43,158 nucleotides of DNA from Actinomycetota bacterium. Its GTDB lineage: Bacteria; Actinomycetota; Acidimicrobiia; Acidimicrobiales; Ilumatobacteraceae. This document shows, piece after piece, positions 1-43,158 of the stretch (positions within the stretch are counted from its first letter, which is position 1; each line of letters opens with the position of its first letter). Both the position numbers and the translations under genes were made by a program. Below the pieces are notes generated by a model that did not search any database, was not told the DNA's origin, and worked only from the letters and a program-made list of their open reading frames with translations. The stretch covers positions 1 through 43,158 of the forward strand of contig JAPKZR010000288.1 of NCBI GenBank assembly GCA_026393695.1, given 5' to 3'.

Positions 1-228
1 ACCATCACCGCTGTTGGTCCGTGGATGTTGATCAACACCAACTCGGGCAAGCAGGTTGATGCCTCGCAAGAGTGGACCGACCCCGAAGCGTTTGCCACGG
101 GCTGTTGCGCCGATCTCCGCTCGGTCGCTCACGACGGCGGCGTTGTCACCGCCTACAACTACGGCCACCTAGCCATCTGGTACCCCAAGTCGGTGGCGCC
201 CACCCCCGCCAAGGTCAACATCCCCTAA
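1..228 (+). CDS. 3' end of a CDS truncated by the window edge; product unknown
   Basis: Frame 1 is open from base 1 to TAA at 226-228. The track ORF 25..228 is only the part after an internal Met. No family recognised. Confidence 0.45.
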   Translation, partial: TITAVGPWMLINTNSGKQVDASQEWTDPEAFATGCCADLRSVAHDGGVVTAYNYGHLAIWYPKSVAPTPAKVNIP

Positions 229-287
229 CCCCCCGCCCCACGCCCCGCCGCCCCCGCCCGCCGCCCCCCAGATCCCCGGTTTTTGCG
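229..287. repeat. C-rich low-complexity tract (G-runs on the minus strand) ending in T5, abutting palindrome copy 1
   Basis: Direct reading: ccccccgccccacgccccgccgcccccgcccgccgccccccagatccccggtttttgcg. Read on the minus strand it is the same kind of A-tract plus G-rich tail seen after copies 2 and 5. Confidence 0.8.
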
Positions 288-336
288 TGCATGGGCGCGA
301 TTTGGGACAACTGCTGTCCCAAAGCGCGCCCATGCA
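288..336. repeat. 49-bp palindromic intergenic repeat, copy 1
   Basis: TGCATGGGCGCGATTTGGGACA-ACTGC-TGTCCCAAAGCGCGCCCATGCA. The arms are 22 nt with one mismatch (A opposite G). It lies between the stop of the truncated CDS and the DUF559 gene. Confidence 0.95.
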
Positions 337-405
337 ACGAGTTTGGTGATCGCCGATAGCGTTCCGAGAACTTCCCCGCAGATCTTGTCTCTCGTGGAGG
401 TTCTC

Positions 406-1341
406 ATGGATCCTGTTTGGCGTCTGTTGATGAACGACTGGCTGTGTGCGCACGCCGGAGTCATCTCAACTTCGCAGTTGCTTGCGTTCGGTTGCGAACG
501 TCGGATGGTGTGCCGCATGGTCGAGCGCCACGAACTGGTGCCCATGTTCGCTGGCGTGTTCCGCAGCGCGCATTGGCCGCACGGGCGAGATCAGCTGATG
601 ACCGCCGCATGCGTTGGCAATCCCAATGCGGTGGTGGCGTTCACCACGGCCGCGTCGCTGTGGGGATTCCGGCGCCTGCCGCACGACTCGGGTGTGCACG
701 TGCTCGTACCCCACGGTTGTTCGCCGACTTTCGATGGTGTCACGGTGCATCGATGCCGGCGAATCGACGCGATCGACATCGTGCAGCGCGCCGATGGCAT
801 CCGCCTCACCAGTCCAACGCGCACGTTGTTCGACAGCGCCGACCAGTTGGGCATCGAGTCGGCGTCGTCGGTGCTTGAGCAGCTCATCAACGACGGCCGC
901 GGCACGTTTGCCACGCATGCCAGCACGGTTGCCCGCCTCGGCCATTCGCGTCGGCCTGGCACGCGCACCATGGTGAAGGTCATCGGCTCGCGACCCGCAT
1001 GGCGCAAGGCCATGCAGTCTGATCTTGAAGCGCGGGTGCTCAACGAGATGGCTCGTCAGAACCTTCCGGTGCCGCGGGTTCAGTATCCATTTCGGATGCC
1101 CGATGGTCGGCGCATCCGATTCGATTTTGCGTGGCCAACCTTGCGCGAGGCGCTCGAGGTCGACCATCCGTTCTGGCATGCGGGCGCATCCGAGTCGCAT
1201 CGCGACAAGCATCGAGACCGCAAAATGGGCACGGTCGGATGGCATACAACTCGCATCACCAGCCTCGACATCGACGGTGGCCTCCGCGAGTCGATCGCCG
1301 ACATCGCTGCGATCTTGGCTCAAGCCCGTCCCCACCGCTGA
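406..1341 (+). CDS. DUF559 / Vsr-like endonuclease-fold domain protein with an N-terminal AbiEi_4-like winged-helix region
   Basis: The C-terminus (...RIRFDFAWPTLREALEVDHPFWH...HRDRKMGTVGWHTTRIT) matches the DUF559 core pattern. The N-terminal half resembles the wHTH region usual in actinobacterial DUF559 proteins. GGAGG at 396-400 sits 5 nt before ATG 406. The track ORF start at 283 reads through repeat copy 1 and is rejected. Confidence 0.8.
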   Translation: MDPVWRLLMNDWLCAHAGVISTSQLLAFGCERRMVCRMVERHELVPMFAGVFRSAHWPHGRDQLMTAACVGNPNAVVAFTTAASLWGFRRLPHDSGVHVLVPHGCSPTFDGVTVHRCRRIDAIDIVQRADGIRLTSPTRTLFDSADQLGIESASSVLEQLINDGRGTFATHASTVARLGHSRRPGTRTMVKVIGSRPAWRKAMQSDLEARVLNEMARQNLPVPRVQYPFRMPDGRRIRFDFAWPTLREALEVDHPFWHAGASESHRDKHRDRKMGTVGWHTTRITSLDIDGGLRESIADIAAILAQARPHR

Positions 1342-1371
1342 CCCCGACTCAGCATCGTCCCCAAACCCTGT

Positions 1372-1420
1372 TGCATGGGCGCGATTTGGGACAACTGCTG
1401 TCCCAAATCGCGCCCATGCA
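1372..1420. repeat. 49-bp palindromic intergenic repeat, copy 2
   Basis: TGCATGGGCGCGATTTGGGACA-ACTGC-TGTCCCAAATCGCGCCCATGCA, with perfect 22-nt arms. It lies between convergent genes (DUF559 stop 1341, hydrolase stop 1494). Confidence 0.97.
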
Positions 1421-1482
1421 GACAAAAGCAGGGCTGGAGAGCGTGGAGAGCGTGCCGGGCGGAGTTGAGAGCCGGGCGGAGT
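1421..1482. repeat. A-tract plus G-rich tail of copy 2, built from short direct repeats
   Basis: The tail starts gacaaaag. GGAGAGCGT is then tandemly duplicated (1436-1444, 1445-1453), and GCCGGGCGGAGT occurs twice (1454-1465, 1471-1482). Confidence 0.85.
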
Positions 1483-1493
1483 AGGGGAGTGGG

Positions 1494-3149
1494 CTACTTG
1501 GCGGTGATGCCGGTGCCGGTTGGGATGCTGATGGAGATCGCGCTGAAGTCGATCTTGCCGCCAAGGCGCGGCTGGGCGTAAGCGACCGTGGTGGCCACGA
1601 TTTGCAGGGTGACGCTGGTGCCGGGGTGTGCAGTAAACGCAACCACCTCAAGCGGAACTGTCACCGTGTGCGGCTGGCCATCGAGCGTGACAGCGATGGG
1701 CGTGATCTGGTTGCCGAGCACCAGTCCGGTGGCGTCGTCGACTAGTTGAGCGAACACCCGAGTAGGCCGCACGCCATCGGGCGTGCTGCCGCTATAGGTA
1801 ATGGTCAGTTCGGGTGCGCCGATCATGATCGCAGTAGTTGCAGATGCAACTACTTTCACATCGACGGCATTGGTTGCCTTGGCTGGCGTGATCGGTGGAA
1901 CCACTGCATCGAGAATCGATCCGGTGCTTGAGTCGGTTACCGGGCCCGCTCCGCCGTCGGCCGTGAGCGACAGCGATCCGCTGCCCTCGGCCTTGAGGGC
2001 AGCGCCGGCAGCAACGGGGTAGTCGTCGGCCACGTATGAGATGCCGTCTTGATCGACGAACTCAAACCGTGCGCCAGTACTCACTGCAGCATCCTGTTTC
2101 ACATAGCGATCGAGCCAGGCAATGCTGGCGTCGGATACGCGAGCAACATCGCCTGGCTTGGTGAGGCAGATGCCGTGGCCGCCGCAGAACCACATCATCG
2201 CCGACGGAGCGCCCGAGTTCTTGAGCAACGCAAAGTTGCTGATCGCTTCATCGAGCGAGAACAAGGTGTCGACGGTTCCCTGCACGATCAGAGTGGGAAT
2301 CTTGATCTTGCTGATCAAGTCACCAGGACCGCGGCTGGCAAACCAAGCCTTGTTTTCGTCGGACACAGTGCCGGTGTCCTTGCTCGAGGTGTTGGCATCG
2401 GTGATGTGCGGATCAACCTGGCGGCCGTTAGATACAAGCGTCAAGATGCCCGACCATCCGGTCTTGGCCGTGTCGGACTTGAACAAACTGGTGACCAACG
2501 AGTGCCACGCAATCACCGGCACGATTGCGTCGACACGGCAGTCGATCGCAGCAGTGACCAACTGGATGCCGCCGCCATACGAAGCGCCGATCATCCCCAT
2601 CCGTGGGTCGCCCGCTTGATCGAGTTCTACTGCAGGTTGTTCGGCAACCCAATCGATGAGCTGGCCAACATCGAGCGCTTCGTGGTCCACATCATCGATG
2701 GTGATGGTGCCGGTGGACTTTCCGAAACCGCGAGGATCCCACGTGAGCACGTTGTAGCCGGCGGCGCGCAATGTGGCGATGTTTACTTGGCCGAGGATGC
2801 CAACGACGTCGGGATTGGTGTCGCCACCCGAACCCCAGCCGGGCCCCATCAACACGGTTGGGGCCACCTCGCCAGATGCGAGTGACGGCAGCGGGAACCA
2901 ATGGGCGCGGATGATGGTGCCATCGAACGAGGTGATGTCGTAGTCGCTGGAGGCATCGGCAACAGCGGCGGCTGTGGGAGCGCCAGCGTCCTTCACCGAA
3001 CAGCCAGCCGAAGCAGCCTGCGTGTCGGCGGTAGCGGTATCTGTGGTGACTGAAGCCGGTGTCGACGGTGCAACTGACGAGTTGGCGGCGCTCGAAGAAC
3101 TGCATGCAGCCACGGTGAGCGCAGCAACGCACACCAAGGCCACCCGCAT
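1494..3149 (-). CDS. Secreted lipoprotein; alpha/beta-fold serine hydrolase (CocE/NonD / peptidase S15-like)
   Basis: MRVALVCVAALTVAAC is a lipoprotein signal with lipobox. GASYGG is a nucleophile elbow. The size and C-terminal beta-rich domain fit CocE/NonD-type hydrolases. Start is set at ATG 3149 because the longer track ORF (to 3272) reads through repeat copy 3. Confidence 0.75.
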   Translation of the reverse strand: MRVALVCVAALTVAACSSSSAANSSVAPSTPASVTTDTATADTQAASAGCSVKDAGAPTAAAVADASSDYDITSFDGTIIRAHWFPLPSLASGEVAPTVLMGPGWGSGGDTNPDVVGILGQVNIATLRAAGYNVLTWDPRGFGKSTGTITIDDVDHEALDVGQLIDWVAEQPAVELDQAGDPRMGMIGASYGGGIQLVTAAIDCRVDAIVPVIAWHSLVTSLFKSDTAKTGWSGILTLVSNGRQVDPHITDANTSSKDTGTVSDENKAWFASRGPGDLISKIKIPTLIVQGTVDTLFSLDEAISNFALLKNSGAPSAMMWFCGGHGICLTKPGDVARVSDASIAWLDRYVKQDAAVSTGARFEFVDQDGISYVADDYPVAAGAALKAEGSGSLSLTADGGAGPVTDSSTGSILDAVVPPITPAKATNAVDVKVVASATTAIMIGAPELTITYSGSTPDGVRPTRVFAQLVDDATGLVLGNQITPIAVTLDGQPHTVTVPLEVVAFTAHPGTSVTLQIVATTVAYAQPRLGGKIDFSAISISIPTGTGITAK

Positions 3150-3155
3150 CTTGTT

Positions 3156-3204
3156 TGCATGGGCGCGGTTTGGGACAACTCCTGTCCCAAACCGCGCCCA
3201 TGCG
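3156..3204. repeat. 49-bp palindromic intergenic repeat, copy 3
   Basis: TGCATGGGCGCGGTTTGGGACA-ACTCC-TGTCCCAAACCGCGCCCATGCG. It carries an A>G / T>C compensatory pair relative to copies 2 and 4. It ends 6 nt from the hydrolase start codon, in a divergent promoter region. Confidence 0.95.
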
Positions 3205-3281
3205 GGATGGGTGGACGTGGGGGAGGTGGCAGACGAGTGCGACCGGTGACGGGAGAGCAGCATGGGTGTCAAAGTATCAGG

Positions 3282-3303
3282 CTCGATATTGCGGCGTATC
3301 GAG
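3282..3303. promoter_or_regulatory. Inverted repeat CTCGATA-N8-TATCGAG in the divergent region upstream of the EF-G-like gene
   Basis: Direct reading. It sits in the locally AT-richer stretch of the 3205-3411 intergenic region. The binding factor is unknown. Confidence 0.3.
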
Positions 3304-3411
3304 GATCTATTGGGACTTCCGGCCCTAGTAGCCGCTCAGTCAACGGGCGTACCGTCCAGATCAGATTCGAATCGCTCGAACTAATCCGACAAGCGACCTC
3401 TCGGTCGAGAT

Positions 3412-5538
3412 ATGGGGCCTATCGCCGTGATGAGTTACCCAACCGACAAGATCCGCAATGTTGTGCTGGTCGGCCATAGCGGGTCTGGCAAGACCACGTT
3501 GGCAGAGGCTGTCTTGGTGAAGGCAGGAGCGATTGAGCGCGGTGGGCGTGTGGATGAAGGCACCAGTGTGCTCGACAATGAACCAGAAGAGATCCGTCGG
3601 CGGCTCTCGCTCACGCTCTCGATGGCGCCGTTCGAATGGCAGGCCCCCGACGGGCTGACCTACAAGATCAATCTGATCGACACTCCCGGATATGCCGACT
3701 TCGTCGACGAGGTCGATGCCGCGCTCGATGTTGCCGACCTTGCCGTGGTCGTGGTGAGTGCCGTTGATGGCGTCGAGTTGCAGACCGAACTGCTGTGGCG
3801 CAAGGTTGCCGAACGGGGCATGCCGCGCATGATCTTCGTGAACAAGCAGGATCGTGAACGCGCCGATTTCGATGGCGTGCTCGCTCAGCTGCGAGCAGTG
3901 TTTGGCGCAGCGGTGCTGGCGCTCGAGCTTCCACTCGGAGAGGCCGCGGCACTGCACGGGCTCGCCGATGTGCTGGCCGAAGAGGCACTCGAATACTCAC
4001 CGGGTCATCCGCGTCGCGTCGATGCGTTGCCGCAGGACATTGTCGACCGCGAACACGACGCACACATGGCGCTCGTTGAGGAGATCGTTGCTGGCGACGA
4101 CGAGCAGCTTGGCCACTACCTCGCTGGCGACGAGCTCAGCGTGGCTGATCTTGAGCGAACCCTCGCACGCGAAGTTTGCGAGTGTAAAGCGTTCCCGCTG
4201 TTGGTCGGGTCGGCTGCCACCGGCGTTGGGGTTGATCGTCTTGCTGACTTCATCTGCGAGCTTGCCCCGTCGCCGCTCGATCGCGCAGTCGGCGTGTTCG
4301 CGGCAGAACAAATGATTCCTGTTTCGGCCGATGCTTTGGGCTCGTCGTTGGCCTACGTATTCAAGACCGTTGCCGATCCGTTCGTGGGTCAGCTGTCGTT
4401 GTTCAAAGTGCTGTCGGGAACGATCACTGCCGACGATCGCTTGGTGAACGGCCGAACCGGTGGCGACGAACGGCTACGCACGCTGTTCACGCTGCGCGGC
4501 AAGGAGCAGGCGCCGATGGCGAAGCTTTCTGCGGGCGATATCGGCGGTGTGTCGAAGCTTGCCGACTCGCGTGCCGGCGACACATTGGCGCCGAAAGGTT
4601 TGCCGGTGTCGATGCCGGTCAACGATCGCCTCGTGCCGCAGTTTGGTGTGGCGATCACGCCTCGCACCCAAGCCGACGATGACAAGCTTGGCTCTGCGTT
4701 GAACAAGTTGCTGGCCGAGGATCCGTCCTTGCGACTTGACCATGTTGCCGAAACGGGTCAGACGATCTTGCGTGGCTTTGGCGAGATGCACGTAGCGGTT
4801 GCCATCGAACGGCTCGCCCGCAAGTTCGGGGCATACGTAGACACGGGAGAGGTGTGCGTGGCCTATCGCGAAACCATCGCTAGTACCGCCGAAGCTGCGG
4901 GCAAAGTAAAGAAGCAGACCGGTGGCCATGGCCAGTACGCGGTAGCGAACCTGCGTGTTGCGCCCTTGCTTCGTGGAGCCGGGTTCGAGTTCACCGATTC
5001 GATTGTGGGCGGGGCGTTACCTCGCACGTTTATCTCGGCGGTGCAAAAAGGTGTCGAGGAAGCGATGCTGCGCGGCGGCCTCTACGGCTTCCCCGTGGTC
5101 GACGTTCATGTTGATTGTTTCGACGGCAAGTTCCACTCGGTCGATTCAAGCGAGATGGCGTTTAGGTCGGCCGCTGCTCAGGGCCTCAAAGATGCGCTCG
5201 CCGCCGCTGGAGTGTCGGTGCTTGAACCAATTTCACTGGTCACCGTGACCGTGCCAAGTTTGTTCGAGGGCGAAGTGATGACTGACATCGTTGCGCGTCG
5301 CGGACGTGTGCAGGGCACCGATCTGGGTCCATACGGACAGCATCTGATTCATGCGCTGGTGCCCGCAAGTGAGTTGATGCGCTACGCCGTTGAGCTTCGT
5401 TCAATGACCGCGGGACGCGGGCAGTTCAGCGTGCAGCATGATCACTACGACACGCTTCCGGCTCACCTTGTGAAAAAGGCGGTCGAGGCGTCGCAACGCA
5501 CCACGGGCCATTCGTCGAAAGAGATGTCGACGAAGTGA
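3412..5538 (+). CDS. Elongation factor G-like translational GTPase (EF-G paralogue)
   Basis: G1 motif VGHSGSGKTTL, DTPGYADF (G3) and NKQD (G4), with full five-domain EF-G length. It is not in an rpsL-rpsG-fusA-tuf context. In-frame alternative starts are GTG 3427 and ATG 3430. Confidence 0.9.
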   Translation: MGPIAVMSYPTDKIRNVVLVGHSGSGKTTLAEAVLVKAGAIERGGRVDEGTSVLDNEPEEIRRRLSLTLSMAPFEWQAPDGLTYKINLIDTPGYADFVDEVDAALDVADLAVVVVSAVDGVELQTELLWRKVAERGMPRMIFVNKQDRERADFDGVLAQLRAVFGAAVLALELPLGEAAALHGLADVLAEEALEYSPGHPRRVDALPQDIVDREHDAHMALVEEIVAGDDEQLGHYLAGDELSVADLERTLAREVCECKAFPLLVGSAATGVGVDRLADFICELAPSPLDRAVGVFAAEQMIPVSADALGSSLAYVFKTVADPFVGQLSLFKVLSGTITADDRLVNGRTGGDERLRTLFTLRGKEQAPMAKLSAGDIGGVSKLADSRAGDTLAPKGLPVSMPVNDRLVPQFGVAITPRTQADDDKLGSALNKLLAEDPSLRLDHVAETGQTILRGFGEMHVAVAIERLARKFGAYVDTGEVCVAYRETIASTAEAAGKVKKQTGGHGQYAVANLRVAPLLRGAGFEFTDSIVGGALPRTFISAVQKGVEEAMLRGGLYGFPVVDVHVDCFDGKFHSVDSSEMAFRSAAAQGLKDALAAAGVSVLEPISLVTVTVPSLFEGEVMTDIVARRGRVQGTDLGPYGQHLIHALVPASELMRYAVELRSMTAGRGQFSVQHDHYDTLPAHLVKKAVEASQRTTGHSSKEMSTK

Positions 5539-5572
5539 GCCAAACCGTGTTGGCAGAGTAGAAAGGCTCTGC

Positions 5573-6694
5573 ATGGATCTCTCGGTTACGGTCACACCTC
5601 TTTATCTCGGATCAATGGTTGCTGAAGATCGCGCCCTCAAGAAGCGGGCTGCGGTTCACGGTCCTTCGGCTGCCGACTATCTCAAGGCCGATACGCGGGC
5701 GAGCCTCGCGATGGGCTTCGGCAGCGTGATCGTTCCGATCACCGAATACCTTCTGCGCCCGTTGATTCCCGGTAAGGGACGCTTTGGCCGTCTGCTCATC
5801 GGCACCGCTGTGTCAGCAGTTGTCGTGACCTCGGTCGCCGATCGCATCGTGAAGCAAGCGCCCGATACCGACCAGGGCCACCGACTGCGGCGGCGCGCTC
5901 GACAGGTAGCCAGCGTCGGCGGCGTTACCGCCATCGCTGCGGGTGGACTCGCTCTCACCACGGGTACGACCTATCTCACCAATGCCCAACGGCAGTGGAG
6001 CAAGGGTAAGCATCGCGACCTTGGCAAAGGCCCGCTTGCCTGGCTGACCGCGATGATCGGCTGGGATTTCATCTACTACTGGAACCATCGCTTCATGCAT
6101 CAGATTCGTGTGATGTGGGCGATTCACGTAGTGCACCACTCCAGCGAGCATTACAACTTGTCTACCGCTCTTCGTCAGCCGGTGGCCAGTGCGTTTGGCG
6201 TGTGGGTGCCAGCAGGATGGCTCGCCCGACTGGGCGTGCGGCCAACGCTCATCGAGACGTCACGAGCGCTGAACTTGATCTACCAATTCTGGATTCACAC
6301 CGATCTCGTGCGCACATTGGGGCCCGCCGAAGAAGTGCTCAACACGCCGTCGCATCACCGTGCCCATCACGGCGTCAACAAGCGTTACCTCGATCGCAAC
6401 CATGGCGGAATCCTCATCATTTGGGATCGGCTGTTTGGCACGTTCGCTCGCGAACGCGCCGACGACCCTGTTGTGTACGGCCTGACCAAGAACATCGACA
6501 CCTACAACGTGGTCACAATCGCCACACACGAATACCGCGACATTGTGCGCGACGTCGCCAACTCAACGAACTGGAAAGACCGTCTGTCGTTCGTATTCCG
6601 CGGCCCAGGTTGGGCGTACTCGAGGCACGAGGCACAGCGATACAGCGAAGTAGCCCCCATCGAATTCGACACTGCGAACTTGGAGCCCATGTGA
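5573..6694 (+). CDS. Fatty acid hydroxylase / sterol desaturase superfamily membrane di-iron oxygenase
   Basis: Histidine boxes HRFMH, HVVHH and HHRAHH, hydrophobic N-terminal segments, and GAAAGG upstream of ATG 5573. Confidence 0.88.
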   Translation: MDLSVTVTPLYLGSMVAEDRALKKRAAVHGPSAADYLKADTRASLAMGFGSVIVPITEYLLRPLIPGKGRFGRLLIGTAVSAVVVTSVADRIVKQAPDTDQGHRLRRRARQVASVGGVTAIAAGGLALTTGTTYLTNAQRQWSKGKHRDLGKGPLAWLTAMIGWDFIYYWNHRFMHQIRVMWAIHVVHHSSEHYNLSTALRQPVASAFGVWVPAGWLARLGVRPTLIETSRALNLIYQFWIHTDLVRTLGPAEEVLNTPSHHRAHHGVNKRYLDRNHGGILIIWDRLFGTFARERADDPVVYGLTKNIDTYNVVTIATHEYRDIVRDVANSTNWKDRLSFVFRGPGWAYSRHEAQRYSEVAPIEFDTANLEPM

Positions 6695-8169
6695 CCACTG
6701 AAGCCAACAACGAGGCAGCGCAACGCCCGCTTCGATTCGCCATCATCGGCGCCGGTATGTCGGGCATTCTCAGCGCTATCAAGCTTTCCGAGGCTGGCTT
6801 CAACGATTACACGGTCTACGAAAAGGCCGAACGCCTTGGCGGAACGTGGCGAGAGAACACCTATCCGGGCATCGCTTGCGATGTGCCGTCGCACCTCTAT
6901 AGCTACTCGTTTGAGCCCAACCCCGAGTGGAGTCACCGCTTTGCTCCGGGTGCCGAAATTCAGGCCTACTTCGAGGGTGTCGCGCAGAGGCACGCAGTCC
7001 CTGAGCGCATCGTGTTTGGCACCGCAATATCTCAGGCCGAGTTCGTGAATGGCCGATGGAACCTCACCACTACCGACGGGCGCACCGACACCGTCGACGT
7101 GATCATTGCGGCCACCGGCGTGTTGCACCATCCCAACATTCCGCATCTCGACGGCATCGAGTCGTTCGCGGGGGCCTCATTTCACAGCGCGCGCTGGGAC
7201 CACAGCGTGCAGCTTGATGGCCGTCGCGTCGGCGTGATTGGCACGGGTTCTACGGCGGTGCAGATCGTGGCAGCGTTGGTCGATCAGGTCAGTGAGATCA
7301 CCATGTTTCAGCGCACGCCGCAGTGGATTGGCCCACAGGAAAATCCGGCCTTCACCGAGGCCGAGATTGAGCAATTCAAGGAACATCCCGAGATCATCAC
7401 GATGATGCGCGACGAAATTTCGCGCGGCTTCGCCGATCGGTTTTCGAATGCTGTGATCAACGCCGATTCGCCTGAGATGCAACTCATTGAGGCGGTTTGT
7501 AAGGCGCATCTCGAAGACAGCGTGCACGACCCGGTGCTGCGCGAAAAGCTGCGGCCCGACTATCGAGCTGCGTGTAAGCGCCTCGTCATTTCTGGCGACT
7601 TTTATTCGGCTATCCAAAAGCCCAAAGCCGAACTGGTCACCGAAGGCATCCAGTGCATCGAGCCAGGCGGCGTGCGCACTGTCGACGGGCAACTGCACGA
7701 ACTCGATGTGCTCGTGTTGGCAACCGGTTTCCGCGTCGACCGCTTCATGCGCCCGATGAATGTGATCGGTCGCGACGGCCGAGTGCTCGACGACGTGTGG
7801 GCTCATGGTCCAGTGGCAATGCTGTCGATCTCAGTGCCTGACTTCCCGAACCTGTTCATGCTCAACGGCCCCAACGGTCCGGTGGGCAACTTCTCGCTGA
7901 TCGAGGTGGCCGAACTGCAGATTGCCTACGTGCTCGAACTTGTCGAAGAGATTCGCGCCGGACGTTGCACACAGATCAGCGCAGGCCGCGAAGCCACGGC
8001 CGCGTTCGATGCTGCACGTAAAGAAGCCGCCAAGACCACGGTGTGGGCCACCGGCTGTCGCAGTTGGTATCTCGACGCCGATGGTATTCCAGCCACCTGG
8101 CCGTGGACCTTCGATCACTTCCGTCACGAGATGGCGGCACCCAAGATGGACCACTACGAACGCATCTAG
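6691..8169 (+). CDS. Type I Baeyer-Villiger / flavin-containing monooxygenase
   Basis: GAGMSG (FAD Rossmann), BVMO fingerprint FAGASFHSARWD (FxGxxxHxxxW[P/D]), and a second Rossmann GVIGTGSTAVQ. GTG 6691 overlaps the upstream stop (ATGTGA), with GGAG at 6682-6685. The track ORF extension back to 6115 overlaps the hydroxylase gene and is rejected. Confidence 0.88.
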   Translation: MTTEANNEAAQRPLRFAIIGAGMSGILSAIKLSEAGFNDYTVYEKAERLGGTWRENTYPGIACDVPSHLYSYSFEPNPEWSHRFAPGAEIQAYFEGVAQRHAVPERIVFGTAISQAEFVNGRWNLTTTDGRTDTVDVIIAATGVLHHPNIPHLDGIESFAGASFHSARWDHSVQLDGRRVGVIGTGSTAVQIVAALVDQVSEITMFQRTPQWIGPQENPAFTEAEIEQFKEHPEIITMMRDEISRGFADRFSNAVINADSPEMQLIEAVCKAHLEDSVHDPVLREKLRPDYRAACKRLVISGDFYSAIQKPKAELVTEGIQCIEPGGVRTVDGQLHELDVLVLATGFRVDRFMRPMNVIGRDGRVLDDVWAHGPVAMLSISVPDFPNLFMLNGPNGPVGNFSLIEVAELQIAYVLELVEEIRAGRCTQISAGREATAAFDAARKEAAKTTVWATGCRSWYLDADGIPATWPWTFDHFRHEMAAPKMDHYERI

Positions 8170-8176
8170 TTCGCGC

Positions 8177-9151
8177 TCACCACGAGTACGCCTCGGGGGC
8201 CGAGCCACCTGGGCCAGGGAAGATCGCATTGATCGCAGCGAGTGCATCGGCATCGAGTGAGATGTCGAGCGCCCGAAGCGATGCGCCATCAAGCTGCTCG
8301 CTGGTGCGTGGCCCGATGATCGGACACGTGACACCAGGCTGATGCAACAGCCACGCCAACGCAACGGCGGCCGGCTGCTCGCCGAGTTGTCCGCACAGCG
8401 CTTCCCACTTCTCGAGCTGCGGGCCAATCTTGGCAATGCGCTTGAGCGCTTGCGGCGATTGGCGTCGGGCGGTGTCTTCGTTGCCCAACACGCCGCCCAA
8501 CAGGCCACCCGACAATGGACTCCATGGGATGACTCCGACGCCGTATTCGATACATGCCGGCAGCACTTCAAGTTCGATCGTGCGCACCAACAAGTTGTAG
8601 TGACTCTGCTCGCTGATGAGGCCAAGGAATCCGCGGCGACTTGCGGCTTCGTTCGCTCTGGCAATGTGCCAACCAGCGAAGTTGCTGCTGCCCACGTAGA
8701 TGATCTTGCCCTGCTGGGTGAGCGTCTCCATCGCTTGCCAGATTTCGTCCCACGGCGCGGTGCGATCCACGTGGTGCATCTGGAAGAGATCGATGTGATC
8801 GGTTTGCAGGCGACGCAGGCTGGCGTCGCACGCGGCGCGAATGTGTCGGGCCGACAGGCGACCGTCGTTAGGCCAATCGGTCATTGGCCCGTACAGCTTG
8901 GTGGCAAGTACAACCTTGTCGCGCCGATCGCCGCCGAGCGCGAACCAGTTGCCAACGATTTCTTCGGTGGCGCCAACGCCGAGGTGTCCGCCGTAACGAT
9001 TGGCGGTGTCGAAGAAGTTGATGCCCAACTCGAGCGCTCGATCCATGATGGTGTGCGAGTCGGCCTCCGAGGTTTGGGGTCCGAAGTTCATCGTGCCGAG
9101 GCACAGTTCGCTGACCTGTAGTGCTGTCCTGCCGAGTCGTCGATAACGCAT
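8177..9151 (-). CDS. Aldo/keto reductase family oxidoreductase
   Basis: MRYRRLGRTALQVSELCLGTMNFG...INFFDTANRYGG is the canonical AKR N-terminus, and the 324-aa length is typical. Confidence 0.92.
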   Translation of the reverse strand: MRYRRLGRTALQVSELCLGTMNFGPQTSEADSHTIMDRALELGINFFDTANRYGGHLGVGATEEIVGNWFALGGDRRDKVVLATKLYGPMTDWPNDGRLSARHIRAACDASLRRLQTDHIDLFQMHHVDRTAPWDEIWQAMETLTQQGKIIYVGSSNFAGWHIARANEAASRRGFLGLISEQSHYNLLVRTIELEVLPACIEYGVGVIPWSPLSGGLLGGVLGNEDTARRQSPQALKRIAKIGPQLEKWEALCGQLGEQPAAVALAWLLHQPGVTCPIIGPRTSEQLDGASLRALDISLDADALAAINAIFPGPGGSAPEAYSW

Positions 9152-9193
9152 GACGCATTATGGCCCGCTGTCGACCAGACGCCGTCGCATTAA

Positions 9194-9212
9194 TTGTCAT
9201 CGCCGATGACAA
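9194..9212. promoter_or_regulatory. Perfect 9-1-9 palindrome TTGTCATCG-C-CGATGACAA (operator-like) in a divergent promoter region
   Basis: Direct reading. It is embedded in an AT-rich stretch (cattaattgtcatcgccgatgacaaatactagattt) between the AKR start (9151) and the DUF1330-like gene (9280). Confidence 0.45.
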
Positions 9213-9279
9213 ATACTAGATTTGCGCCAACAACTTCGATGGGCAGCGAGCCATCGACTCAACGACTTCAGAGGACACC

Positions 9280-10116
9280 ATGACGAACACTCCCGATGCC
9301 GGTTCATCACAGCGCCATGCCGCCGTTCGCTACGGCCAGGTCGATACCGAGTACGCAATTCGTTTGGCCACCACACCGGCCGACGAAGACGGCCCGGTCT
9401 ACATGGTCAACCTGATGAAGTACCGCGAGAAGGCCGACTACACCGACGGCACCGAGCTCAACATCAGCGGCCGCGAAGCGGACGACCTCTATGCCCCGAT
9501 CGGCCCGTTGGCGGCCATTGGTGCGTCGATGGTGTTCCTCGCCGAAGTCGATACGCAGTTGCTCGGCGATGCCCCGATGTGGGATCGCATTGCCGTCGTG
9601 CGCTACCCAACAGGTCGCTCGTTCATCGACATGCAGTCACGCACCGACTTCAAAGAGAAGCACGTTCACAAGGAAGCCGGCATGGCCGAAACCATTGTGA
9701 TTGGCTGCACCCCAATCGAGGTGCCAAAGCCCGCCGAGCAGCCGTCATGGGCAGATGTGCCCCACCCAGCCACAGAAGACGATGGTCCTATCGTGGTCAT
9801 GCATGTCATCAAATATGTCGATGGCGGCTTGACCGACATGGTGGCGTACCAAAACGCTGCGGGCGCCGTTGCGGTGCCGCACGGTGCGCGCATCAACGGT
9901 TGGTACGACGTGCAGGGAACCATCATGGGCGATGGCCGCCAATGGGATCAGGTGCGGTTCAACGCATTCCCAAGCAAGGCTGCGTTCATGGCAGTGGTTG
10001 CCGATCCGGATCGATTGGCTGCACAGAAGGATCATCGCGAGCCCTCAATTGCCGACACCTACGCGCTTATCCTGCGTCCATCGATCAACCGTCTCGAGAA
10101 GTCAACAAGCTGGTAA
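9280..10116 (+). CDS. Protein with two tandem DUF1330-like (dimeric alpha/beta barrel) domains
   Basis: The two halves (VYMVNLMKYREKADY... and IVVMHVIKYVDGG...) each look like DUF1330-type modules. The family assignment is by pattern only. Confidence 0.6.
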   Translation: MTNTPDAGSSQRHAAVRYGQVDTEYAIRLATTPADEDGPVYMVNLMKYREKADYTDGTELNISGREADDLYAPIGPLAAIGASMVFLAEVDTQLLGDAPMWDRIAVVRYPTGRSFIDMQSRTDFKEKHVHKEAGMAETIVIGCTPIEVPKPAEQPSWADVPHPATEDDGPIVVMHVIKYVDGGLTDMVAYQNAAGAVAVPHGARINGWYDVQGTIMGDGRQWDQVRFNAFPSKAAFMAVVADPDRLAAQKDHREPSIADTYALILRPSINRLEKSTSW

Positions 10117-10213
10117 TTGGCGCCGAGCTAGCGATCTGGTTACTCGGATATGCAAGGCTCAGAGCGGGTTCGCCTCGTTGATGTCGCGAACCAATCGATC
10201 ATCAGGGGGATCC

Positions 10214-11812
10214 ATGAGCCACTTCACGCGGCCCGCATTCGCATTCGTATTCGCTGTAGCGCTCTTGGGTGTCTCGTCGTGTTCATCGTCGGGATCAAGC
10301 GGTGGCGACACCGCGGCGTCCGCCACGGTTGCATCAACCTCGGCTGCTACTGACGCGCCCACCACAACCGTGGCGCGGCCCGCCTTCAAGCCCGACGCTG
10401 TCGGCGCAGCCACGGTCACGGGCCCCATCACTGGCGGCAAGGGTGGCATCGTCATGGGAATCGGCGGACTCGATCTTGCGTCGGTTGGCTACACCCAAGA
10501 AGAGTTCTTCTTGTCGGGTGACGCTGCGTCGTATTCGTCGGCGGCGCCGTTGAGCAGCGATGGCAACTGGACGATTACCGAAGGCACGCCAGCGCCGTTC
10601 ACAACACGCATCGTTGTCCGTCGTCCCATCGACGCTACGAAGTTCAACGGCACCGTTGCGGTCGAGTGGCTCAACGTGACCGCCGGATTCGACAACGCCC
10701 CTGACTGGAGCTTCGCTCACACAGAGCTCATTCGAGATGGTTGGACATGGGTCGGCGTGTCGGCACAGTCGGTGGGCATCGTTGGGGGCGGCAACGCGCT
10801 CGGCGCAGCGCTGGCGTTGAAGGCTGCCGACCCTGATCGCTACGCAGCGCTCAGCCACCCTGGCGATAGCTACTCGTACGACATGTTCAGCCAAGCCGGA
10901 GCTGTGGTGCGTACCCAAGCAGCGCAAGTGCTCGGCGGCCTCGAACCCAAGCACGTGATCGCATTCGGAGAGTCGCAGTCGGCGTTCCGCTTGAACACCT
11001 ACGTGAATGCCGTTGCGCCGATTGCCAATGTGTACGACGGGTTCCTCATCCACAGCCGCGGGGCTGTTGGCGCTGCGCTGTCGCAGACACCGCTGCCTGA
11101 TATCGCTGCACCAGACCCAACGCTCATCCGCACCGATCTCGGCGTGCCGGTTCTCAACTTCTTGTCAGAGACCGACATGCTCGGCGACCGTCTTGGCTAT
11201 GGCCGCGCCGAACAGCCCGACACCGATTTTGTTCGCGCATGGGAAGTTCCTGGAACGGCGCACGCCGATGTGTACAGCCTTGGTATTGGTGACACTGACA
11301 ATGGCTCAGGTGCTGGCGATGCCGCACTGTTCGCTGCGCTGCTCACGCCGAACAGTTCGATCTACGGCGGTGTGATCAAGTGCGATCTCGGTATTAATGC
11401 CGGCCCGCACACCTATGTGCTGCGCAGCGCAATCGCTGCGTTGAACGCTTGGGTTTCGATCCGCGTGACGCCGCCGGCCATGCCGCGTATCCCGCTCAAC
11501 GCCGACAAGACCAGCGTTGTGCTTGACCCTGCCGGCAATGCAACGGGTGGCATCCGCATGCCGCAGGTCGATGTGCCGCTTGCCAAGCTCTCGGGCTCCG
11601 GTCAGACCGGCACCAGCTTTTGCGGATTGTTCGGCACTACGGTTCCGTTCTCTGCGGCGCAGCTTGCTGCGGCCTATCCCGATCACGCCACGTTCGTGAG
11701 CAAGTGGAATGCCGCTGTCGATAGCGCCGTTGCGTCGGGCGCACTGCTCGATGCCGACGCCAAGAATCTGAAGGCCGTCGCCGAAGTATCCACCATCGGC
11801 AACCCCGGCTGA
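10214..11812 (+). CDS. Secreted lipoprotein, possible alpha/beta hydrolase-domain protein
   Basis: MSHFTRPAFAFVFAVALLGVSSC gives a lipobox. AGGGGGA lies just upstream of ATG 10214. FGESQSAF is a possible nucleophile elbow. An in-frame alternative start is ATG 10181. The track ORF start at 9869 overlaps the previous gene and is rejected. Confidence 0.65.
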   Translation: MSHFTRPAFAFVFAVALLGVSSCSSSGSSGGDTAASATVASTSAATDAPTTTVARPAFKPDAVGAATVTGPITGGKGGIVMGIGGLDLASVGYTQEEFFLSGDAASYSSAAPLSSDGNWTITEGTPAPFTTRIVVRRPIDATKFNGTVAVEWLNVTAGFDNAPDWSFAHTELIRDGWTWVGVSAQSVGIVGGGNALGAALALKAADPDRYAALSHPGDSYSYDMFSQAGAVVRTQAAQVLGGLEPKHVIAFGESQSAFRLNTYVNAVAPIANVYDGFLIHSRGAVGAALSQTPLPDIAAPDPTLIRTDLGVPVLNFLSETDMLGDRLGYGRAEQPDTDFVRAWEVPGTAHADVYSLGIGDTDNGSGAGDAALFAALLTPNSSIYGGVIKCDLGINAGPHTYVLRSAIAALNAWVSIRVTPPAMPRIPLNADKTSVVLDPAGNATGGIRMPQVDVPLAKLSGSGQTGTSFCGLFGTTVPFSAAQLAAAYPDHATFVSKWNAAVDSAVASGALLDADAKNLKAVAEVSTIGNPG

Positions 11813-11874
11813 TCCATCCGCCTCGGCCGTCACCCTCCGCGGCCGTCGCCCTCATTATCCGCCGCAATCCCTTT

Positions 11875-11923
11875 TGCATGGGCGCGATTTGGGACAACTG
11901 CTGTCCCAAATCGCGCCCATGCA
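11875..11923. repeat. 49-bp palindromic intergenic repeat, copy 4
   Basis: Identical to copy 2 over all 49 nt. It lies between convergent genes (lipoprotein stop 11812, P450 stop 12015). Confidence 0.97.
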
Positions 11924-11993
11924 GCAAGGTTGAGGGCTGGGGGTGTTGAGGGCTGTGGCTGGGTGAGTTGGGGGGCGAGCGAGTGGGGGACGG
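11924..11993. repeat. G-rich tail of copy 4 with an internal direct repeat
   Basis: GTTGAGGGCTG occurs at 11929-11939 and 11945-11955. Further G-runs follow (GGGGG, GGG, GGGGGG, GGGGG). Confidence 0.85.
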
Positions 11994-12014
11994 CGCTGCG
12001 CTGCCGGACCCGAC

Positions 12015-13277
12015 TCAGCCGGCGGCCGGTCGCTGCACGATGAGCTCGAGATTTTTGAGACCTCGCAAGATATAGCTGGGCTCGTATTCGAACGTGTTGC
12101 CTGGCGCAAACTCGACATGCTCGAGCCGATCAGAGAGTGCTTCGAATCCGATGCGCGCCTCAAGCCTGGACAACGGTGCGCCAATGCAAAAGTGCGCCCC
12201 GAAACCGAATGCAATGTGTTGCGACAGGTTGTCGCGCTCGGGGTTGAAGGCTTCGGCCTCGGCGAACGTTCGCTCGTCGCGATTTGCCGCCCCAAACATC
12301 ACCCACAGCCGAGTGCCCTTCTTCAGCGGCACGCCCTCGAGTTCGGTGTCTCGGGTGACAACGCGAAACAGGCCCTGGTTGGGGCTGGCCATGCGCAGCA
12401 CTTCTTCGATGACTGCTGGGATCAAGGCGGGCTCGCTCACGATTCGCTGCCACCACTGAGGATGCTCGAGCAACAACTTCATGCCTTCGCTAAACAACTT
12501 GGTTGTGGTCTCGTTGCCGGCGACCATCAGTTGTTGCACGATCGAGAACATCTCGGCATCGGTGAGATTGCGGGTGGTTCCGTCGGCGTCTTCAAACGTG
12601 GCGCTCACGAGATCGGTGGTGAAGTCGTCTTGCGGATTCTGGCGTCGGTCGGCGAATTGGGCGATGAAGAACAACTGCGACTCGAGTACTCCACGAGCGG
12701 CTTCGACAACTCGCTCTGGTGTGAGCCGGGTGCCCAGCGAAGCCACTGCATCGTCGGACCATCGTTTGATGTCGGCCTCTCGCTCGGCAGGCACGTTGAG
12801 CATGTGTGAGATCACCCGCACGGGCAGCGGAATTGCAAACGCATTCATGAAGTCGACGGTGCCATCGGTGGGGAAGGCATTGATCAGTTCGTCGGCGAGC
12901 TCACGGATTCGCGGCGCAAGTCCCTGAATGCGACGCACGTTGAAAGCGCCAGCCACGGTCTTGCGGTAGCGGGTGTGTGTGGGTGGGTCAAGGGTGAGCA
13001 TGGTGTCGACGCGCGGTACGCCCTGACGTGACAATGCAACCAACTCGGCCATGAGCTCGGGCGGGGGAGCGGTGCCCGCATTCGACGATTTCGATGAGAA
13101 GGTTTCGGTGTCTCGCAGCACGACGCGCATGGTCTCTAACCGAGACACGAAGTACATGCCGGTGGGCTCGTGGCGAAACAACGGGCCGTGTTCGCGCAGC
13201 GCTGCGTAGTGCGGAAACGGGCACTGTTGAATCTCGCGATTCATCGGGTCGTACGTACTGAGATCGATCGTGGCCAT
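12015..13277 (-). CDS. Cytochrome P450
   Basis: Heme loop FGFGAHFCIGAPL and EXXR (EEVLRMASP). GAAGGGAAG lies upstream of ATG 13277 (MATIDLS...). The track start at 13334 is less likely. Confidence 0.92.
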   Translation of the reverse strand: MATIDLSTYDPMNREIQQCPFPHYAALREHGPLFRHEPTGMYFVSRLETMRVVLRDTETFSSKSSNAGTAPPPELMAELVALSRQGVPRVDTMLTLDPPTHTRYRKTVAGAFNVRRIQGLAPRIRELADELINAFPTDGTVDFMNAFAIPLPVRVISHMLNVPAEREADIKRWSDDAVASLGTRLTPERVVEAARGVLESQLFFIAQFADRRQNPQDDFTTDLVSATFEDADGTTRNLTDAEMFSIVQQLMVAGNETTTKLFSEGMKLLLEHPQWWQRIVSEPALIPAVIEEVLRMASPNQGLFRVVTRDTELEGVPLKKGTRLWVMFGAANRDERTFAEAEAFNPERDNLSQHIAFGFGAHFCIGAPLSRLEARIGFEALSDRLEHVEFAPGNTFEYEPSYILRGLKNLELIVQRPAAG

Positions 13278-13335
13278 GGCTTCCCTTCGCTGTTCGTGAT
13301 GATAGGTGTCTCGCTCGACCGCATAAGAGTGCAAA

Positions 13336-14277
13336 GTGTTCGGTACCGTTCGGGCGATGTCTTCGCCGGCCCTTCGTATTCACCCGTTCGGTAGCGAGCT
13401 GGTGGTGCAAACCCAATCTGAACAAGTGATTGCGGCCATTCAGCGCGGCCTCGGTCGCTATCCCGAAGGCCTCGCAATCGGCGGGTCGCTGCATCTCAAT
13501 GTGAGCGTGCACGAAGCTGGTGCCGGTGATCCAGGGTGGCCTGTGGTCGCCGCCGACATCAACGCCGAGCAACTCACGGTGCGTTGCGGCACATCCCACG
13601 CTGTCGTCAACTTTGCCGCTGGCATCGGTGAGATCTCGCTGGCCGAATCGTTGTTACCCATCGACGATGCCGTTCGGTTGTTTGTCGAGTCGGCCTTCAC
13701 CTCGATGCACGTTCATCACGAGCGACTCGTTGCGGTGCACAGCGCACTGGTCTCGCGTAACGGAATTGGTTTGATGTTGCGTGGCCCGTCGGGTGCAGGC
13801 AAGAGCACGCTCACCTATTCCTGCCTTCGTCGCGGCATGGGAATCACCAGCGACGATTGGTTGTACGCCGCGGTGCAACAGCCTGCAGGTGTCTTCGCTG
13901 GCTACCCATGGCGAATGCTGATGACCCAAGACGCTGCCGCTCGTTTCGATGAGATTCGTGACATCGATCCAGTGCCCCACACCTCTGAAGAGGGCTGCAA
14001 GATTGCGATCTATCCACCCGAGTTGCAGCAGGTGGCATTGCAAGAGGTGCACGCCGTTGTGTTGCTCGATCCCGACACCGAGTTCTCGCTCGCACCGGTC
14101 AGTCAGAGCGAAGCGACCGAGCGGTTCTGGGCGGCGTCGCTGCCCACCGAGCGCGAGCACATCTCGTCGCAATGGGCCGACGGATTGTTAGACCGACCCA
14201 CCTATGTGTTGCGGCGGGGACTCTCGCCATTGGCAGCAGCCGAGGCTCTCGACGATCTAGCCGCAAGCTTGCGGTAG
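13336..14277 (+). CDS. HPr kinase-like (HprK-related) P-loop kinase
   Basis: LMLRGPSGAGKSTLTYSCLRRG carries a Walker A in the position and context typical of the HprK C-terminal domain fold, and the ~300-aa size fits. Start is GTG 13336, or alternatively ATG 13357. Confidence 0.7.
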   Translation: MFGTVRAMSSPALRIHPFGSELVVQTQSEQVIAAIQRGLGRYPEGLAIGGSLHLNVSVHEAGAGDPGWPVVAADINAEQLTVRCGTSHAVVNFAAGIGEISLAESLLPIDDAVRLFVESAFTSMHVHHERLVAVHSALVSRNGIGLMLRGPSGAGKSTLTYSCLRRGMGITSDDWLYAAVQQPAGVFAGYPWRMLMTQDAAARFDEIRDIDPVPHTSEEGCKIAIYPPELQQVALQEVHAVVLLDPDTEFSLAPVSQSEATERFWAASLPTEREHISSQWADGLLDRPTYVLRRGLSPLAAAEALDDLAASLR

Positions 14278-15377
14278 AGGGTCTCGAAGGCTGCTGCAGT
14301 TGCGTCGGCGTCGTGTAGCGACGCCCACGCGTGCGCTCGTTGGGCGATGGCGGCGCGTTCGGTGAGGTCGTTCAAGAGTCGCAACACGCCCGCAGCAACC
14401 GCTTCGGCATCGTGCTCTACCGCCGCTGCTGCGGGCTCGGGTAACGACGCGAAATCTGACACGTGTCCCACCCGGGTACCCACTGTGCACACCCCGCTCA
14501 ACGCAGCTTCGACAACTGCAAGTGGACCGGCATCGTGCCATGACGTGTTGAGATGAAGTGCGGCTGATTGGTACAACTCGCGCAGGTCGTCGGGCTGCAC
14601 GAAACCAGCGAACCTCACTGCATGCGCAATGCCCAACGACTGGGCGAGCATCACGTGTTCGCCATGCATCGTGTCCACTCCGGCCAGTGTCAGCGTGGCG
14701 TCGGGTCGAGCTGCGAGCACGAGTGCGAAGGCGTGCAGCGCGAGGTATTGATCCTTCACAGCGTTGAGGCTGGCGACCTGAACAATGTGTGCGCCCGCAG
14801 CAGGTGTGCCCGCCGGACGAAACCGCGCCCGATCTGCGCCGAGCGGGATGAGTTCGTCGATGCGTGCGCCTGCTGCAGCGGCGTGCGCTTGCATCCATTC
14901 GGTGGCTGCGGTCGTGGCGGTGGGTAGGCGCAATGCCGCGCGGGCCAACAATTTGCCGCCGCGCGTCAGGCCGCCGCCATAGCCAATTTCGGGGATCGCG
15001 GCGAGTTCGCCGCCGCACAACGTGACCACCGACGGCACCCAAAAGCGACGACCGATCACCGCGGCAGCGAGGCCAGTAACACCAGCCCACAATCCATGCA
15101 CAACGTCGGGCCGGTTTGCCCGACCACCGCGGCCCGCAATGCGTACTGCTGTGCGTATGGCGCGCAACACATCGCTACGGCTGTGATTGCCGATGGGAAC
15201 GTTGATGACATCGCAGCCGTACAACGTCCATTCGCCCGGCTCAGGATTGTGGCCAATCGCAATGATGGTGACTGTATTCCCGGCAGCGAGTCGCTGAACC
15301 AAATCGTGGATGAAGGGAATCACCCGATCAGATCCGGGTTGATCCACGCCTCCCGGCACCACCAGCACTACGCGCAC
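14202..15377 (-). CDS. GT4-family (GT-B fold) glycosyltransferase
   Basis: MRVVLVVPGG... N-terminus and a C-terminal half with ...LHLNTSWHDAGPLAVVEAALSGVCTVGTRVG..., which resembles the GT4 E-X7-E region. GTG start at 15377. The 3' end overlaps the convergent kinase gene by 76 nt. Confidence 0.8.
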   Translation of the reverse strand: MRVVLVVPGGVDQPGSDRVIPFIHDLVQRLAAGNTVTIIAIGHNPEPGEWTLYGCDVINVPIGNHSRSDVLRAIRTAVRIAGRGGRANRPDVVHGLWAGVTGLAAAVIGRRFWVPSVVTLCGGELAAIPEIGYGGGLTRGGKLLARAALRLPTATTAATEWMQAHAAAAGARIDELIPLGADRARFRPAGTPAAGAHIVQVASLNAVKDQYLALHAFALVLAARPDATLTLAGVDTMHGEHVMLAQSLGIAHAVRFAGFVQPDDLRELYQSAALHLNTSWHDAGPLAVVEAALSGVCTVGTRVGHVSDFASLPEPAAAAVEHDAEAVAAGVLRLLNDLTERAAIAQRAHAWASLHDADATAAAFETLYRKLAARSSRASAAANGESPRRNT

Positions 15378-15415
15378 GGCACAGTCTGGCAGAGCCGAGA
15401 CGCTCGCCCTGTGAG

Positions 15416-15444
15416 GTGACTAGTGTTCGCCCATCACTAGTGAC
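15416..15444. promoter_or_regulatory. Twin ACTAGTG motifs (15419-15425, 15436-15442), also readable as the 9/10 inverted repeat GTGACTAGTG / CACTAGTGAC
   Basis: Direct reading. Two SpeI-type palindromes lie 17 nt apart in the divergent region between the GT4 gene (minus strand) and the nucleotidyltransferase operon (plus strand). Confidence 0.4.
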
Positions 15445-15588
15445 CTTCGCCGCCGACAACTTGAGTTACTGCAGGCCGTTCTCGCTCGTCTCGAGGGCGA
15501 ACCTGCGCGCCTCGAACCGTGGTCGCTTGATCAGGTTCAACTCACCGGACTCGCTACTGGACTGACAGCGCTTGCAGGCTCACTCGAC

Positions 15589-16482
15589 TTGTTCGCCGAA
15601 GCTTCGCCCGATGTCGTGGCGTTCGTTGCCGAGCAACGTGAGCAAGTGACCGAGCGAGTACGTCGGTTCAGCGAGTTGCTGCCCACGGTGATGGCTGCGC
15701 TGAAGCAGCACGCAGTGCCCGCGGTTGCGGTGAAGGGCGCAGCGCTGCTGCAGGGCGTGTGGGGCATTGAGGGCACGAGGCCCATGGCCGACATCGATCT
15801 CATCGTGCCCGTCGGGCAGCGGTCGCAAGCCGCCGCTGCGCTCATCGCAGGTGGGCTTCGGGCAATCGAGTCAACCGACTACGAAGACACGTTTCTTTCG
15901 TGGGGCAACGGTGATGTGGGCCGCACTGACGGCGAGTCGGCCGATCACAATGGTCGCGTCGAAGTGCACCCTGGTTGGATCGAGTTTCTGCATGGCTACA
16001 CAGTGCGCGGATTCGCTGTTGAGTCGATGCCGTTCGACCATGAAGCGCTTACGGTTCACGTGTTGGGTCACCTCGCCTCAACTGTGGTGCGCGCCGAGGT
16101 TCGATCCGTAAACGTGGTCGATGTGTGGTGGTGCGCACGGCGTCCCATCGATTGGCAGCGCGCGAGCCAACTGATGGCGCTCACCGATCCGCGACTCACC
16201 GCCCCCGGACTCTGGATGGTGCGGCAACTGATGCCTGGGTTGTTGCCCGACGCAGTGGTGTCACGCGAGATCGCTCGGCTGCCACGAGCGGCGCGTCATC
16301 TACTCGGCACCGCGTCGCCAGCAGACATGTTGCGCGACCCCGACACGCGCACGTCGTTCCGCTGGCGGCAGGCCTTTACGCAGTCGGTTCGCGAGCGCAT
16401 TGCGGTTGTTGACCAGATGGTGTGGCCCCATGGCTCGCGCAGCGTTGCTGCGGCGGCTCGCCGCCTCGTCGGACGACGGTGA
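15589..16482 (+). CDS. NTP_transf_5-like uncharacterised nucleotidyltransferase
   Basis: ...AVPAVAVKGAALLQGVWGIEGTRPMADIDLIVP... is the KG..L......R...DiDlLv signature of this family. The coordinate given is the first TTG. The frame stays open and protein-like back to 15424 with no ATG/GTG/TTG (see findings). Confidence 0.7.
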   Translation: MFAEASPDVVAFVAEQREQVTERVRRFSELLPTVMAALKQHAVPAVAVKGAALLQGVWGIEGTRPMADIDLIVPVGQRSQAAAALIAGGLRAIESTDYEDTFLSWGNGDVGRTDGESADHNGRVEVHPGWIEFLHGYTVRGFAVESMPFDHEALTVHVLGHLASTVVRAEVRSVNVVDVWWCARRPIDWQRASQLMALTDPRLTAPGLWMVRQLMPGLLPDAVVSREIARLPRAARHLLGTASPADMLRDPDTRTSFRWRQAFTQSVRERIAVVDQMVWPHGSRSVAAAARRLVGRR

Positions 16483-16484
16483 CG

Positions 16485-17570
16485 ATGCGCGTTGCAATCG
16501 TGATGCCTCCGGCAACCAGCGCCGATCCGGAGCAAACGCTCGATGGCTGGCCGTCGGTGGTGCACCAAGCGAAAGCGCTGCACGAGCACGCCGGTCTCGA
16601 CGTGATGGTGGCGTGTCGCACCACGCTGGCGTCGGCGGTTGCTCAGCGCGATGGTGTCACGTATCGGTTCATGAACACCGACACTGCCTTGGTTCGTGAC
16701 GTTGCGCGGTGGGGCCCCGATGTTGTGCACGTGCATGGGTTCGGATTCACGCGGCTCAACCTTCGGCTAGCGAGGGCGCTTCATCGCAAGGCGGCGATTG
16801 TGCTGCAACATCACGGGGAGACGCCCGGCCGTCGGCGCACGGTGTTGGCCCATCGCTTAGTGCGCCGCTCTGTGCAGGGCTACCTCTTCACCGGCGCAAC
16901 GTTCGGGCAGGCGCAGCCGTTCATTGATCGCGGGATGATTCGTGAAACTGCTGCGTGCTACGAGGTGCTTGAGGCAGCGAGCACGTTGCCCAGCGACCCC
17001 ACAGGTTCCTTGGCGGCCGTGCAGCTAGCGGGCAGTCCTGCTGTGCTCTGGGTCGGTCGACTGATCGAATCGAAGGACCCGCTCACCGCCATCACTGCAT
17101 TTGTACATGCGGCTACGAGTGAACTTCGCGATGCGCATCTGCATCTGCTCGCCACGGATCGATCACTTGAGCCACAGGTGCGTGCCGCCATTGCTGCGCT
17201 TGGAGATCTCAGGGCGCGCGTGCATGTTCATGATCCGGTCAGCGCTAGTGAGATGCAGAGTTGGTATCAGGCAGCCGACATCGTTCTGTCTACGAGTTGG
17301 CGCGAAGGATCCGGCTACGCACTGATCGAAGCGATCGCCGAAGGTTGCGTACCGGTGGTTACGGGAATCCCATCGCATCGCGCGATCGTGGGTGAGTTGA
17401 TCGGCACCTTCGTCCCGGGAGATGCGCCTGCGGCAGCGCAACTCATGGGTATCGCCTCGCGAATGAGCCGCGAGCTCGTGGCCAAGCACGCCAACCAAAC
17501 GCTCACGTGGCAAGCAGTCGCTCAGCAGCTTGAGCACGCCTACAAATTGGCCGTCTACTCACGCGCCTAG
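16485..17570 (+). CDS. GT4-family glycosyltransferase
   Basis: MRVAIVMPP... N-terminus and STSWREGSGYALIEAIAEGCVPVVTGIP (E-X7-E region). ATG 16485 lies 2 nt after the upstream stop. Confidence 0.85.
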   Translation: MRVAIVMPPATSADPEQTLDGWPSVVHQAKALHEHAGLDVMVACRTTLASAVAQRDGVTYRFMNTDTALVRDVARWGPDVVHVHGFGFTRLNLRLARALHRKAAIVLQHHGETPGRRRTVLAHRLVRRSVQGYLFTGATFGQAQPFIDRGMIRETAACYEVLEAASTLPSDPTGSLAAVQLAGSPAVLWVGRLIESKDPLTAITAFVHAATSELRDAHLHLLATDRSLEPQVRAAIAALGDLRARVHVHDPVSASEMQSWYQAADIVLSTSWREGSGYALIEAIAEGCVPVVTGIPSHRAIVGELIGTFVPGDAPAAAQLMGIASRMSRELVAKHANQTLTWQAVAQQLEHAYKLAVYSRA

Positions 17571-17597
17571 CGCCGCTCGCGGCTATTGTCGGCCGCT

Positions 17598-19133
17598 ATG
17601 CGTGATGTGTTGCTGGCTCATTCTTACTACCTCAACCTCGACGCGAAGCAGAAGTCAAAGATGCGGCCGTACCCGCCTCTGGCCACGTTGTATGCCGCAT
17701 CAGTGCTGCGCGACCGGGGCTACGACGTGGCCGTGTTCGACGCCATGCTCGCCGCCGACGAAGCCGATTTTGAGGCTGCGCTCGAGCTCCATCAGCCTCG
17801 CGTGGTTGTGCTGTTCGAAGACAACTTCAACTTCTTGTCGAAGATGTGTTTGGCCCGCATGCGCGAGGCTGCCATCACCATGTTGGGCATGGCGATGGCG
17901 CGGGGCTGCAAGGTCGCGATGTCGGGTGCCGATGTCACCGACCACCCCGAGGTGTACCTCGAGGCCGGCGCCGAGGTGTGCCTTCTCGGCGAAGGCGAGC
18001 ACGCCGTGGCCGAGATTGTCGATCGTTGGCTCGGGCGATCAATGGCCGTAGAACAGGTGGCCGGTTCGGCCGTCTTGGTCGACGGCGAAATCGCTAGCAC
18101 TGGCCACCGCTCGATCGAGCGCCACCCCGATGTGTTCGGCTTGCCAGCGCGAGACCTCATCGACATCGGTGCCTACCGCGACGCATGGCTTTCGCATCAT
18201 GGCGAGTTCTCACTCAACATGGTGTCGACGCGAGGTTGCCCGTATTCGTGTAACTGGTGCGCCAAGCCCATCTGGGGCCAGCGCTACTCGATGCGCAGTC
18301 CCGTGGCGGTTGCCGACGAGATGACGCAACTCAAGTTTCAACATGCGCCCGATCACGTGTGGTTCGCCGACGACATTTTTGGCCTGCGCAGCGACTGGCT
18401 TGCCGAGTTCGCCGATCACATCGAATCCACGGGTGGGGCAGTGCCGTTCACCATTCAGTCGCGCTGCGACTTGATGAACGACGTTGCCGTCGATGCGTTG
18501 GCTCGCTCGAAGTGCAAAGAGGTGTGGCTCGGCGCCGAAAGCGGTAGCCAGCGCGTGCTCGATGCGATGGACAAAGAAATCACCGTCGATGAGATTCGCG
18601 GCGCCCGCCGCCGTCTTGGCGAACACGGCGTTCGTGCGTGCTTCTTCATTCAGTTCGGCTACCCGGGCGAGACATGGGAAGACATCTGCACCACCATCGA
18701 TCTCGTTGCCGAACTCTTGCCCGATGACATCGGGGTCAGCGTGAGCTACCCGTTGCCCGGCACAAAGTTTTACGAGATGGTCAAATCTGATCTCACCGAT
18801 CACGCCAACTGGCAAGACTCCGGCGACCTCGCAATGATCTTCGCTGGCACGTACTCCACCGGCTTTTATCGCGCCCTGCATCACTGCCTGCACGACGACC
18901 TCGACCTTCGCCGCCGCGAGGCTGGGCTCAGTCGAGCGCCGCACCCGCAACTCAGCGAACTTGGTCTCGATGAGCACCGCGAGCGAGTCTCTACCGCGTG
19001 GGCTGCGCTGCGCGAGCGTGAGCCCGGCGAACGCAATCCGAACCCAACTCGCTTGCGTATTCCAGTAGCGGCCGAGGCGGTTTCAATCACCCCTGCCGCG
19101 GTCGAAGTCACGCTGAACGGCAACCACGCATGA
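17598..19133 (+). CDS. B12-binding-domain radical SAM enzyme (class B)
   Basis: The N-terminal Rossmann-like cobalamin-binding region is followed by TRGCPYSCNWC (CxxxCxxC). The track start TTG 17586 is possible, but ATG 17598 (MRDVLLAHSYY) is preferred. Confidence 0.88.
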   Translation: MRDVLLAHSYYLNLDAKQKSKMRPYPPLATLYAASVLRDRGYDVAVFDAMLAADEADFEAALELHQPRVVVLFEDNFNFLSKMCLARMREAAITMLGMAMARGCKVAMSGADVTDHPEVYLEAGAEVCLLGEGEHAVAEIVDRWLGRSMAVEQVAGSAVLVDGEIASTGHRSIERHPDVFGLPARDLIDIGAYRDAWLSHHGEFSLNMVSTRGCPYSCNWCAKPIWGQRYSMRSPVAVADEMTQLKFQHAPDHVWFADDIFGLRSDWLAEFADHIESTGGAVPFTIQSRCDLMNDVAVDALARSKCKEVWLGAESGSQRVLDAMDKEITVDEIRGARRRLGEHGVRACFFIQFGYPGETWEDICTTIDLVAELLPDDIGVSVSYPLPGTKFYEMVKSDLTDHANWQDSGDLAMIFAGTYSTGFYRALHHCLHDDLDLRRREAGLSRAPHPQLSELGLDEHRERVSTAWAALREREPGERNPNPTRLRIPVAAEAVSITPAAVEVTLNGNHA

Positions 19134-19966
19134 CCCTTTCAATCTCCGATCAGTTGGCAGAAACGGCTGCCGCGTTCGACAGTGTGGCGCCAACCTACGA
19201 CGGCCCGCAGGGCAATAACCCGCTCATCCAACGCATGCGCGACATCGTGTGGCAGCGGATCGAAGGGCTACTCAAGGGCCAGTCGACGCTCATCGATATT
19301 GGTTGCGGCACCGGCATCGATGCGCAACATTTCGCGCAGCTCGGCCACCATGTGTTCGCTACCGATTGGTCACCCGAGATGGTCGAGCGCGCGGGCGCTC
19401 GCGCCAACTGCGAGCCAGGTCAAATCACGGCGCTACGTGTTGGCGCTCAAGAGTTCGATCGCCTTGCGTCCGAGTTTAAGCTCGGCCCTGACACGATCGA
19501 TCTTTCGTACTCAAACTTTGGCCCGCTCAACTGTGTCCCCGACCTCGGGCACACCGCAGCATCGCTTGCTGCCATCACCCGTCCGGGTGGCTACGCAGTG
19601 TTCACCGTGATCGGTCGATACTGCCCGTGGGAAGTGGCCCACTACGTTCGCAAGCGCCGGTTCACCCGAGCCAAGGTGCGTTTCGAGCGTGAGTCGACGC
19701 CCGTCGGCATGAATGGACACACCATCTGGACTCGTTACTTCACGCCTCGCGAGTTCGCTCGTGAGTGGATCGGCGACGCCGATCAGTGGCAGGTCGAGTA
19801 CTACGAATCGCTGTCACTGTTTGTGCCGCCGCCCTATCTCGACAAGGTGGGCGAGAAGTTTCCCAAAGTGTTCGCTCGATTGGTTTCGCTCGACTTTGTA
19901 ACAGCGCGGTGGCCGCTCTTTCGCGGCATGGGCGATCACTTCATGCTCGTGATGCGCCGCCGCTAG
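19130..19966 (+). CDS. Class I SAM-dependent methyltransferase
   Basis: LIDIGCGTGIDAQHFAQLGHHVFATDWSPEMV carries motif I and the post-I acidic residue. The ATGA overlap with the radical SAM stop implies translational coupling. Confidence 0.88.
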   Translation: MTLSISDQLAETAAAFDSVAPTYDGPQGNNPLIQRMRDIVWQRIEGLLKGQSTLIDIGCGTGIDAQHFAQLGHHVFATDWSPEMVERAGARANCEPGQITALRVGAQEFDRLASEFKLGPDTIDLSYSNFGPLNCVPDLGHTAASLAAITRPGGYAVFTVIGRYCPWEVAHYVRKRRFTRAKVRFERESTPVGMNGHTIWTRYFTPREFAREWIGDADQWQVEYYESLSLFVPPPYLDKVGEKFPKVFARLVSLDFVTARWPLFRGMGDHFMLVMRRR

Positions 19967-20006
19967 GGCGCAACTCGCACGTCGCCAGATCTCTGAGCTC
20001 GTTGAT

Positions 20007-20029
20007 GGCGTGGCACCTGGCGCCACGCC
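20007..20029. terminator. Candidate bidirectional hairpin between convergent genes
   Basis: GGCGTGGC-acctggc-GCCACGCC is an 8-bp GC stem. It lies in the 81-nt gap between the methyltransferase stop (19966) and the giant protein 1 stop (20048). There is no U-tract. Confidence 0.35.
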
Positions 20030-20047
20030 ACCAACGAACGCTCGTAC

Positions 20048-23000
20048 TTACCTCCTGATGAGCACGCTCGACGCTGTACTGCCGCCGCGTGACGCAACCA
20101 CGTTGATGTTCGCATTCTGTGGAACGGTTGAACCCTTGGCAGTGAATGTCCAAGCGCCAAGGGCGTCAACGACTGCGGTGCCGATGAGCGTTCCGGCGCC
20201 AGGTACGTTTCCGGTGCGAACCGTGATGGTGTTGGCTAATGGAAAGCTTGCGGTGCCAGCGGCGGTCCACTGATTCTTCGTCGTGCGGAATTCGGTGCCA
20301 GCGGTGATTGTGACGGATCCAGCACTGGCGGTCACGGTTACATCGGCTGTCGAGGTCACGGTGCCACGGTTCGAAACGGTGACTCGGAACGACAGGTCCT
20401 TGAACTGTGCTGGCATGGTGAATGTGGGTCGTGCGGTGTCGGCTCCGGTGAGCACCACTGGAGTGCCGGTGAGTTGGGTCCATGCGAATGTGGTGGCGTT
20501 GCTTGAAGCCGATGCATCAAGCGTGACCACGCTCGACTGGTTGGCCGCAATCGGGGAAACAGCCTTCGCTACAGGAGCAGGGATCACCACGACGAAACCA
20601 GCGCCGGTGCCGGTGCCGTTGGGCGACAAGATGGTCACGTAGCCGGACGTGGCGTGTACCGGAACTGTGGCTGTGATCGTCGTGTCGTCCACCACGGTGG
20701 CTGCCACGATGGCGCCGTTGAAGCTCACCTGGGTAGCGCCAAGGAATCCGGTACCGGTGATCGTGACGAGAGTCCCAACCTCGCCGGACTCGGGGAGGAT
20801 GGACGTGACGTCGGCCAACGGAATCGCCACTGCGTCAGCAATTGTGGTGGTAGGTGCTGGCACGGTGACCGTGAATTGGCTCGGCGCCGCGACGTCTCCA
20901 TTTGGTGTGAGCACCTTGACATCGACAGTGCCCTCAAGTGATCCGACGGGAACGTTTACGGTGATGGTCGAGTCGTCAACAACCACGAATGAAGCGCTGG
21001 CCGAAATGCTTCCGAAGAGCACATCGGTGGCTGCGGTGAGGTGCGTACCAGTGATCGTGACGGCTTGTCCGACCTCGCCCGACGATACGTCGAGGCTGGA
21101 GACGGTTGGGGTCAGCGGGTTGTGGAGCACGTTGAATGGTGTTCCCGAACTCACGACTACGTCTGAAGCGACCGAGTTGATCGACGTGGAGTGAGCGATG
21201 GTGATCACGATGTCGCGGCCGCCCTCAGGGGCAAGCTTTGGCACCTGCACCTCGAGGCGAGTTGCGCTGATCACCTGGAACATTGCGTCGACGCCGCCAA
21301 TGGTCACCGTGGTGGCCTTATCGAGACCAAGGCCGCCGACATGAACGGAGCTGCCAGCGAGGCCGCCGATTGGGTCAAAACCCAGCAATGCAGGGGCGGT
21401 CTGGTCGAGCGCAGGTGTTGGTGTGATGCCCTGCGAAACCGCCGAGGCAGTCGGCAGATCGAGCAGCGATGAATCGCCAGCAAACGTTGTGGCATCGCCA
21501 TTCGGAATGAAGCTCAGGATTCGATCTGCGGCAGAAGATAACGGTGCGTTGCTGTAGACCGATGTGCCGATCGGGCCCGTGGGAACTCCGCCGGTGGCAG
21601 CGGCCGCAGCTGCAGCAATCGCCGCCAACATGCGTGGGTCGCTGTCTGAGTATGGAAATGGAGACAGTGGCTGTGGCGTTGCTTCGCAGCCTGTTGCTGT
21701 GCAGCCGCCTGGGCTGAGACGACGGTCAAGATTCCACGGGACTCCCTCAAAGGAGTACGGCATGTTGAAGGTGTCCAAGTTGAGTTCGAGGGCGTCTGGT
21801 AAGGCCATGCCGCCGAGGCTGATTCCGAGTGGGTTCAGATACTGGCCGTTTGTTGACTGAGCGCCATTGATGTCGATCGAGAGCAACGGTGCGAGAGAAG
21901 ACTCGGTGGCCTTCTTGCGGGTCTTGAAATGGATCTCGTGAGGGATCGGGCTCAAGACAGCGAACTCGTCGGCTTGCGAATAGGTGGTAGGGCACACGGG
22001 TGCAAACAGAACTTCGTGATTGAGTTGGGCGCATGGCGACAAGTTCGCAGTAGCACGCTTGGCGAAGTCGCTGTCGTAACGAATCACGAACGTGCCAGCG
22101 ACAACACCAGCACAGCTCAGCGCTCGGCCAGCGGCCTCGCAGCCCTTCGACGAAGCGAGTGGAAGCTCGTGGCTCTTGTTTGCGGCCGGGTCATAGTGCA
22201 CGCTCCAGCCGAGCACGTCGGCAACGGCCTCAGTGGTGGCGCCGATGAACAGCGAGCGAGCGCGCTGCAGCTGGAAGCCAGGCATGTCGATGAAGGCTTC
22301 GGTCAGGTGCATGTAGTCGGGCTGATCGGCAACCGCGCTGGTCTGCAATCCGTACGAGATCTGCGAGCTGTGCGCCGAAAGGAAGCGAACGCCGCCAACG
22401 GATTCGTAGTTGCCGTCGACAAGGATCGAATCGCCGAGCAGCAGCGGCGCCATGCGGCGCGAGTCGGCGGCCACTCGAAGTGGCGCACCAGCCGAGTCAA
22501 GGCGGTTCGTGGTCGGGCAGAACGTGTCGCCTGCCCCCGTTGCATCGCTCGGCGTTGGCAGCGCAAATTCTGGCAGCGTGGCGCTGGCTTGGCGAACTGT
22601 TGTGCTGGGGATGCACAGCGGGTAGCCGGTGGAGAAGATGTTGGTGTAGTTGTCGATGTCGAGCGCAAAACGAGGGTCAGCGCTGCAGTTCCTTGAGCTG
22701 ATGGCACAGCCCTTGCCGCTTTGCACGGTGTGGCGTGCGGTGGGGTCGTTCAGACGAACCATGGTGCCAGTCGTTGAGTCGCCTGGCCGGCCATTCATCA
22801 TGAACCAGCCCTCGTGGTAGTTCACATAGGTCACGGTGCCGTCGACATCTTCGAGGCCTTTTTCGATGAGCGCGTCGCCGACGATGACGTCACCTGTCGA
22901 CACGCGGTTCGCGGCGAGCGTGGCGATCGAGCCCGTGCCGGTGAGGTTGCATCGGTCGGCCTTGGCGAGTCCGGTTTCGCCGGTCTTGAGGCACGCTGCC

Positions 23001-23290
23001 GGTGCTTGCGCGAACAACTGCTGCAACGTGAGCCGGTTCGCTGGAAGATCAATCAGCAAGTTGCGCGGGATGATCACGTTCTGACCACCTACCACCATCT
23101 GCCCGCCGGCGTAGATGTCGCCAGCGACACCATCGGCGTTGAGCGTGATGCGTTCGATCTCGCCCACAATTCGACCTGACGTCGCCACGGCATGAGCTGG
23201 CGCAGCGTTGGTGAACGGAAGACCCACAGCAAGCACCGCCAGTGCAGCGAGAGTTTTGCGAAACATTGAGGTGTTGCTCGACGTATTCAT
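20048..23290 (-). CDS. Giant secreted protein 1: unrecognised Cys-rich N-terminal domain + IPT/TIG repeats + PKD-like domain + C-terminal Ig-like domain
   Basis: Signal peptide MNTSSNTSMFRKTLAALAVLAVGLPFTNAAPAHA. Three IPT/TIG-type units, e.g. SILPESGEVGTLVTITGTGFLGATQVSFNGAIVAATVVDDTTITATVP. A PKD-like unit VTLDASASSNATTFAWTQLTG. Start is set at ATG 23290, with ATG 23266 as an alternative. Confidence 0.85.
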   Translation of the reverse strand: MNTSSNTSMFRKTLAALAVLAVGLPFTNAAPAHAVATSGRIVGEIERITLNADGVAGDIYAGGQMVVGGQNVIIPRNLLIDLPANRLTLQQLFAQAPAACLKTGETGLAKADRCNLTGTGSIATLAANRVSTGDVIVGDALIEKGLEDVDGTVTYVNYHEGWFMMNGRPGDSTTGTMVRLNDPTARHTVQSGKGCAISSRNCSADPRFALDIDNYTNIFSTGYPLCIPSTTVRQASATLPEFALPTPSDATGAGDTFCPTTNRLDSAGAPLRVAADSRRMAPLLLGDSILVDGNYESVGGVRFLSAHSSQISYGLQTSAVADQPDYMHLTEAFIDMPGFQLQRARSLFIGATTEAVADVLGWSVHYDPAANKSHELPLASSKGCEAAGRALSCAGVVAGTFVIRYDSDFAKRATANLSPCAQLNHEVLFAPVCPTTYSQADEFAVLSPIPHEIHFKTRKKATESSLAPLLSIDINGAQSTNGQYLNPLGISLGGMALPDALELNLDTFNMPYSFEGVPWNLDRRLSPGGCTATGCEATPQPLSPFPYSDSDPRMLAAIAAAAAAATGGVPTGPIGTSVYSNAPLSSAADRILSFIPNGDATTFAGDSSLLDLPTASAVSQGITPTPALDQTAPALLGFDPIGGLAGSSVHVGGLGLDKATTVTIGGVDAMFQVISATRLEVQVPKLAPEGGRDIVITIAHSTSINSVASDVVVSSGTPFNVLHNPLTPTVSSLDVSSGEVGQAVTITGTHLTAATDVLFGSISASASFVVVDDSTITVNVPVGSLEGTVDVKVLTPNGDVAAPSQFTVTVPAPTTTIADAVAIPLADVTSILPESGEVGTLVTITGTGFLGATQVSFNGAIVAATVVDDTTITATVPVHATSGYVTILSPNGTGTGAGFVVVIPAPVAKAVSPIAANQSSVVTLDASASSNATTFAWTQLTGTPVVLTGADTARPTFTMPAQFKDLSFRVTVSNRGTVTSTADVTVTASAGSVTITAGTEFRTTKNQWTAAGTASFPLANTITVRTGNVPGAGTLIGTAVVDALGAWTFTAKGSTVPQNANINVVASRGGSTASSVLIRR

Positions 23291-23648
23291 GATTGCTTGC
23301 TCGATTCGATCTGCTGGGCCTGGTGGGCATCGGGCCACACGGGATGCTCTCGAAAACAAGAACCCCCGGATGACGTCCCACCATTTAGAACCCGGACAGG
23401 ACATACGGCAATACGTCGTACGAAGTAGTCCCTTTGGCCGCGTACCAGGTCGGCAGCAACGCTGCGAACGGGTGGTGATGCCTTCGGCTTCGAGGGGCTA
23501 GCGCCGACACGATCGAAGTCGTCACCGCGCTCGGCGAGACGTGCCGTGCTCGTGCGGAGCAATACAGGCAACGATCTCAGCAATTGCTCAACGAGTCGGA
23601 TGTCTCCTCAGTGCTGAGCAAGATGACGAGCGTGCATGCATCGAGCAC

Positions 23649-23684
23649 GAGTCGTAGGCCGTATACGCGTTGGCCCTACGACTC
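23649..23684 (-). other. Strong hairpin in the spacer between the TM-protein gene and giant gene 1
   Basis: Plus strand reads GAGTCGTAGGCC-gtatacgcgtt-GGCCCTACGACTC, a 12-bp stem with one bulged C. There is no U-tract on either strand. Confidence 0.5.
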
Positions 23685-23709
23685 GGCCGAATTGCCCGCC
23701 GTGTCCCGG

Positions 23710-23720
23710 CAAAATGGTGT
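23710..23720 (-). promoter_or_regulatory. Shared leader motif ACACCATTTTG (minus strand), copy upstream of giant gene 1
   Basis: The same 11-mer occurs at 27739-27749 upstream of giant gene 2. It is AT-rich in a GC-rich background. Confidence 0.4.
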
Positions 23721-23746
23721 ACACAAAAGACCAGCTTGTGAGCTGT

Positions 23747-24226
23747 TTATGCCCCGAAGCGGAGGTCGAGCTTGTTGCCGGCGGCTGCGAGCGATTCGGC
23801 GGTGACCACGAATGGGTCGCGTGAGCCGATAACAACTTGGTATTCGCCGAGCACAGGTGGGTCGCTGATCTCGAGCGAATGAACGCACGAAGTGCCCTCG
23901 GCGCGGCCGGTGCCAAGGCGCCCAGAGGCCACTTTGCTGCCGCCCTTATCGAGCACGGTGATGGCCCCGCCGTCGCGGAATTCGGGGAAATTCTCGGCCG
24001 TTGCGCACGGATTGCCAGCGGCAGACGCCACGGTGATGGTGAGTGTTCCCTGGAGATGGCGCCGAGTGGTGCCAGACGTAGCAACGTAGAAGATCACGCC
24101 GCCAGCCACCAGCACGGCGAGAGCGACGCCAATCGCCGCCCTCGCCTTCGTGCTCTGTGTGCTGAACTTGCCCGAAGGTGCCGCCGATTGAATGGGGGTC
24201 GATGGCTGTGTTGCTGCGTCCGGCAT
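23747..24226 (-). CDS. Small single-pass membrane protein, function unknown
   Basis: One hydrophobic helix (AAIGVALAVLVAGGVIFYVA) follows a polar N-terminus. ATG 24226 lies 6 nt after the giant gene 2 stop codon (24233-24235). Confidence 0.65.
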   Translation of the reverse strand: MPDAATQPSTPIQSAAPSGKFSTQSTKARAAIGVALAVLVAGGVIFYVATSGTTRRHLQGTLTITVASAAGNPCATAENFPEFRDGGAITVLDKGGSKVASGRLGTGRAEGTSCVHSLEISDPPVLGEYQVVIGSRDPFVVTAESLAAAGNKLDLRFGA

Positions 24227-24232
24227 GGCGGC

Positions 24233-27200
24233 TCAGTTCCTGACTGTGACGGTGGCTGTAGCGCTGCCGCCACGGGAAGCCACCACGTTAATCGCAGTGT
24301 TCACCGGGATTGATGGATTGATGACCTGCAAGATCCACGCACCAGTTGCATCGACTGCCACCGTGCCAACCAAGGTTCCCGAGCCCACCACGTTGCCGGT
24401 GCGAATGGTCACGATGTTGGCACCGGGGAAGCTTGCCGTGCCGGCGGCACGCCATTCGGCTTTGCTGATGCGGTACTGAGGCGTTGCTACGGTAATCGTG
24501 ACGGAGCCCGGCAGAGCAGTGACTGTGACGGTGGCTGTCGAAGTTCGTGCCTGATTGGTGACCGTAACTCTGAAGGTAAGCGTCTGGAACAGCGCTGGCA
24601 TGGTGAACGAAGGCCGAGCGGTCGTTGCGCCGGTGAGTACAACCGTTGGGCCGGTGAGCTGCGTCCAAGCGAAGCTCGCAGCGTTGGTTGAGGCCGAAGC
24701 GTTGAGGGTGACCAAGCTCGATTGAGCGGCGCTCACTGGCGTGGTGACCACGGCGGTGGGCGTCGCTGCTGCCGCCACCGTAAAGGCCTTGCCAGCTCCG
24801 GTGCCGTTTGGCGAAATGATGGTCACGGTGCCGGTCGTTGCGCCAACGGGCACGGTTGCCGTGATCGTGGTGCTGTTCACCACAGTGGCTGGTGTCGTTG
24901 TTCCATTGAAGCTCACCTGGGTGGCACCCAGGAATCCGGTGCCGGTGATGGTGACCACGGTGCCGACCGACGAACTCGTTGGGTTGATTGACGTGATTGC
25001 CGCAGGGGCCGGAGGTGGTGGAGGCGGCACGGTAACGGTGAGCTGCGTGGCGGCAACAACAGTTCCATTTGGCGTGATCACGCTGACGTTGACCGGACCG
25101 GCGGTGGCCGCGAGCGGAATGTTGGTGGTGATCTGCGTACCGGCTGGGTTGACGCTGACGGCAGCGGAAAGTCCGCCGAACGAGACCGCAGTCGCACCGG
25201 AGAAGTTGGTGCCGTTGATGGTGACGACGCTTCCGATGTCGCCCGTTGCTGGGGTGAAGCCGGTGATGGTCGGGGCCAACGGGTTGGTGATAACCGTGAA
25301 CTGCGCAACCGACGTGAGGTTGCCGCTGGGCAAGGTGACCACGATTGAGCCTGCGCCAACGGTTGCGCCAACTGGCACCAACACGTCGAGGCGGGTGGCG
25401 CTAATCACGCTGAACATCGCTGCTGTGCCGTTGACCGTTACTGCAGTAGCGGTGTCGAGGCCGAGGCCGCCGACATGCACCATCGCACCCACCTGTCCCG
25501 ATGAGGGATCAAATCCCAGCAACGTCGGGCTTGGCTCGGTGAGTGATGGGGTGGGGGTGATGCCTTGCGATACCGCTGCTGCGGTTGGCAAGGCGAGCAC
25601 TGAGGCATCGCCTGCGAACGCCGTGGCCGTGTCGTTGGGGATGTAGCTCAGGATGCGGTCTTGGGCGTTCGAGAGCTGAGCGCTGGTGAACATAGGGTCG
25701 TTGTAGCGGTTGCTTGGCACGGCGCCACCGGGGGCGATTGCGCCAGCAGCCTGGGTGCGAGGATCGAGCTCTGAGTATGGGAACGGAATGAGCGGCTGCG
25801 GTGTTGATTCGCACACCCCGCCCGTTGCCTGACAGCCGCCAGGGCTGAGGCGGCGGTCAAGGTTCCACGGGATTCCTTCGAACGAGAACGGTGCGTTGGC
25901 TAAGTCGAGATTGAACTCAAGGCCTTCGGGGAACGAGATTCCACCAAGGTTTGCGCCGAATGGAAACAGGTACTGGCCGTTGGTGGACTCAGTGCCCTTG
26001 ATGTCGATCGACTTCAACGAGTTGGTCGTGTCGGTCACCTTCTTGCGGGTACGGAAGTGGATTTCGTGCGGGACTGGGCTCAAGATGGCGAACTCTTGGG
26101 CGGCCATGTTGGCTGGGTCTGGGCAGGCGTTTGCAAAGAGTGGGTCGGCCCTGAGCTGGAGGCACGGCGAGAGCTTGGCTGCAGTTGGCTGCTTGACGAA
26201 GTCTGAGTCATAGCGGATCTTGAACAGGCCGGCTCCGAAGCCAACACACGTGCCGATGCCACCTGCGGTCTCGCACCCTTGGGTTGATGCCAGCGGCATT
26301 TCGTGGGCCTTGTTTTGCACGGGATCGTAGTGCACGCTCCAGCCGAGCACGTCGGGTGTGGGCAGCGTGGCGAAGCCGATAAACAAGCCGCGAACTCGCT
26401 GGTTCTGGAAACCCGCAACGTCGATTCCTGCCTCGTTGATGAACATGTAGTCGGGCTGGCCGGCGCTGGCAGAAGTCTGCAGACCATACGAGATGCTCGA
26501 CCGGAATGCTGAGAGGAAGTGGACGCCGCCGATGGTCTCGTAGTTTCCGCCGACAGTGATTGAGTCGCCCAGCATGATGGGCGCCATACGACGTGAGTCG
26601 GCAGCAATGCGCAAGGGGAGTCCCGATGGGCTCACCCGGTTGGTGGTTGGGCAGAACTGGTCGCCTGCGCCGGTTGTTGCGTTGGCGCCAGCGTTGGTGA
26701 GCAGACCGGTGATGACCGGTGTAGTGGCGCGGCCCGTGGTCACGGTGCTGGGGATGCACAGCGGGTAACCAGAAGTGAAGGCGTTGGTGTAGTTGTCGGT
26801 GTCGAGACCGAAGCGAGGGTCGGCGCTGCAGTTTGAAGATCCTGCGGCACAGCCGGGACCGCTCTGCAGCGTGTGCCGCGAGGTTGGGTCGTTGAGACGA
26901 ACTATGGTGCCGGTCGTTGGGTCGCCTTGACGGCCGTTGATGATGAACCAACCGCCGTTGTAATCGATGTAGGTGACGTTGCCTTGGACCAGTTCGGCAC
27001 CCTTTTCGATCAAGGCGTCGCCCACGATGATGTCGCCAGTCGAGACTCGGTTGGCCGAAAGTGATGCGGTGCCGCCCACTCCGGTGTGGTTACAACGATC
27101 GGTCTTGGCGAGACCCGTTTCGTGATTGGTGATGCACTCGGCTGGGGCTTGTGCGAACAGTTGCTGCAAGGTAAGGCGGTTCGCTGGAAGATCCAAGAGC

Positions 27201-27433
27201 AGGTTTCGAGGAATGATCACGTTCTGACCACCGACCACCATTTGGCCGCCGGCGTATACGTCGCCTGGAGCGTTGAGGGTGATGCGTTCGATCTCGCCGC
27301 TGATGCTTCCTGCGAGAGCGACGGCGTGAGCTGGGGCGGCCGCAAGAGGGAGGCCCGTCGCGAGGACTGCGAGAGTCACGATGGCTTTGCGCAGTGTTCG
27401 GCGCGGCTTCAGAGTGTTCATTGGTCTGCTCAT
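24233..27433 (-). CDS. Giant secreted protein 2 (paralogue of 20048..23290)
   Basis: Signal peptide ...RRTLRKAIVTLAVLATGLPLAAAPAHA. It is collinear with protein 1 throughout, and the 12 N-domain cysteines are at matching positions. It has three IPT/TIG units, a PPPPPPAPA linker, and PKD-like and terminal Ig-like domains. Start is ATG 27433, or alternatively 27421. Confidence 0.85.
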   Translation of the reverse strand: MSRPMNTLKPRRTLRKAIVTLAVLATGLPLAAAPAHAVALAGSISGEIERITLNAPGDVYAGGQMVVGGQNVIIPRNLLLDLPANRLTLQQLFAQAPAECITNHETGLAKTDRCNHTGVGGTASLSANRVSTGDIIVGDALIEKGAELVQGNVTYIDYNGGWFIINGRQGDPTTGTIVRLNDPTSRHTLQSGPGCAAGSSNCSADPRFGLDTDNYTNAFTSGYPLCIPSTVTTGRATTPVITGLLTNAGANATTGAGDQFCPTTNRVSPSGLPLRIAADSRRMAPIMLGDSITVGGNYETIGGVHFLSAFRSSISYGLQTSASAGQPDYMFINEAGIDVAGFQNQRVRGLFIGFATLPTPDVLGWSVHYDPVQNKAHEMPLASTQGCETAGGIGTCVGFGAGLFKIRYDSDFVKQPTAAKLSPCLQLRADPLFANACPDPANMAAQEFAILSPVPHEIHFRTRKKVTDTTNSLKSIDIKGTESTNGQYLFPFGANLGGISFPEGLEFNLDLANAPFSFEGIPWNLDRRLSPGGCQATGGVCESTPQPLIPFPYSELDPRTQAAGAIAPGGAVPSNRYNDPMFTSAQLSNAQDRILSYIPNDTATAFAGDASVLALPTAAAVSQGITPTPSLTEPSPTLLGFDPSSGQVGAMVHVGGLGLDTATAVTVNGTAAMFSVISATRLDVLVPVGATVGAGSIVVTLPSGNLTSVAQFTVITNPLAPTITGFTPATGDIGSVVTINGTNFSGATAVSFGGLSAAVSVNPAGTQITTNIPLAATAGPVNVSVITPNGTVVAATQLTVTVPPPPPPAPAAITSINPTSSSVGTVVTITGTGFLGATQVSFNGTTTPATVVNSTTITATVPVGATTGTVTIISPNGTGAGKAFTVAAAATPTAVVTTPVSAAQSSLVTLNASASTNAASFAWTQLTGPTVVLTGATTARPSFTMPALFQTLTFRVTVTNQARTSTATVTVTALPGSVTITVATPQYRISKAEWRAAGTASFPGANIVTIRTGNVVGSGTLVGTVAVDATGAWILQVINPSIPVNTAINVVASRGGSATATVTVRN

Positions 27434-27738
27434 TTCGATTTCGGGTGCCTGGTAGCAATCGGCAAGCGAAGTCCGGGGGCTTTGGTCGGGACTTCGCGTG
27501 CAATGGCCATTAGGCATTGGCGCCGGGGGTACAGACAAGAGGCCAATCGTCGTAGGTCTTTTTGATCCCGGGGGTACGCGGCGCGTGCCCCTAATCGGCC
27601 TGTCGGTGCGGACCGTTTCGCGCAACCCCTTGATCTGTAAGGCTTTCCGGATGGCATCCGCTGAGATGAGGTCGTACGACCGATGGTCAATTGGTCGATG
27701 CCCCAGCGATTTGGACGGCGACCGTGCTAGTACCTAGC

Positions 27739-27749
27739 CAAAATGGTGT
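27739..27749 (-). promoter_or_regulatory. Shared leader motif ACACCATTTTG (minus strand), copy upstream of giant gene 2
   Basis: Identical 11-mer to 23710-23720, about 305 nt upstream of ATG 27433. Confidence 0.4.
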
Positions 27750-27824
27750 GCGGCATATTGCCGATGGGGGATTGGCGCACTGAGCAGGTATCTTTGCTAC
27801 GACCCGATCTGAAGGATTAGTGCT

Positions 27825-28142
27825 ATGGCTATCGCCCCGAAGCTCACACCGCTGCAGGAAATGGAAGCTCGTCGCAACGCAACCGCTGGCGACAAGCCCA
27901 AGCGTGCGATCTCCGAAGAGGAGAAAGCCACACGCAAAGACCGCGTGGTCAAGGCCAAAGATGCGCTTGCTCGCTCGGTGGGCACCAAGGGCGATCAGGT
28001 CGCTCCAGCCCGTGCCGCGCTCAAGGTCTACTTGCAGAAGCTCAACGAGCCCAAGCAGCCCGACGATGCCGCGTTCGAGGCGCTCATTGAGGCCCCGTTC
28101 AAGGCTCCACCAAAGAAGAAGACCAACGACCGTCGTTTCTAG
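27825..28142 (+). CDS. Small (105 aa) lysine/alanine-rich charged protein, unknown function
   Basis: GAAGGA at 27811-27816 precedes ATG 27825. Composition is biased (K, A, E, P), with a KKKTNDRRF tail. No family recognised. Confidence 0.55.
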   Translation: MAIAPKLTPLQEMEARRNATAGDKPKRAISEEEKATRKDRVVKAKDALARSVGTKGDQVAPARAALKVYLQKLNEPKQPDDAAFEALIEAPFKAPPKKKTNDRRF

Positions 28143-28153
28143 ACGGAGTTCCG

Positions 28154-29170
28154 ATGGTTCGGCATTTTCACGAACTCTCGGCACAATCTCAGGTCCGACG
28201 GCTTCGCGCCGTTGCTCTTCACGCACTTCGTAGTTACCCCATCGACGTTGCGCGCCTTCGCCTGATCTACCACGGCTACAACACAACGTTTCGAGTCGAT
28301 ACCACCGACGGTCGTCGCTATGCGCTTCGGCTCAATGTCAGCGGTAACCGTTCGTTTGCCAATGTGGCTGGGGAAATTTCGTGGCTCACTGCGTTGGCGC
28401 GTGACACCGACCTGATGCTGCCAGTTCCGCAAGCCACCGTGACCGGCGATCTCTGTACACGTGTGTTCGCAGCCGACCTCGGCCGCGAGTTGCCTGCGGT
28501 GTTGTTCAGTTGGCTGCCGGGTCCCGATCTTGAGGACTCCACCACGGTGCCGCGGATGATTGCGGTTGGTCGTGCTGCCGCCGCGTTGCACGCCCACGGC
28601 GAGCAGTGGGTGCTGCCCAGTTACGCAGAGTTACCTGATGTCGATTCGGTGCTGATGAGCACGGTGAACAATCTCAGTAGCGAGCATCCGCTGATTGGGC
28701 CTGGTGAGCGCGGCGTCATCGATGCAGCGCTTGCTCATACGCAGTCGCAATTCGAGTCACTCGTGCACAATTCGCGGCGTCATGTTCTTCACGCCGATCT
28801 GCATCCGGCCAACCTCAAATGGAACCGGGGTCGCCTCGCAGTGTTCGACTTCGACGACTGCGGGTTTGGTGTGCCGGCCCTAGACCTGGCGATTGCGGCG
28901 TATTACCTGCGCGACGAAGACGAACTCGAGGCGGCGTTACTCGAGGGCTATCAACAGGTTCGCGAGTTGCCGCCGTTCACCGCCGATCAGTACGAAGCGA
29001 TGCTGGCAGCGCGCAACTTGGTGCTACTCAACGATGTGACTGCCAGTACCAACGCCGAGTTTCGAGATCTGCTGCCGCGGTATCTCGCGAACACCGTGAC
29101 CAAGTTGCGGCGCTATCTCGATGTTGGCGTGTATCGCCATGAGGTGCCCGGGCTGATCGCGGCCGACTAG
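28154..29170 (+). CDS. Phosphotransferase enzyme family (APH / choline-kinase-like) protein
   Basis: HADLHPANLKWNRGRLAVFDFDDCGFG carries the Brenner HxDxxxxN motif plus the DFD metal-binding motif. Confidence 0.88.
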   Translation: MVRHFHELSAQSQVRRLRAVALHALRSYPIDVARLRLIYHGYNTTFRVDTTDGRRYALRLNVSGNRSFANVAGEISWLTALARDTDLMLPVPQATVTGDLCTRVFAADLGRELPAVLFSWLPGPDLEDSTTVPRMIAVGRAAAALHAHGEQWVLPSYAELPDVDSVLMSTVNNLSSEHPLIGPGERGVIDAALAHTQSQFESLVHNSRRHVLHADLHPANLKWNRGRLAVFDFDDCGFGVPALDLAIAAYYLRDEDELEAALLEGYQQVRELPPFTADQYEAMLAARNLVLLNDVTASTNAEFRDLLPRYLANTVTKLRRYLDVGVYRHEVPGLIAAD

Positions 29171-29186
29171 ATGTACCCGGCCGAGA

Positions 29187-29762
29187 TCAGTGCGTGTCGG
29201 TGATCTCAATCGCGTGAATCGCGATCTGGGTGGTGTTCGATGGGCTGATGCCCTGAGGCAGCTCGCTTGGATTCAGGCGTACGTGGTTGGCCGTGGTGCA
29301 CAGTGCGTCGTAGGCATCGTGGTCGGCTTGTGTGGCGAACGTGAAGCGCCAACGTCGTGCTTGTTGTGTAATCAGGATCTTTTCATCGTCGTCGGGCTCA
29401 AGGCCGGTGGCCGCAAACACGCGGCAGTCGTAGGTGCGGCAGGTGCGCGGGCGATGGTCGTAGATCGAGCAGCGATTGTCGATCAACATTGGGCATTGGC
29501 CGCGTTCGTTGTAACCCATGAGCACGTGTCCGCGTGGCAGACGCGGAGCGGGAAACAGCAGCGCCGAGGGGATATGCGTCAACGCATCGGTTTCATCGGG
29601 CCCAATGTGGATGAACTGCGATGCGGTGCAACACGCTGTGCACGAGCCGCACGGAACTTCTGAGGGGTTGTCGCCGCGAATCGCGCCACGAATTTCGACC
29701 AACCATGACGCGAAATCACCCGCATCCAATGGGGCCTCGGGCGTGGGGTCTCGGTCAGTCAT
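29187..29762 (-). CDS. YkgJ-family cysteine-cluster (UPF0153) protein
   Basis: CGSCTACC ... CPML...C...C..YDC is the Cys pattern characteristic of this Zn/Fe-chelating domain. Confidence 0.8.
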   Translation of the reverse strand: MTDRDPTPEAPLDAGDFASWLVEIRGAIRGDNPSEVPCGSCTACCTASQFIHIGPDETDALTHIPSALLFPAPRLPRGHVLMGYNERGQCPMLIDNRCSIYDHRPRTCRTYDCRVFAATGLEPDDDEKILITQQARRWRFTFATQADHDAYDALCTTANHVRLNPSELPQGISPSNTTQIAIHAIEITDTH

Positions 29763-29787
29763 CGCCCGATCAGATTACGCTGCGGGC

Positions 29788-30168
29788 ATGCATGACGTCT
29801 CGGCTGAACGAGTATTTCGGGTCACCGTGAGGGGTCGGTTTCTCGACCTCACCGCAAAGGCGCGCAGCTATCTCATGGGCAGTGTCGACGAGCACGACAT
29901 CATGAAGTCGGGCTACACCGCCGAAGGCACGTTTACCTATGACAAGCGCATCGACTTCTTCAACTTTCGCTACGAGGTTCGCGTTGGCGGCGACGACCCA
30001 GAGACAGCGGCCCATGTGCACGGTCTCGCTGAGACAGAGGGTTTTCTGAACACGATGGGATTCGGCTTTCGAGATCTCAAAGTGACCCTGGTCGATATGT
30101 CGGCGATGTGGGCTGATCAGCGTCTTGGCGGTCGCAGCTCAACACCGACTGACAATTCGCTCCTTTAG
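29788..30168 (+). CDS. Hypothetical protein (possibly DUF6204-like)
   Basis: MHDVSAERVFRVTVRGRFLDLT... The start is set after the divergent YkgJ gene. The family guess comes from the FRVTVRGRF-type N-terminus only. Confidence 0.55.
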   Translation: MHDVSAERVFRVTVRGRFLDLTAKARSYLMGSVDEHDIMKSGYTAEGTFTYDKRIDFFNFRYEVRVGGDDPETAAHVHGLAETEGFLNTMGFGFRDLKVTLVDMSAMWADQRLGGRSSTPTDNSLL

Positions 30169-30192
30169 TTACCGGTTGACTATTGTCATCAC

Positions 30193-30963
30193 GTGCGAAC
30201 AAAACGACGTCTCCTCGTTTTGCTCGTAGCGATTTTTGGACCGCTTGTTGCCTCGTGCGGCGGCGCGTCAGATGGTGGAGCCAAGGGCTCGGGTGGCATC
30301 GTGGTGTTTGCGGCGTCGTCGCTGACCGAAGCGTTTACTGAGGTGGCAGCTGCATTCAACGTGATCAATCCCGATGCGAAAGTCACGTTCAACTTTGCCG
30401 GCTCAGGCGATCTGGTGACCCAGATCAGTCAGGGGGCACCCGCTGATGTGTTTGTTTCGGCCGACGATTCGAATATGAAGAAGCTCACCGATGCAGGCGA
30501 AGTTGCCGGTGACCCAGTGGCGATTGCGAAGAACACCTTTGAGATCATCGTCGAGAAAGGCAATCCGCAAGGCATCGCTGGCGTGGCCGATCTGGCCAAG
30601 CCCGAACTGTTGGTCGTGCTGTGCGCAGAGACCGTGCCGTGCGGCAACGGTGCAGCGAAGATCCTGAAGAACTCGAACGTAACAGTGACGCCGAAGAGTC
30701 TTGAGGACAAGGTAAAAGGCGTGGTCGCCAAGGTGACCACCGGCGAAGCCGATGCAGGCATCGTGTTCGTCACCGATGTCAAGGCTGCGGGCGACAAGGC
30801 TGCGGGCGTAGAGATTCCGGTCGATGTCAATGTGGTCACCAACTATCCTGTGGCGATCACCAAGCAAGCTGCCAACGCTGCGCTGGCTCAGAGGTTTATT
30901 GACTTCGTGAGTGGCTCGCAGGGTCAGACGATTTTGGCGAAGTACGGGTTTCTCGCACCATGA
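30193..30963 (+). CDS. modA: Molybdate ABC transporter substrate-binding lipoprotein
   Basis: Lipobox LVASC, plus VFAASSLTEAF...FAGSGDLVTQI..GAPADVFVSAD, which are ModA hallmarks. GTG start. Confidence 0.92.
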   Translation: MRTKRRLLVLLVAIFGPLVASCGGASDGGAKGSGGIVVFAASSLTEAFTEVAAAFNVINPDAKVTFNFAGSGDLVTQISQGAPADVFVSADDSNMKKLTDAGEVAGDPVAIAKNTFEIIVEKGNPQGIAGVADLAKPELLVVLCAETVPCGNGAAKILKNSNVTVTPKSLEDKVKGVVAKVTTGEADAGIVFVTDVKAAGDKAAGVEIPVDVNVVTNYPVAITKQAANAALAQRFIDFVSGSQGQTILAKYGFLAP

Positions 30964-31796
30964 TTCGCAGGCGGCGACGGTCGACGACGCGTTCTGGCGT
31001 GCCAGCGTGGGTCGTGGCGTTGGCCGCCATTGCTGTGCTGTTCTTCGCCCTGCCCGTGGTTGGTTTGGTGTGGCGGGCCCCGTGGTCGCATGCGTGGGCA
31101 TACCTCACCGAAGACAGTGCGCTCACCGCGCTGCGGCTCTCGATGGTCTGTTCGTTGTGGGCCACGTTGCTCTCAATCATCTTCGGTGTTCCGCTTGCGT
31201 GGCTGCTGGCGCGGGTTCAGTTCGTTGGCCGCAGCGCAGTACGCGCACTGTGCATGATGTCGATGGTGTTGCCACCGGTGGTCGGCGGTGTTGCCCTGTT
31301 TTTCGCTCTTGGCCGACGCGGCATTGTTGGGCAGTATCTCGATCGCTGGTTCGACCTGCGCCTGCCGTTCACCACAGCAGGTGTGGTCATCGCTCAGACG
31401 TTTGTTGCCATGCCATTTTTGGTGGTCACCGTTGAGGCCGCCTTGCGTCAACTCGACACCTCATTCGAAGACGCCGCGCGCACACTCGGTGCCTCGCGTT
31501 GGTACACGTTTCGACGGGTCACCCTGCCCGCAATCGGGCCTGCACTGGCCGCCGGATCAGCCCTGGCGTGGGCGCGTGCGCTCGGTGAGTTCGGCGCCAC
31601 CATCACCTTTGCCGGCAACTTTCCCGGCACCACCCAGACGATGCCGTTGGCGGTGTACCTCGCTCTTGAGACCAACCCAGAGCAGGCAATCGTGTTGGCA
31701 TTGGTGATGATCGCAATCTCGTTCGCGGTGCTTGTTGCGCTGCGAGATCGCTGGTTCATCCGGGCCGGTAATGAGTCGACGAGAGTGCAACCATGA
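30960..31796 (+). CDS. modB: Molybdate ABC transporter permease
   Basis: Multi-TM protein with an EAA-type loop (AARTLGASRWYTFRRVTLP). ATGA overlap with modA. Confidence 0.92.
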   Translation: MIRRRRRSTTRSGVPAWVVALAAIAVLFFALPVVGLVWRAPWSHAWAYLTEDSALTALRLSMVCSLWATLLSIIFGVPLAWLLARVQFVGRSAVRALCMMSMVLPPVVGGVALFFALGRRGIVGQYLDRWFDLRLPFTTAGVVIAQTFVAMPFLVVTVEAALRQLDTSFEDAARTLGASRWYTFRRVTLPAIGPALAAGSALAWARALGEFGATITFAGNFPGTTQTMPLAVYLALETNPEQAIVLALVMIAISFAVLVALRDRWFIRAGNESTRVQP

Positions 31797-32848
31797 GCCT
31801 GCGCGCCGACGTGCAACTGCGCCGCGGAGCGCTCGACCTGAGCGTCGACATCGAGGTGCGGCCCGGCGAGGTGCTGGCGCTGCTCGGTCCGAACGGTGCG
31901 GGCAAGAGCACGCTGTTGCGTTGCCTCGCTGGTCTCGCCGCAGTCGACGCTGGGCGAATCATGATCGACTCGAACGCGGTCGACGACCCTGCGGTTGCGG
32001 CGTTCGTTGAGCCAGAAGGTCGCTCGGTCGGGTTCGTGTTTCAGAACTACGTGTTGTTCGAACACATGACAATTGTCGAGAACGTTGCGTTCGGGTTGCG
32101 TGCAAGCGGCACGCCGAAAGCGCGCGCGCTCGCCACCGCCCACGACTGGCTCAAGCGCGTGGGCCTCGCCGAACTCGCGGCCGTTCGTCCCAAGGCGCTG
32201 TCCGGCGGCCAAGCGCAACGAGTTGCCCTGGTGCGCGCGCTGGCGACCTCGCCGCGCGTACTCCTGCTTGACGAACCGCTCGCCGCGCTCGACGTGGGCA
32301 CGCGCGCCACCGTGCGCCGCGATCTCCATCGGCACCTCGAGTCGTTCGAGGGGATGGCGATCCTTGTCACCCACGATCCTGTCGATGCGTATGCGCTTGC
32401 CGATCGTGTCGCCATTCTCGATGCAGGTCGCATCGTGCAGATCGGCACGCTCGCCGAAGTGACCGCACGTCCGCGTTCGCGTTACGTGGCCGATCTCGTC
32501 GGCGTGAACCTGGTTTCAGGCAACGTGTCCGAAGGCGTGCTTGCAACGAGCAGCGGAGCGCGCGTGGTCATCGCCGATGCACCAGCCGGGCCGTCGCTGG
32601 CGATTATCCGTCCGCATTCGATCTCGCTCGTTCGGGATCACCCTGAGGGCTCAAGCGCGCGCAACGTATGGGCCGGCACCGTCGCAGAGATCGACCGACT
32701 CGGTGAGCGTGCTCGCGTCAGCATCGACGGATTGTTGCCACTGACTGCAGAGATCACCGTGGCAGCGCTCGAGGCGATGCAACTACGATCGGGCGACGAC
32801 CTGTTTGCAACGGTGAAAGCCACCGACATCGAGGTGTATCCGGCATGA
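31793..32848 (+). CDS. modC: Molybdate ABC transporter ATP-binding protein with C-terminal TOBE/Mop-like domain
   Basis: GPNGAGKST (Walker A), LSGGQAQRVAL (signature) and LLLDEP (Walker B). ATGA overlap with modB. Confidence 0.9.
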   Translation: MSLRADVQLRRGALDLSVDIEVRPGEVLALLGPNGAGKSTLLRCLAGLAAVDAGRIMIDSNAVDDPAVAAFVEPEGRSVGFVFQNYVLFEHMTIVENVAFGLRASGTPKARALATAHDWLKRVGLAELAAVRPKALSGGQAQRVALVRALATSPRVLLLDEPLAALDVGTRATVRRDLHRHLESFEGMAILVTHDPVDAYALADRVAILDAGRIVQIGTLAEVTARPRSRYVADLVGVNLVSGNVSEGVLATSSGARVVIADAPAGPSLAIIRPHSISLVRDHPEGSSARNVWAGTVAEIDRLGERARVSIDGLLPLTAEITVAALEAMQLRSGDDLFATVKATDIEVYPA

Positions 32849-32890
32849 GCCGAACCAAGAACCACACAGCAACTACAGCAAGGAATCACC

Positions 32891-33295
32891 ATGCCTGAGA
32901 TCGAACGCACCGACGCCGAGTGGCGGGCAACGCTGACCCCCGATCAGTACCAGGTGCTGCGTAATGCAGGCACCGAACGCGCATGGACTGGCAAGTACGT
33001 AGACGAACACGCCGATGGCACCTACCGCTGCGCCGGTTGCGCTGCCGAGCTCTTCGATTCGTCGACGAAGTATGAGTCGGGTAGCGGCTGGCCGAGTTTC
33101 TACACCGCCAAGGCCGACGATGCAGTAGAGCTCATCGACGACAGCAGCCATGGCATGGTGCGCACCGAGGTTCGGTGTCGGCGTTGCGGCTCGCACCTTG
33201 GGCATCTGTTTCCCGATGGTCCGCAGCCCACCGGCCAGCGCTATTGCATGAACAGCTTGGCGCTCGACCTCGTGGCCGATGAACCCGAGGGCTGA
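32891..33295 (+). CDS. msrB: Peptide-methionine (R)-S-oxide reductase
   Basis: YRCAGC...GSGWPSF...[21 protein letters not shown] is the complete MsrB signature. AAGGAA lies upstream. Confidence 0.95.
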
Positions 33296-33815
33296 GCACG
33301 ATCTCTTGCTTGGTGAATGGGCATGCCTCGGCATTTTGTACGCGGCTCCCACCCACGGTTTCGCTATTGCGGCTCGGCTCAAGCCCGATGGCGATGTTGG
33401 CCGAGTGTGGTCACTCTCGCGTGCGCTGACCTATCGATCGTTGGCGCAACTCGTTGAGCGGGGCTACGCGAGCGAGGTCGGTGAAGAACCGGGGCTCGCT
33501 GGTGGCAACCGCACGATTCTGGCGGCCACGCGAACTGGTCGGGCGCAACTCCGTAAATGGTTGAACGCTCCGGTGTCGCATCTGCGCGACCTGCGCAGTG
33601 AACTGTTGCTCAAGATCGTCATCGCTGAGTTCTGTGGCATCGACATCAGACCGATGTTGCTGCTGCAGCGCGATCACATTGAGCGCATGGCCACTGCGCT
33701 CAATGTGTCGGCCACCGGTGCAGCGAGCGACGATGTGGTGGCCCTGTGGCGAGTCGAAGCGTCGACCGCAGCATTTCGGTTTCTCGAACGACTGCTTGTG
33801 GACGCTGTCGACTGA
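33279..33815 (+). CDS. PadR-family transcriptional regulator
   Basis: [26 protein letters not shown]...[20 protein letters not shown] is a PadR wHTH. It overlaps the msrB 3' end by 17 nt. Confidence 0.8.
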
Positions 33816-33822
33816 TCGAGAG

Positions 33823-34269
33823 TTACGGCTTGGGTGCGGCCACCTGCTGGCCGTGCTTGGCAGCTAGTTCTACGAAATGCGAGCGATCGGGGTTCTCCCA
33901 CGAGGATGCGCTGTCGAAGTCGGTGTACATCCGCGACGCGTTGCCCTGCGATGTCATCGACAAAATCTCGGCTCCGCCGGCGCCGAACTTGTACCAGTGC
34001 GTTGAGCCGCCGGGAATATGCACGAAGGTTCCAGCCGACGCAACGGTTTCGATGTCATTGATGGCGCATGTGATCTCGCCGCTGATGACATAGAACGATT
34101 CGTCCCACGGGTGTTGATGCGGGCCGGGTCCCTTGCCGTCGGCGCCAGCCTGCAGAAACACTTCGTAGCCGTTGGTCTGTGCGTCGGATGCGAGGACGGT
34201 GATATCGAAGCCCGCGATGTTGAGCGCGCGTGGCCGTTGATCTGGCGTGAGGACGATTGGCTCTGACAT
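33823..34269 (-). CDS. Cupin-domain protein
   Basis: GPGPHQHPWDESFYVISGE...GTFVHIPGGSTH matches cupin motifs 1 and 2. Start is ATG 34269, or alternatively 34281. The track start at 34335 is less likely. Confidence 0.8.
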   Translation of the reverse strand: MSEPIVLTPDQRPRALNIAGFDITVLASDAQTNGYEVFLQAGADGKGPGPHQHPWDESFYVISGEITCAINDIETVASAGTFVHIPGGSTHWYKFGAGGAEILSMTSQGNASRMYTDFDSASSWENPDRSHFVELAAKHGQQVAAPKP

Positions 34270-34428
34270 GGCATCTCGCATCTGTTGGGTTGGCGCATGG
34301 TAGAGGCACCAACCTTTCGGCTGCAACCAGTTCACGATCAGCGATCAGCGATCAGCGATGAGTGGTCGGGTGCCCTCGGTGCGTTAGGGTCGGGCGCACT
34401 TCAGCAGCGTTTCTCAAGGGGCTATGCA

Positions 34429-34938
34429 ATGACCAAGTTTTCAGTTTTCTCTACCTTTCCGCAACGAGCAGTTTCGGCGATCGCCGCAGTCGTGCTGGTT
34501 GGCACGCTTGCTGGCTGCTCAAGCAGCGGCACCGTTGTCACCGTGACCCATCCTGAGGTGCCAACCCCAACGCTGATCGATCTTGGTGACACCGGATCTT
34601 CCGTGGGCGATCAGCGCATCTTCCACTTCGATGGCAAGACCGCTGACGGAGCTGTTGTGCGCACCGACTGGATTATGACCACCACCGGCGTTGACGTGAC
34701 AGCCAAAGATGTGCAGGCGCGAATGATGAACGCAGCGTTCACCTTCGACACAACCGGCGACCAGTTGCTCCTTGAAGGCATGGGCCTGTACCCAGGGAAG
34801 GGCGCGACATTGAAGGTGTCGTCGTCGACAATCCGCTCGATTGTTGGCGGTTCCGGCAAGTACGCAGGCGCCACTGGTTGGGTCGAGTCAGTGCATAACG
34901 CCGACGGCAGCTGGAAGCACGTCTTCCACATCGACTGA
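34429..34938 (+). CDS. Lipoprotein, dirigent/allene-oxide-cyclase-like beta-barrel
   Basis: MTKFSVFSTFPQRAVSAIAAVVLVGTLAGC carries a lipobox. ...GGSGKYAGATGWVE... is typical of this barrel family. Confidence 0.65.
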   Translation: MTKFSVFSTFPQRAVSAIAAVVLVGTLAGCSSSGTVVTVTHPEVPTPTLIDLGDTGSSVGDQRIFHFDGKTADGAVVRTDWIMTTTGVDVTAKDVQARMMNAAFTFDTTGDQLLLEGMGLYPGKGATLKVSSSTIRSIVGGSGKYAGATGWVESVHNADGSWKHVFHID

Positions 34939-34975
34939 TCGTGGTGATCGCTCTGCCATGTTCACTCTGGCATGT

Positions 34976-35692
34976 TCACTCTGGCAGAGCGACAATTGCC
35001 TCGTGCTCAAGCGTGGCGACCAGCACACCTTCGACACTGATCTGAACATCGAGCACGGCACGCTCGCCGTGCGACTCGAAACGACGCACCACCACGGCGC
35101 TTACGTCGGCGATGGCGCCGGCGCGGGCAAGCGCGTGGTGCCGCACGATGCTGCGCGTATGAATCCAACTGCCGCGCGCCACTGAGGTGTGCACCACATG
35201 ATTGGCGAGCGCTGGCCACACGGCCGGATGCACGATGCCGTGCTGAGCAAAGAGTGCGAAGTCGTCGCCTGCGCGTGAGCCGTAGTCGGAGCCCCATTCG
35301 CCAGCAAGGGGAATGTGTTTATCGGCCAACGCTTCGCCGGGTCGCATTGCAACTGGGTCGGCGCTGCTCCGTACAACCTGAAACACGGCGCGTGGTTGCT
35401 CAGGTTCGTTGGTGAGCGCGTGAATGGACAACTCGTTGTCGTCGACGATGGGCGCGCAACGCAGGTGGTCATGCGCAAACACCGGACGGCGAAATCGAAC
35501 CTCGCCGCCGCCGCTTCGAACCCAGTCGAGTCCCCACGCAGCAACCACCGGATGAGTGAGGTACGCGTAGGTGGTAACCCCCGCCACGAGAGCGCGTGCG
35601 AAGCCAGCGGCCTGAGCGCCTTCGTCGGTGTGGATGGGATTGCGCGCGTGTTCGGGCAGGTTCTGCGCGATCACCGACCACTCAACGGGCAT
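34976..35692 (-). CDS. MaoC-like / hotdog-fold dehydratase-type protein
   Basis: NPIHTDEGAQAAGFARALVAGV is the MaoC motif. Start is given at ATG 35692. An in-frame TTG at 35701 has better spacing to GAAGGAGA. The track start at 35788 reads through repeat copy 5 and is rejected. Confidence 0.78.
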   Translation of the reverse strand: MPVEWSVIAQNLPEHARNPIHTDEGAQAAGFARALVAGVTTYAYLTHPVVAAWGLDWVRSGGGEVRFRRPVFAHDHLRCAPIVDDNELSIHALTNEPEQPRAVFQVVRSSADPVAMRPGEALADKHIPLAGEWGSDYGSRAGDDFALFAQHGIVHPAVWPALANHVVHTSVARGSWIHTRSIVRHHALARAGAIADVSAVVVRRFESHGERAVLDVQISVEGVLVATLEHEAIVALPE

Positions 35693-35753
35693 GTCGCTCA
35701 AAACAATGTCTCCTTCACGAGTCGATTGGGCTGGAGTTGGCATCCGCCAAGCT

Positions 35754-35802
35754 CGCATGGGCGCGATTTGGGACAACTGCTGTCCCAAACCGCGCCCAAG
35801 CA
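35754..35802. repeat. 49-bp palindromic intergenic repeat, copy 5
   Basis: CGCATGGGCGCGATTTGGGACA-ACTGC-TGTCCCAAACCGCGCCCAAGCA, which is degenerate at both ends. It is followed by GACAAAAACGGGGGCTG (A-tract plus G-rich). It lies between the mgsA stop and the MaoC-like gene start. Confidence 0.93.
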
Positions 35803-35826
35803 GACAAAAACGGGGGCTGATGGTGG

Positions 35827-36261
35827 TCAGTCGATGTGCGCGAAGGGCGAATACGTTTCACCCATGAGCGGACTCGACAGCAAGAAGTCGGCGGTCGAGC
35901 GGTTGCACGCCATCGGGGTGTTGTACACAACGGCGATGCGCAGCAGTGCCTTTACGTCGACATCGTGTGGCTGGGGCTCAAGCGGATCCCAGAAGAAGAT
36001 CACAAGATCAAGCTGGCCCGTTGCGATCGCTGCGCCGATTTGCTGATCTCCGCCAAGGGGTCCGCTGAGGTAGCGGTGGATGGGCAGCCCGAGGTTGTCG
36101 GCCAGCAACTTGCCGGTGGATCCTGTGGCCGACAGGTCGTGGCGCGAGAGCGTGCCCACATTGAACGTGGCCCAGTTGAGCATGTCCTTCTTGCGGTTGT
36201 CGTGAGCAATCATTACAACGCGCTTACGGGCCTTCATCGGTTCTCGCACGGGTTGATCCAT
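35827..36261 (-). CDS. mgsA: Methylglyoxal synthase
   Basis: VVMIAHDNRKKDML...ATGSTG...GPLGGDQQIGA...FFWDPL..QPHDVDVKALLR are MgsA signatures. Start is ATG 36261, or alternatively 36237. Confidence 0.92.
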   Translation of the reverse strand: MDQPVREPMKARKRVVMIAHDNRKKDMLNWATFNVGTLSRHDLSATGSTGKLLADNLGLPIHRYLSGPLGGDQQIGAAIATGQLDLVIFFWDPLEPQPHDVDVKALLRIAVVYNTPMACNRSTADFLLSSPLMGETYSPFAHID

Positions 36262-36290
36262 GCCCCGAGCGTAGGTGAGAGGCGTAACGC

Positions 36291-37469
36291 TTACGCGGGA
36301 ATGACGTTGACGGTGCAGGTGGCGAGACCGCGCATGGTGTTGTTGAGCGCCATAGAGCTCTCGACGAGATCGAAGCGTGCCACCTTTGGTAGCAACGAGT
36401 TCAGCAGCGAGCGCATCTCCATTCGAGCGAGGTGCGCTCCTGGACACACATGTCGACCATGGCCAAGGCCGAGGTGGTCGCCGGCGTTGGCGCGCTGAAT
36501 GTCGAACACCGTTGGGTCGGCGAACTGACGCTCGTCGCGGTTGGCTGCGGCGTAGAGCATCAGCACCCGAGCGCCTGCTGGCAGCATGATGCCATCGACA
36601 TCGACGCTTTCGGTGGTGCACCGTGAGAATCCCTGCACGGGTGACTCGAGCCGCAGCACCTCGTCGATTGCGTTGGGGATGAGTTCTGGTTCACGACGCA
36701 GCAGGTTCCACTGCTCGGGGTTTTGCGAGAACAGCCAAATCATGTTTGACGTTGCGTTGATCGTGGTGTCGAGCGACGGGCCGGTGTAGTTATGCAATTG
36801 CATCGCTGGTTCGCTTGGGTCCATGTCGCCGCGGTCGACTGCGTCCCACAATGCTTCGGCCCAACCGCCTGGCTTCACGGCATCGCGGGTGCACTTGGTA
36901 GAGACGAACTCGTTCATCTCGATGATGTTGCCAATCGAGTCGAGGCCACGCTGGTTGAGCGGCCCGATGGAGTTGAACACGGCCGAGGCCCACGGCAGCA
37001 TGCGCTCGCGTCCGGCCTCTGGCAGACCAACGAGCTCGGACACGATGGTCACCGGCAGGTGTTGAGCGAACTCAGACACGGCATCGAACGTGCGCTGCGC
37101 AACGAGTCGATCGACCAGCGCAGCGGCTTCGGTTTCGATGAGCGGGCGCACATTGTCGAGGGCCTTGGTCATCAGCGGAGCGCCCACAACCGCGCGAAGC
37201 TTGCTGTGGCGTTCGCCGTCGGTGCACAACATGAGTTGGTTGCTCGCCGCTGCGTTCATTGGGTCGTTCATCATCACGCCGTTGCCCGAGCCGAAGACCC
37301 GCCAGTTGCGAAGCGCATCGCGACATGCCGTGTAGCGGGGGAGCACGAACGCGTTGTGCGGCTCCATCCACACTGCCGACCCGAGCCAGCGCAACTCCTC
37401 GTAGATCGGATACGGATTCGACAATGACTCGTCGGAGTAGATGTCGTAGGTAATCGAGGGCGCAGTCAT
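36291..37469 (-). CDS. Cytochrome P450
   Basis: EXXR (EVLRLESP) and heme loop LGLGHGRHVCPGAHLA. ATG 37469 (MTAPSITYD). The track start at 37478 is a TTG. Confidence 0.9.
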   Translation of the reverse strand: MTAPSITYDIYSDESLSNPYPIYEELRWLGSAVWMEPHNAFVLPRYTACRDALRNWRVFGSGNGVMMNDPMNAAASNQLMLCTDGERHSKLRAVVGAPLMTKALDNVRPLIETEAAALVDRLVAQRTFDAVSEFAQHLPVTIVSELVGLPEAGRERMLPWASAVFNSIGPLNQRGLDSIGNIIEMNEFVSTKCTRDAVKPGGWAEALWDAVDRGDMDPSEPAMQLHNYTGPSLDTTINATSNMIWLFSQNPEQWNLLRREPELIPNAIDEVLRLESPVQGFSRCTTESVDVDGIMLPAGARVLMLYAAANRDERQFADPTVFDIQRANAGDHLGLGHGRHVCPGAHLARMEMRSLLNSLLPKVARFDLVESSMALNNTMRGLATCTVNVIPA

Positions 37470-37535
37470 GACGTGCAAACACTTGCCGATGGAGCGCGGC
37501 TTGGCAAGACACTCCCTGTGGTCTGACTCTGGGTA

Positions 37536-39536
37536 ATGATCGTGCGCATGGATAGCGACTCATCTCGTTTCGCCGACGCACCAGCCGGGTTCGCTCCGTT
37601 CGCATCACGGGTGGACCCACGCGATGTGAAGGCCGGCAGCGTGGTGTCGGATCGCAACGGTTATTACGACAGCCAAAACATTGTGGCGGTGTACGACAAA
37701 GAGCTCGGTGCAGCCGTGTTGTCGGTGGTGCTGCATCACTCCGAAAATCGCGAGGGTGGACCCGGACTGCAGCTGTTCGGAACACGAAGCGCGGACAATG
37801 GGAAGACATGGTCACCGCTGGTGCCGATTGATTCGCCCGACCGGCAATCGCACGATGGGTATCAGTTGTTGCATCGAATGGCCGATGGCAGCGAGCGCCT
37901 CTTCGTGTTCTACGGATGGAACCACGGCTCGCAATATCCGCCGGGCGCCGAGGCCACCGAGGCCAGCGACTCCCTGACCCCACTGCGGCGCACCGATATG
38001 CAGCTCGATGAGGGCTACTGGTTTCGGGTTTCCGATGACGCTGGCCGCACGTGGGGTTCGCAGCGTTACCTCGTACCGGTGCGGCGCACGCGCATCGATC
38101 GCGACAATCCATGGGGCGGCGAGACGATGGGCATGTTCTTGTGTGACAAGCCATCGGTCATCGACGGCGCTGTCTACATGGCGTTCCAAAAGACGCGTGA
38201 CGGCGCCGGAGAGACCCCCGGCTCCGAGGTCTTCTTCTTGCGTAGCTCGAATCTGCTGCACGTGAGCGACCTCAACGACGCGGTGTGGGAGACGTTACCG
38301 ATCGGCGATGTTGGCTTGCAGGCGCCGGGTGGCCAGCTATGCCTTGGCGAAGAGCCGCACGTGTTGGCCGTGAACGATCGGTTGCCCGCACGACTGTTTT
38401 CGCTGTGGCGCGCAGAGACGGGCCAGCTTGCGGCGGCGTACTCGAACGATGCGGGACGGTCGTGGGGTGATCCGTTTTGGCTCACCTATGAAGGGCTGCC
38501 ACTGGGCGAAGGCGGACACCACCTCATCAAGAATCCGCGAGGCTCGATCACGCCGTATCGGTTGCGCGCCGCACCGGACTCCGATTCCGGAGTCGCTGAG
38601 TTCGTGATGCTCTTCTACAACAACGGCCGCACTGACCGACTCGGATACACCGGCCGTCGCGTCTATTGGATCACCGTGGGGCGCAGTGGCGACGATGGAG
38701 TCATCACGTGGAGCCAGCCCGAGATTGCCCTGTATTGGGACGGCCAAGGCTTCGAGGAGCGGCCCGATTGGAACGCTGATTGGGCCATCGTCGACGGCCC
38801 CGGCTATCCCGACTGGGTTGAGTTGCCCGACGGAACGCTGGCCTATGTCGAGTCGAACAAATTGGCCGTGCGCTATCACGAGGTTGAACCGCGGCTACTG
38901 CAGTACCTGCGCGCTCAACACACTTTGTCGCTTGTTCCCAGCGAAGGCAAGGTCGTCGACTGGTCAGCTCACAATGCGGGCAACGCGGGTAACGCTGCAC
39001 CGCGCGGCGCGGTGTTGCCCGATCTGCGCAGCGGCGGTGGATTCACGATCACCGTTCGCTTGAGCGGCCAGCTTCGCTCGGCGCTCGACCACCGGGTGCT
39101 GCTGTCGGCGTTCTCGAACGTGACCGCTGCGTTGGGCGAGGAGCCCACGAGCAAGCGGACGACCAAGGGGTATGAGGTGTCGGTTACTGATGACGGCGAG
39201 ATCGAGTTGTTCATCACTGATGGCTTCGGCGCGCAGATGCGTCACGCCACTTGCGTGGCAGTCGCCTCGCGAATTTGGGATGGCGACGACCACACGGTGA
39301 GCTTCATTGTTGACGGCGGTCCCAAGGTGGTCAGCGTGGTGCTTGACGAACGGCTCGATGATGGGGGAGCGCAGCCCCAGGGTTGGGCGTTTCATTCGCG
39401 TGAGCTCGGTGAAATCAGTGGATCCGAACTGTTGGTGGCGCCCGATTTCGGCGGCGAACTGTTGCGGGTGTTGGTCTACGACCGACCGTTATTGACCACC
39501 GAAGCAATCGTGCTGGCTCGATCCCTACGGACTTGA
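37536..39536 (+). CDS. BNR/Asp-box repeat (sialidase-like beta-propeller) protein with C-terminal concanavalin/LamG-like domain
   Basis: Asp-boxes SADNGKTW, SDDAGRTW and SNDAGRSW. No signal peptide is visible. The C-terminal ~200 aa are beta-rich, and the LamG-like call is tentative. Confidence 0.75.
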   Translation: MIVRMDSDSSRFADAPAGFAPFASRVDPRDVKAGSVVSDRNGYYDSQNIVAVYDKELGAAVLSVVLHHSENREGGPGLQLFGTRSADNGKTWSPLVPIDSPDRQSHDGYQLLHRMADGSERLFVFYGWNHGSQYPPGAEATEASDSLTPLRRTDMQLDEGYWFRVSDDAGRTWGSQRYLVPVRRTRIDRDNPWGGETMGMFLCDKPSVIDGAVYMAFQKTRDGAGETPGSEVFFLRSSNLLHVSDLNDAVWETLPIGDVGLQAPGGQLCLGEEPHVLAVNDRLPARLFSLWRAETGQLAAAYSNDAGRSWGDPFWLTYEGLPLGEGGHHLIKNPRGSITPYRLRAAPDSDSGVAEFVMLFYNNGRTDRLGYTGRRVYWITVGRSGDDGVITWSQPEIALYWDGQGFEERPDWNADWAIVDGPGYPDWVELPDGTLAYVESNKLAVRYHEVEPRLLQYLRAQHTLSLVPSEGKVVDWSAHNAGNAGNAAPRGAVLPDLRSGGGFTITVRLSGQLRSALDHRVLLSAFSNVTAALGEEPTSKRTTKGYEVSVTDDGEIELFITDGFGAQMRHATCVAVASRIWDGDDHTVSFIVDGGPKVVSVVLDERLDDGGAQPQGWAFHSRELGEISGSELLVAPDFGGELLRVLVYDRPLLTTEAIVLARSLRT

Positions 39537-39629
39537 GTCGCTCCCGGCCGCACAGCCCGCTGCGTTCACAACGTTGCGATTCGACCTCTGGCTGGAAGTT
39601 GGCGGCCTGCTATCGGCAAGAATGGCGGG

Positions 39630-41342
39630 GTGATCCACCATTACCTCACCGCCCGCGCCGAACTCGATGCTGCCGGCTCTCCGTTTGCTACCACCACCAT
39701 TGATATCCGCGGGGTCCCGTCGAAGGCGTTTGTCTCTGCCCCGCCAACGATGCGCGCGCTGTGGGAAGCCACTGCTGGTTATGCCGAGAAGGACTACCTG
39801 GTCTACGAAGACGAGCGCTACACCTACGGGGAGATCCAGAGTCAGGTGCGCAAGCTGGCCGCGCACTTGCTGGCCAACGGCGTAGAGCCCGGCACGCGCG
39901 TTGCCATCGCGATGCGCAACTATCCCGAGTGGATCGTGGGCTACTGGGCCACTGTGTCCATTGGCGCTGCGGTTGTGGGCATGAACGCATGGTGGACTCC
40001 ACCAGAGATGGAATACGCGCTCAACGACAGCGAGCCGCGTGCGTTGATTGTCGACGACGAGCGCCTCGAGCGCTTGCTGCACATGCCAAGCCAGCGCGAT
40101 ATGCACATCGTTGCGGTGCGCACCGATCGGGCCATCCCCACGAGTGGCTCACGTTGGGTCGATGTGATGGCCGCGGCCGATCCGGGCTCCCTTCCCGATG
40201 TCGACATCGATTCCGACGACGACGCCACCATCTTCTACACCTCGGGCACCACCGGTTTCCCCAAGGGCGCGCAACTCACGAACCGTGGCTCGGTCGCAAA
40301 CATTTTGAACATCGCAGCGATGAGCACTGCCGTCGCGATGTCCGAGCAAAAGGCCATTGCCGCTGGCGACGTGCCCGCTCCGCCACCCGGTCCACCGGCA
40401 TTGCCGCCATCGATGATGGCTCCAACACCGCTGTTCCACGTGACCGCTTGCAACTGCATCGTGCACCCAGCGACGCTGTCGGGCGCCAAGGTTGTGCTCA
40501 TGTACAAGTGGGATCCAGGCCGCGCTCTCGAACTCATCGAGCGTGAGAAGGTCACCAACTTCTCGGGTGTTCCCACGATGAGTCGCGAGATGCTGATGCA
40601 CCCCGATTGGGCAACGCGTGACACATCGTCGTTGGCCGGTCTGGGTGGTGGCGGCGCCGCATTGCAGCCCGACCTCGTGCACAAGATCGCCGGAGCGCTC
40701 AAGCACGGTCAGCCATCCACCGGATACGGCATGACTGAGACTCACGGAATCATCACCGCCAACTCGGCGCGCTGGTTCGTGGCCAAGCCCGAGTCGTGCG
40801 GGCCAGCGGTGCCAACGCTCGAGACCAAGTTGGTTGACGAAGACGGCAACGATTTGCCTGCTGGCCCGAGCACCGTTGGCGTGCTGTGCGTGCGCGGTTG
40901 TGTCACCATCAAGGGCTACCTCAATCGGCCCGAAGCCACCGCCGACAGCATTGTCGATGGTTGGTTGAACACGGGCGACATCGCCCGCATCGACGACGAC
41001 GGCTTCATCTACATTGTCGACCGCGCCAAAGACATGGTTATCCGCGGTGGCGAGAACGTGTACTGCAGCGAGGTCGAGACGGCCATCTATCACCACGACG
41101 CCATTGCTGAAGCGTGCGTGTTCGGCATCCCCGAAGAGCGCTTGGGCGAAGAAGTTGCAGCGGTCATCGTGCTGCGCCCAGGTCACGCACTTTCGGCCGA
41201 CGAACTGCGTGAGTTCCTTGGCGCCAGCGTGGCCAAGCACAAGATCCCCACCAGAATCTGGTTCCGCGAAGAGCCGATTCCGCGCAATGCCAGCGGCAAG
41301 TTCCTCAAGCGTGAGCTCAAAAAAGAGCTCACCGGAGAGTAG
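39630..41342 (+). CDS. AMP-dependent acyl-CoA synthetase/ligase (class I adenylate-forming)
   Basis: IFYTSGTTGFPKGA (A3), TGYGMTETHG (A5), GWLNTGDIA (A7), and RAKDMVIRGGENV. GTG start. Confidence 0.92.
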   Translation: MIHHYLTARAELDAAGSPFATTTIDIRGVPSKAFVSAPPTMRALWEATAGYAEKDYLVYEDERYTYGEIQSQVRKLAAHLLANGVEPGTRVAIAMRNYPEWIVGYWATVSIGAAVVGMNAWWTPPEMEYALNDSEPRALIVDDERLERLLHMPSQRDMHIVAVRTDRAIPTSGSRWVDVMAAADPGSLPDVDIDSDDDATIFYTSGTTGFPKGAQLTNRGSVANILNIAAMSTAVAMSEQKAIAAGDVPAPPPGPPALPPSMMAPTPLFHVTACNCIVHPATLSGAKVVLMYKWDPGRALELIEREKVTNFSGVPTMSREMLMHPDWATRDTSSLAGLGGGGAALQPDLVHKIAGALKHGQPSTGYGMTETHGIITANSARWFVAKPESCGPAVPTLETKLVDEDGNDLPAGPSTVGVLCVRGCVTIKGYLNRPEATADSIVDGWLNTGDIARIDDDGFIYIVDRAKDMVIRGGENVYCSEVETAIYHHDAIAEACVFGIPEERLGEEVAAVIVLRPGHALSADELREFLGASVAKHKIPTRIWFREEPIPRNASGKFLKRELKKELTGE

Positions 41343-41354
41343 AAGTGGCGACGC

Positions 41355-41855
41355 TTAGATCGGGTCGCTGATCCGCTCGAGCGTGATGACGACTCCGCCC
41401 ATGTCGGGGCGGGTCCAGATCATGTGGCCATCGGCATCAAGACGTCGCGTCACTTCGATGCCTGGCATACCAACGGGCCGCAACACGAACACGCCGTCTT
41501 CGTACGACGCAACCACATGGATCGGTGTGGTGTAGTCGAAGACCGAAACATCGTGCACAGCGTTGGCCTCGGTGCCGTCGGCGCGGGCGTCGGCGATGGT
41601 GCCGCCGCCGCAATCGACAATGCGGTTGCCGCACTGCTCAATGCGCTCGCTGTAGCTCAGCAGGCGGTCGCCTTCGGGTACGGGTTGGTCGCCGCGCAGA
41701 GCACGCACGACCTTCCAGATGCCACGCAGATCGGGAGCTCCAGCCACCAATGGTTCGTTGCATCCAGCGAGGATCAGCGGTGGAAAGTTGGGGCCGTATC
41801 CGCCTGCGGGAGTATGGGCCACAGGGATGTCATCGGCAGCAAGTTCGATAGTCAC
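41355..41855 (-). CDS. Hypothetical protein
   Basis: Clean 166-aa ORF with ordinary composition. No family recognised. Confidence 0.55.
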   Translation of the reverse strand: MTIELAADDIPVAHTPAGGYGPNFPPLILAGCNEPLVAGAPDLRGIWKVVRALRGDQPVPEGDRLLSYSERIEQCGNRIVDCGGGTIADARADGTEANAVHDVSVFDYTTPIHVVASYEDGVFVLRPVGMPGIEVTRRLDADGHMIWTRPDMGGVVITLERISDPI

Positions 41856-41909
41856 GTCGTGACCCTACATGCGTGACCGTCGATGGCTGCAGTGGCCAAG
41901 CGGCGTGGC

Positions 41910-42890
41910 CTAACCCCGGTTCTTGCCCGACTTGCCGGATGCGCCGCCGTGATCGTCGATGCCGTCGCCGTTGGAGTCGTCGTCAGTTGAGTTCGACTTG
42001 CCATCGCCGTCGACATCGTCGTCAGATGAGTTCGACTTGCCATCGCCGTCGATGTCATCATCGACTGAGTTTGACCGACCGTCACCGTCGGCATCGGTGT
42101 CTACAGCGTCGAGGATGCCATCGCCGTCGATGTCCTTCTCGGCGACTGCGCCATTGGAGAGTTCGTCACCGTCGACGTCGTTGTCGGAGCCGTTGCTTGA
42201 TCCGTCGCCGTCTACGTCTGAGTCGTTGCCGTTGCTTGATCCGTCGCCGTCAGCGTCGCTATCGATGCCATCGCGGATGCCGTCGCCGTCGATGTCCTTC
42301 TCGTTCGATGCGCCGTTTGGCAGGGCATCGCCGTCTACGTCTGAGTCGCGGCCGTTGGTCTGGCCATCGCCGTCGACGTCGTCATCAAGGCCGTTCGAGC
42401 GGTGGTCGCCGTCTACGTCTGAGTCGCGGCCGTTGCGCACTCCGTCGCCGTCAACATCTGAGTCTTGGCTGTTGGAGAGGCCGTCGCCGTCGACGTCACG
42501 GTCGGAACCGTTTGCTGAGGAGTCGCCATCCATGTCGTTGTCCGAGGTGTCGGGGCTGCCGTCGCCGTCGATGTCTTTTTCGTTCTTGGAACCGTTCAGG
42601 TCGCCGTCGCCGTCGACATCGTGGTCGTTCACGTTCGGGATGCGATCGCCGTCTACGTCTGAGTCCGAGCCGTTACGAATGCCGTCACCGTCTACGTCTG
42701 GGTCGACCTTGTTCGCAATGCCATCGTGGTCGTTGTCGAGCTTCGACGATGAAGCCGATGCAACGCCTCCCTGGCTGGCGCCAACAAAGGCGATGGCCGG
42801 GGCGAGGGCGAAGAACGATGCAGCGCCAGCGCGAACCAAACGGCTACGAAGGCTCTTCTCGGCGTAACGACGCGAGGTAGATGGCAACAT
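41910..42890 (-). CDS. Secreted protein made of ~20 thrombospondin type-3-like Ca-binding repeats (DxDxDGxxDxxD)
   Basis: The N-terminal signal (TSRRYAEK...AGAASFFALAPAIAFVGA) is possibly Tat-like. It is followed by reiterated D.D.DGDG..N units such as SDVDGDG and EKDIDGDG. The plus-strand ORFs over the same DNA are repeat artefacts. Confidence 0.8.
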   Translation of the reverse strand: MLPSTSRRYAEKSLRSRLVRAGAASFFALAPAIAFVGASQGGVASASSSKLDNDHDGIANKVDPDVDGDGIRNGSDSDVDGDRIPNVNDHDVDGDGDLNGSKNEKDIDGDGSPDTSDNDMDGDSSANGSDRDVDGDGLSNSQDSDVDGDGVRNGRDSDVDGDHRSNGLDDDVDGDGQTNGRDSDVDGDALPNGASNEKDIDGDGIRDGIDSDADGDGSSNGNDSDVDGDGSSNGSDNDVDGDELSNGAVAEKDIDGDGILDAVDTDADGDGRSNSVDDDIDGDGKSNSSDDDVDGDGKSNSTDDDSNGDGIDDHGGASGKSGKNRG

Positions 42891-43083
42891 TTGGGGTCCC
42901 CCTGGACAAAGTGCAGCGCTGTTTCACGCATGCTGTAGACGAGCAACATCGCATGCACCTGCGGAGATGTCAATCGCTCTGAGGAGATTGGGCCAAAAGT
43001 CCACATGTGGAGCGACTCAAGACCTAGGACCAGCGCAACGGCACTTGCATCGCGCGCTCGCCGCTGACATCCGCTCGCCTCGT

Positions 43084-43132
43084 TGCATGGGTGCGGTTTG
43101 GGACAGCAGCTGTCCCAAACCGCGCCCATGCT
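43084..43132. repeat. 49-bp palindromic intergenic repeat, copy 6
   Basis: TGCATGGGTGCGGTTTGGGACA-GCAGC-TGTCCCAAACCGCGCCCATGCT. It has the same G/C compensatory pair as copy 3, plus one T opposite G. It shares the flank CATGCAACGAG with copy 1 in the opposite orientation. Confidence 0.93.
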
Positions 43133-43158
43133 CACGGGTTGGCGGCGCAGGTGTCAGG

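Follow-up and report, generated by a model that had tools for sequence, protein, structure and literature searches.

A single-gene cassette between palindromic modules in Acidimicrobiia that may be a new kind of self-contained DNA unit

What kind of unit is formed by a lone nuclease-like gene that sits between two copies of a palindrome, when the same palindrome recurs elsewhere in the genome? The question is raised by positions 229–1493 of the window, that is, of the whole 43,158-nt stretch of actinobacterial DNA that we analysed. To our knowledge, fusions of an AbiEi-type winged helix-turn-helix (wHTH) part with a DUF559/Vsr-like nuclease are frequent in Actinobacteria, occur there in multiple copies and lack an assigned role. 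A search of the literature on DUF559 in connection with palindromic repeats, AbiEi, or mobile elements with inverted repeats found nothing relevant.

We favour, with modest confidence, the reading that 229–1493 is a discrete single-gene cassette, an autoregulated unit of binding site and nuclease whose sites have been multiplied, the likeliest driver of the spread being its own nuclease. Such a cassette may represent a novel type of self-contained, possibly selfish DNA unit, in which the pairing of gene and palindrome recurs in dozens of related bacteria.

Anatomy of the cassette

The features of the cassette, and the solo copies of its palindrome in the window, are as follows.

229..288, no strand: left outer tail, a C-rich low-complexity run with the end CCGGTTTTTGCGT, within the block absent from the ELA314 relative
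288..336, no strand: palindrome copy 1 (PAL1), 22-5-22 with one mismatch (AAAG/ATTT), proposed AbiEi-type operator
336..405, + strand: putative promoter and 5′ leader, with TAGCGT at 357–362, CTTCCCC at 371–377 and a Shine-Dalgarno GGAGG at 396–400
406..1341, + strand: nuclease-fusion gene, 311 aa; residues ~1–200 AbiEi-like, ~215–305 a Vsr/DUF559/EDxHD-like nuclease domain
1372..1420, no strand: palindrome copy 2 (PAL2), perfect 22-5-22, beginning 31 nt past the stop codon
1421..1493, no strand: right outer tail, AGACAAAAG and then a G-rich run with short tandem repeats
3157..3203, no strand: solo copy 3, between divergent genes, 8 nt upstream of the S15 hydrolase start
11876..11922, no strand: solo copy 4, between convergent Abhydrolase_10 and P450 genes
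35755..35801, no strand: solo copy 5, 26 nt past the stop of an MGS-like gene and upstream of a MaoC gene, in tandem arrangement
43085..43131, no strand: solo copy 6, between the divergent genes of a 326-aa repeat protein and of DUF3048

The gene does lie between copies 1 and 2, as the original prediction had it. It is monocistronic between both palindromes, and its neighbours encode a 499-aa protein and a convergent S15 hydrolase. The start of the latter, near copy 3, is of lipoprotein type (MRVALVCVAALTVAAC). The DUF3048 gene beside copy 6 is located just outside the window.

The repeat is a 47–49-bp perfect palindrome that starts with (T)GCATGGGCGCG, lacks a GTAG head and has the core GGGCGCG...CGCGCCC. 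It is present six times in the window, where none is expected by chance, and half-site matches with up to 3 mismatches number 12 in the window vs 0 in 100 shuffles. Measured as 47-nt units, like the solo copies listed, copies 1 and 2 span 289–335 and 1373–1419. All six copies, which are those whose genomic context we give, fold into a 21–22-bp stem with a 5-nt loop (z = -5.7 to -9.1). In a search of the whole window at gathering thresholds, no Rfam family was matched. No U-tract or T-run follows the hairpin on either strand, a terminator scan of 150–3500 found none at any copy, and two of the six copies (3 and 6) are situated between genes that start divergently. The lack of a U-tract and the position of these two copies argue that the palindrome is not a terminator family.

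The tails of the two cassette copies read as had been described: the + strand past copy 2 is AGACAAAAGCAGGGCTGGAGAG and the - strand past copy 1 is ACGCAAAAACCGGGGATCTGGGGGG. What did not stand is their supposed asymmetry: solo copies are usually flanked by C-rich sequence on the left and G-rich sequence on the right, a pattern that reads the same after reverse complementing. The reverse complement of the left tail (ACGCAAAAACCGGGG...) resembles the right tail as well as the flanking sequence of solo copy 5, whose right flank AGACAAAAACGGGGGCTG matches the cassette outer tail. Similarly, copies 2 and 4 have common flanks (1348–1478 vs 11851–11981, 76%).

The claim that PAL1 and PAL2 form an inverted pair needs to be divided as well. 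An inverted alignment of 275–338 with 1370–1433 is 88% complementary, but on the + strand both copies have the loop ACTGC. Thus, the two are direct by their loops and inverted by their flanks alone.

The N-terminal part of the protein consists of a wHTH followed by an AbiEi C-terminal domain. PADLOC matched residues 16–182 to AbiEi (E = 4.8e-21), whereas in Pfam the sole match of the window protein was MTES_1575 (PF18741) at 21.1 bits, below the cut-off of 38.2; DUF559 (PF04480) was not matched in the same search. Among 26 relatives, with matches counted up to E = 0.01, MTES_1575 was found in all 26, AbiEi_4 in 14 and DUF559 in 11. NCBIfam gave no match for four family members. Sequence and profile searches of the PDB gave no meaningful match, and only fold comparison did.

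In that comparison, an AF2 model (pLDDT 86.9) was searched with Foldseek. Its N-terminus matched 6y8q (E = 8.6e-7) and 1zel (E = 6.9e-5), which have the AbiEi/Rv2827c fold, and its C-terminus matched 3r3p (TM 0.75) and 3hrl (TM 0.74), both scores normalised to the target. The C-terminal domain thus has the alpha/beta fold of Vsr-like proteins, and acidic and histidine residues of the active site are conserved: D240, E251, D253, H254, H258, H265, D267, R270 and D271 are invariant in 26 homologues of 55–72% identity. The wHTH and the Vsr-like nuclease of the original prediction are therefore both there, but the gene is not a plain DUF559 gene, since it has no DUF559 match and carries a complete AbiEi-type module.

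The region between PAL1 and the gene contains a conserved -10-like TAGCGT. The palindrome ends 21 nt before it, and the right arm of PAL1 extends to the expected -35 position. In nearly all homologue loci a block of the form ggTAGCGT/TATGTT...CTTCCCC is found between the upstream module and the ATG. A sigma-70 consensus scan of 150–3500 gave no match in this region, so the promoter is called from conservation.

The published operators of AbiEi consist of 23-3-23 inverted repeats overlapping the promoter and its -35 box, and for Rv2827c the bound sites are tandem pairs of these repeats, located between -1 and -131 (PMC3985639, PMC7319586). The cassette resembles these type IV AbiE toxin-antitoxin systems in two ways. 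The two-domain fold is shared over the N-terminal ~200 residues, and the predicted target consists of two ~22–23-bp inverted arms with a 3–5-bp spacer, sometimes as tandem pairs, located no more than ~130 nt upstream of the start and touching the promoter. It differs from them in that there is no DUF1814 (AbiEii) toxin gene among its neighbours while a nuclease domain is fused in cis, and in that operator-like sites also occur downstream of the gene and, in the genus, at many unrelated loci.

The fold of the N-terminal 200 residues, the 22-5-22 geometry and the promoter position strongly suggest that the protein binds the palindrome. Most likely, its AbiEi-type module would recognise the bracketing 49-bp sequence with one monomer per arm. 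Since PAL1 abuts the gene's own promoter, binding there would be expected to result in negative autoregulation, as for AbiEi and Rv2827c. PAL2 would be a second site at the 3′ end and/or a cassette end, possibly also an RNA 3′ hairpin; together with PAL1 and the outer C-rich/G-rich tails it would form the inverted ends of the cassette.

Gene and modules across homologues

To look at the palindrome near related genes was one of the checks suggested for this locus. In 46 metagenomic homologue loci, GGGCGCG-N25-CGCGCCC modules are ~60-fold commoner within 350 nt of a gene end than elsewhere: 48 are found in 27.9 kb beside homologues vs 5 in the other 179 kb. In loci L055 and L058 (20.9 kb each), all 7 modules lie within 165 nt of the gene. 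The check holds for this family but had been framed too broadly as concerning "DUF559 paralogues", as distant homologues below 40% identity in the 46-locus set carry no modules.

The arrangement at the gene ends is regular. Homologue modules are 22-5-22 with a 39-nt core. Those upstream end 71–129 nt before the start codon and are often present in 2–3 tandem copies, and those downstream begin 23–40 nt past the stop. The 3′ module is conserved in most loci, in inverted register relative to the 5′ module. In L082, L094 and L075 the outer half-modules would jointly make one long palindrome that is split by the gene.

The modules are lineage-specific and form inverted repeats. When upstream flanks were compared with reverse-complemented downstream flanks, the mean score was 68.8 for cognate and 24.3 for non-cognate pairs, and the cognate pair scored best in 22 out of 32 loci. 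The inner stem is kept by covariation (pairing 0.5–0.67 vs 0.3–0.44 in controls). Additionally, the closest paralogues (67–72% identity) are found in unrelated contexts, each with modules and C-rich/G-rich tails. These data support a specific link between the gene family and the palindrome family.

In three comparisons of filled and empty sites, the gene and its modules were present or absent together. At the window locus, the ELA314 relative, whose hydrolase is 87% identical, has a 27-nt spacer with neither gene nor palindrome (L120–L122). Within the right tail, ~1421–1454 belongs to the indel and 1455–1493 aligns to this spacer. At the GATase/nuoN site, the gene-bearing loci L075, L132 and L135–137 have modules and the gene-less L133 and L134 have none. 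The cassette would thus be gained or lost as one block.

The proposal that strains would differ in the presence of the unit was therefore borne out, but the target-site duplication expected with it was not: the window/ELA314 comparison has a single clean junction with CC microhomology only. One candidate duplication, the twofold repeat GCCGGGCGGAGT, was rejected: all of it is found on the right side, where it aligns to the spacer of the empty site.

Among the sampled loci there was no second identical copy of the gene. All variants of at least 90% identity occupy one locus, and the closest paralogue is 72% identical. Differing upstream neighbours had hinted at a multi-copy gene, a candidate that we rejected after BLAST traced them mostly to the same locus, cut at palindromes. 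The main clade is stable beside nuoN in many genomes. From the single site of the close variants and this stability, the gene appears to be largely vertically inherited.

The hydrolase at 1494–3149 had been taken for the next cassette. Copy 3 is indeed at its other end, yet in ELA314 the hydrolase is present with the same neighbours and without copies 2 and 3; it was therefore rejected as a second cassette.

Solo copies in the genus

Three metagenome-assembled genomes (MAGs) contain at least 37 exact-core copies of the palindrome, with the gene at the orthologous locus only. ELA314 has 1 exact copy vs at least 19 and at least 18 in the other two, numbers that are lower bounds because MAG contigs break at palindromes. 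At least 30 copies are solo intergenic ones beside unrelated genes, including convergent 3′ regions. In most, one flank is of the inner and the other of the outer type, rather than both being outer tails.

The palindrome is far better conserved than its surroundings. In 12 orthologous pairs it is 97.2% identical vs 77.4% for the 80-nt flanks, and six copies carry a compensated A.T to G.C change at stem position 12. Copy 3 is kept in ELA250 and ZH-Jul18-164. In the alignment, ELA314, from which the cassette is absent at this site, retains only TTTGCATGGGTGG there, a scar that is exactly the state left by deletion between two ATGGG direct repeats.

In other gene-bearing lineages solo modules are essentially absent. 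This suggests that the gene alone is not the cause of spread.

In one contig (L005), the left arm of a different solo palindrome (the TTTGAGACA variant, which follows the DUF3048 gene) is fused to the right side of PAL1 and the gene. This recombinant junction could be an assembly artefact.

Propagation, regulation or homing

According to the reading that we favour, the palindrome would have become perfect in the ELA250 / ZH-Jul18-164 lineage (Acidimicrobiia) and been copied to at least 30 solo intergenic sites, where copies are kept nearly invariant while the adjoining DNA diverges. The cassette nuclease may nick or cut bound palindromes, so that recombinational repair between copies would follow, and this is the most likely driver of their copying and homogenisation. 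Such nuclease-driven spread of the solo palindromes is speculative.

The fusions gain a concrete candidate DNA target, namely the GGGCGCG-N25-CGCGCCC modules that bracket each gene, as well as a cassette of defined structure. Should the nuclease act on these sites, the cassette would be a repeat-propagating system whose enzyme class had no earlier link to interspersed palindromes. This would broaden the REP/RAYT paradigm and would explain assembly breaks and rearrangements in genomes of freshwater Acidimicrobiia. If the protein only binds, the case would still be unusual: a repressor operator multiplied across a genome and held at 97% identity.

The alternative with the most weight is regulation only. 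The gene would be an autoregulated, AbiEi-type toxin-antitoxin-like or defence gene, with the upstream palindromes as operators and the downstream one as a 3′ hairpin or looping site; its nuclease would act elsewhere, e.g., on phage DNA, and solo copies would be extra operators (a small regulon or decoys) or neutral duplicates made by recombination. The AbiEi fold and PADLOC matches, the operator-like geometry and promoter position, the stable synteny beside nuoN and the failure to find either a target-site duplication or a multi-copy gene agree with this, as do the two window copies out of six in divergent promoter regions, where a bound repressor could control the neighbours. However, it leaves unexplained the conserved 3′ module in its inverted register, the outer C-rich/G-rich tails that travel with the modules and the many solo copies beside unrelated genes at 97% identity, and the AbiEii (DUF1814) partner is missing. 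We regard regulation only as a serious explanation, though on the whole an unlikely one.

The cassette of the favoured reading invites comparison with REP/RAYT systems. These are built of a Y1 HUH transposase (IS200/IS605-like TnpA, PF01797) and a 20–40-nt imperfect palindrome with a GTAG/CGTC-type head, in tens to hundreds of copies. Like REPtrons and REPINs, the cassette has a single gene flanked by a short palindromic repeat in inverted copies; this repeat varies together with the gene lineage and is dispersed as conserved solo intergenic copies, and a relative without the gene at this site has almost no copies. Unlike them, its enzyme is an AbiEi-type wHTH joined to a Vsr/PD-(D/E)XK-like nuclease, its repeat is a 47–49-bp perfect palindrome without a GTAG-type head that reaches tens per genome, not hundreds, and in most lineages its repeats are found only beside the gene. 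The original prediction had spoken of a REPtron-like unit. Searches with Pfam, PADLOC and Foldseek gave no match to Y1_Tnp, and with no HUH transposase the cassette is not a member of REP/RAYT.

A bolder version is that the REP/RAYT lifestyle was invented a second time, independently. The enzyme, an AbiEi-wHTH-Vsr-like nuclease either domesticated or selfish, would recognise the long palindrome, or the hairpin or cruciform extruded from it; by nicking the palindrome it would copy, homogenise and maintain the genome-wide palindromes and its own cassette. If so, the actinobacterial AbiEi-DUF559 fusions would be a new class of repeat-propagating mobile-element enzymes that are neither HUH nor DDE. 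We put this forward tentatively and think it rather improbable.

DNA transposons and MITEs offer a looser parallel. Here too, one gene lies between element-specific inverted ends made of repeated, predicted protein-binding modules, gene-less copies of the ends are scattered in intergenic DNA, and assemblies break at the repeats. In contrast, the cassette encodes neither a DDE nor a serine, tyrosine or HUH transposase, its one clean junction shows no target-site duplication, the sampled loci gave no further identical full-length copies, and its main clade is syntenic across many genomes.

Homing is the next candidate. Homing endonuclease genes lie in introns or inteins, or stand free at a cleavage site that their insertion disrupts, and the empty allele is cut. 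A free-standing gene of this kind would spread as solo palindromes are cut and repair from the PAL-gene-PAL allele inserts it; solo copies would be targets or PAL-PAL deletion scars. The cassette protein shares with EDxHD/Vsr-like homing endonucleases (I-Bth0305I) and DUF559 (NGO0050) the fold of its C-terminal ~100 residues, which superpose on the catalytic domain of I-Bth0305I in 3r3p, and the invariant E-x-D-H...H...D...R-D motif set, although it stays under the Pfam thresholds for DUF559/MTES_1575. The joining of a sequence-specific DNA-binding part to a small nuclease and the presence/absence polymorphism between close relatives are further likenesses.

Several junctions would also suit homing. 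In L005 the arm of a different solo palindrome meets the PAL1 side and the gene, and in L082, L094 and L075 the gene would split a long palindrome. As PAL1 and PAL2 are direct by their loops, recombination between them would yield a solo copy flanked by a C-rich and a G-rich tail, which matches the solo copies observed.

The location of the gene speaks against it: the gene is not in an intron, intein or phage, and all sampled strains have it at a single site. The sites of recognition type flank it intact, not split, so that the host would stay cleavable. The one clean empty site, in ELA314, contains no solo palindrome, which leaves homing into a pre-existing one unsupported there, and both empty loci on the GATase/nuoN side likewise lack a palindrome. 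Finally, in most solo copies the two flanks differ in type, one inner and one outer. Homing therefore seems to us quite unlikely.

The remaining idea, that the palindrome is a generic REP-like or terminator repeat, perhaps RAYT-mobilised from elsewhere, and that two copies flank the gene by accident, is hardly credible: six copies in 43 kb, in all types of intergenic region, could flank a gene by chance, and in one contig an IS30-like element is inserted in PAL1, as happens with IS elements and REPs. The missing U-tract, the two copies between divergent starts and the lack of an Rfam family match speak against this idea, and it is largely refuted by the absence of modules where the gene is absent, the cognate specificity of the flanks and the ~60-fold enrichment of modules at homologue ends in unrelated genomes and contexts.

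The fusion gene and its flanking palindromes

The window (43,158 bp, G+C 61.8%) contains six copies of a palindrome with the consensus (T)GCATGGGCGCGRTTTGGGACA-N5-TGTCCCAAAYCGCGCCCATGC(A). The first two, PAL1 and PAL2, flank a nuclease-fusion gene.

Palindromes and associated features in the window
289-335: palindrome copy 1 (PAL1), tandem intergenic region
406-1341, + strand: nuclease-fusion ORF between copies 1 and 2, with GGAGG ahead of it at 396-400
1373-1419: copy 2 (PAL2), convergent region
3157-3203: copy 3, divergent region
11876-11922: copy 4, convergent region
35755-35801: copy 5, tandem region
43085-43131: copy 6, divergent region
229-288, 1421-1493, 3204-3240, 11923-11990: low-complexity runs

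Half-sites matched the window 12 times, compared with 0 in 100 shuffles, and a repeat search of the window also grouped the copies (families D4 and I21-I25). Each of the six folds into a hairpin with a stem of 21-22 bp and a loop of 5 nt (z from -5.7 to -9.1). The palindrome matched no Rfam family, no U-tract follows the hairpins and a scan of 150-3500 for consensus terminators found none at the copies there. Since tandem, convergent and divergent regions are all occupied, we rejected the possibility that the palindromes are simply terminators.

The original prediction described a gene bracketed by inverted palindromes with outward-pointing tails. All of these elements are present: the surroundings of PAL1 and PAL2 (275-338 and 1370-1433) align in inverted orientation with 88% complementarity, and the outward tails read ACGCAAAAACCGGGG... 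for copy 1 on the minus strand and AGACAAAAGCAGGG... for copy 2 on the plus strand. However, both loops are ACTGC on the plus strand, so the pair is inverted by its flanks alone. Additionally, the usual flanks of solo copies (palindromes without an adjoining nuclease gene), C-rich on the left and G-rich on the right, are their own reverse complement, which makes the tail an unreliable mark of orientation.

Short-period low-complexity runs with this C-rich left and G-rich right arrangement edge the palindromes and cassette ends, and also occur in the flanks in L020, L044, L048, L055, L069, L070, L078 and L082. Examples are CCACGTCC x4 and GGAGTGCCGGAGAA xN. Their length differs among strains, and slippage at hairpins, repair synthesis or a G-quadruplex function may account for their origin.

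For the encoded protein, Pfam gave only a sub-threshold MTES_1575 match (21.1 bits; the cut-off is 38.2) and no DUF559 match. Among 26 aligned relatives (55-72% identity), MTES_1575 was matched in all 26, AbiEi_4 in 14, DUF559 in 11 and AbiEi_1 in 4. PADLOC models of AbiEi, the antitoxin/repressor of the AbiE system, cover residues 16-182 (E = 4.8e-21). In the AlphaFold2 model (mean pLDDT 86.9), the first ~200 residues resemble Streptococcus agalactiae AbiEi (6y8q, E = 8.6e-7) and Rv2827c (1zel). The last ~100 resemble I-Bth0305I, a homing endonuclease, in its catalytic domain (3r3p, TM 0.75 on the target), and also NGO0050, a DUF559 protein (3hrl, TM 0.74). D240, E251, D253, H254, H258, H265, D267, R270 and D271 of the nuclease domain are invariant in the 26 relatives. 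Together, the profile matches, fold matches and invariant residues identify the protein as an entire AbiEi-type repressor fused to a Vsr/EDxHD-type nuclease. The proposed DUF559 assignment stands for the fold and for part of the relatives, but not for profile matches of the window protein itself. No DUF1814 (AbiEii) toxin gene lies near the fusion gene. Its homologues are found in Ilumatobacteraceae and other Acidimicrobiia.

Palindromic modules at homologous genes

The gene neighbourhoods of the closest paralogues are unrelated. P0002 (72% identity) has a Zn ABC transporter on one side and a beta-lactamase-fold gene on the other; P0003 and P0004 (67-68% identity) are flanked by a betaine ABC transporter and a DAO/GCV_T gene. 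On either side of each of these paralogues we observed 39-nt GGGCGCG-N25-CGCGCCC imperfect palindromes, here called modules. Often two tandem modules stand upstream and one or two downstream, with a C-rich tract farther left and a G-rich tandem-repeat tract farther right, and a ggTAGCGT...CTTCCCC block is kept between the upstream module and the ATG.

A metagenome scan for homologues returned 60 loci, 46 of which were scored. These held 48 modules within 350 nt of gene ends (27.9 kb) and 5 elsewhere (179 kb), a roughly 60-fold higher density beside the gene. In L055 and L058 (2 x 20.9 kb), all 7 modules lie at most 165 nt from the gene. Spacing is stereotyped, as upstream modules end 71-129 nt ahead of the start codon and downstream ones begin 23-40 nt past the stop. 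No module was scored at homologues below 40% identity in the 46 loci. When the flanks were read, diverged modules turned up in several loci that had been scored negative.

At many loci (L075, L082, L094, L069-L081) the two outermost modules are mutually reverse-complementary, so that the gene is bounded by element-specific inverted repeats. Mean scores for local alignment of the upstream with the reverse-complemented downstream flank were 68.8 (cognate pairs) and 24.3 (non-cognate pairs). In 22 of 32 loci the cognate partner scored highest, the exceptions being mostly close relatives. Across 49 distinct modules the outer 7 bp are fixed and positions 8-10 unpaired, while pairing at positions 11-17 occurs in 50-67% of modules and drops to 30-44% when halves come from different modules. 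Covariation thus maintains an inner stem or a matched pair of half-sites.

Thus, within Acidimicrobiia, one clade of AbiEi-nuclease fusion genes is consistently enclosed by operator-like palindromic modules of its own. The expectation that paralogues would be flanked more often than by chance was borne out, and the association is real and more general than could be known from the window. A literature search of limited coverage found no paper tying AbiEi-DUF559 fusions to flanking repeats.

Operator-like geometry and known systems

AbiEi represses its own promoter by binding two 23-bp inverted repeats that lie 3 bp apart (23-3-23, 49 bp) and overlap the -35 box (PMC3985639). For Rv2827c the bound sites are two tandem pairs of 23-bp inverted repeats between -1 and -131 (PMC7319586). 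The window palindrome has a 22-5-22 geometry, also 49 bp, and modules in relatives are often paired in tandem no more than about 130 nt from the start. PAL1 ends 21 nt upstream of a conserved -10-like TAGCGT (357-362), so its right arm extends to the -35 position.

From homology we infer, as the best-supported mechanistic step, that the protein binds the palindrome and autorepresses through PAL1: occupying PAL1 next to its own promoter, the fusion protein would repress its own expression. Operator geometry, the fold match and lineage-specific covariation all point to this.

The palindromes may be cut by the nuclease and owe their spread to it; a serious rival is that palindromes and fusion gene serve regulation only. 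The unit's predicted sites share their binding logic with AbiEi operators. We know of no AbiEi system with such a module also at the 3' end, set in inverted register and with outer tails, features that give the locus its transposon-like, REPtron-like look. The predicted REPtron-like unit holds as far as layout is concerned, which is that of a REPtron. We rejected membership of that family, as REPtrons have an HUH transposase, absent here, the repeat is of another type and copy number is low. With EDxHD homing endonucleases the protein shares its nuclease fold.

Solo copies and variation at the locus

The unit at 229-1482, proposed as possibly mobile, varies as a block between relatives. In the related MAG ELA314 (JBAXHD01) the neighbourhood is collinear and the hydrolase 87% identical, and only 27 nt, holding neither nuclease gene nor palindrome, separate the stop codon of the hydrolase from that of the 499-aa upstream gene. 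As an indel, the difference covers roughly 229-1454, from the left tail through PAL1, the gene and PAL2 into most of the right tail. No target-site duplication was found there. However, every variant of the window protein with at least 90% identity is located at this one site; any jumping of the unit is too rare to show in population data.

Most clade members are found at a single conserved position, with a C26 glutamine amidotransferase gene on one side and nuoN on the other. There, gene-bearing loci (L075, L132, L135-L137) have modules and the gene-less L133 and L134 have none; with ELA314, gene and modules co-occur in three independent comparisons. In many Acidimicrobiia this main-clade home directly follows the NADH dehydrogenase operon, with the gene convergent to nuoN, an oddly stable position for an element with transposon-like ends.

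In an exact-core search of one genome per species (at least 40 stretches listed), the core occurred, among the matches listed and besides 3 chance matches, only in three related MAGs: at least 19 copies in ELA250 (the window's species), 18 in ZH-Jul18-164 and 1 in ELA314, lower bounds as the MAGs are fragmented. The window is covered by ELA250 contigs 175, 86 and 29, whose breaks fall at palindromes. Among the stretches listed the gene is present only at the orthologous locus L015. Solo modules are essentially absent from other lineages (46 scored metagenomic loci), so the spread is specific to the window's genus, where the module has turned into a perfect, longer palindrome and multiplied as conserved solo copies. 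Six of the ELA250 copies fall within the 43-kb window around the gene, which is suggestive of local spread but subject to selection bias.

Across 12 orthologous solo copies of ELA250 and ZH-Jul18-164 the palindrome is 97.2% identical and the 80-nt flanks 77.4%. Stem position 12 is A.T in 34 cases, G.C in 6 and mismatched in 5, and the loop is ACTGC (19) or its complement GCAGT (12), whatever the flank type. Either selection or homogenisation is thus acting on the palindromes. At the copy-3 site ELA314 reads TTTGCATGGGTGG, the exact product of a deletion between two ATGGG direct repeats; copy 3 is therefore ancestral and was lost in a genome without a cassette at the nuclease-gene site.

The hydrolase has a lipoprotein-type start, and copy 3 lies 8 nt ahead of it. 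Automatic calls run this S15 hydrolase ORF through copy 3 (568-592 aa; window 3149-3272). The ATG at 3149, with no obvious Shine-Dalgarno ahead of it, yields a typical lipoprotein signal peptide (MRVALVCVAALTVAAC), which places copy 3 before the real start.

Two metagenomic contigs have junctions at PAL1. In L005 the left arm of another solo copy (a TTTGAGACA variant, found downstream of a DUF3048 gene and equal to L017:4869 in ELA250) is fused to the right side of PAL1 and the gene. This MEGAHIT contig (1-4079) runs through window 41515-43158, the DUF3048 gene, a seventh palindrome and window 336-1407. The junction could be a recombinant at a palindrome or an assembly artefact; the contig as a whole could be chimeric, could reflect a duplication or the junction of a circle, or could show the gene relocated to another palindrome. 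L004 (1-1268) joins the window at 305, within PAL1, whose left arm is replaced; abutting the middle of PAL1 is the gene for an IS30-like transposase (381 aa, HTH_38 + rve). The arrangement resembles insertion of an IS into the palindrome; some IS elements are known to target REPs.

Elsewhere, strain-level deletions of 323 and 749 bp (window 7268-8017 against L001 and L003), with no palindrome at their breakpoints, remove part of an FMO-like monooxygenase gene in some metagenome contigs. Two tandem paralogous genes (20048-23404 and 24233-27625, both on the minus strand; 1118 and 1130 aa, 69-77% DNA identity) carry TIG/IPT and PKD-like domains near each C-terminus and probably encode surface proteins. 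A 326-aa ORF (41910-42890, minus strand) without a Pfam match repeats a 39-nt (13-aa) Asp/Gly-rich unit at least 13 times and resembles calcium-binding repeat proteins.

Follow-up and report, generated by a model that had tools for sequence, protein, structure and literature searches.

A REP-like 49-bp palindrome family of freshwater Acidimicrobiia, constrained in sequence and putatively acting as a bidirectional transcript end-point

Six palindromes in the window

The window, by which we mean the whole 43,158-nucleotide stretch of DNA analyzed, contains six 49-bp palindromes, each with 0 to 2 mismatches to the pattern proposed in a sequence-only reading of the same DNA. All six were confirmed at the positions listed below, where zero matches were expected by chance (100 shuffles). 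None of the features in this or the later list is assigned a strand.

288..336, no strand: copy 1; A/G mismatch at pair 13/37, loop ACTGC; 59 nt past the stop of the gene fragment 1-228 (+) and 48 nt ahead of the start of 385-1341 (+)
1372..1420, no strand: copy 2; perfect consensus; convergent spacer, 30 nt past the stop at 1341 (+) and 73 nt past the stop of 1494-3143 (-)
3156..3204, no strand: copy 3; G-C at 13/37, loop ACTCC; divergent spacer
11875..11923, no strand: copy 4; identical to copy 2; between the convergent Abhydrolase_10 gene 10214-11812 (+) and P450 gene 12015-13277 (-)
35754..35802, no strand: copy 5; A/C at 13/37, A/A at 4/46; 83-nt spacer between two minus-strand genes
43084..43132, no strand: copy 6; G-C at 13/37, T.G pair at 9/41, loop GCAGC; 244 nt upstream of the Ca-repeat gene 41910-42839 (-)

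Each copy folds into a 22-bp stem with a 5-nt loop (-35 to -53 kcal/mol; z, -6 to -10). The asymmetry of the loop (ACTGC; reverse complement, GCAGT) gives the palindrome an orientation. The identity of copies 2 and 4 over all 49 nt was borne out. So were the joint changes to G and C at pair 13/37 in copies 3 and 6, but the same pair is mismatched in copies 1 and 5, which gives two paired versus two one-sided changes in the window. Copy 6 additionally has T/T at 1/49.

The gene context had been described essentially correctly, with copies 2 and 4 between convergent genes, copy 3 between divergent genes, and copy 6 upstream of the Ca-repeat gene; copies 1 and 5 occupy spacers whose flanking genes are co-directional. 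A minus-strand S15-type lipoprotein peptidase gene has its ATG (3149) 6 nt from copy 3, which on its other side precedes an EF-G-family gene (3412) by 207 nt. Copy 5 is 24 nt downstream of the stop of 35827-36237 and 10 nt upstream of the called start of 34976-35743. The EF-G-family protein was found only on 6- to 7-kb metagenome scaffolds, which break near the palindrome. An AbiEi/DUF559-like gene between copies 1 and 2, for which searches of NCBIfam and PDB returned no match, was considered as a cognate nuclease and rejected because it is found at that single site only.

An uncatalogued family at conserved intergenic sites

Searching relatives with the 49-mer recovered 84 copies, distributed over 70 loci of three freshwater Acidimicrobiia/Actinomycetota MAGs and of lake metagenomes, so the family is not confined to the window. 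The three MAGs account for 37 loci, at least about 18 to 20 exact-pattern copies being present per MAG, and ∼33 more metagenome loci carry the full 49-mer. The copies collapse into ∼26 conserved, syntenic orthologous intergenic sites, and the palindrome is vertically inherited at about two dozen or more syntenic positions. The family had no match in plasmids or viral contigs.

Orthologues were found for window copies across these data. That of copy 1 (L004:1504) has A-T at 13/37, copy 2 has orthologues at L149:494 and, in truncated form, at L004:2576-2632, and copy 4 has orthologues in L014 and L031. The G-C state of copy 3 is common to its orthologues in L019, L030, and L149. At the copy 6 site, six of eight orthologues have A/C at 13/37, L009 has G-C like the window, and in L006 the genes on either side of the site are divergent. 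One site keeps the A/C mismatch at pair 13/37 in all seven of its lineages.

Chance similarity or an assembly artifact could be suspected given that assemblies break at repeats; at least five full-length contigs (L004, L043, L044, L067, and L112) end <100 nt from a copy. However, no chance matches were expected, and the same sequence occurs at syntenic sites in independent MAGs and many metagenome assemblies. We regard this explanation as already refuted.

No Rfam family scored above its gathering threshold, a permissive run yielding only generic miRNA-hairpin matches far below threshold, and a literature search returned no match to the exact sequence. The earlier view that this is not a recognized family is in line with these results. 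REP/REPIN elements of Enterobacteria, Pseudomonas, and Neisseria are present in tens to hundreds of copies and are mobilized by RAYTs. The palindrome resembles them in being a short, hairpin-forming, strictly extragenic repeat that occurs in both orientations, is inherited vertically at conserved positions, inserts and excises without target duplication, and has a master-like consensus. Unlike them, it is longer and nearly perfect (22-bp arms), has a low copy number, occurs as singlets with no decay tail, and has no RAYT near any sampled copy. We observed no inverted doublets or BIME clusters (nearest neighbors are at least 861 nt apart) and no regular GTAG or CGTC foot; the flanks read ...GT/TGCA, GTC/TGCA, or GCC/CGCA, with CGTC at a few sites only (L017, L033, L036, and L074). 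MITEs, which derive from DDE transposons, have conserved terminal inverted repeats, a variable center, and a target-site duplication. Here, the center is the conserved part, the periphery degenerates within about 12 nt, and the empty site shows no duplication. We conclude that the family is a previously uncatalogued, fairly ordinary member of the repetitive extragenic palindrome kind.

Placement relative to genes

Based on our own gene calls, 84 of 84 copies are intergenic, and none falls inside coding sequence; four apparent overlaps reflect over-extended start codons, and an independent gene call in L161 leaves the palindrome uncalled. The neighbors are ordinary housekeeping genes. Counted by site, placement is ∼8 convergent, 11 tandem, and 7 divergent, which is not significantly different from the background of 18, 61, and 21%. 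Counted by copy, convergent spacers are over-represented (12 of 36, versus 18% of gene pairs), 7 of 36 copies are in divergent spacers, and 29 of 36 (∼81%) adjoin at least one gene 3' end, versus 79% of background spacers. Placement is therefore what any intergenic spacer would give, convergent pairs being at most mildly preferred. Copies sit 10 to 110 nt beyond stop codons. Most convergent gene pairs in the window have 7- to 81-nt gaps and no hairpin, indicating that the palindrome is not this genome's general terminator.

The element had been likened to a REP/BIME repeat or a propagated I-shaped terminator. Its dispersed, strictly intergenic, REP-like behavior upholds the first comparison; the second is possible but weakened by placement and by proximity to start codons. 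As a terminator, the palindrome would be a noncanonical, U-less intrinsic type that has spread to many gene ends, its stem kept by RNA-level selection. The very stable hairpin and the many copies adjoining 3' ends are consistent with this, as is the lack of canonical U-tract terminators in the window, where matches are not enriched (12 versus 14.6 expected and 11 versus 14.8 expected). The absence of a canonical U-tract from all copies was also confirmed: on neither strand is a copy followed by a T-run, and some copies have A- or T-runs located on the wrong side. However, the 3'-end adjacency equals background, seven copies are in divergent spacers, and the abutment of copies 3 and 5 on start codons (only 6 and 10 nt upstream) is odd for a terminator.

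A precedent for a sequence-conserved palindromic terminator motif is the Mycobacterium TRIT (“Tuberculosis Rho-independent terminator,” Gardner et al. 2011), a bidirectional palindrome conserved in sequence and structure in dozens to about 150 copies, for which the authors inferred an unknown factor reading the conserved sequence (PMC3152330). The two share an actinobacterial host, a sequence-conserved palindrome, and an implied sequence reader. TRIT is reported only in Mycobacterium, confined to a short interval that overlaps the stop codon (about -8) (PMC3152330), whereas the palindrome described here differs in sequence, has Acidimicrobiia hosts and no Rfam match, and is found well beyond stops, in divergent spacers, and just upstream of starts. 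It is thus set apart from TRIT by the description of the latter.

Constraint on sequence and probable hairpin-templated change

Orthologous stems are 98.4% identical, compared to 84% and 81% for the adjacent flanks and 89 to 92% for nearby coding DNA (Fisher P = 7e-38), so that orthologous copies evolve ∼10 times more slowly than their own flanks. The palindrome is near-invariant while its surroundings diverge, and an nhmmer search of the surrounding 506 kb detected no degenerate relics.

The 22-bp stem, and not just its sequence, had been proposed to be under selection. The significant covariation expected of a structured RNA under such selection was not observed: 63 of 500 shuffles reached the observed score across 45 distinct copies. 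Fifteen of the 22 stem pairs are invariant, and only one or two change on both sides. Pair 13/37 is among the latter, and over all copies its one-sided states (13) are no rarer than its double changes (10). Many lineages retain mismatches at 1/49 and 13/37. The proposal is not sustained by these counts, which also argue against the U-less terminator, and we consider that explanation quite unlikely. As judged from these alignments, the conservation is that of the sequence itself. The constraint of each copy in sequence, and not in pairing alone, implies a sequence-specific reader. The family is thus new, REP-like, and under sequence-level constraint.

At 3 to 4 sites, the 5-nt loop is reverse-complemented between orthologues while the orientation of the flanks is unchanged (L001, L035, L087, and L140 versus L044 and L058; L026 versus L027; and L093 versus copy 5 of the window). 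The last of these comparisons shows inversion of the loop alone, with the A/C asymmetry at 13/37 retained, and on this basis we rejected re-insertion of the whole element as the cause of the flip at the copy 5 site. The flips indicate that hairpin-templated events probably occur at the DNA level. Such events can yield paired changes in one step, and paired substitutions here therefore do not testify to RNA-level selection. Loop inversions and one-step compensatory changes have both been explained by template switching (PMC8794818), and both footprints predicted by this quasipalindrome mutagenesis (Ripley model; Monttinen & Loytynoja 2022, PMC8794818) are seen between orthologues of the family. 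It is a mutational mechanism rather than an element family and accounts for the complementarity of the arms, not for the conservation of the sequence or its role.

We identified one empty orthologous site, L009:7406-7425 (MAG ZH-Jul18-164), which reads ...ccgccaagct-T-gacaaaaac... and is filled in copy 5, L032, L142, and L093. In this one orthologous pair, filled and empty states differ by exactly 48 nt with no target duplication. The palindrome, a discrete 48- to 49-bp unit with 22-bp arms and an asymmetric 5-nt loop, enters or leaves spacers as an exact unit.

Search for a RAYT

RAYT genes are normally flanked by their own REPs. We searched six-frame ORFs in the 506 kb around the 84 copies, a set that includes every exact-pattern copy of two MAGs, with E. 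coli RayT; because this single query missed a true RAYT in the sampled loci, the L066 RAYT protein, a 23-sequence profile, and jackhmmer were added. No Y1/RAYT homologue was found in the family loci, and no cognate transposase or binding protein was identified.

A purely selfish REPIN-type element, copied by a single-copy RAYT (HUH/Y1 transposase) located elsewhere in the genome, would have no host function and would owe its uniformity to a master sequence. The exact indel without target duplication fits this explanation, as it does IS200/IS605- and RAYT-type transposition, and vertical inheritance with long persistence is described for REPINs (bioRxiv 10.1101/2021.07.10.451892). In addition, unrelated low-GC palindromes with the same inner core, TTTGGGACA-N5-TGTCCCAAA, flank a RAYT-like gene in L066, L052, and L131. 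We dropped this core as a RAYT recognition motif. It does border the RAYT-like gene in one low-GC organism, but no such motif surrounds the homologues of a second RAYT (L100; Y1_Tnp plus DnaA_C). With 241 million records, very many palindrome families could share a 9-mer by chance, and the core was not used as evidence of membership. The absence of a nearby RAYT, the lack of a consistent GTAG or CGTC head, and the singlet copies all count against a selfish REPIN, and copying from a master leaves the ∼10-fold-slower evolution of orthologues and the missing relics unexplained. We consider this origin possible but unlikely.

C-rich and G-rich flanks

On either strand, the palindrome is preceded by C-rich and followed by G-rich sequence. 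GC skew amounts to -0.38 over the 5' 60 nt (26 of 26 sites) and +0.35 over the 3' 60 nt (24 of 26 sites) and decays by ∼80 nt; palindrome-free spacers have no such skew. Window examples are as follows.

228..287, no strand: 5' flank of copy 1, C-rich; GC skew -0.46
1312..1371, no strand: 5' flank of copy 2, C-rich; adjacent 50 nt with GC skew -0.52; contains the degenerate outer-arm consensus CCCCAAACCCTGT
1421..1480, no strand: 3' flank of copy 2, G-rich; GC skew +0.50
3205..3264, no strand: 3' flank of copy 3, G-rich; GC skew +0.60; indel divergence among orthologues with G-richness kept
11815..11874, no strand: 5' flank of copy 4, C-rich; GC skew -0.41
11924..11983, no strand: 3' flank of copy 4, G-rich; GC skew +0.76; G runs, possible G-quadruplex

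The 3' flank of copy 1 is unskewed (-0.04). Skew is stronger on the flank facing a gene's 3' end and occurs also on promoter-facing sides. We rejected extended pairing between the flanks, as folding energy is the same with the true flanks as with shuffles that preserve composition (mean z, -0.16; no site below -2); their complementarity is limited to composition. The same skew is present at the empty site, raising the possibility that the flanks are a target or a separate feature and do not belong to the device. To our knowledge, a strand-symmetric C/G flank skew has not been described for REPs.

In Rho-dependent terminators, a pause hairpin follows a rut region that is C-rich and G-poor. The 60- to 80-nt C>G tract lying immediately ahead of a strong hairpin, on either strand, resembles this arrangement, but the putative rut here would also lie on promoter-facing sides and at the empty site. 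The G-rich tract past the hairpin forms a strong RNA:DNA hybrid, the opposite of what characterizes an intrinsic terminator.

The palindrome could instead be a duplex or cruciform DNA site for a sequence-specific protein (e.g., a nucleoid, topology, or chromosome-organization factor) with no RNA role. Constraint on sequence rather than pairing, tens of sites per genome, and a function that would be independent of orientation are consistent with such a site. Loop flips point to DNA hairpins forming in vivo, and E. coli REP/BIME elements bind gyrase and IHF. However, no candidate protein was found, 22-bp arms far exceed usual operator half-sites, architectural sites (matS or NBS, for example) need no strict avoidance of coding sequence, and the strand-symmetric flanks are left unexplained. 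We consider a DNA site of this kind very unlikely.

A putative transcript barrier

We conclude that the palindrome is, with about an even chance, a lineage-specific REP-like element of a freshwater Acidimicrobiia clade for which a bidirectional transcript barrier or end-point is the most likely role. RNA made from either strand would contain a C-rich, G-poor, Rho-loading-like tract, then a very stable hairpin, and then a G-rich tract, and a sequence-specific reader would recognize the palindrome. Its arms may stay perfectly complementary partly through intrastrand template switching, which would also flip the loop and convert one-sided changes into paired ones. A point against the barrier is that we infer its RNA-level role from sequence. 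A more specific and decidedly doubtful proposal is that the palindrome and its flanks are a host-maintained bidirectional transcription insulator, with a Rho-loading tract and roadblock hairpin in both directions and a sequence-specific factor, kept perfect by hairpin-templated repair.

Among uncultured freshwater Acidimicrobiia, the family tracks one clade, and it explains why assemblies break at its copies. It also provides a caution for covariation arguments, as stem changes that look “compensatory” can be misleading when the palindrome is one of DNA. The puzzle that it poses is the combination of evolution ∼10 times slower than that of its flanks with no decayed copies found and no transposase nearby. 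If transcripts proved to end at the hairpins, this would be the second actinobacterial sequence-conserved palindromic terminator after TRIT, implying a reader protein; the insulator, if real, would mean that streamlined freshwater Actinobacteria have a domesticated palindrome system independent of any transposase.

A 49-bp palindrome family and its setting in the window

A pattern search of the window that allowed up to 3 mismatches returned exactly six matches, at 288, 1372, 3156, 11875, 35754, and 43084, against a chance expectation of 0 in dinucleotide-preserving shuffles, confirming the six copies that a sequence-only reading had placed there. A repeat finder recovered the same family, with similarity gone ∼12 nt beyond the 49-mer; the degenerate family consensus reaches ∼12 nt outward, with CCCCAAACCCWGT before and ACWGGGTTTGGGG after the TGCA...TGCA element. 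All copies fold into a 22-bp stem and 5-nt loop (−35 to −53 kcal/mol; z, −6 to −10), and comparison bore out the reported identity of copies 2 and 4. The window has a GC content of 60 to 64% and contains no tRNA and no Rfam match. Gene context was taken from a codon-usage caller trained on long open reading frames (ORFs), together with Pfam annotation.

Palindromes and nearby features of the window
288-336: copy 1, co-directional genes on both sides
385-1341 (+): 318-aa protein, exactly between copies 1 and 2, which are 1084 nt apart
1372-1420: copy 2, between convergent genes
3156-3204: copy 3, divergent spacer; the ATG of a lipoprotein peptidase gene on the minus strand (signal peptide MRVALVCVAALTVAAC) is 6 nt away
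11875-11923: copy 4, between convergent genes
20048-23404 and 24233-27625 (−): two adjacent paralogous ORFs, ∼1100 aa each
35754-35802: copy 5, co-directional genes on both sides
41910-42890 (−): Ca-repeat protein, built of a 39-nt periodic repeat
43084-43132: copy 6, 244 nt upstream of the Ca-repeat gene

The 318-aa protein has a weak C-terminal REase_MTES_1575 (DUF559-like) match (E = 4e-4) and no PDB or NCBIfam match; among family loci (numbered metagenome-assembled genome [MAG] or metagenome contigs) it occurs only at this site, and it lies between two palindromes in L004 as well. At 3147-3204 there is no room for a Shine-Dalgarno sequence between the palindrome and the peptidase start codon, an arrangement kept in L019, L030, and L149. 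The single weak NCBIfam match of the Ca-repeat protein (repeat families D1/D2) is to the thrombospondin-type-3-like MtsC family. The paralogous ORFs share DNA repeats (families D3, D5-D7, D9-D11, D13, D15, D16, and D18) that are 69 to 83% identical at a constant offset of ∼4.13 to 4.19 kb.

Distribution and synteny

We scanned one genome per bacterial and archaeal species with the pattern GCGNTTTGGGACANNNNNTGTCCCAAANCGC. The 37 loci recovered all belong to three MAGs, namely Actinomycetota ELA250, Acidimicrobiaceae ZH-Jul18-164, and ELA314. A metagenome scan with the inner core alone added at least ∼33 loci with the full 49-mer, all at ∼61% GC, most of them from lake samples. The family, whose occurrence outside the window is thus borne out, is real and clade restricted and comprises at least 84 complete copies in at least 70 loci; a further copy is truncated at a contig end, and no half elements occurred among the matches listed (84 copies, 70 loci). 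Viral contigs and plasmids gave no match, and a literature search did not find the 49-bp palindrome. At least five full-length contigs end <100 nt from a copy, so MAG copy counts are lower bounds. Contigs L161, L162, L004, L043, L044, L067, and L112 often begin or finish at or beside the palindrome, which therefore fragments assemblies of this lineage.

Based on flank k-mers, the 84 listed copies group into ∼26 orthologous sites, and ELA250 has a copy at each of the six window sites; the family is strictly intergenic and syntenically stable. Nearby genes are housekeeping genes, including those for P450, NifU, ABC transporters, EPSP synthase, and ribosomal protein S15.

Constraint on the stem

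The palindrome is strongly constrained in sequence. In 24 orthologous pairs with members taken from different genomes, stems were far better conserved than adjacent flanks (Fisher P = 7e-38), and differences clustered in the loop and at positions 2, 9, and 37. An nhmmer profile run over 506 kb around the copies (E ≤ 10) recovered known copies only and no decayed relics.

Identity between orthologues
44 stem positions: 98.4%
Adjacent 1-30 nt: 83.8%
31-60 nt: 81.1%
61-300 nt, mostly coding: 89-92%

Paired changes in the stem had been read as selection on the stem rather than on its sequence, a claim that these data do not support. At the pair formed by positions 13 and 37, the six window copies have A-T, A-T, G-C, G-C, A/G, and A/C, that is, two paired versus two one-sided changes. 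Over 45 distinct sequences, 15 of 22 stem pairs are invariant and both-sided change is limited to pairs 13/37 and 1/49, the latter frequently T.G or C/A; covariation was not significant, with 63 of 500 shuffles reaching the observed score. Counted over copies, 13/37 is A-T in 61, G-C in 10, A/C in 8, G/T in 4, and A/G in 1. The G-C state is passed on within sites, and the A/C mismatch is stable through seven lineages at the site orthologous to copy 6. The sequence itself is the conserved part.

Hairpin-templated events and an empty site

Orthologues at three sites carry exact reverse-complement loops (ACTGC versus GCAGT) between flanks in one orientation, and a fourth site is nearly exact.

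Loop flips between orthologues
L001/L035/L087/L140 versus L044/L058: exact, both states in independent assemblies
L026 versus L027: exact
L093 versus window 35754: exact
L008 versus L021: nearly exact (fourth site)

Point mutation is a very unlikely source of an exact flip, since three specific substitutions would be needed at a stem divergence of 2%. Inversion of the whole element at the copy 5 site is ruled out by the A/C asymmetry at 13/37, whose orientation is unchanged; the inversion there was confined to the loop. The family is subject to hairpin-templated DNA events, and the flips are the probable footprint of intrastrand template switching at the hairpin, a process by which, according to published work, compensatory changes can also arise in a single step (PMC8794818).

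One spacer of ZH-Jul18-164 (L009:7406-7425) is empty and reads ...ggcatccgccaagct-T-gacaaaaacgggg..., versus ...ccaagc[tc]-CGCATGGG...CCCA[AT]GCA-[ga]acaaaa... in its filled counterparts (the window, L032, L142, and L093). The two states differ by exactly one 48-nt unit and there is no target duplication, which marks the palindrome as a discrete unit of insertion or deletion.

Skewed flanks

On either strand, the 5′ 60 nt are C-rich (mean GC skew, −0.38; negative at 26/26 sites) and the 3′ 60 nt are G-rich (mean, +0.35; positive at 24/26 sites), with the skew fading by ∼80 nt. Canonical G4 motifs lie in 21 of 84 3′ flanks and their complements in 12 of 84 5′ flanks, never on the opposite side in the 84 listed copies. 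Convergent, tandem, and divergent spacers with the palindrome all show the skew, which is more pronounced on the flank toward a gene 3′ end and exists at the empty site too; palindrome-free spacers are without it. Pairing between flanks did not exceed the level expected from composition (mean z, −0.16). Flanks are often locus-specific short tandem repeats that evolve by indels, differing among L008 (∼7514-7573), L031 (∼805-864), L003 (∼2804-2863), and L035 (∼3636-3695); examples are ccacgtcc six times, gggctgggggtgggtg three times, and an ∼30-nt unit twice that starts with the palindrome's immediate flank. The site-specific repeats suggest replication slippage beside the hairpin.

Transposase search and palindromes sharing the inner core

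Searches with E. coli RayT, with the RAYT-like protein of L066, with jackhmmer, and with a profile detected no Y1 transposase in any family locus. The inner core, TTTGGGACA-N5-TGTCCCAAA, is also the center of two unrelated palindrome families, a lead rather than evidence because the database is so large. The first (∼70 nt; contigs at ∼51 to 60% GC) occurs in L038, L054, L056, L063, L073, L076, L078, and ∼17 further loci of the Ga0256404/Ga0256406 metagenomes. Its sequence, ATTGTCCCTGACAAGTTTAGCTTG-TTTGGGACA-AAAAT-TGTCCCAAA-CAAGCTAAACTTGTCAGGGACAAT, matches the window family in its inner arms (9 bp) and loop length (5 nt) and has a separate inverted TTGTCCC/GGGACAA pair inside each arm. Copies of the second, a low-GC REP family (AAAC-TTTKGGACA-TCSGA-TGTCCCAAA-GTTW), flank a RAYT-like gene in L066, L052, and L131 (Y1_Tnp, E = 1.5e-9; NCBIfam REP_Tyr_transpos, E = 1.8e-11). 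In L066 (7027-9285) they lie on both sides of the 237-aa RAYT-like gene, and a degenerate copy lies inside it.

A second RAYT (L100, 5295-6281), with a C-terminal DnaA domain-IV-like helix-turn-helix (DnaA_C), lies 2.5 kb from core motifs, three of which (TTTGGGACA/TGTCCCAAA) are consecutive at 2727-2760. Its family is large (7880 matches, mostly Desulfuromonadaceae and Desulfobulbaceae), and the core motif is absent from the homologues. In L086 (∼460-560), a TTTGGGACA-N5-TGTCCCAAA palindrome lies within a possible packaging or operator array, which consists of six or more direct TGTCCCAA repeats spaced ∼10 to 12 nt apart; a phage large-terminase gene follows ∼650 nt downstream of the array.

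Placement and putative function

Counted by copy, 12 palindromes lie in convergent, 17 in tandem, and 7 in divergent spacers (background of adjacent gene pairs, 18/61/21%). Collapsed to sites, the numbers are ∼8, ∼11, and ∼7, and the convergent excess is not significant (chi-square on site counts, P ∼0.1); 81% of copies adjoin at least one gene 3′ end, equal to the background share of 79%. The remaining convergent pairs in the window have gaps of just 7 to 81 nt and no hairpin, and consensus U-tract terminators are not enriched (12 versus 14.6 expected and 11 versus 14.8 expected).

A transcript from either strand would carry a C-rich tract, then a strong hairpin, then a G-rich tract, the anatomy of a putative bidirectional transcript barrier, possibly Rho assisted. 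Given this anatomy and a window without U-tract terminators, such a barrier would fit best; both this putative role and the terminator role proposed from the sequence are weakened by near-random intergenic placement and by copies that abut start codons. The closest functional precedent is TRIT, the palindromic terminator motif of Mycobacterium (PMC3152330).

The original observation stands, and the REP-like part of its interpretation is retained: we infer a new palindrome family that belongs with REP-like extragenic elements. REPINs resemble the window family in their vertical inheritance and long persistence; their decay upon loss of the RAYT has been reported (bioRxiv 10.1101/2021.07.10.451892). 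Constraint at each site, together with the lack of relics, points to a putative function that would be host level or reader dependent.

What the first reader, a model, noticed from the sequence alone, without database searches (positions are those of the whole stretch)
13336..19966. Orphan tailoring cluster: HprK-like kinase + 2x GT4 + NTP_transf_5 + B12-radical SAM + methyltransferase, with no recognisable core or substrate gene
Six genes sit in 6.6 kb. The last four are packed as an operon: a 2-nt gap at 16482/16485, then the rSAM/MT ATGA overlap at 19130-19133.

HPr-kinase homologues and NTP_transf_5 proteins are best known as accessory genes of lasso-peptide and related peptide-maturation loci, where the kinase phosphorylates a precursor Ser. 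They also occur in HprK-related systems linked to PqqD-like proteins.

Here there is no lasso cyclase (Asn-synthetase-like), no transglutaminase-like protease, no PqqD/RRE, no annotated precursor and no exporter. Instead the pair is combined with two glycosyltransferases, a class B radical SAM enzyme (typically C-methylation at unactivated carbon) and a class I methyltransferase. The predicted chemistry is phosphorylation or nucleotidylylation, glycosylation, and C- and O/N-methylation of an unidentified substrate. I do not recognise this combination as a described pathway.

Candidate substrates are a small unannotated peptide, a cell-envelope glycolipid or glycan, or the two adjacent giant secreted proteins.
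Basis: partly seen in the sequence, partly recalled or inferred. Interest (0 to 1): 0.82.

Follow-up and report, generated by a model that had tools for sequence, protein, structure and literature searches.

The report
Conserved surface-glycan tailoring gene cassette
Six neighbouring genes (an unusual kinase, a nucleotidyltransferase, two sugar-adding enzymes, a radical SAM enzyme and a methylase) form a real cassette that recurs in several bacterial phyla, nearly always beside cell-surface sugar-polymer genes, so it most likely builds or decorates an envelope glycan by chemistry not yet described, rather than maturing a peptide.

Summary

The genes are not adjacent by chance. Of 57 non-redundant Acidimicrobiia loci holding this kinase, 54 carry module B (GT4a, NTP_transf_5, GT4b, rSAM1, sometimes MT1), module A (rSAM2 and two methyltransferases), or both. 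The other three are truncated contigs. The same set recurs in Luteibacter, a Chloroflexi genome and an unnamed Gram-negative bin.

No annotated locus with this kinase clade has a lasso cyclase, PqqD/RRE, leader protease or room for a precursor gene. The recurring partners are envelope-glycan genes: an operonic LytR-CpsA-Psr ligase, Wzm/Wzt-like and PglK/MsbA-like ABC exporters, GT87 and DUF2142, rmlABD, Wza, Wzy_C, and pgsA-patA-pimA.

The two giant IPT/TIG proteins are a variable insertion, with 0, 1 or 2 copies in near-identical relatives.

Best reading (about 0.55): a cytoplasmic-face cassette that assembles and decorates an envelope glycoconjugate. The kinase and nucleotidyltransferase may install a phosphate-bridged substituent, as PsmK and PsmN do on a lasso peptide.

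The kinase clade fits no named family, and I found no paper describing this cassette. The substrate and exact chemistry remain unknown.

The parts
13336..14277 (+). P-loop kinase with an HprK/PEPCK fold, from an unnamed clade related to ScmC and HprK_rel_A/B. The true start is probably the ATG at 13357.
   Evidence: Hpr_kinase_C scores 28 bits, below cut-off. TIGR04352, TIGR04355 and TIGR04249 all score far below cut-off. The P-loop and SDDW motif are invariant in 17 homologues and align with the HprK/P catalytic core. The AF2 model has pLDDT 94. Its best structural matches are ATP-PEPCK over both domains, with HprK/P matching only the C-domain. This is the anchor gene of all 57 non-redundant loci.
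14202..15377 (-). GT4a, a GT-B family-4 glycosyltransferase. It is convergent with the kinase, and their 3' ends overlap by 76 nt.
   Evidence: Glycos_transf_1 68.7 bits plus Glyco_transf_4. The best curated hits are EPS or PEP-CTERM glycosyltransferases and MshA, all sub-threshold. Present in 31 of 32 complete module-B loci. Homologues at 32-38% identity, taken as orthologues, sit in the Luteibacter, Chloroflexi, L059, L061 and L062 cassettes.
15378..15432 (.). Short divergent intergenic region between GT4a and NTP_transf_5, the presumed promoter region for both transcription units.
   Evidence: Read directly from the sequence and conserved among close relatives. Its function as a promoter is inferred, not tested.
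15433..16482 (+). NTP_transf_5 (Pol-beta-type nucleotidyltransferase, PsmN-like). The frame is open from 15424. The first canonical start is the TTG at 15589, but conserved coding sequence lies upstream.
   Evidence: PF14907 scores 59.6-60.3 bits against a cut-off of 31.2. The DxD motif (MADIDL) is invariant. The upstream 55 codons are homologous to the N-termini of P0242 and P0245 and carry no ATG, GTG or TTG. The AF2 model has pLDDT 86, and its best fold matches are ANT(2'')-Ia and LnuA. Present in 31 of 32 complete loci.
16485..17570 (+). GT4b, the second family-4 glycosyltransferase. Its ATG lies 2 nt after the NTP5 stop codon.
   Evidence: Glyco_trans_1_4 52.9 bits and Glycos_transf_1 43 bits. 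The junction was read directly. Present in 29 of 32 complete loci. Homologues at 32-37% identity sit in the L062, L066 and L068 cassettes.
17586..19133 (+). rSAM1, a radical SAM enzyme with a B12-binding domain. The start is the TTG at 17586 or the ATG at 17598.
   Evidence: Radical_SAM 61.7 bits and B12-binding 36.5 bits. The CPYSCNWC cluster motif is present. The best solved relative is AprD4. The best curated hits are rSAM_ladder_B12, HpnJ and the MCR Gln C-methylase, all sub-threshold. It is the most conserved gene of the cassette: 58-76% identity within Acidimicrobiia, 61% to Chloroflexi and 51% to Luteibacter.
19130..19966 (+). MT1, a class I SAM methyltransferase coupled to rSAM1 by an ATGA overlap. 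It is an accessory member of the cassette.
   Evidence: Methyltransf_23/25/11. The overlap was read directly. Present in only 10 of 32 complete module-B loci.

Best explanation
The six genes are one copy of a widespread, uncharacterised cassette that works at the cytoplasmic face of the membrane. It assembles or decorates a cell-envelope glycoconjugate: a lipid-linked oligosaccharide, wall polysaccharide or lipoglycan.

Proposed steps:
1. GT4a and GT4b add hexoses from NDP-sugars to an acceptor.
2. The HprK/PEPCK-fold kinase phosphorylates a hydroxyl on that glycan or its acceptor.
3. The NTP_transf_5 enzyme then elaborates the phosphate into a phosphodiester-linked or nucleotidylylated substituent. 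This follows the only characterised kinase/NTP_transf_5 pair, PsmK and PsmN, where phosphorylation is followed by hexose addition.
4. rSAM1 performs a radical modification of a sugar carbon, either C-methylation or an AprD4/HpnJ-type deoxygenation or rearrangement.
5. MT1, where present, O-methylates.

In other lineages the product is exported by an adjacent ABC transporter and ligated to the wall by an LCP enzyme. This window's clade encodes those functions elsewhere, if at all.

Shown: gene content, catalytic motifs, co-conservation and the partner genes. Inferred: the substrate class, the order of steps, and the chemistry of every enzyme.
For: 1. Co-conservation. 54 of 57 non-redundant Acidimicrobiia kinase loci carry module B and/or module A, and the other three are truncated contigs. 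In 32 complete module-B loci, GT4a is present in 31, NTP5 in 31, GT4b in 29 and rSAM1 in 30.

2. The same gene set recurs across phyla.
- Luteibacter: MT, amidohydrolase, MT, rSAM2, GT4b, GT4a, NTP5, rSAM1, kinase, ABC exporter.
- Chloroflexi OHK40: one operon with GT4, NTP5, GT4, GT4, MBL, GT87, MT, kinase, DUF2142, rSAM1, rSAM2, MT2.

3. The recurring partners are envelope-glycan genes.
- A LytR_cpsA_psr gene lies directly downstream of module A in 6 of the 9 combined loci. In the one gene-called example it overlaps the upstream methyltransferase gene by 4 nt.
- An ABC-2 membrane protein plus an ATPase with a weak Wzt_C-like tail (E=0.002) is inserted between GT4b and rSAM1 in L050 and L053. 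L052 has the ATPase match only.
- An ABC_membrane+ABC_tran half-transporter lies downstream in about 17 loci and follows the kinase stop by 2 nt in Luteibacter-like loci.
- GT87 and DUF2142 membrane glycosyltransferases sit in the Chloroflexi operon.
- rmlD/A/B, a Wza-like exporter, GT9 and Wzy_C flank the cassette in L062.
- Wzy_C and an NTP5-MFS fusion occur in L067.
- Module-A-only loci are nested between pgsA-patA and a PimA-like GT4 in 4 MAGs, and a fifth, truncated contig shows pgsA-patA upstream of the kinase.

4. There are no RiPP hallmarks in the ten distinct gene-called, Pfam-annotated loci of this clade: no PqqD, Asn_synthase, transglutaminase or leader peptidase. Gene junctions inside the cassette leave no room for a precursor ORF.

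5. Enzyme-level hints point to carbohydrate substrates. The best fold matches of NTP5 are enzymes that nucleotidylylate sugar hydroxyls, ANT(2'')-Ia and LnuA. The best solved relative of rSAM1 is the sugar diol-dehydratase AprD4, and HpnJ is among its top curated hits. The kinase model resembles two-domain PEPCK, a small-molecule kinase, more extensively than HprK/P.

6. rSAM1 and rSAM2 are 61-72% identical between phyla, while the kinase is about 30%. This suggests an invariant small substrate such as a sugar.
Against: - Every characterised member of the HprK family phosphorylates a Ser on a protein or peptide. The only characterised kinase/NTP_transf_5 pair acts on a lasso peptide.
- No priming phosphoglycosyltransferase, flippase, polymerase, exporter or LCP lies near the cassette in this window. 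In this organism the glycan context is therefore inferred from relatives.
- The Wzt_C match is weak (E=0.002, below cut-off).
- ABC_membrane+ABC_tran half-transporters also export peptides.
- The fold matches for NTP5 are weak (E about 1e-3), and the PEPCK match has TM of only about 0.5.
- Guilt by association cannot identify the acceptor or any reaction.
- WS/DGAT, P450, PhyH and SDR neighbours would also fit a lipid or small-molecule product.
Confidence: 0.55

Rival explanations
1. The cassette carries out RiPP or protein Ser phospho-glycosylation, with the substrate gene encoded elsewhere. The kinase phosphorylates a Ser of a peptide or protein. NTP5 and the GT4s build a phosphate-linked glycan on it, as on pseudomycoidin. 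rSAM1 and MT1 methylate, and an ABC exporter secretes the product.
For: - HprK-family enzymes of known function act on protein or peptide Ser. PsmK and PsmN give phosphorylation followed by hexose addition.
- The kinase has weak similarity to ScmC of the SynChlorMet peptide cassette (and the precomputed PF27840 hits).
- ABC_membrane+ABC_tran exporters adjoin the cassette in many loci.
- B12-rSAM methylases are common in RiPP pathways. The RiPP-type rSAM models ApyD and rSAM_ocin_1 give sub-threshold hits.
Against: - None of the ten distinct annotated loci from three phyla has an RRE/PqqD, cyclase, leader protease or candidate precursor.
- The kinase from a real lasso locus (L060) is only 28% identical over a partial alignment.
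- The closest relatives fall below every named HprK_rel/ScmC model.
- The conserved partners are glycan genes: LCP, Wzm/Wzt-like, GT87, DUF2142, rml, Wza and Wzy_C.
- 61-72% identity of the rSAMs across phyla is unusual for enzymes acting on variable peptides.
Confidence: 0.2
2. The cassette is a cytoplasmic small-molecule or activated-sugar pathway. The kinase and NTP5 stand in for an anomeric sugar kinase and a sugar-1-phosphate nucleotidyltransferase. rSAM1 and MT1 modify the activated sugar. The GT4s transfer it to a small acceptor or to a cytoplasmic polymethylated polysaccharide, in the manner of MshA/BshA products or mycobacterial MGLP/MMP.
For: - The kinase model matches two-domain PEPCK, a small-molecule kinase.
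- NTP5 resembles enzymes that nucleotidylylate small-molecule sugars.
- The best solved GT4 relatives are MshA and BshA, which glycosylate small acceptors. GT4b also gives a SenB hit.
- No exporter lies in this window.
- The rSAMs are very highly conserved.
- WS/DGAT and other lipid genes adjoin the cassette in 14 loci.
Against: - Module-A-only loci have the kinase but neither NTP5 nor a cassette GT4, which does not fit an obligate kinase-to-NTase-to-GT chain.
- Exporters, LCP, GT-C enzymes and Wzy_C in relatives point to an extracytoplasmic end product.
- The GT4 similarities to MshA and BshA are weak (E about 1e-5) and confined to the generic C-terminal domain.
Confidence: 0.15
3. The cassette glycosylates the two adjacent giant secreted IPT/TIG proteins.
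For: They lie immediately downstream (20048-27625, minus strand). They carry signal peptides and Ser/Thr-rich segments.
Against: - The IPT/TIG genes are absent between MT1 and APH in L004 and L006, and single-copy in L005 and L007, although the cassettes are 92-98% identical. They are absent from all more distant loci.
- They are on the opposite strand.
- As Sec-type substrates they would be exported unfolded, away from cytoplasmic enzymes.
Confidence: 0.03
4. The six genes are adjacent by chance, or they form an anti-phage 'conflict' system, as the GT4-conflict Pfam hit on GT4b might suggest.
For: GT4b hits PF20706 (GT4-conflict) at 31.5 bits.
Against: - Co-conservation across dozens of loci and at least three phyla rules out chance.
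- PADLOC finds nothing apart from a generic methyltransferase match.
- The PF20706 hit is weaker than the general GT4 family hits on the same region of GT4b.
Confidence: 0.02

Closest known systems
PsmK/PsmN tailoring pair of the lasso peptide pseudomycoidin, and PadeK of paeninodin
   Same: An HprK-like P-loop kinase with catalytic DD is paired with an 'uncharacterised nucleotidyltransferase' carrying DxD. In pseudomycoidin, phosphorylation is followed by hexose addition (PMC6993621). PsmN, like the window's NTP5, models on ANT(2'').
   Different: There is no lasso cyclase, B1/B2 or precursor here. The kinase from a true lasso locus (L060) is only 28% identical over a partial alignment. The pair here is embedded with two GT4s and B12-rSAMs in glycan-type neighbourhoods.
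SynChlorMet cassette protein ScmC (TIGR04249 / PF27840) and HprK-related kinases A and B (TIGR04352, TIGR04355)
   Same: The same kinase superfamily. These are the best curated hits to the window kinase, and precomputed PF27840 hits occur on many homologues.
   Different: Scores are 17-33 bits against cut-offs of 125-200. The nearest relatives in a library of 1.84 billion proteins also fail all three models. By the NCBIfam description as I recall it, SCM cassettes have PqqD plus two SPASM rSAMs. None is present here.
ABC-transporter-dependent O-antigen pathway with a WbdD kinase-methyltransferase terminator (E. coli O9a). This comparison is from my own knowledge.
   Same: GT4 glycosyltransferases build a glycan on the cytoplasmic face. 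A kinase plus a methyltransferase modify it. Export is by Wzm/Wzt, whose C-terminal domain reads the modification. Three related loci carry a Wzt-like ATPase, and two of them also have the Wzm membrane partner, inside the cassette.
   Different: WbdD is a eukaryotic-like kinase fused to its methyltransferase, not an HprK/PEPCK-fold enzyme. The O9a pathway has no NTP_transf_5 and no radical SAM enzyme. The window itself has no Wzm/Wzt.
O-methyl phosphoramidate decoration of the Campylobacter jejuni capsule (Cj1415-Cj1422). This comparison is from my own knowledge.
   Same: The logic is similar: an unusual kinase, a nucleotidyltransferase, methyltransferases and transferases install a methylated phosphoryl substituent on a surface polysaccharide.
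   Different: The enzyme families are unrelated. No homology was detected here, and the capsule pathway has no B12-rSAM.
Actinobacterial PIM/lipomannan machinery (PgsA, PatA, PimA of GT4, PimE/MptC of GT87) and the polymethylated polysaccharides MGLP and MMP
   Same: GT4 enzymes, SAM methyltransferases and GT87 occur in the same neighbourhoods. Module-A-only loci are nested between pgsA-patA and a PimA-like GT4. GT87 sits in the Chloroflexi operon.
   Different: As far as I know, none of these pathways uses an HprK-like kinase, an NTP_transf_5 or a B12-rSAM. GT4a and GT4b are not close to PimA or ManT; only generic GT4 similarity was seen.
B12-domain radical SAM enzymes acting on sugars: AprD4 (apramycin C3' deoxygenation) and HpnJ (hopanoid cyclitol ether formation)
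   Same: AprD4 is the best solved relative of rSAM1 (6fd2, E=4.5e-18). HpnJ is among the top curated hits (E=1.4e-28). rSAM1 has the CxxxCxxC motif and the N-terminal B12-like domain.
   Different: All scores are far below the equivalog cut-offs. rSAM1 forms its own very large, highly conserved family; 8000 candidates scored E<=1e-20. Its reaction is unknown.

Membership tests
Lasso-peptide biosynthetic gene cluster | Asn-synthetase-like macrolactam synthetase (the C protein) | tested here: not met
   No Asn_synthase hit on any of the 31 window ORFs submitted to Pfam or in the ten distinct annotated related loci. By contrast, the lasso locus L060 has a 602-aa protein beginning MGSICGIY, read as AsnB-like from its N-terminus.
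Lasso-peptide biosynthetic gene cluster | RRE/PqqD-like B1 protein and transglutaminase-like B2 protease | tested here: not met
   No PF05402 (PqqD) or transglutaminase-core hits in the window or the annotated related loci (same calls).
Lasso-peptide biosynthetic gene cluster | Short precursor gene within the cluster | tested here: not met
   Junctions inside the cassette are overlaps or gaps of 2-27 nt. The only internal intergenic stretch (15378-15432) is too short. The 24-aa and 49-aa ORFs at 15416-15565 overlap the conserved NTP5 N-terminal coding region. No conserved small-ORF family lies outside real genes across 60 loci.
HPr kinase/phosphorylase family (PF07475, TIGR00679) | Walker-A P-loop GxSGxGKS followed by the catalytic (A/S)DD motif | tested here: met
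   GPSGAGKST and SDDW are invariant in 17 homologues. They align with 1ko7 and 1jb1 over 48 residues.
HPr kinase/phosphorylase family (PF07475, TIGR00679) | Whole-protein score above the curated family threshold | tested here: not met
   PF07475 scores 28.0 bits against a cut-off of 33.3. TIGR00679 scores 26.7 against 240.
HPr kinase/phosphorylase family (PF07475, TIGR00679) | Phosphorylates a Ser of HPr or of a peptide | not testable with these tools
   This needs a biochemical assay.
ScmC (TIGR04249), HprK_rel_A (TIGR04352) and HprK_rel_B (TIGR04355) | Score above the equivalog cut-off | tested here: not met
   Scores are 17.6 against 125, 32.5 against 200 and 32.0 against 200. The nearest relatives outside Acidimicrobiia also fail.
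NTP_transf_5 (PF14907) | Pfam gathering score reached, and the Pol-beta-type DxD metal-binding motif present | tested here: met
   59.6-60.3 bits against a cut-off of 31.2. D120 and D122 in MADIDL are invariant. The nucleotidyltransferase fold was recovered by Foldseek.
B12-binding (class B) radical SAM enzymes | CxxxCxxC cluster motif together with an N-terminal B12-binding-like domain | tested here: met
   CPYSCNWC is present. Radical_SAM scores 61.7 against 29.5 and B12-binding 36.5 against 32.1.
B12-binding (class B) radical SAM enzymes | Cobalamin-dependent methyl transfer | not testable with these tools
   The closest solved relative, AprD4, is, as I recall, a dehydratase that does not use cobalamin. 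The chemistry therefore cannot be assigned from sequence.
GT4 glycosyltransferases (GT-B, retaining) | Glycos_transf_1 C-terminal domain above threshold, with a GT4 N-terminal domain | tested here: met
   GT4a: 68.7 bits plus Glyco_transf_4 at 28.0, borderline against 28.5. GT4b: 52.9 and 43.0 bits, with a weak N-terminal domain hit.
ABC-transporter-dependent (Wzm/Wzt) glycan pathway | ABC-2 permease plus an ATPase with a Wzt_C domain in the locus | tested here: not met
   Absent from the window. The Wzt-like ATPase is inside the cassette in L050/L064, L052 and L053, and the Wzm permease matched in L050 and L053. The Wzt_C match is weak (E=0.002).
LCP-dependent wall glycopolymer pathway | LytR-CpsA-Psr ligase encoded with the biosynthetic genes | tested here: not met
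   Not among the window ORFs submitted to Pfam. Present directly downstream of module A in 6 of the 9 combined (A+B) loci.
Anti-phage defence systems (PADLOC) | Match to a defence-system protein model | tested here: not met
   No hits, apart from a generic methyltransferase match to mad2.

The most novel reading that the evidence does not exclude
The cassette defines a previously unrecognised way of modifying bacterial surface glycans, shared across phyla. A miniature PEPCK/HprK-fold kinase and a Pol-beta nucleotidyltransferase would together install a phosphodiester-bridged sugar or nucleotide. Two exceptionally conserved B12-domain radical SAM enzymes would then remodel it. If so, the kinase/NTP_transf_5 pair known from lasso peptides would be a borrowed glycan-chemistry module. 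The HprK superfamily would also gain its first non-protein substrate.
Probability: 0.35. Interest if true: 0.75.

Novelty: new variant of a known kind. Interest (0 to 1): 0.6.

Why it matters
If the reading is right, several points follow.
- A family of about 900 or more kinase clusters (at 50% identity) now labelled 'hypothetical' or 'HPr kinase' would move from peptide maturation to envelope-glycan chemistry.
- The enigmatic NTP_transf_5 (PsmN) family would gain a second, much broader biological context.
- Two very conserved radical SAM enzymes would be marked as probable sugar-modifying catalysts.
- It would point to an undescribed phosphate- and methyl-bearing surface polymer in Acidimicrobiia, which are abundant, largely uncultured freshwater and soil Actinobacteria with essentially unknown cell envelopes.
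- Cultured Luteibacter strains carry the full cassette, so the question can be tested genetically.

Tried and rejected
- Precursor peptide in the GT4a/NTP5 gap. The 24-aa and 49-aa ORFs at 15416-15565 lie on the conserved, open N-terminal coding frame of NTP5. They are not separate genes.
- De novo clustering of all ORFs of 40 aa or more from 60 loci. Beyond the real genes, nearly all 'conserved' small families were antisense or out-of-frame shadows of cassette genes. Greedy longest-ORF gene calling proved unreliable at this GC content, so I switched to tblastn with reference proteins and to pre-annotated contigs.
- IPT/TIG proteins as partners. Rejected on copy-number variation among near-identical relatives.
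- Defence-system reading, prompted by the GT4-conflict hit. PADLOC was negative.
- P450 as a 'P450-derived glycosyltransferase activator'. It keeps the heme-binding Cys (FGFGAHFCIG), scores below that model's cut-off, and is conserved only in the closest clade.
- Riboswitch or other RNA regulator. Rfam and tRNA scans of the whole window found nothing.
- Literature. Searches for PF14907, NTP_transf_5, SynChlorMet, HprK-related, and for kinase/rSAM/GT/LCP combinations, found only the lasso-peptide papers and one passing mention in a phosphonate survey.
- Assigning the chemistry of rSAM1 or the donor sugars of the GT4s from curated models. Every hit is far below its cut-off.
- Fold search of NTP5. 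Only weak matches to ANT(2'') and LnuA, and no LicD- or fukutin-type match.

Full report
OBSERVATION

Pfam reproduces every domain call:
- Kinase, 13336-14277(+): Hpr_kinase_C at 28 bits, below the 33.3 cut-off.
- GT4a, 14202-15377(-): family-4 glycosyltransferase.
- NTP_transf_5, ending at 16482(+): 59.6 bits against a cut-off of 31.2.
- GT4b, 16485-17570(+): a second family-4 glycosyltransferase.
- rSAM1, 17586-19133(+): Radical_SAM plus B12-binding, both above cut-off.
- MT1, 19130-19966(+): class I methyltransferase.

The packing details were read from the sequence. TGA at 16480-16482 is followed by ATG at 16485. TAG at 17568-17570 is followed by TTG 17586 or ATG 17598. The ATGA overlap lies at 19130-19133.

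NCBIfam gives no equivalog for any of the six. All hits are far below their cut-offs.

GPSGAGKST and SDDW are invariant in 17 homologues at 40-79% identity. They align with the P-loop and ADD core of HprK/P structures. rSAM1 carries CPYSCNWC. NTP5 carries an invariant MADIDL motif.

The rest of the window holds no polysaccharide, RiPP or export genes. It encodes EF-G, a fatty-acid hydroxylase, a flavin monooxygenase, an aldo-keto reductase, an Abhydrolase_10 protein, two P450s, an APH-family kinase, DUF6204, a ModABC-like importer and an acyl-CoA synthetase. There are no Rfam or tRNA hits.

SOURCE AND CO-CONSERVATION

The kinase has more than 120 relatives, almost all from Acidimicrobiia MAGs. 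A scan of one genome per species returned 59 loci. Four of them (L004-L007) are 92-98% identical, which places the window in an Acidimicrobiaceae-like lineage.

Mapping reference proteins onto all loci with tblastn shows two modules around the kinase:
- Module B: kinase, then GT4a on the opposite strand, then NTP5, GT4b, rSAM1 and sometimes MT1. This is the window's arrangement.
- Module A: rSAM2 (only 33-36% identical to rSAM1), MT2 and a zinc-ribbon methyltransferase.

Of 57 non-redundant loci, 32 carry module B, 13 carry module A and 9 carry both. The 3 with neither are truncated contigs.

In the 32 module-B loci with at least 6.5 kb of downstream sequence, GT4a is present in 31, NTP5 in 31, GT4b in 29, rSAM1 in 30 and MT1 in only 10. 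The methyltransferase is an accessory member.

THE SAME SET IN OTHER PHYLA

- Luteibacter-type contigs encode MT, amidohydrolase, MT, rSAM2, GT4b and GT4a on one strand. NTP5 and rSAM1 lie on the other. The kinase follows, and an ABC_membrane+ABC_tran exporter starts 2 nt after its stop codon, followed by GGDEF/EAL genes.
- A Chloroflexi genome (OHK40) has one co-directional operon: GT4, NTP5, GT4, GT4, a metallo-beta-lactamase-fold protein, GT87, MT, kinase, DUF2142, rSAM1, rSAM2, MT2.
- rSAM1 is 61% identical between the window and Chloroflexi and 51% identical to Luteibacter. rSAM2 is 72% identical between Chloroflexi and an Acidimicrobiales MAG. The kinases are only about 30% identical.
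- The rSAM1 family is very large. All 8000 scored candidates had E<=1e-20.
- A kinase profile finds 7404 representative clusters at E<=1e-3 and 929 at E<=1e-10. The nearest of these still fail the HprK_rel_A, HprK_rel_B and ScmC models. This is an unnamed clade of the superfamily.

WHAT THE PARTNER GENES SAY

None of the ten distinct gene-called, Pfam-annotated loci of this clade contains PqqD, an Asn-synthetase-like cyclase, a transglutaminase-like protease or a leader peptidase. Junctions inside the cassette leave no room for a precursor gene.

The one distant hit that is a real lasso locus is L060, from a Bacteroidales MAG. It encodes an AsnB-like protein, an HprK kinase, a sulfotransferase-like protein, a PqqD-like protein and a B2-like protein, read from their N-terminal sequences. 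Its kinase is only 28% identical over a partial alignment.

The recurring partners are envelope-glycan genes:
- A LytR-CpsA-Psr gene lies directly downstream of module A in 6 of the 9 combined loci. In the one gene-called example it overlaps the upstream methyltransferase gene by 4 nt.
- An ABC-2 permease and an ATPase with a weak Wzt_C-like tail are inserted between GT4b and rSAM1 in L050 and L053. L052 has the ATPase match only.
- A PglK/MsbA-type half-transporter lies convergently downstream in about 17 loci.
- GT87 and DUF2142 membrane glycosyltransferases sit in the Chloroflexi operon.
- rmlD, rmlA, rmlB, a Wza-like exporter, GT9 and Wzy_C flank the cassette in L062.
- Wzy_C and an NTP5-MFS fusion occur in L067.
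- In four MAGs, module-A-only loci are nested between thrS-HIT-pgsA-patA and a PimA-like GT4, the actinobacterial phosphatidylinositol-mannoside operon. A fifth, truncated contig shows pgsA-patA upstream of the kinase.

Less specific recurrent neighbours are a WS/DGAT acyltransferase (14 loci), a 232-aa protein with no Pfam hit (8 loci), and oxidative enzymes that differ by clade. The window's clade has a P450 with an intact heme Cys. Module-A-only loci have PhyH and an SDR.

THE GIANT IPT/TIG PROTEINS

The two proteins are 60% identical paralogues with signal peptides. They are not conserved partners. Between MT1 and the APH gene there are 0 copies in L004 and L006, 1 copy in L005 and L007, and 2 copies in the window. 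None occurs in more distant loci.

STRUCTURE

The kinase model is confident, with pLDDT 94. Foldseek ranks ATP-dependent PEP carboxykinases first, aligned over both domains (E=8e-9, TM about 0.5). HprK/P matches only the C-terminal domain. The protein thus looks like a miniature two-domain member of the PEPCK/HprK superfamily. This is compatible with a small or carbohydrate substrate bound in an interdomain cleft, but does not prove it.

The NTP5 model has pLDDT 86. It gives only weak matches, led by ANT(2'')-Ia and LnuA, which nucleotidylylate sugar hydroxyls. The authors of the pseudomycoidin paper reported the same templates for PsmN.

The best solved relative of rSAM1 is AprD4, a sugar diol-dehydratase. 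Its top curated hits include HpnJ and a ladderane-associated enzyme. C-methylation is therefore only one possibility.

MECHANISM

My best reading is that the cassette acts at the cytoplasmic face of the membrane on an envelope glycoconjugate.
1. The GT4s add sugars.
2. The kinase phosphorylates a hydroxyl.
3. NTP5 converts that phosphate into a phosphodiester-linked or nucleotidylylated substituent, by analogy with PsmK and PsmN.
4. rSAM1 remodels a sugar carbon.
5. MT1, where present, O-methylates.

Export and wall ligation are encoded next to the cassette in some lineages and elsewhere, or not at all, in the window's clade.

Gene content, catalytic motifs, co-conservation and partner genes are shown. 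The substrate class is inferred from association. Every reaction is inferred from family resemblance. I put this reading at about 0.55.

The main rival is phospho-glycosylation of a peptide or protein Ser, with the substrate encoded elsewhere. It keeps about 0.2, because that is the only chemistry demonstrated for this kinase superfamily. A cytoplasmic small-molecule or activated-sugar pathway keeps about 0.15. It draws on the PEPCK-like fold, the weak MshA/BshA-like GT4 hits and the absence of an exporter in this window. Module-A-only loci, which lack both the NTase and the cassette GT4s, argue against it. The IPT/TIG-substrate, chance-adjacency and defence readings are essentially excluded.

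COMPARISON WITH KNOWN SYSTEMS

The cassette works most like two known kinds of system. One is the phospho-methyl capping and ABC export of O-antigens such as E. coli O9a. The other is phosphoryl decoration of capsules. It shares an enzyme pair with lasso-peptide tailoring.

It is a member of none of these. It fails every tested defining feature of a lasso cluster. It fails the curated thresholds of HprK/P, ScmC and HprK_rel_A/B. In this window it also lacks Wzm/Wzt and LCP. It does meet the definitions of NTP_transf_5, GT4 and B12-domain radical SAM at the single-protein level.

I found no paper describing this gene set.

VERDICT

This is a real, widely conserved and uncharacterised cassette. 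The 'orphan tailoring cluster' idea is partly right, but the likely target is an envelope glycan, not a peptide or the neighbouring giant proteins. I rate it a new variant of a known kind, a surface-glycan biosynthesis locus built from unprecedented enzyme types, with interest of about 0.6.

Noticed in passing
window 15424-15588: The NTP_transf_5 frame is open and conserved for 55 codons upstream of the first canonical start (TTG at 15589). This stretch is homologous to the N-termini of P0242 and P0245 and is modelled as confident helices, yet it contains no ATG, GTG or TTG. The close relative L006 has TTG where the window has CTG (15469). Initiation at a non-canonical codon (ATC at 15433 or CTG at 15469) or a 5'-shortened protein is implied.
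   Followed up: partly
window 20048-27625 (compare L004, L005, L006, L007): Two 60%-identical secreted IPT/TIG/PKD proteins of about 1120 aa lie here, with a 159-aa membrane-anchored ORF between them (23747-24226, minus strand). They form a copy-number-variable insertion between MT1 and the APH gene. Relatives with 92-98% identical cassettes carry 0, 1 or 2 copies.
   Followed up: partly
window 14202-14277, and the same junction in L001, L003, L063, L064, L065: The kinase and GT4a are convergent, and their 3' ends overlap by 28-120 nt in every gene-called Acidimicrobiia locus (76 nt in the window). This is an unusual conserved arrangement that could couple their expression through antisense effects.
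   Followed up: no
L068:10001-13076, L064:8552-9940, L066:6433-7869, compared with window 17586-19133: The two B12-domain radical SAM enzymes are far more conserved than the rest of the cassette. Between phyla, rSAM1 is 51-61% identical and rSAM2 is 72% identical, against about 30% for the kinase and 32-37% for the GT4s.
   Followed up: partly
L002/L025, L027, L041, L044, L051: Module-A-only loci (kinase, rSAM2, two methyltransferases, M20 peptidase, SDR, PhyH) are inserted between thrS-HIT-pgsA-patA and a PimA-like GT4. This is inside the conserved actinobacterial phosphatidylinositol-mannoside operon.
   Followed up: partly
window 13336-14277 (model mc12ffc7a34c0): The 313-aa kinase model aligns with ATP-dependent PEP carboxykinases of about 520 aa over both domains, better than with HprK/P. 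It looks like a minimal two-domain member of the PEPCK/HprK superfamily.
   Followed up: partly
proteins P0372-P0377, P0379, P0388 and others: Many relatives of the kinase are proteins of about 650-700 aa with two matched stretches. These appear to be tandem double-kinase fusions. Their genomic context could not be looked up.
   Followed up: no
L066:2500-5200 compared with L069:7221-7238: In one Luteibacter contig, a lower-GC block of about 2.7 kb encoding small membrane proteins is inserted between GT4a and NTP5. These two genes abut in the otherwise collinear L069.
   Followed up: no
L031-L035, L037, L038, L040, L042, L043, L056 (module B) and L002, L041, L044 (module A): A WS/DGAT acyltransferase gene lies divergently just upstream of the kinase in 14 loci, whichever module follows. 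The kinase locus therefore appears positionally stable while the downstream module was exchanged.
   Followed up: no
L015, L016, L018, L020, L021, L030, L036, L039 (for example L039:9217-9915): A conserved 232-aa protein with no Pfam hit occurs in eight module-B loci, on the same strand as the kinase and immediately upstream of it in seven of them. Its sequence contains FHRDD and WHVVVH, which may be an HxD...H-type oxygenase signature.
   Followed up: no
window 12015-13277 (-): A cytochrome P450 with an intact FGFGAHFCIG heme loop lies divergent to the kinase, with only about 80 nt between the likely start codons. It is conserved only in the closest clade (5 loci). It may be a lineage-specific extra tailoring enzyme.
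   Followed up: partly
window 9222-10181 and 9869-11812: The longest-ORF calls overlap by about 300 nt upstream of the Abhydrolase_10 gene. The 319-aa ORF and its nested 278-aa version have no Pfam hit, so the start of one of the two genes is probably mis-set.
   Followed up: no
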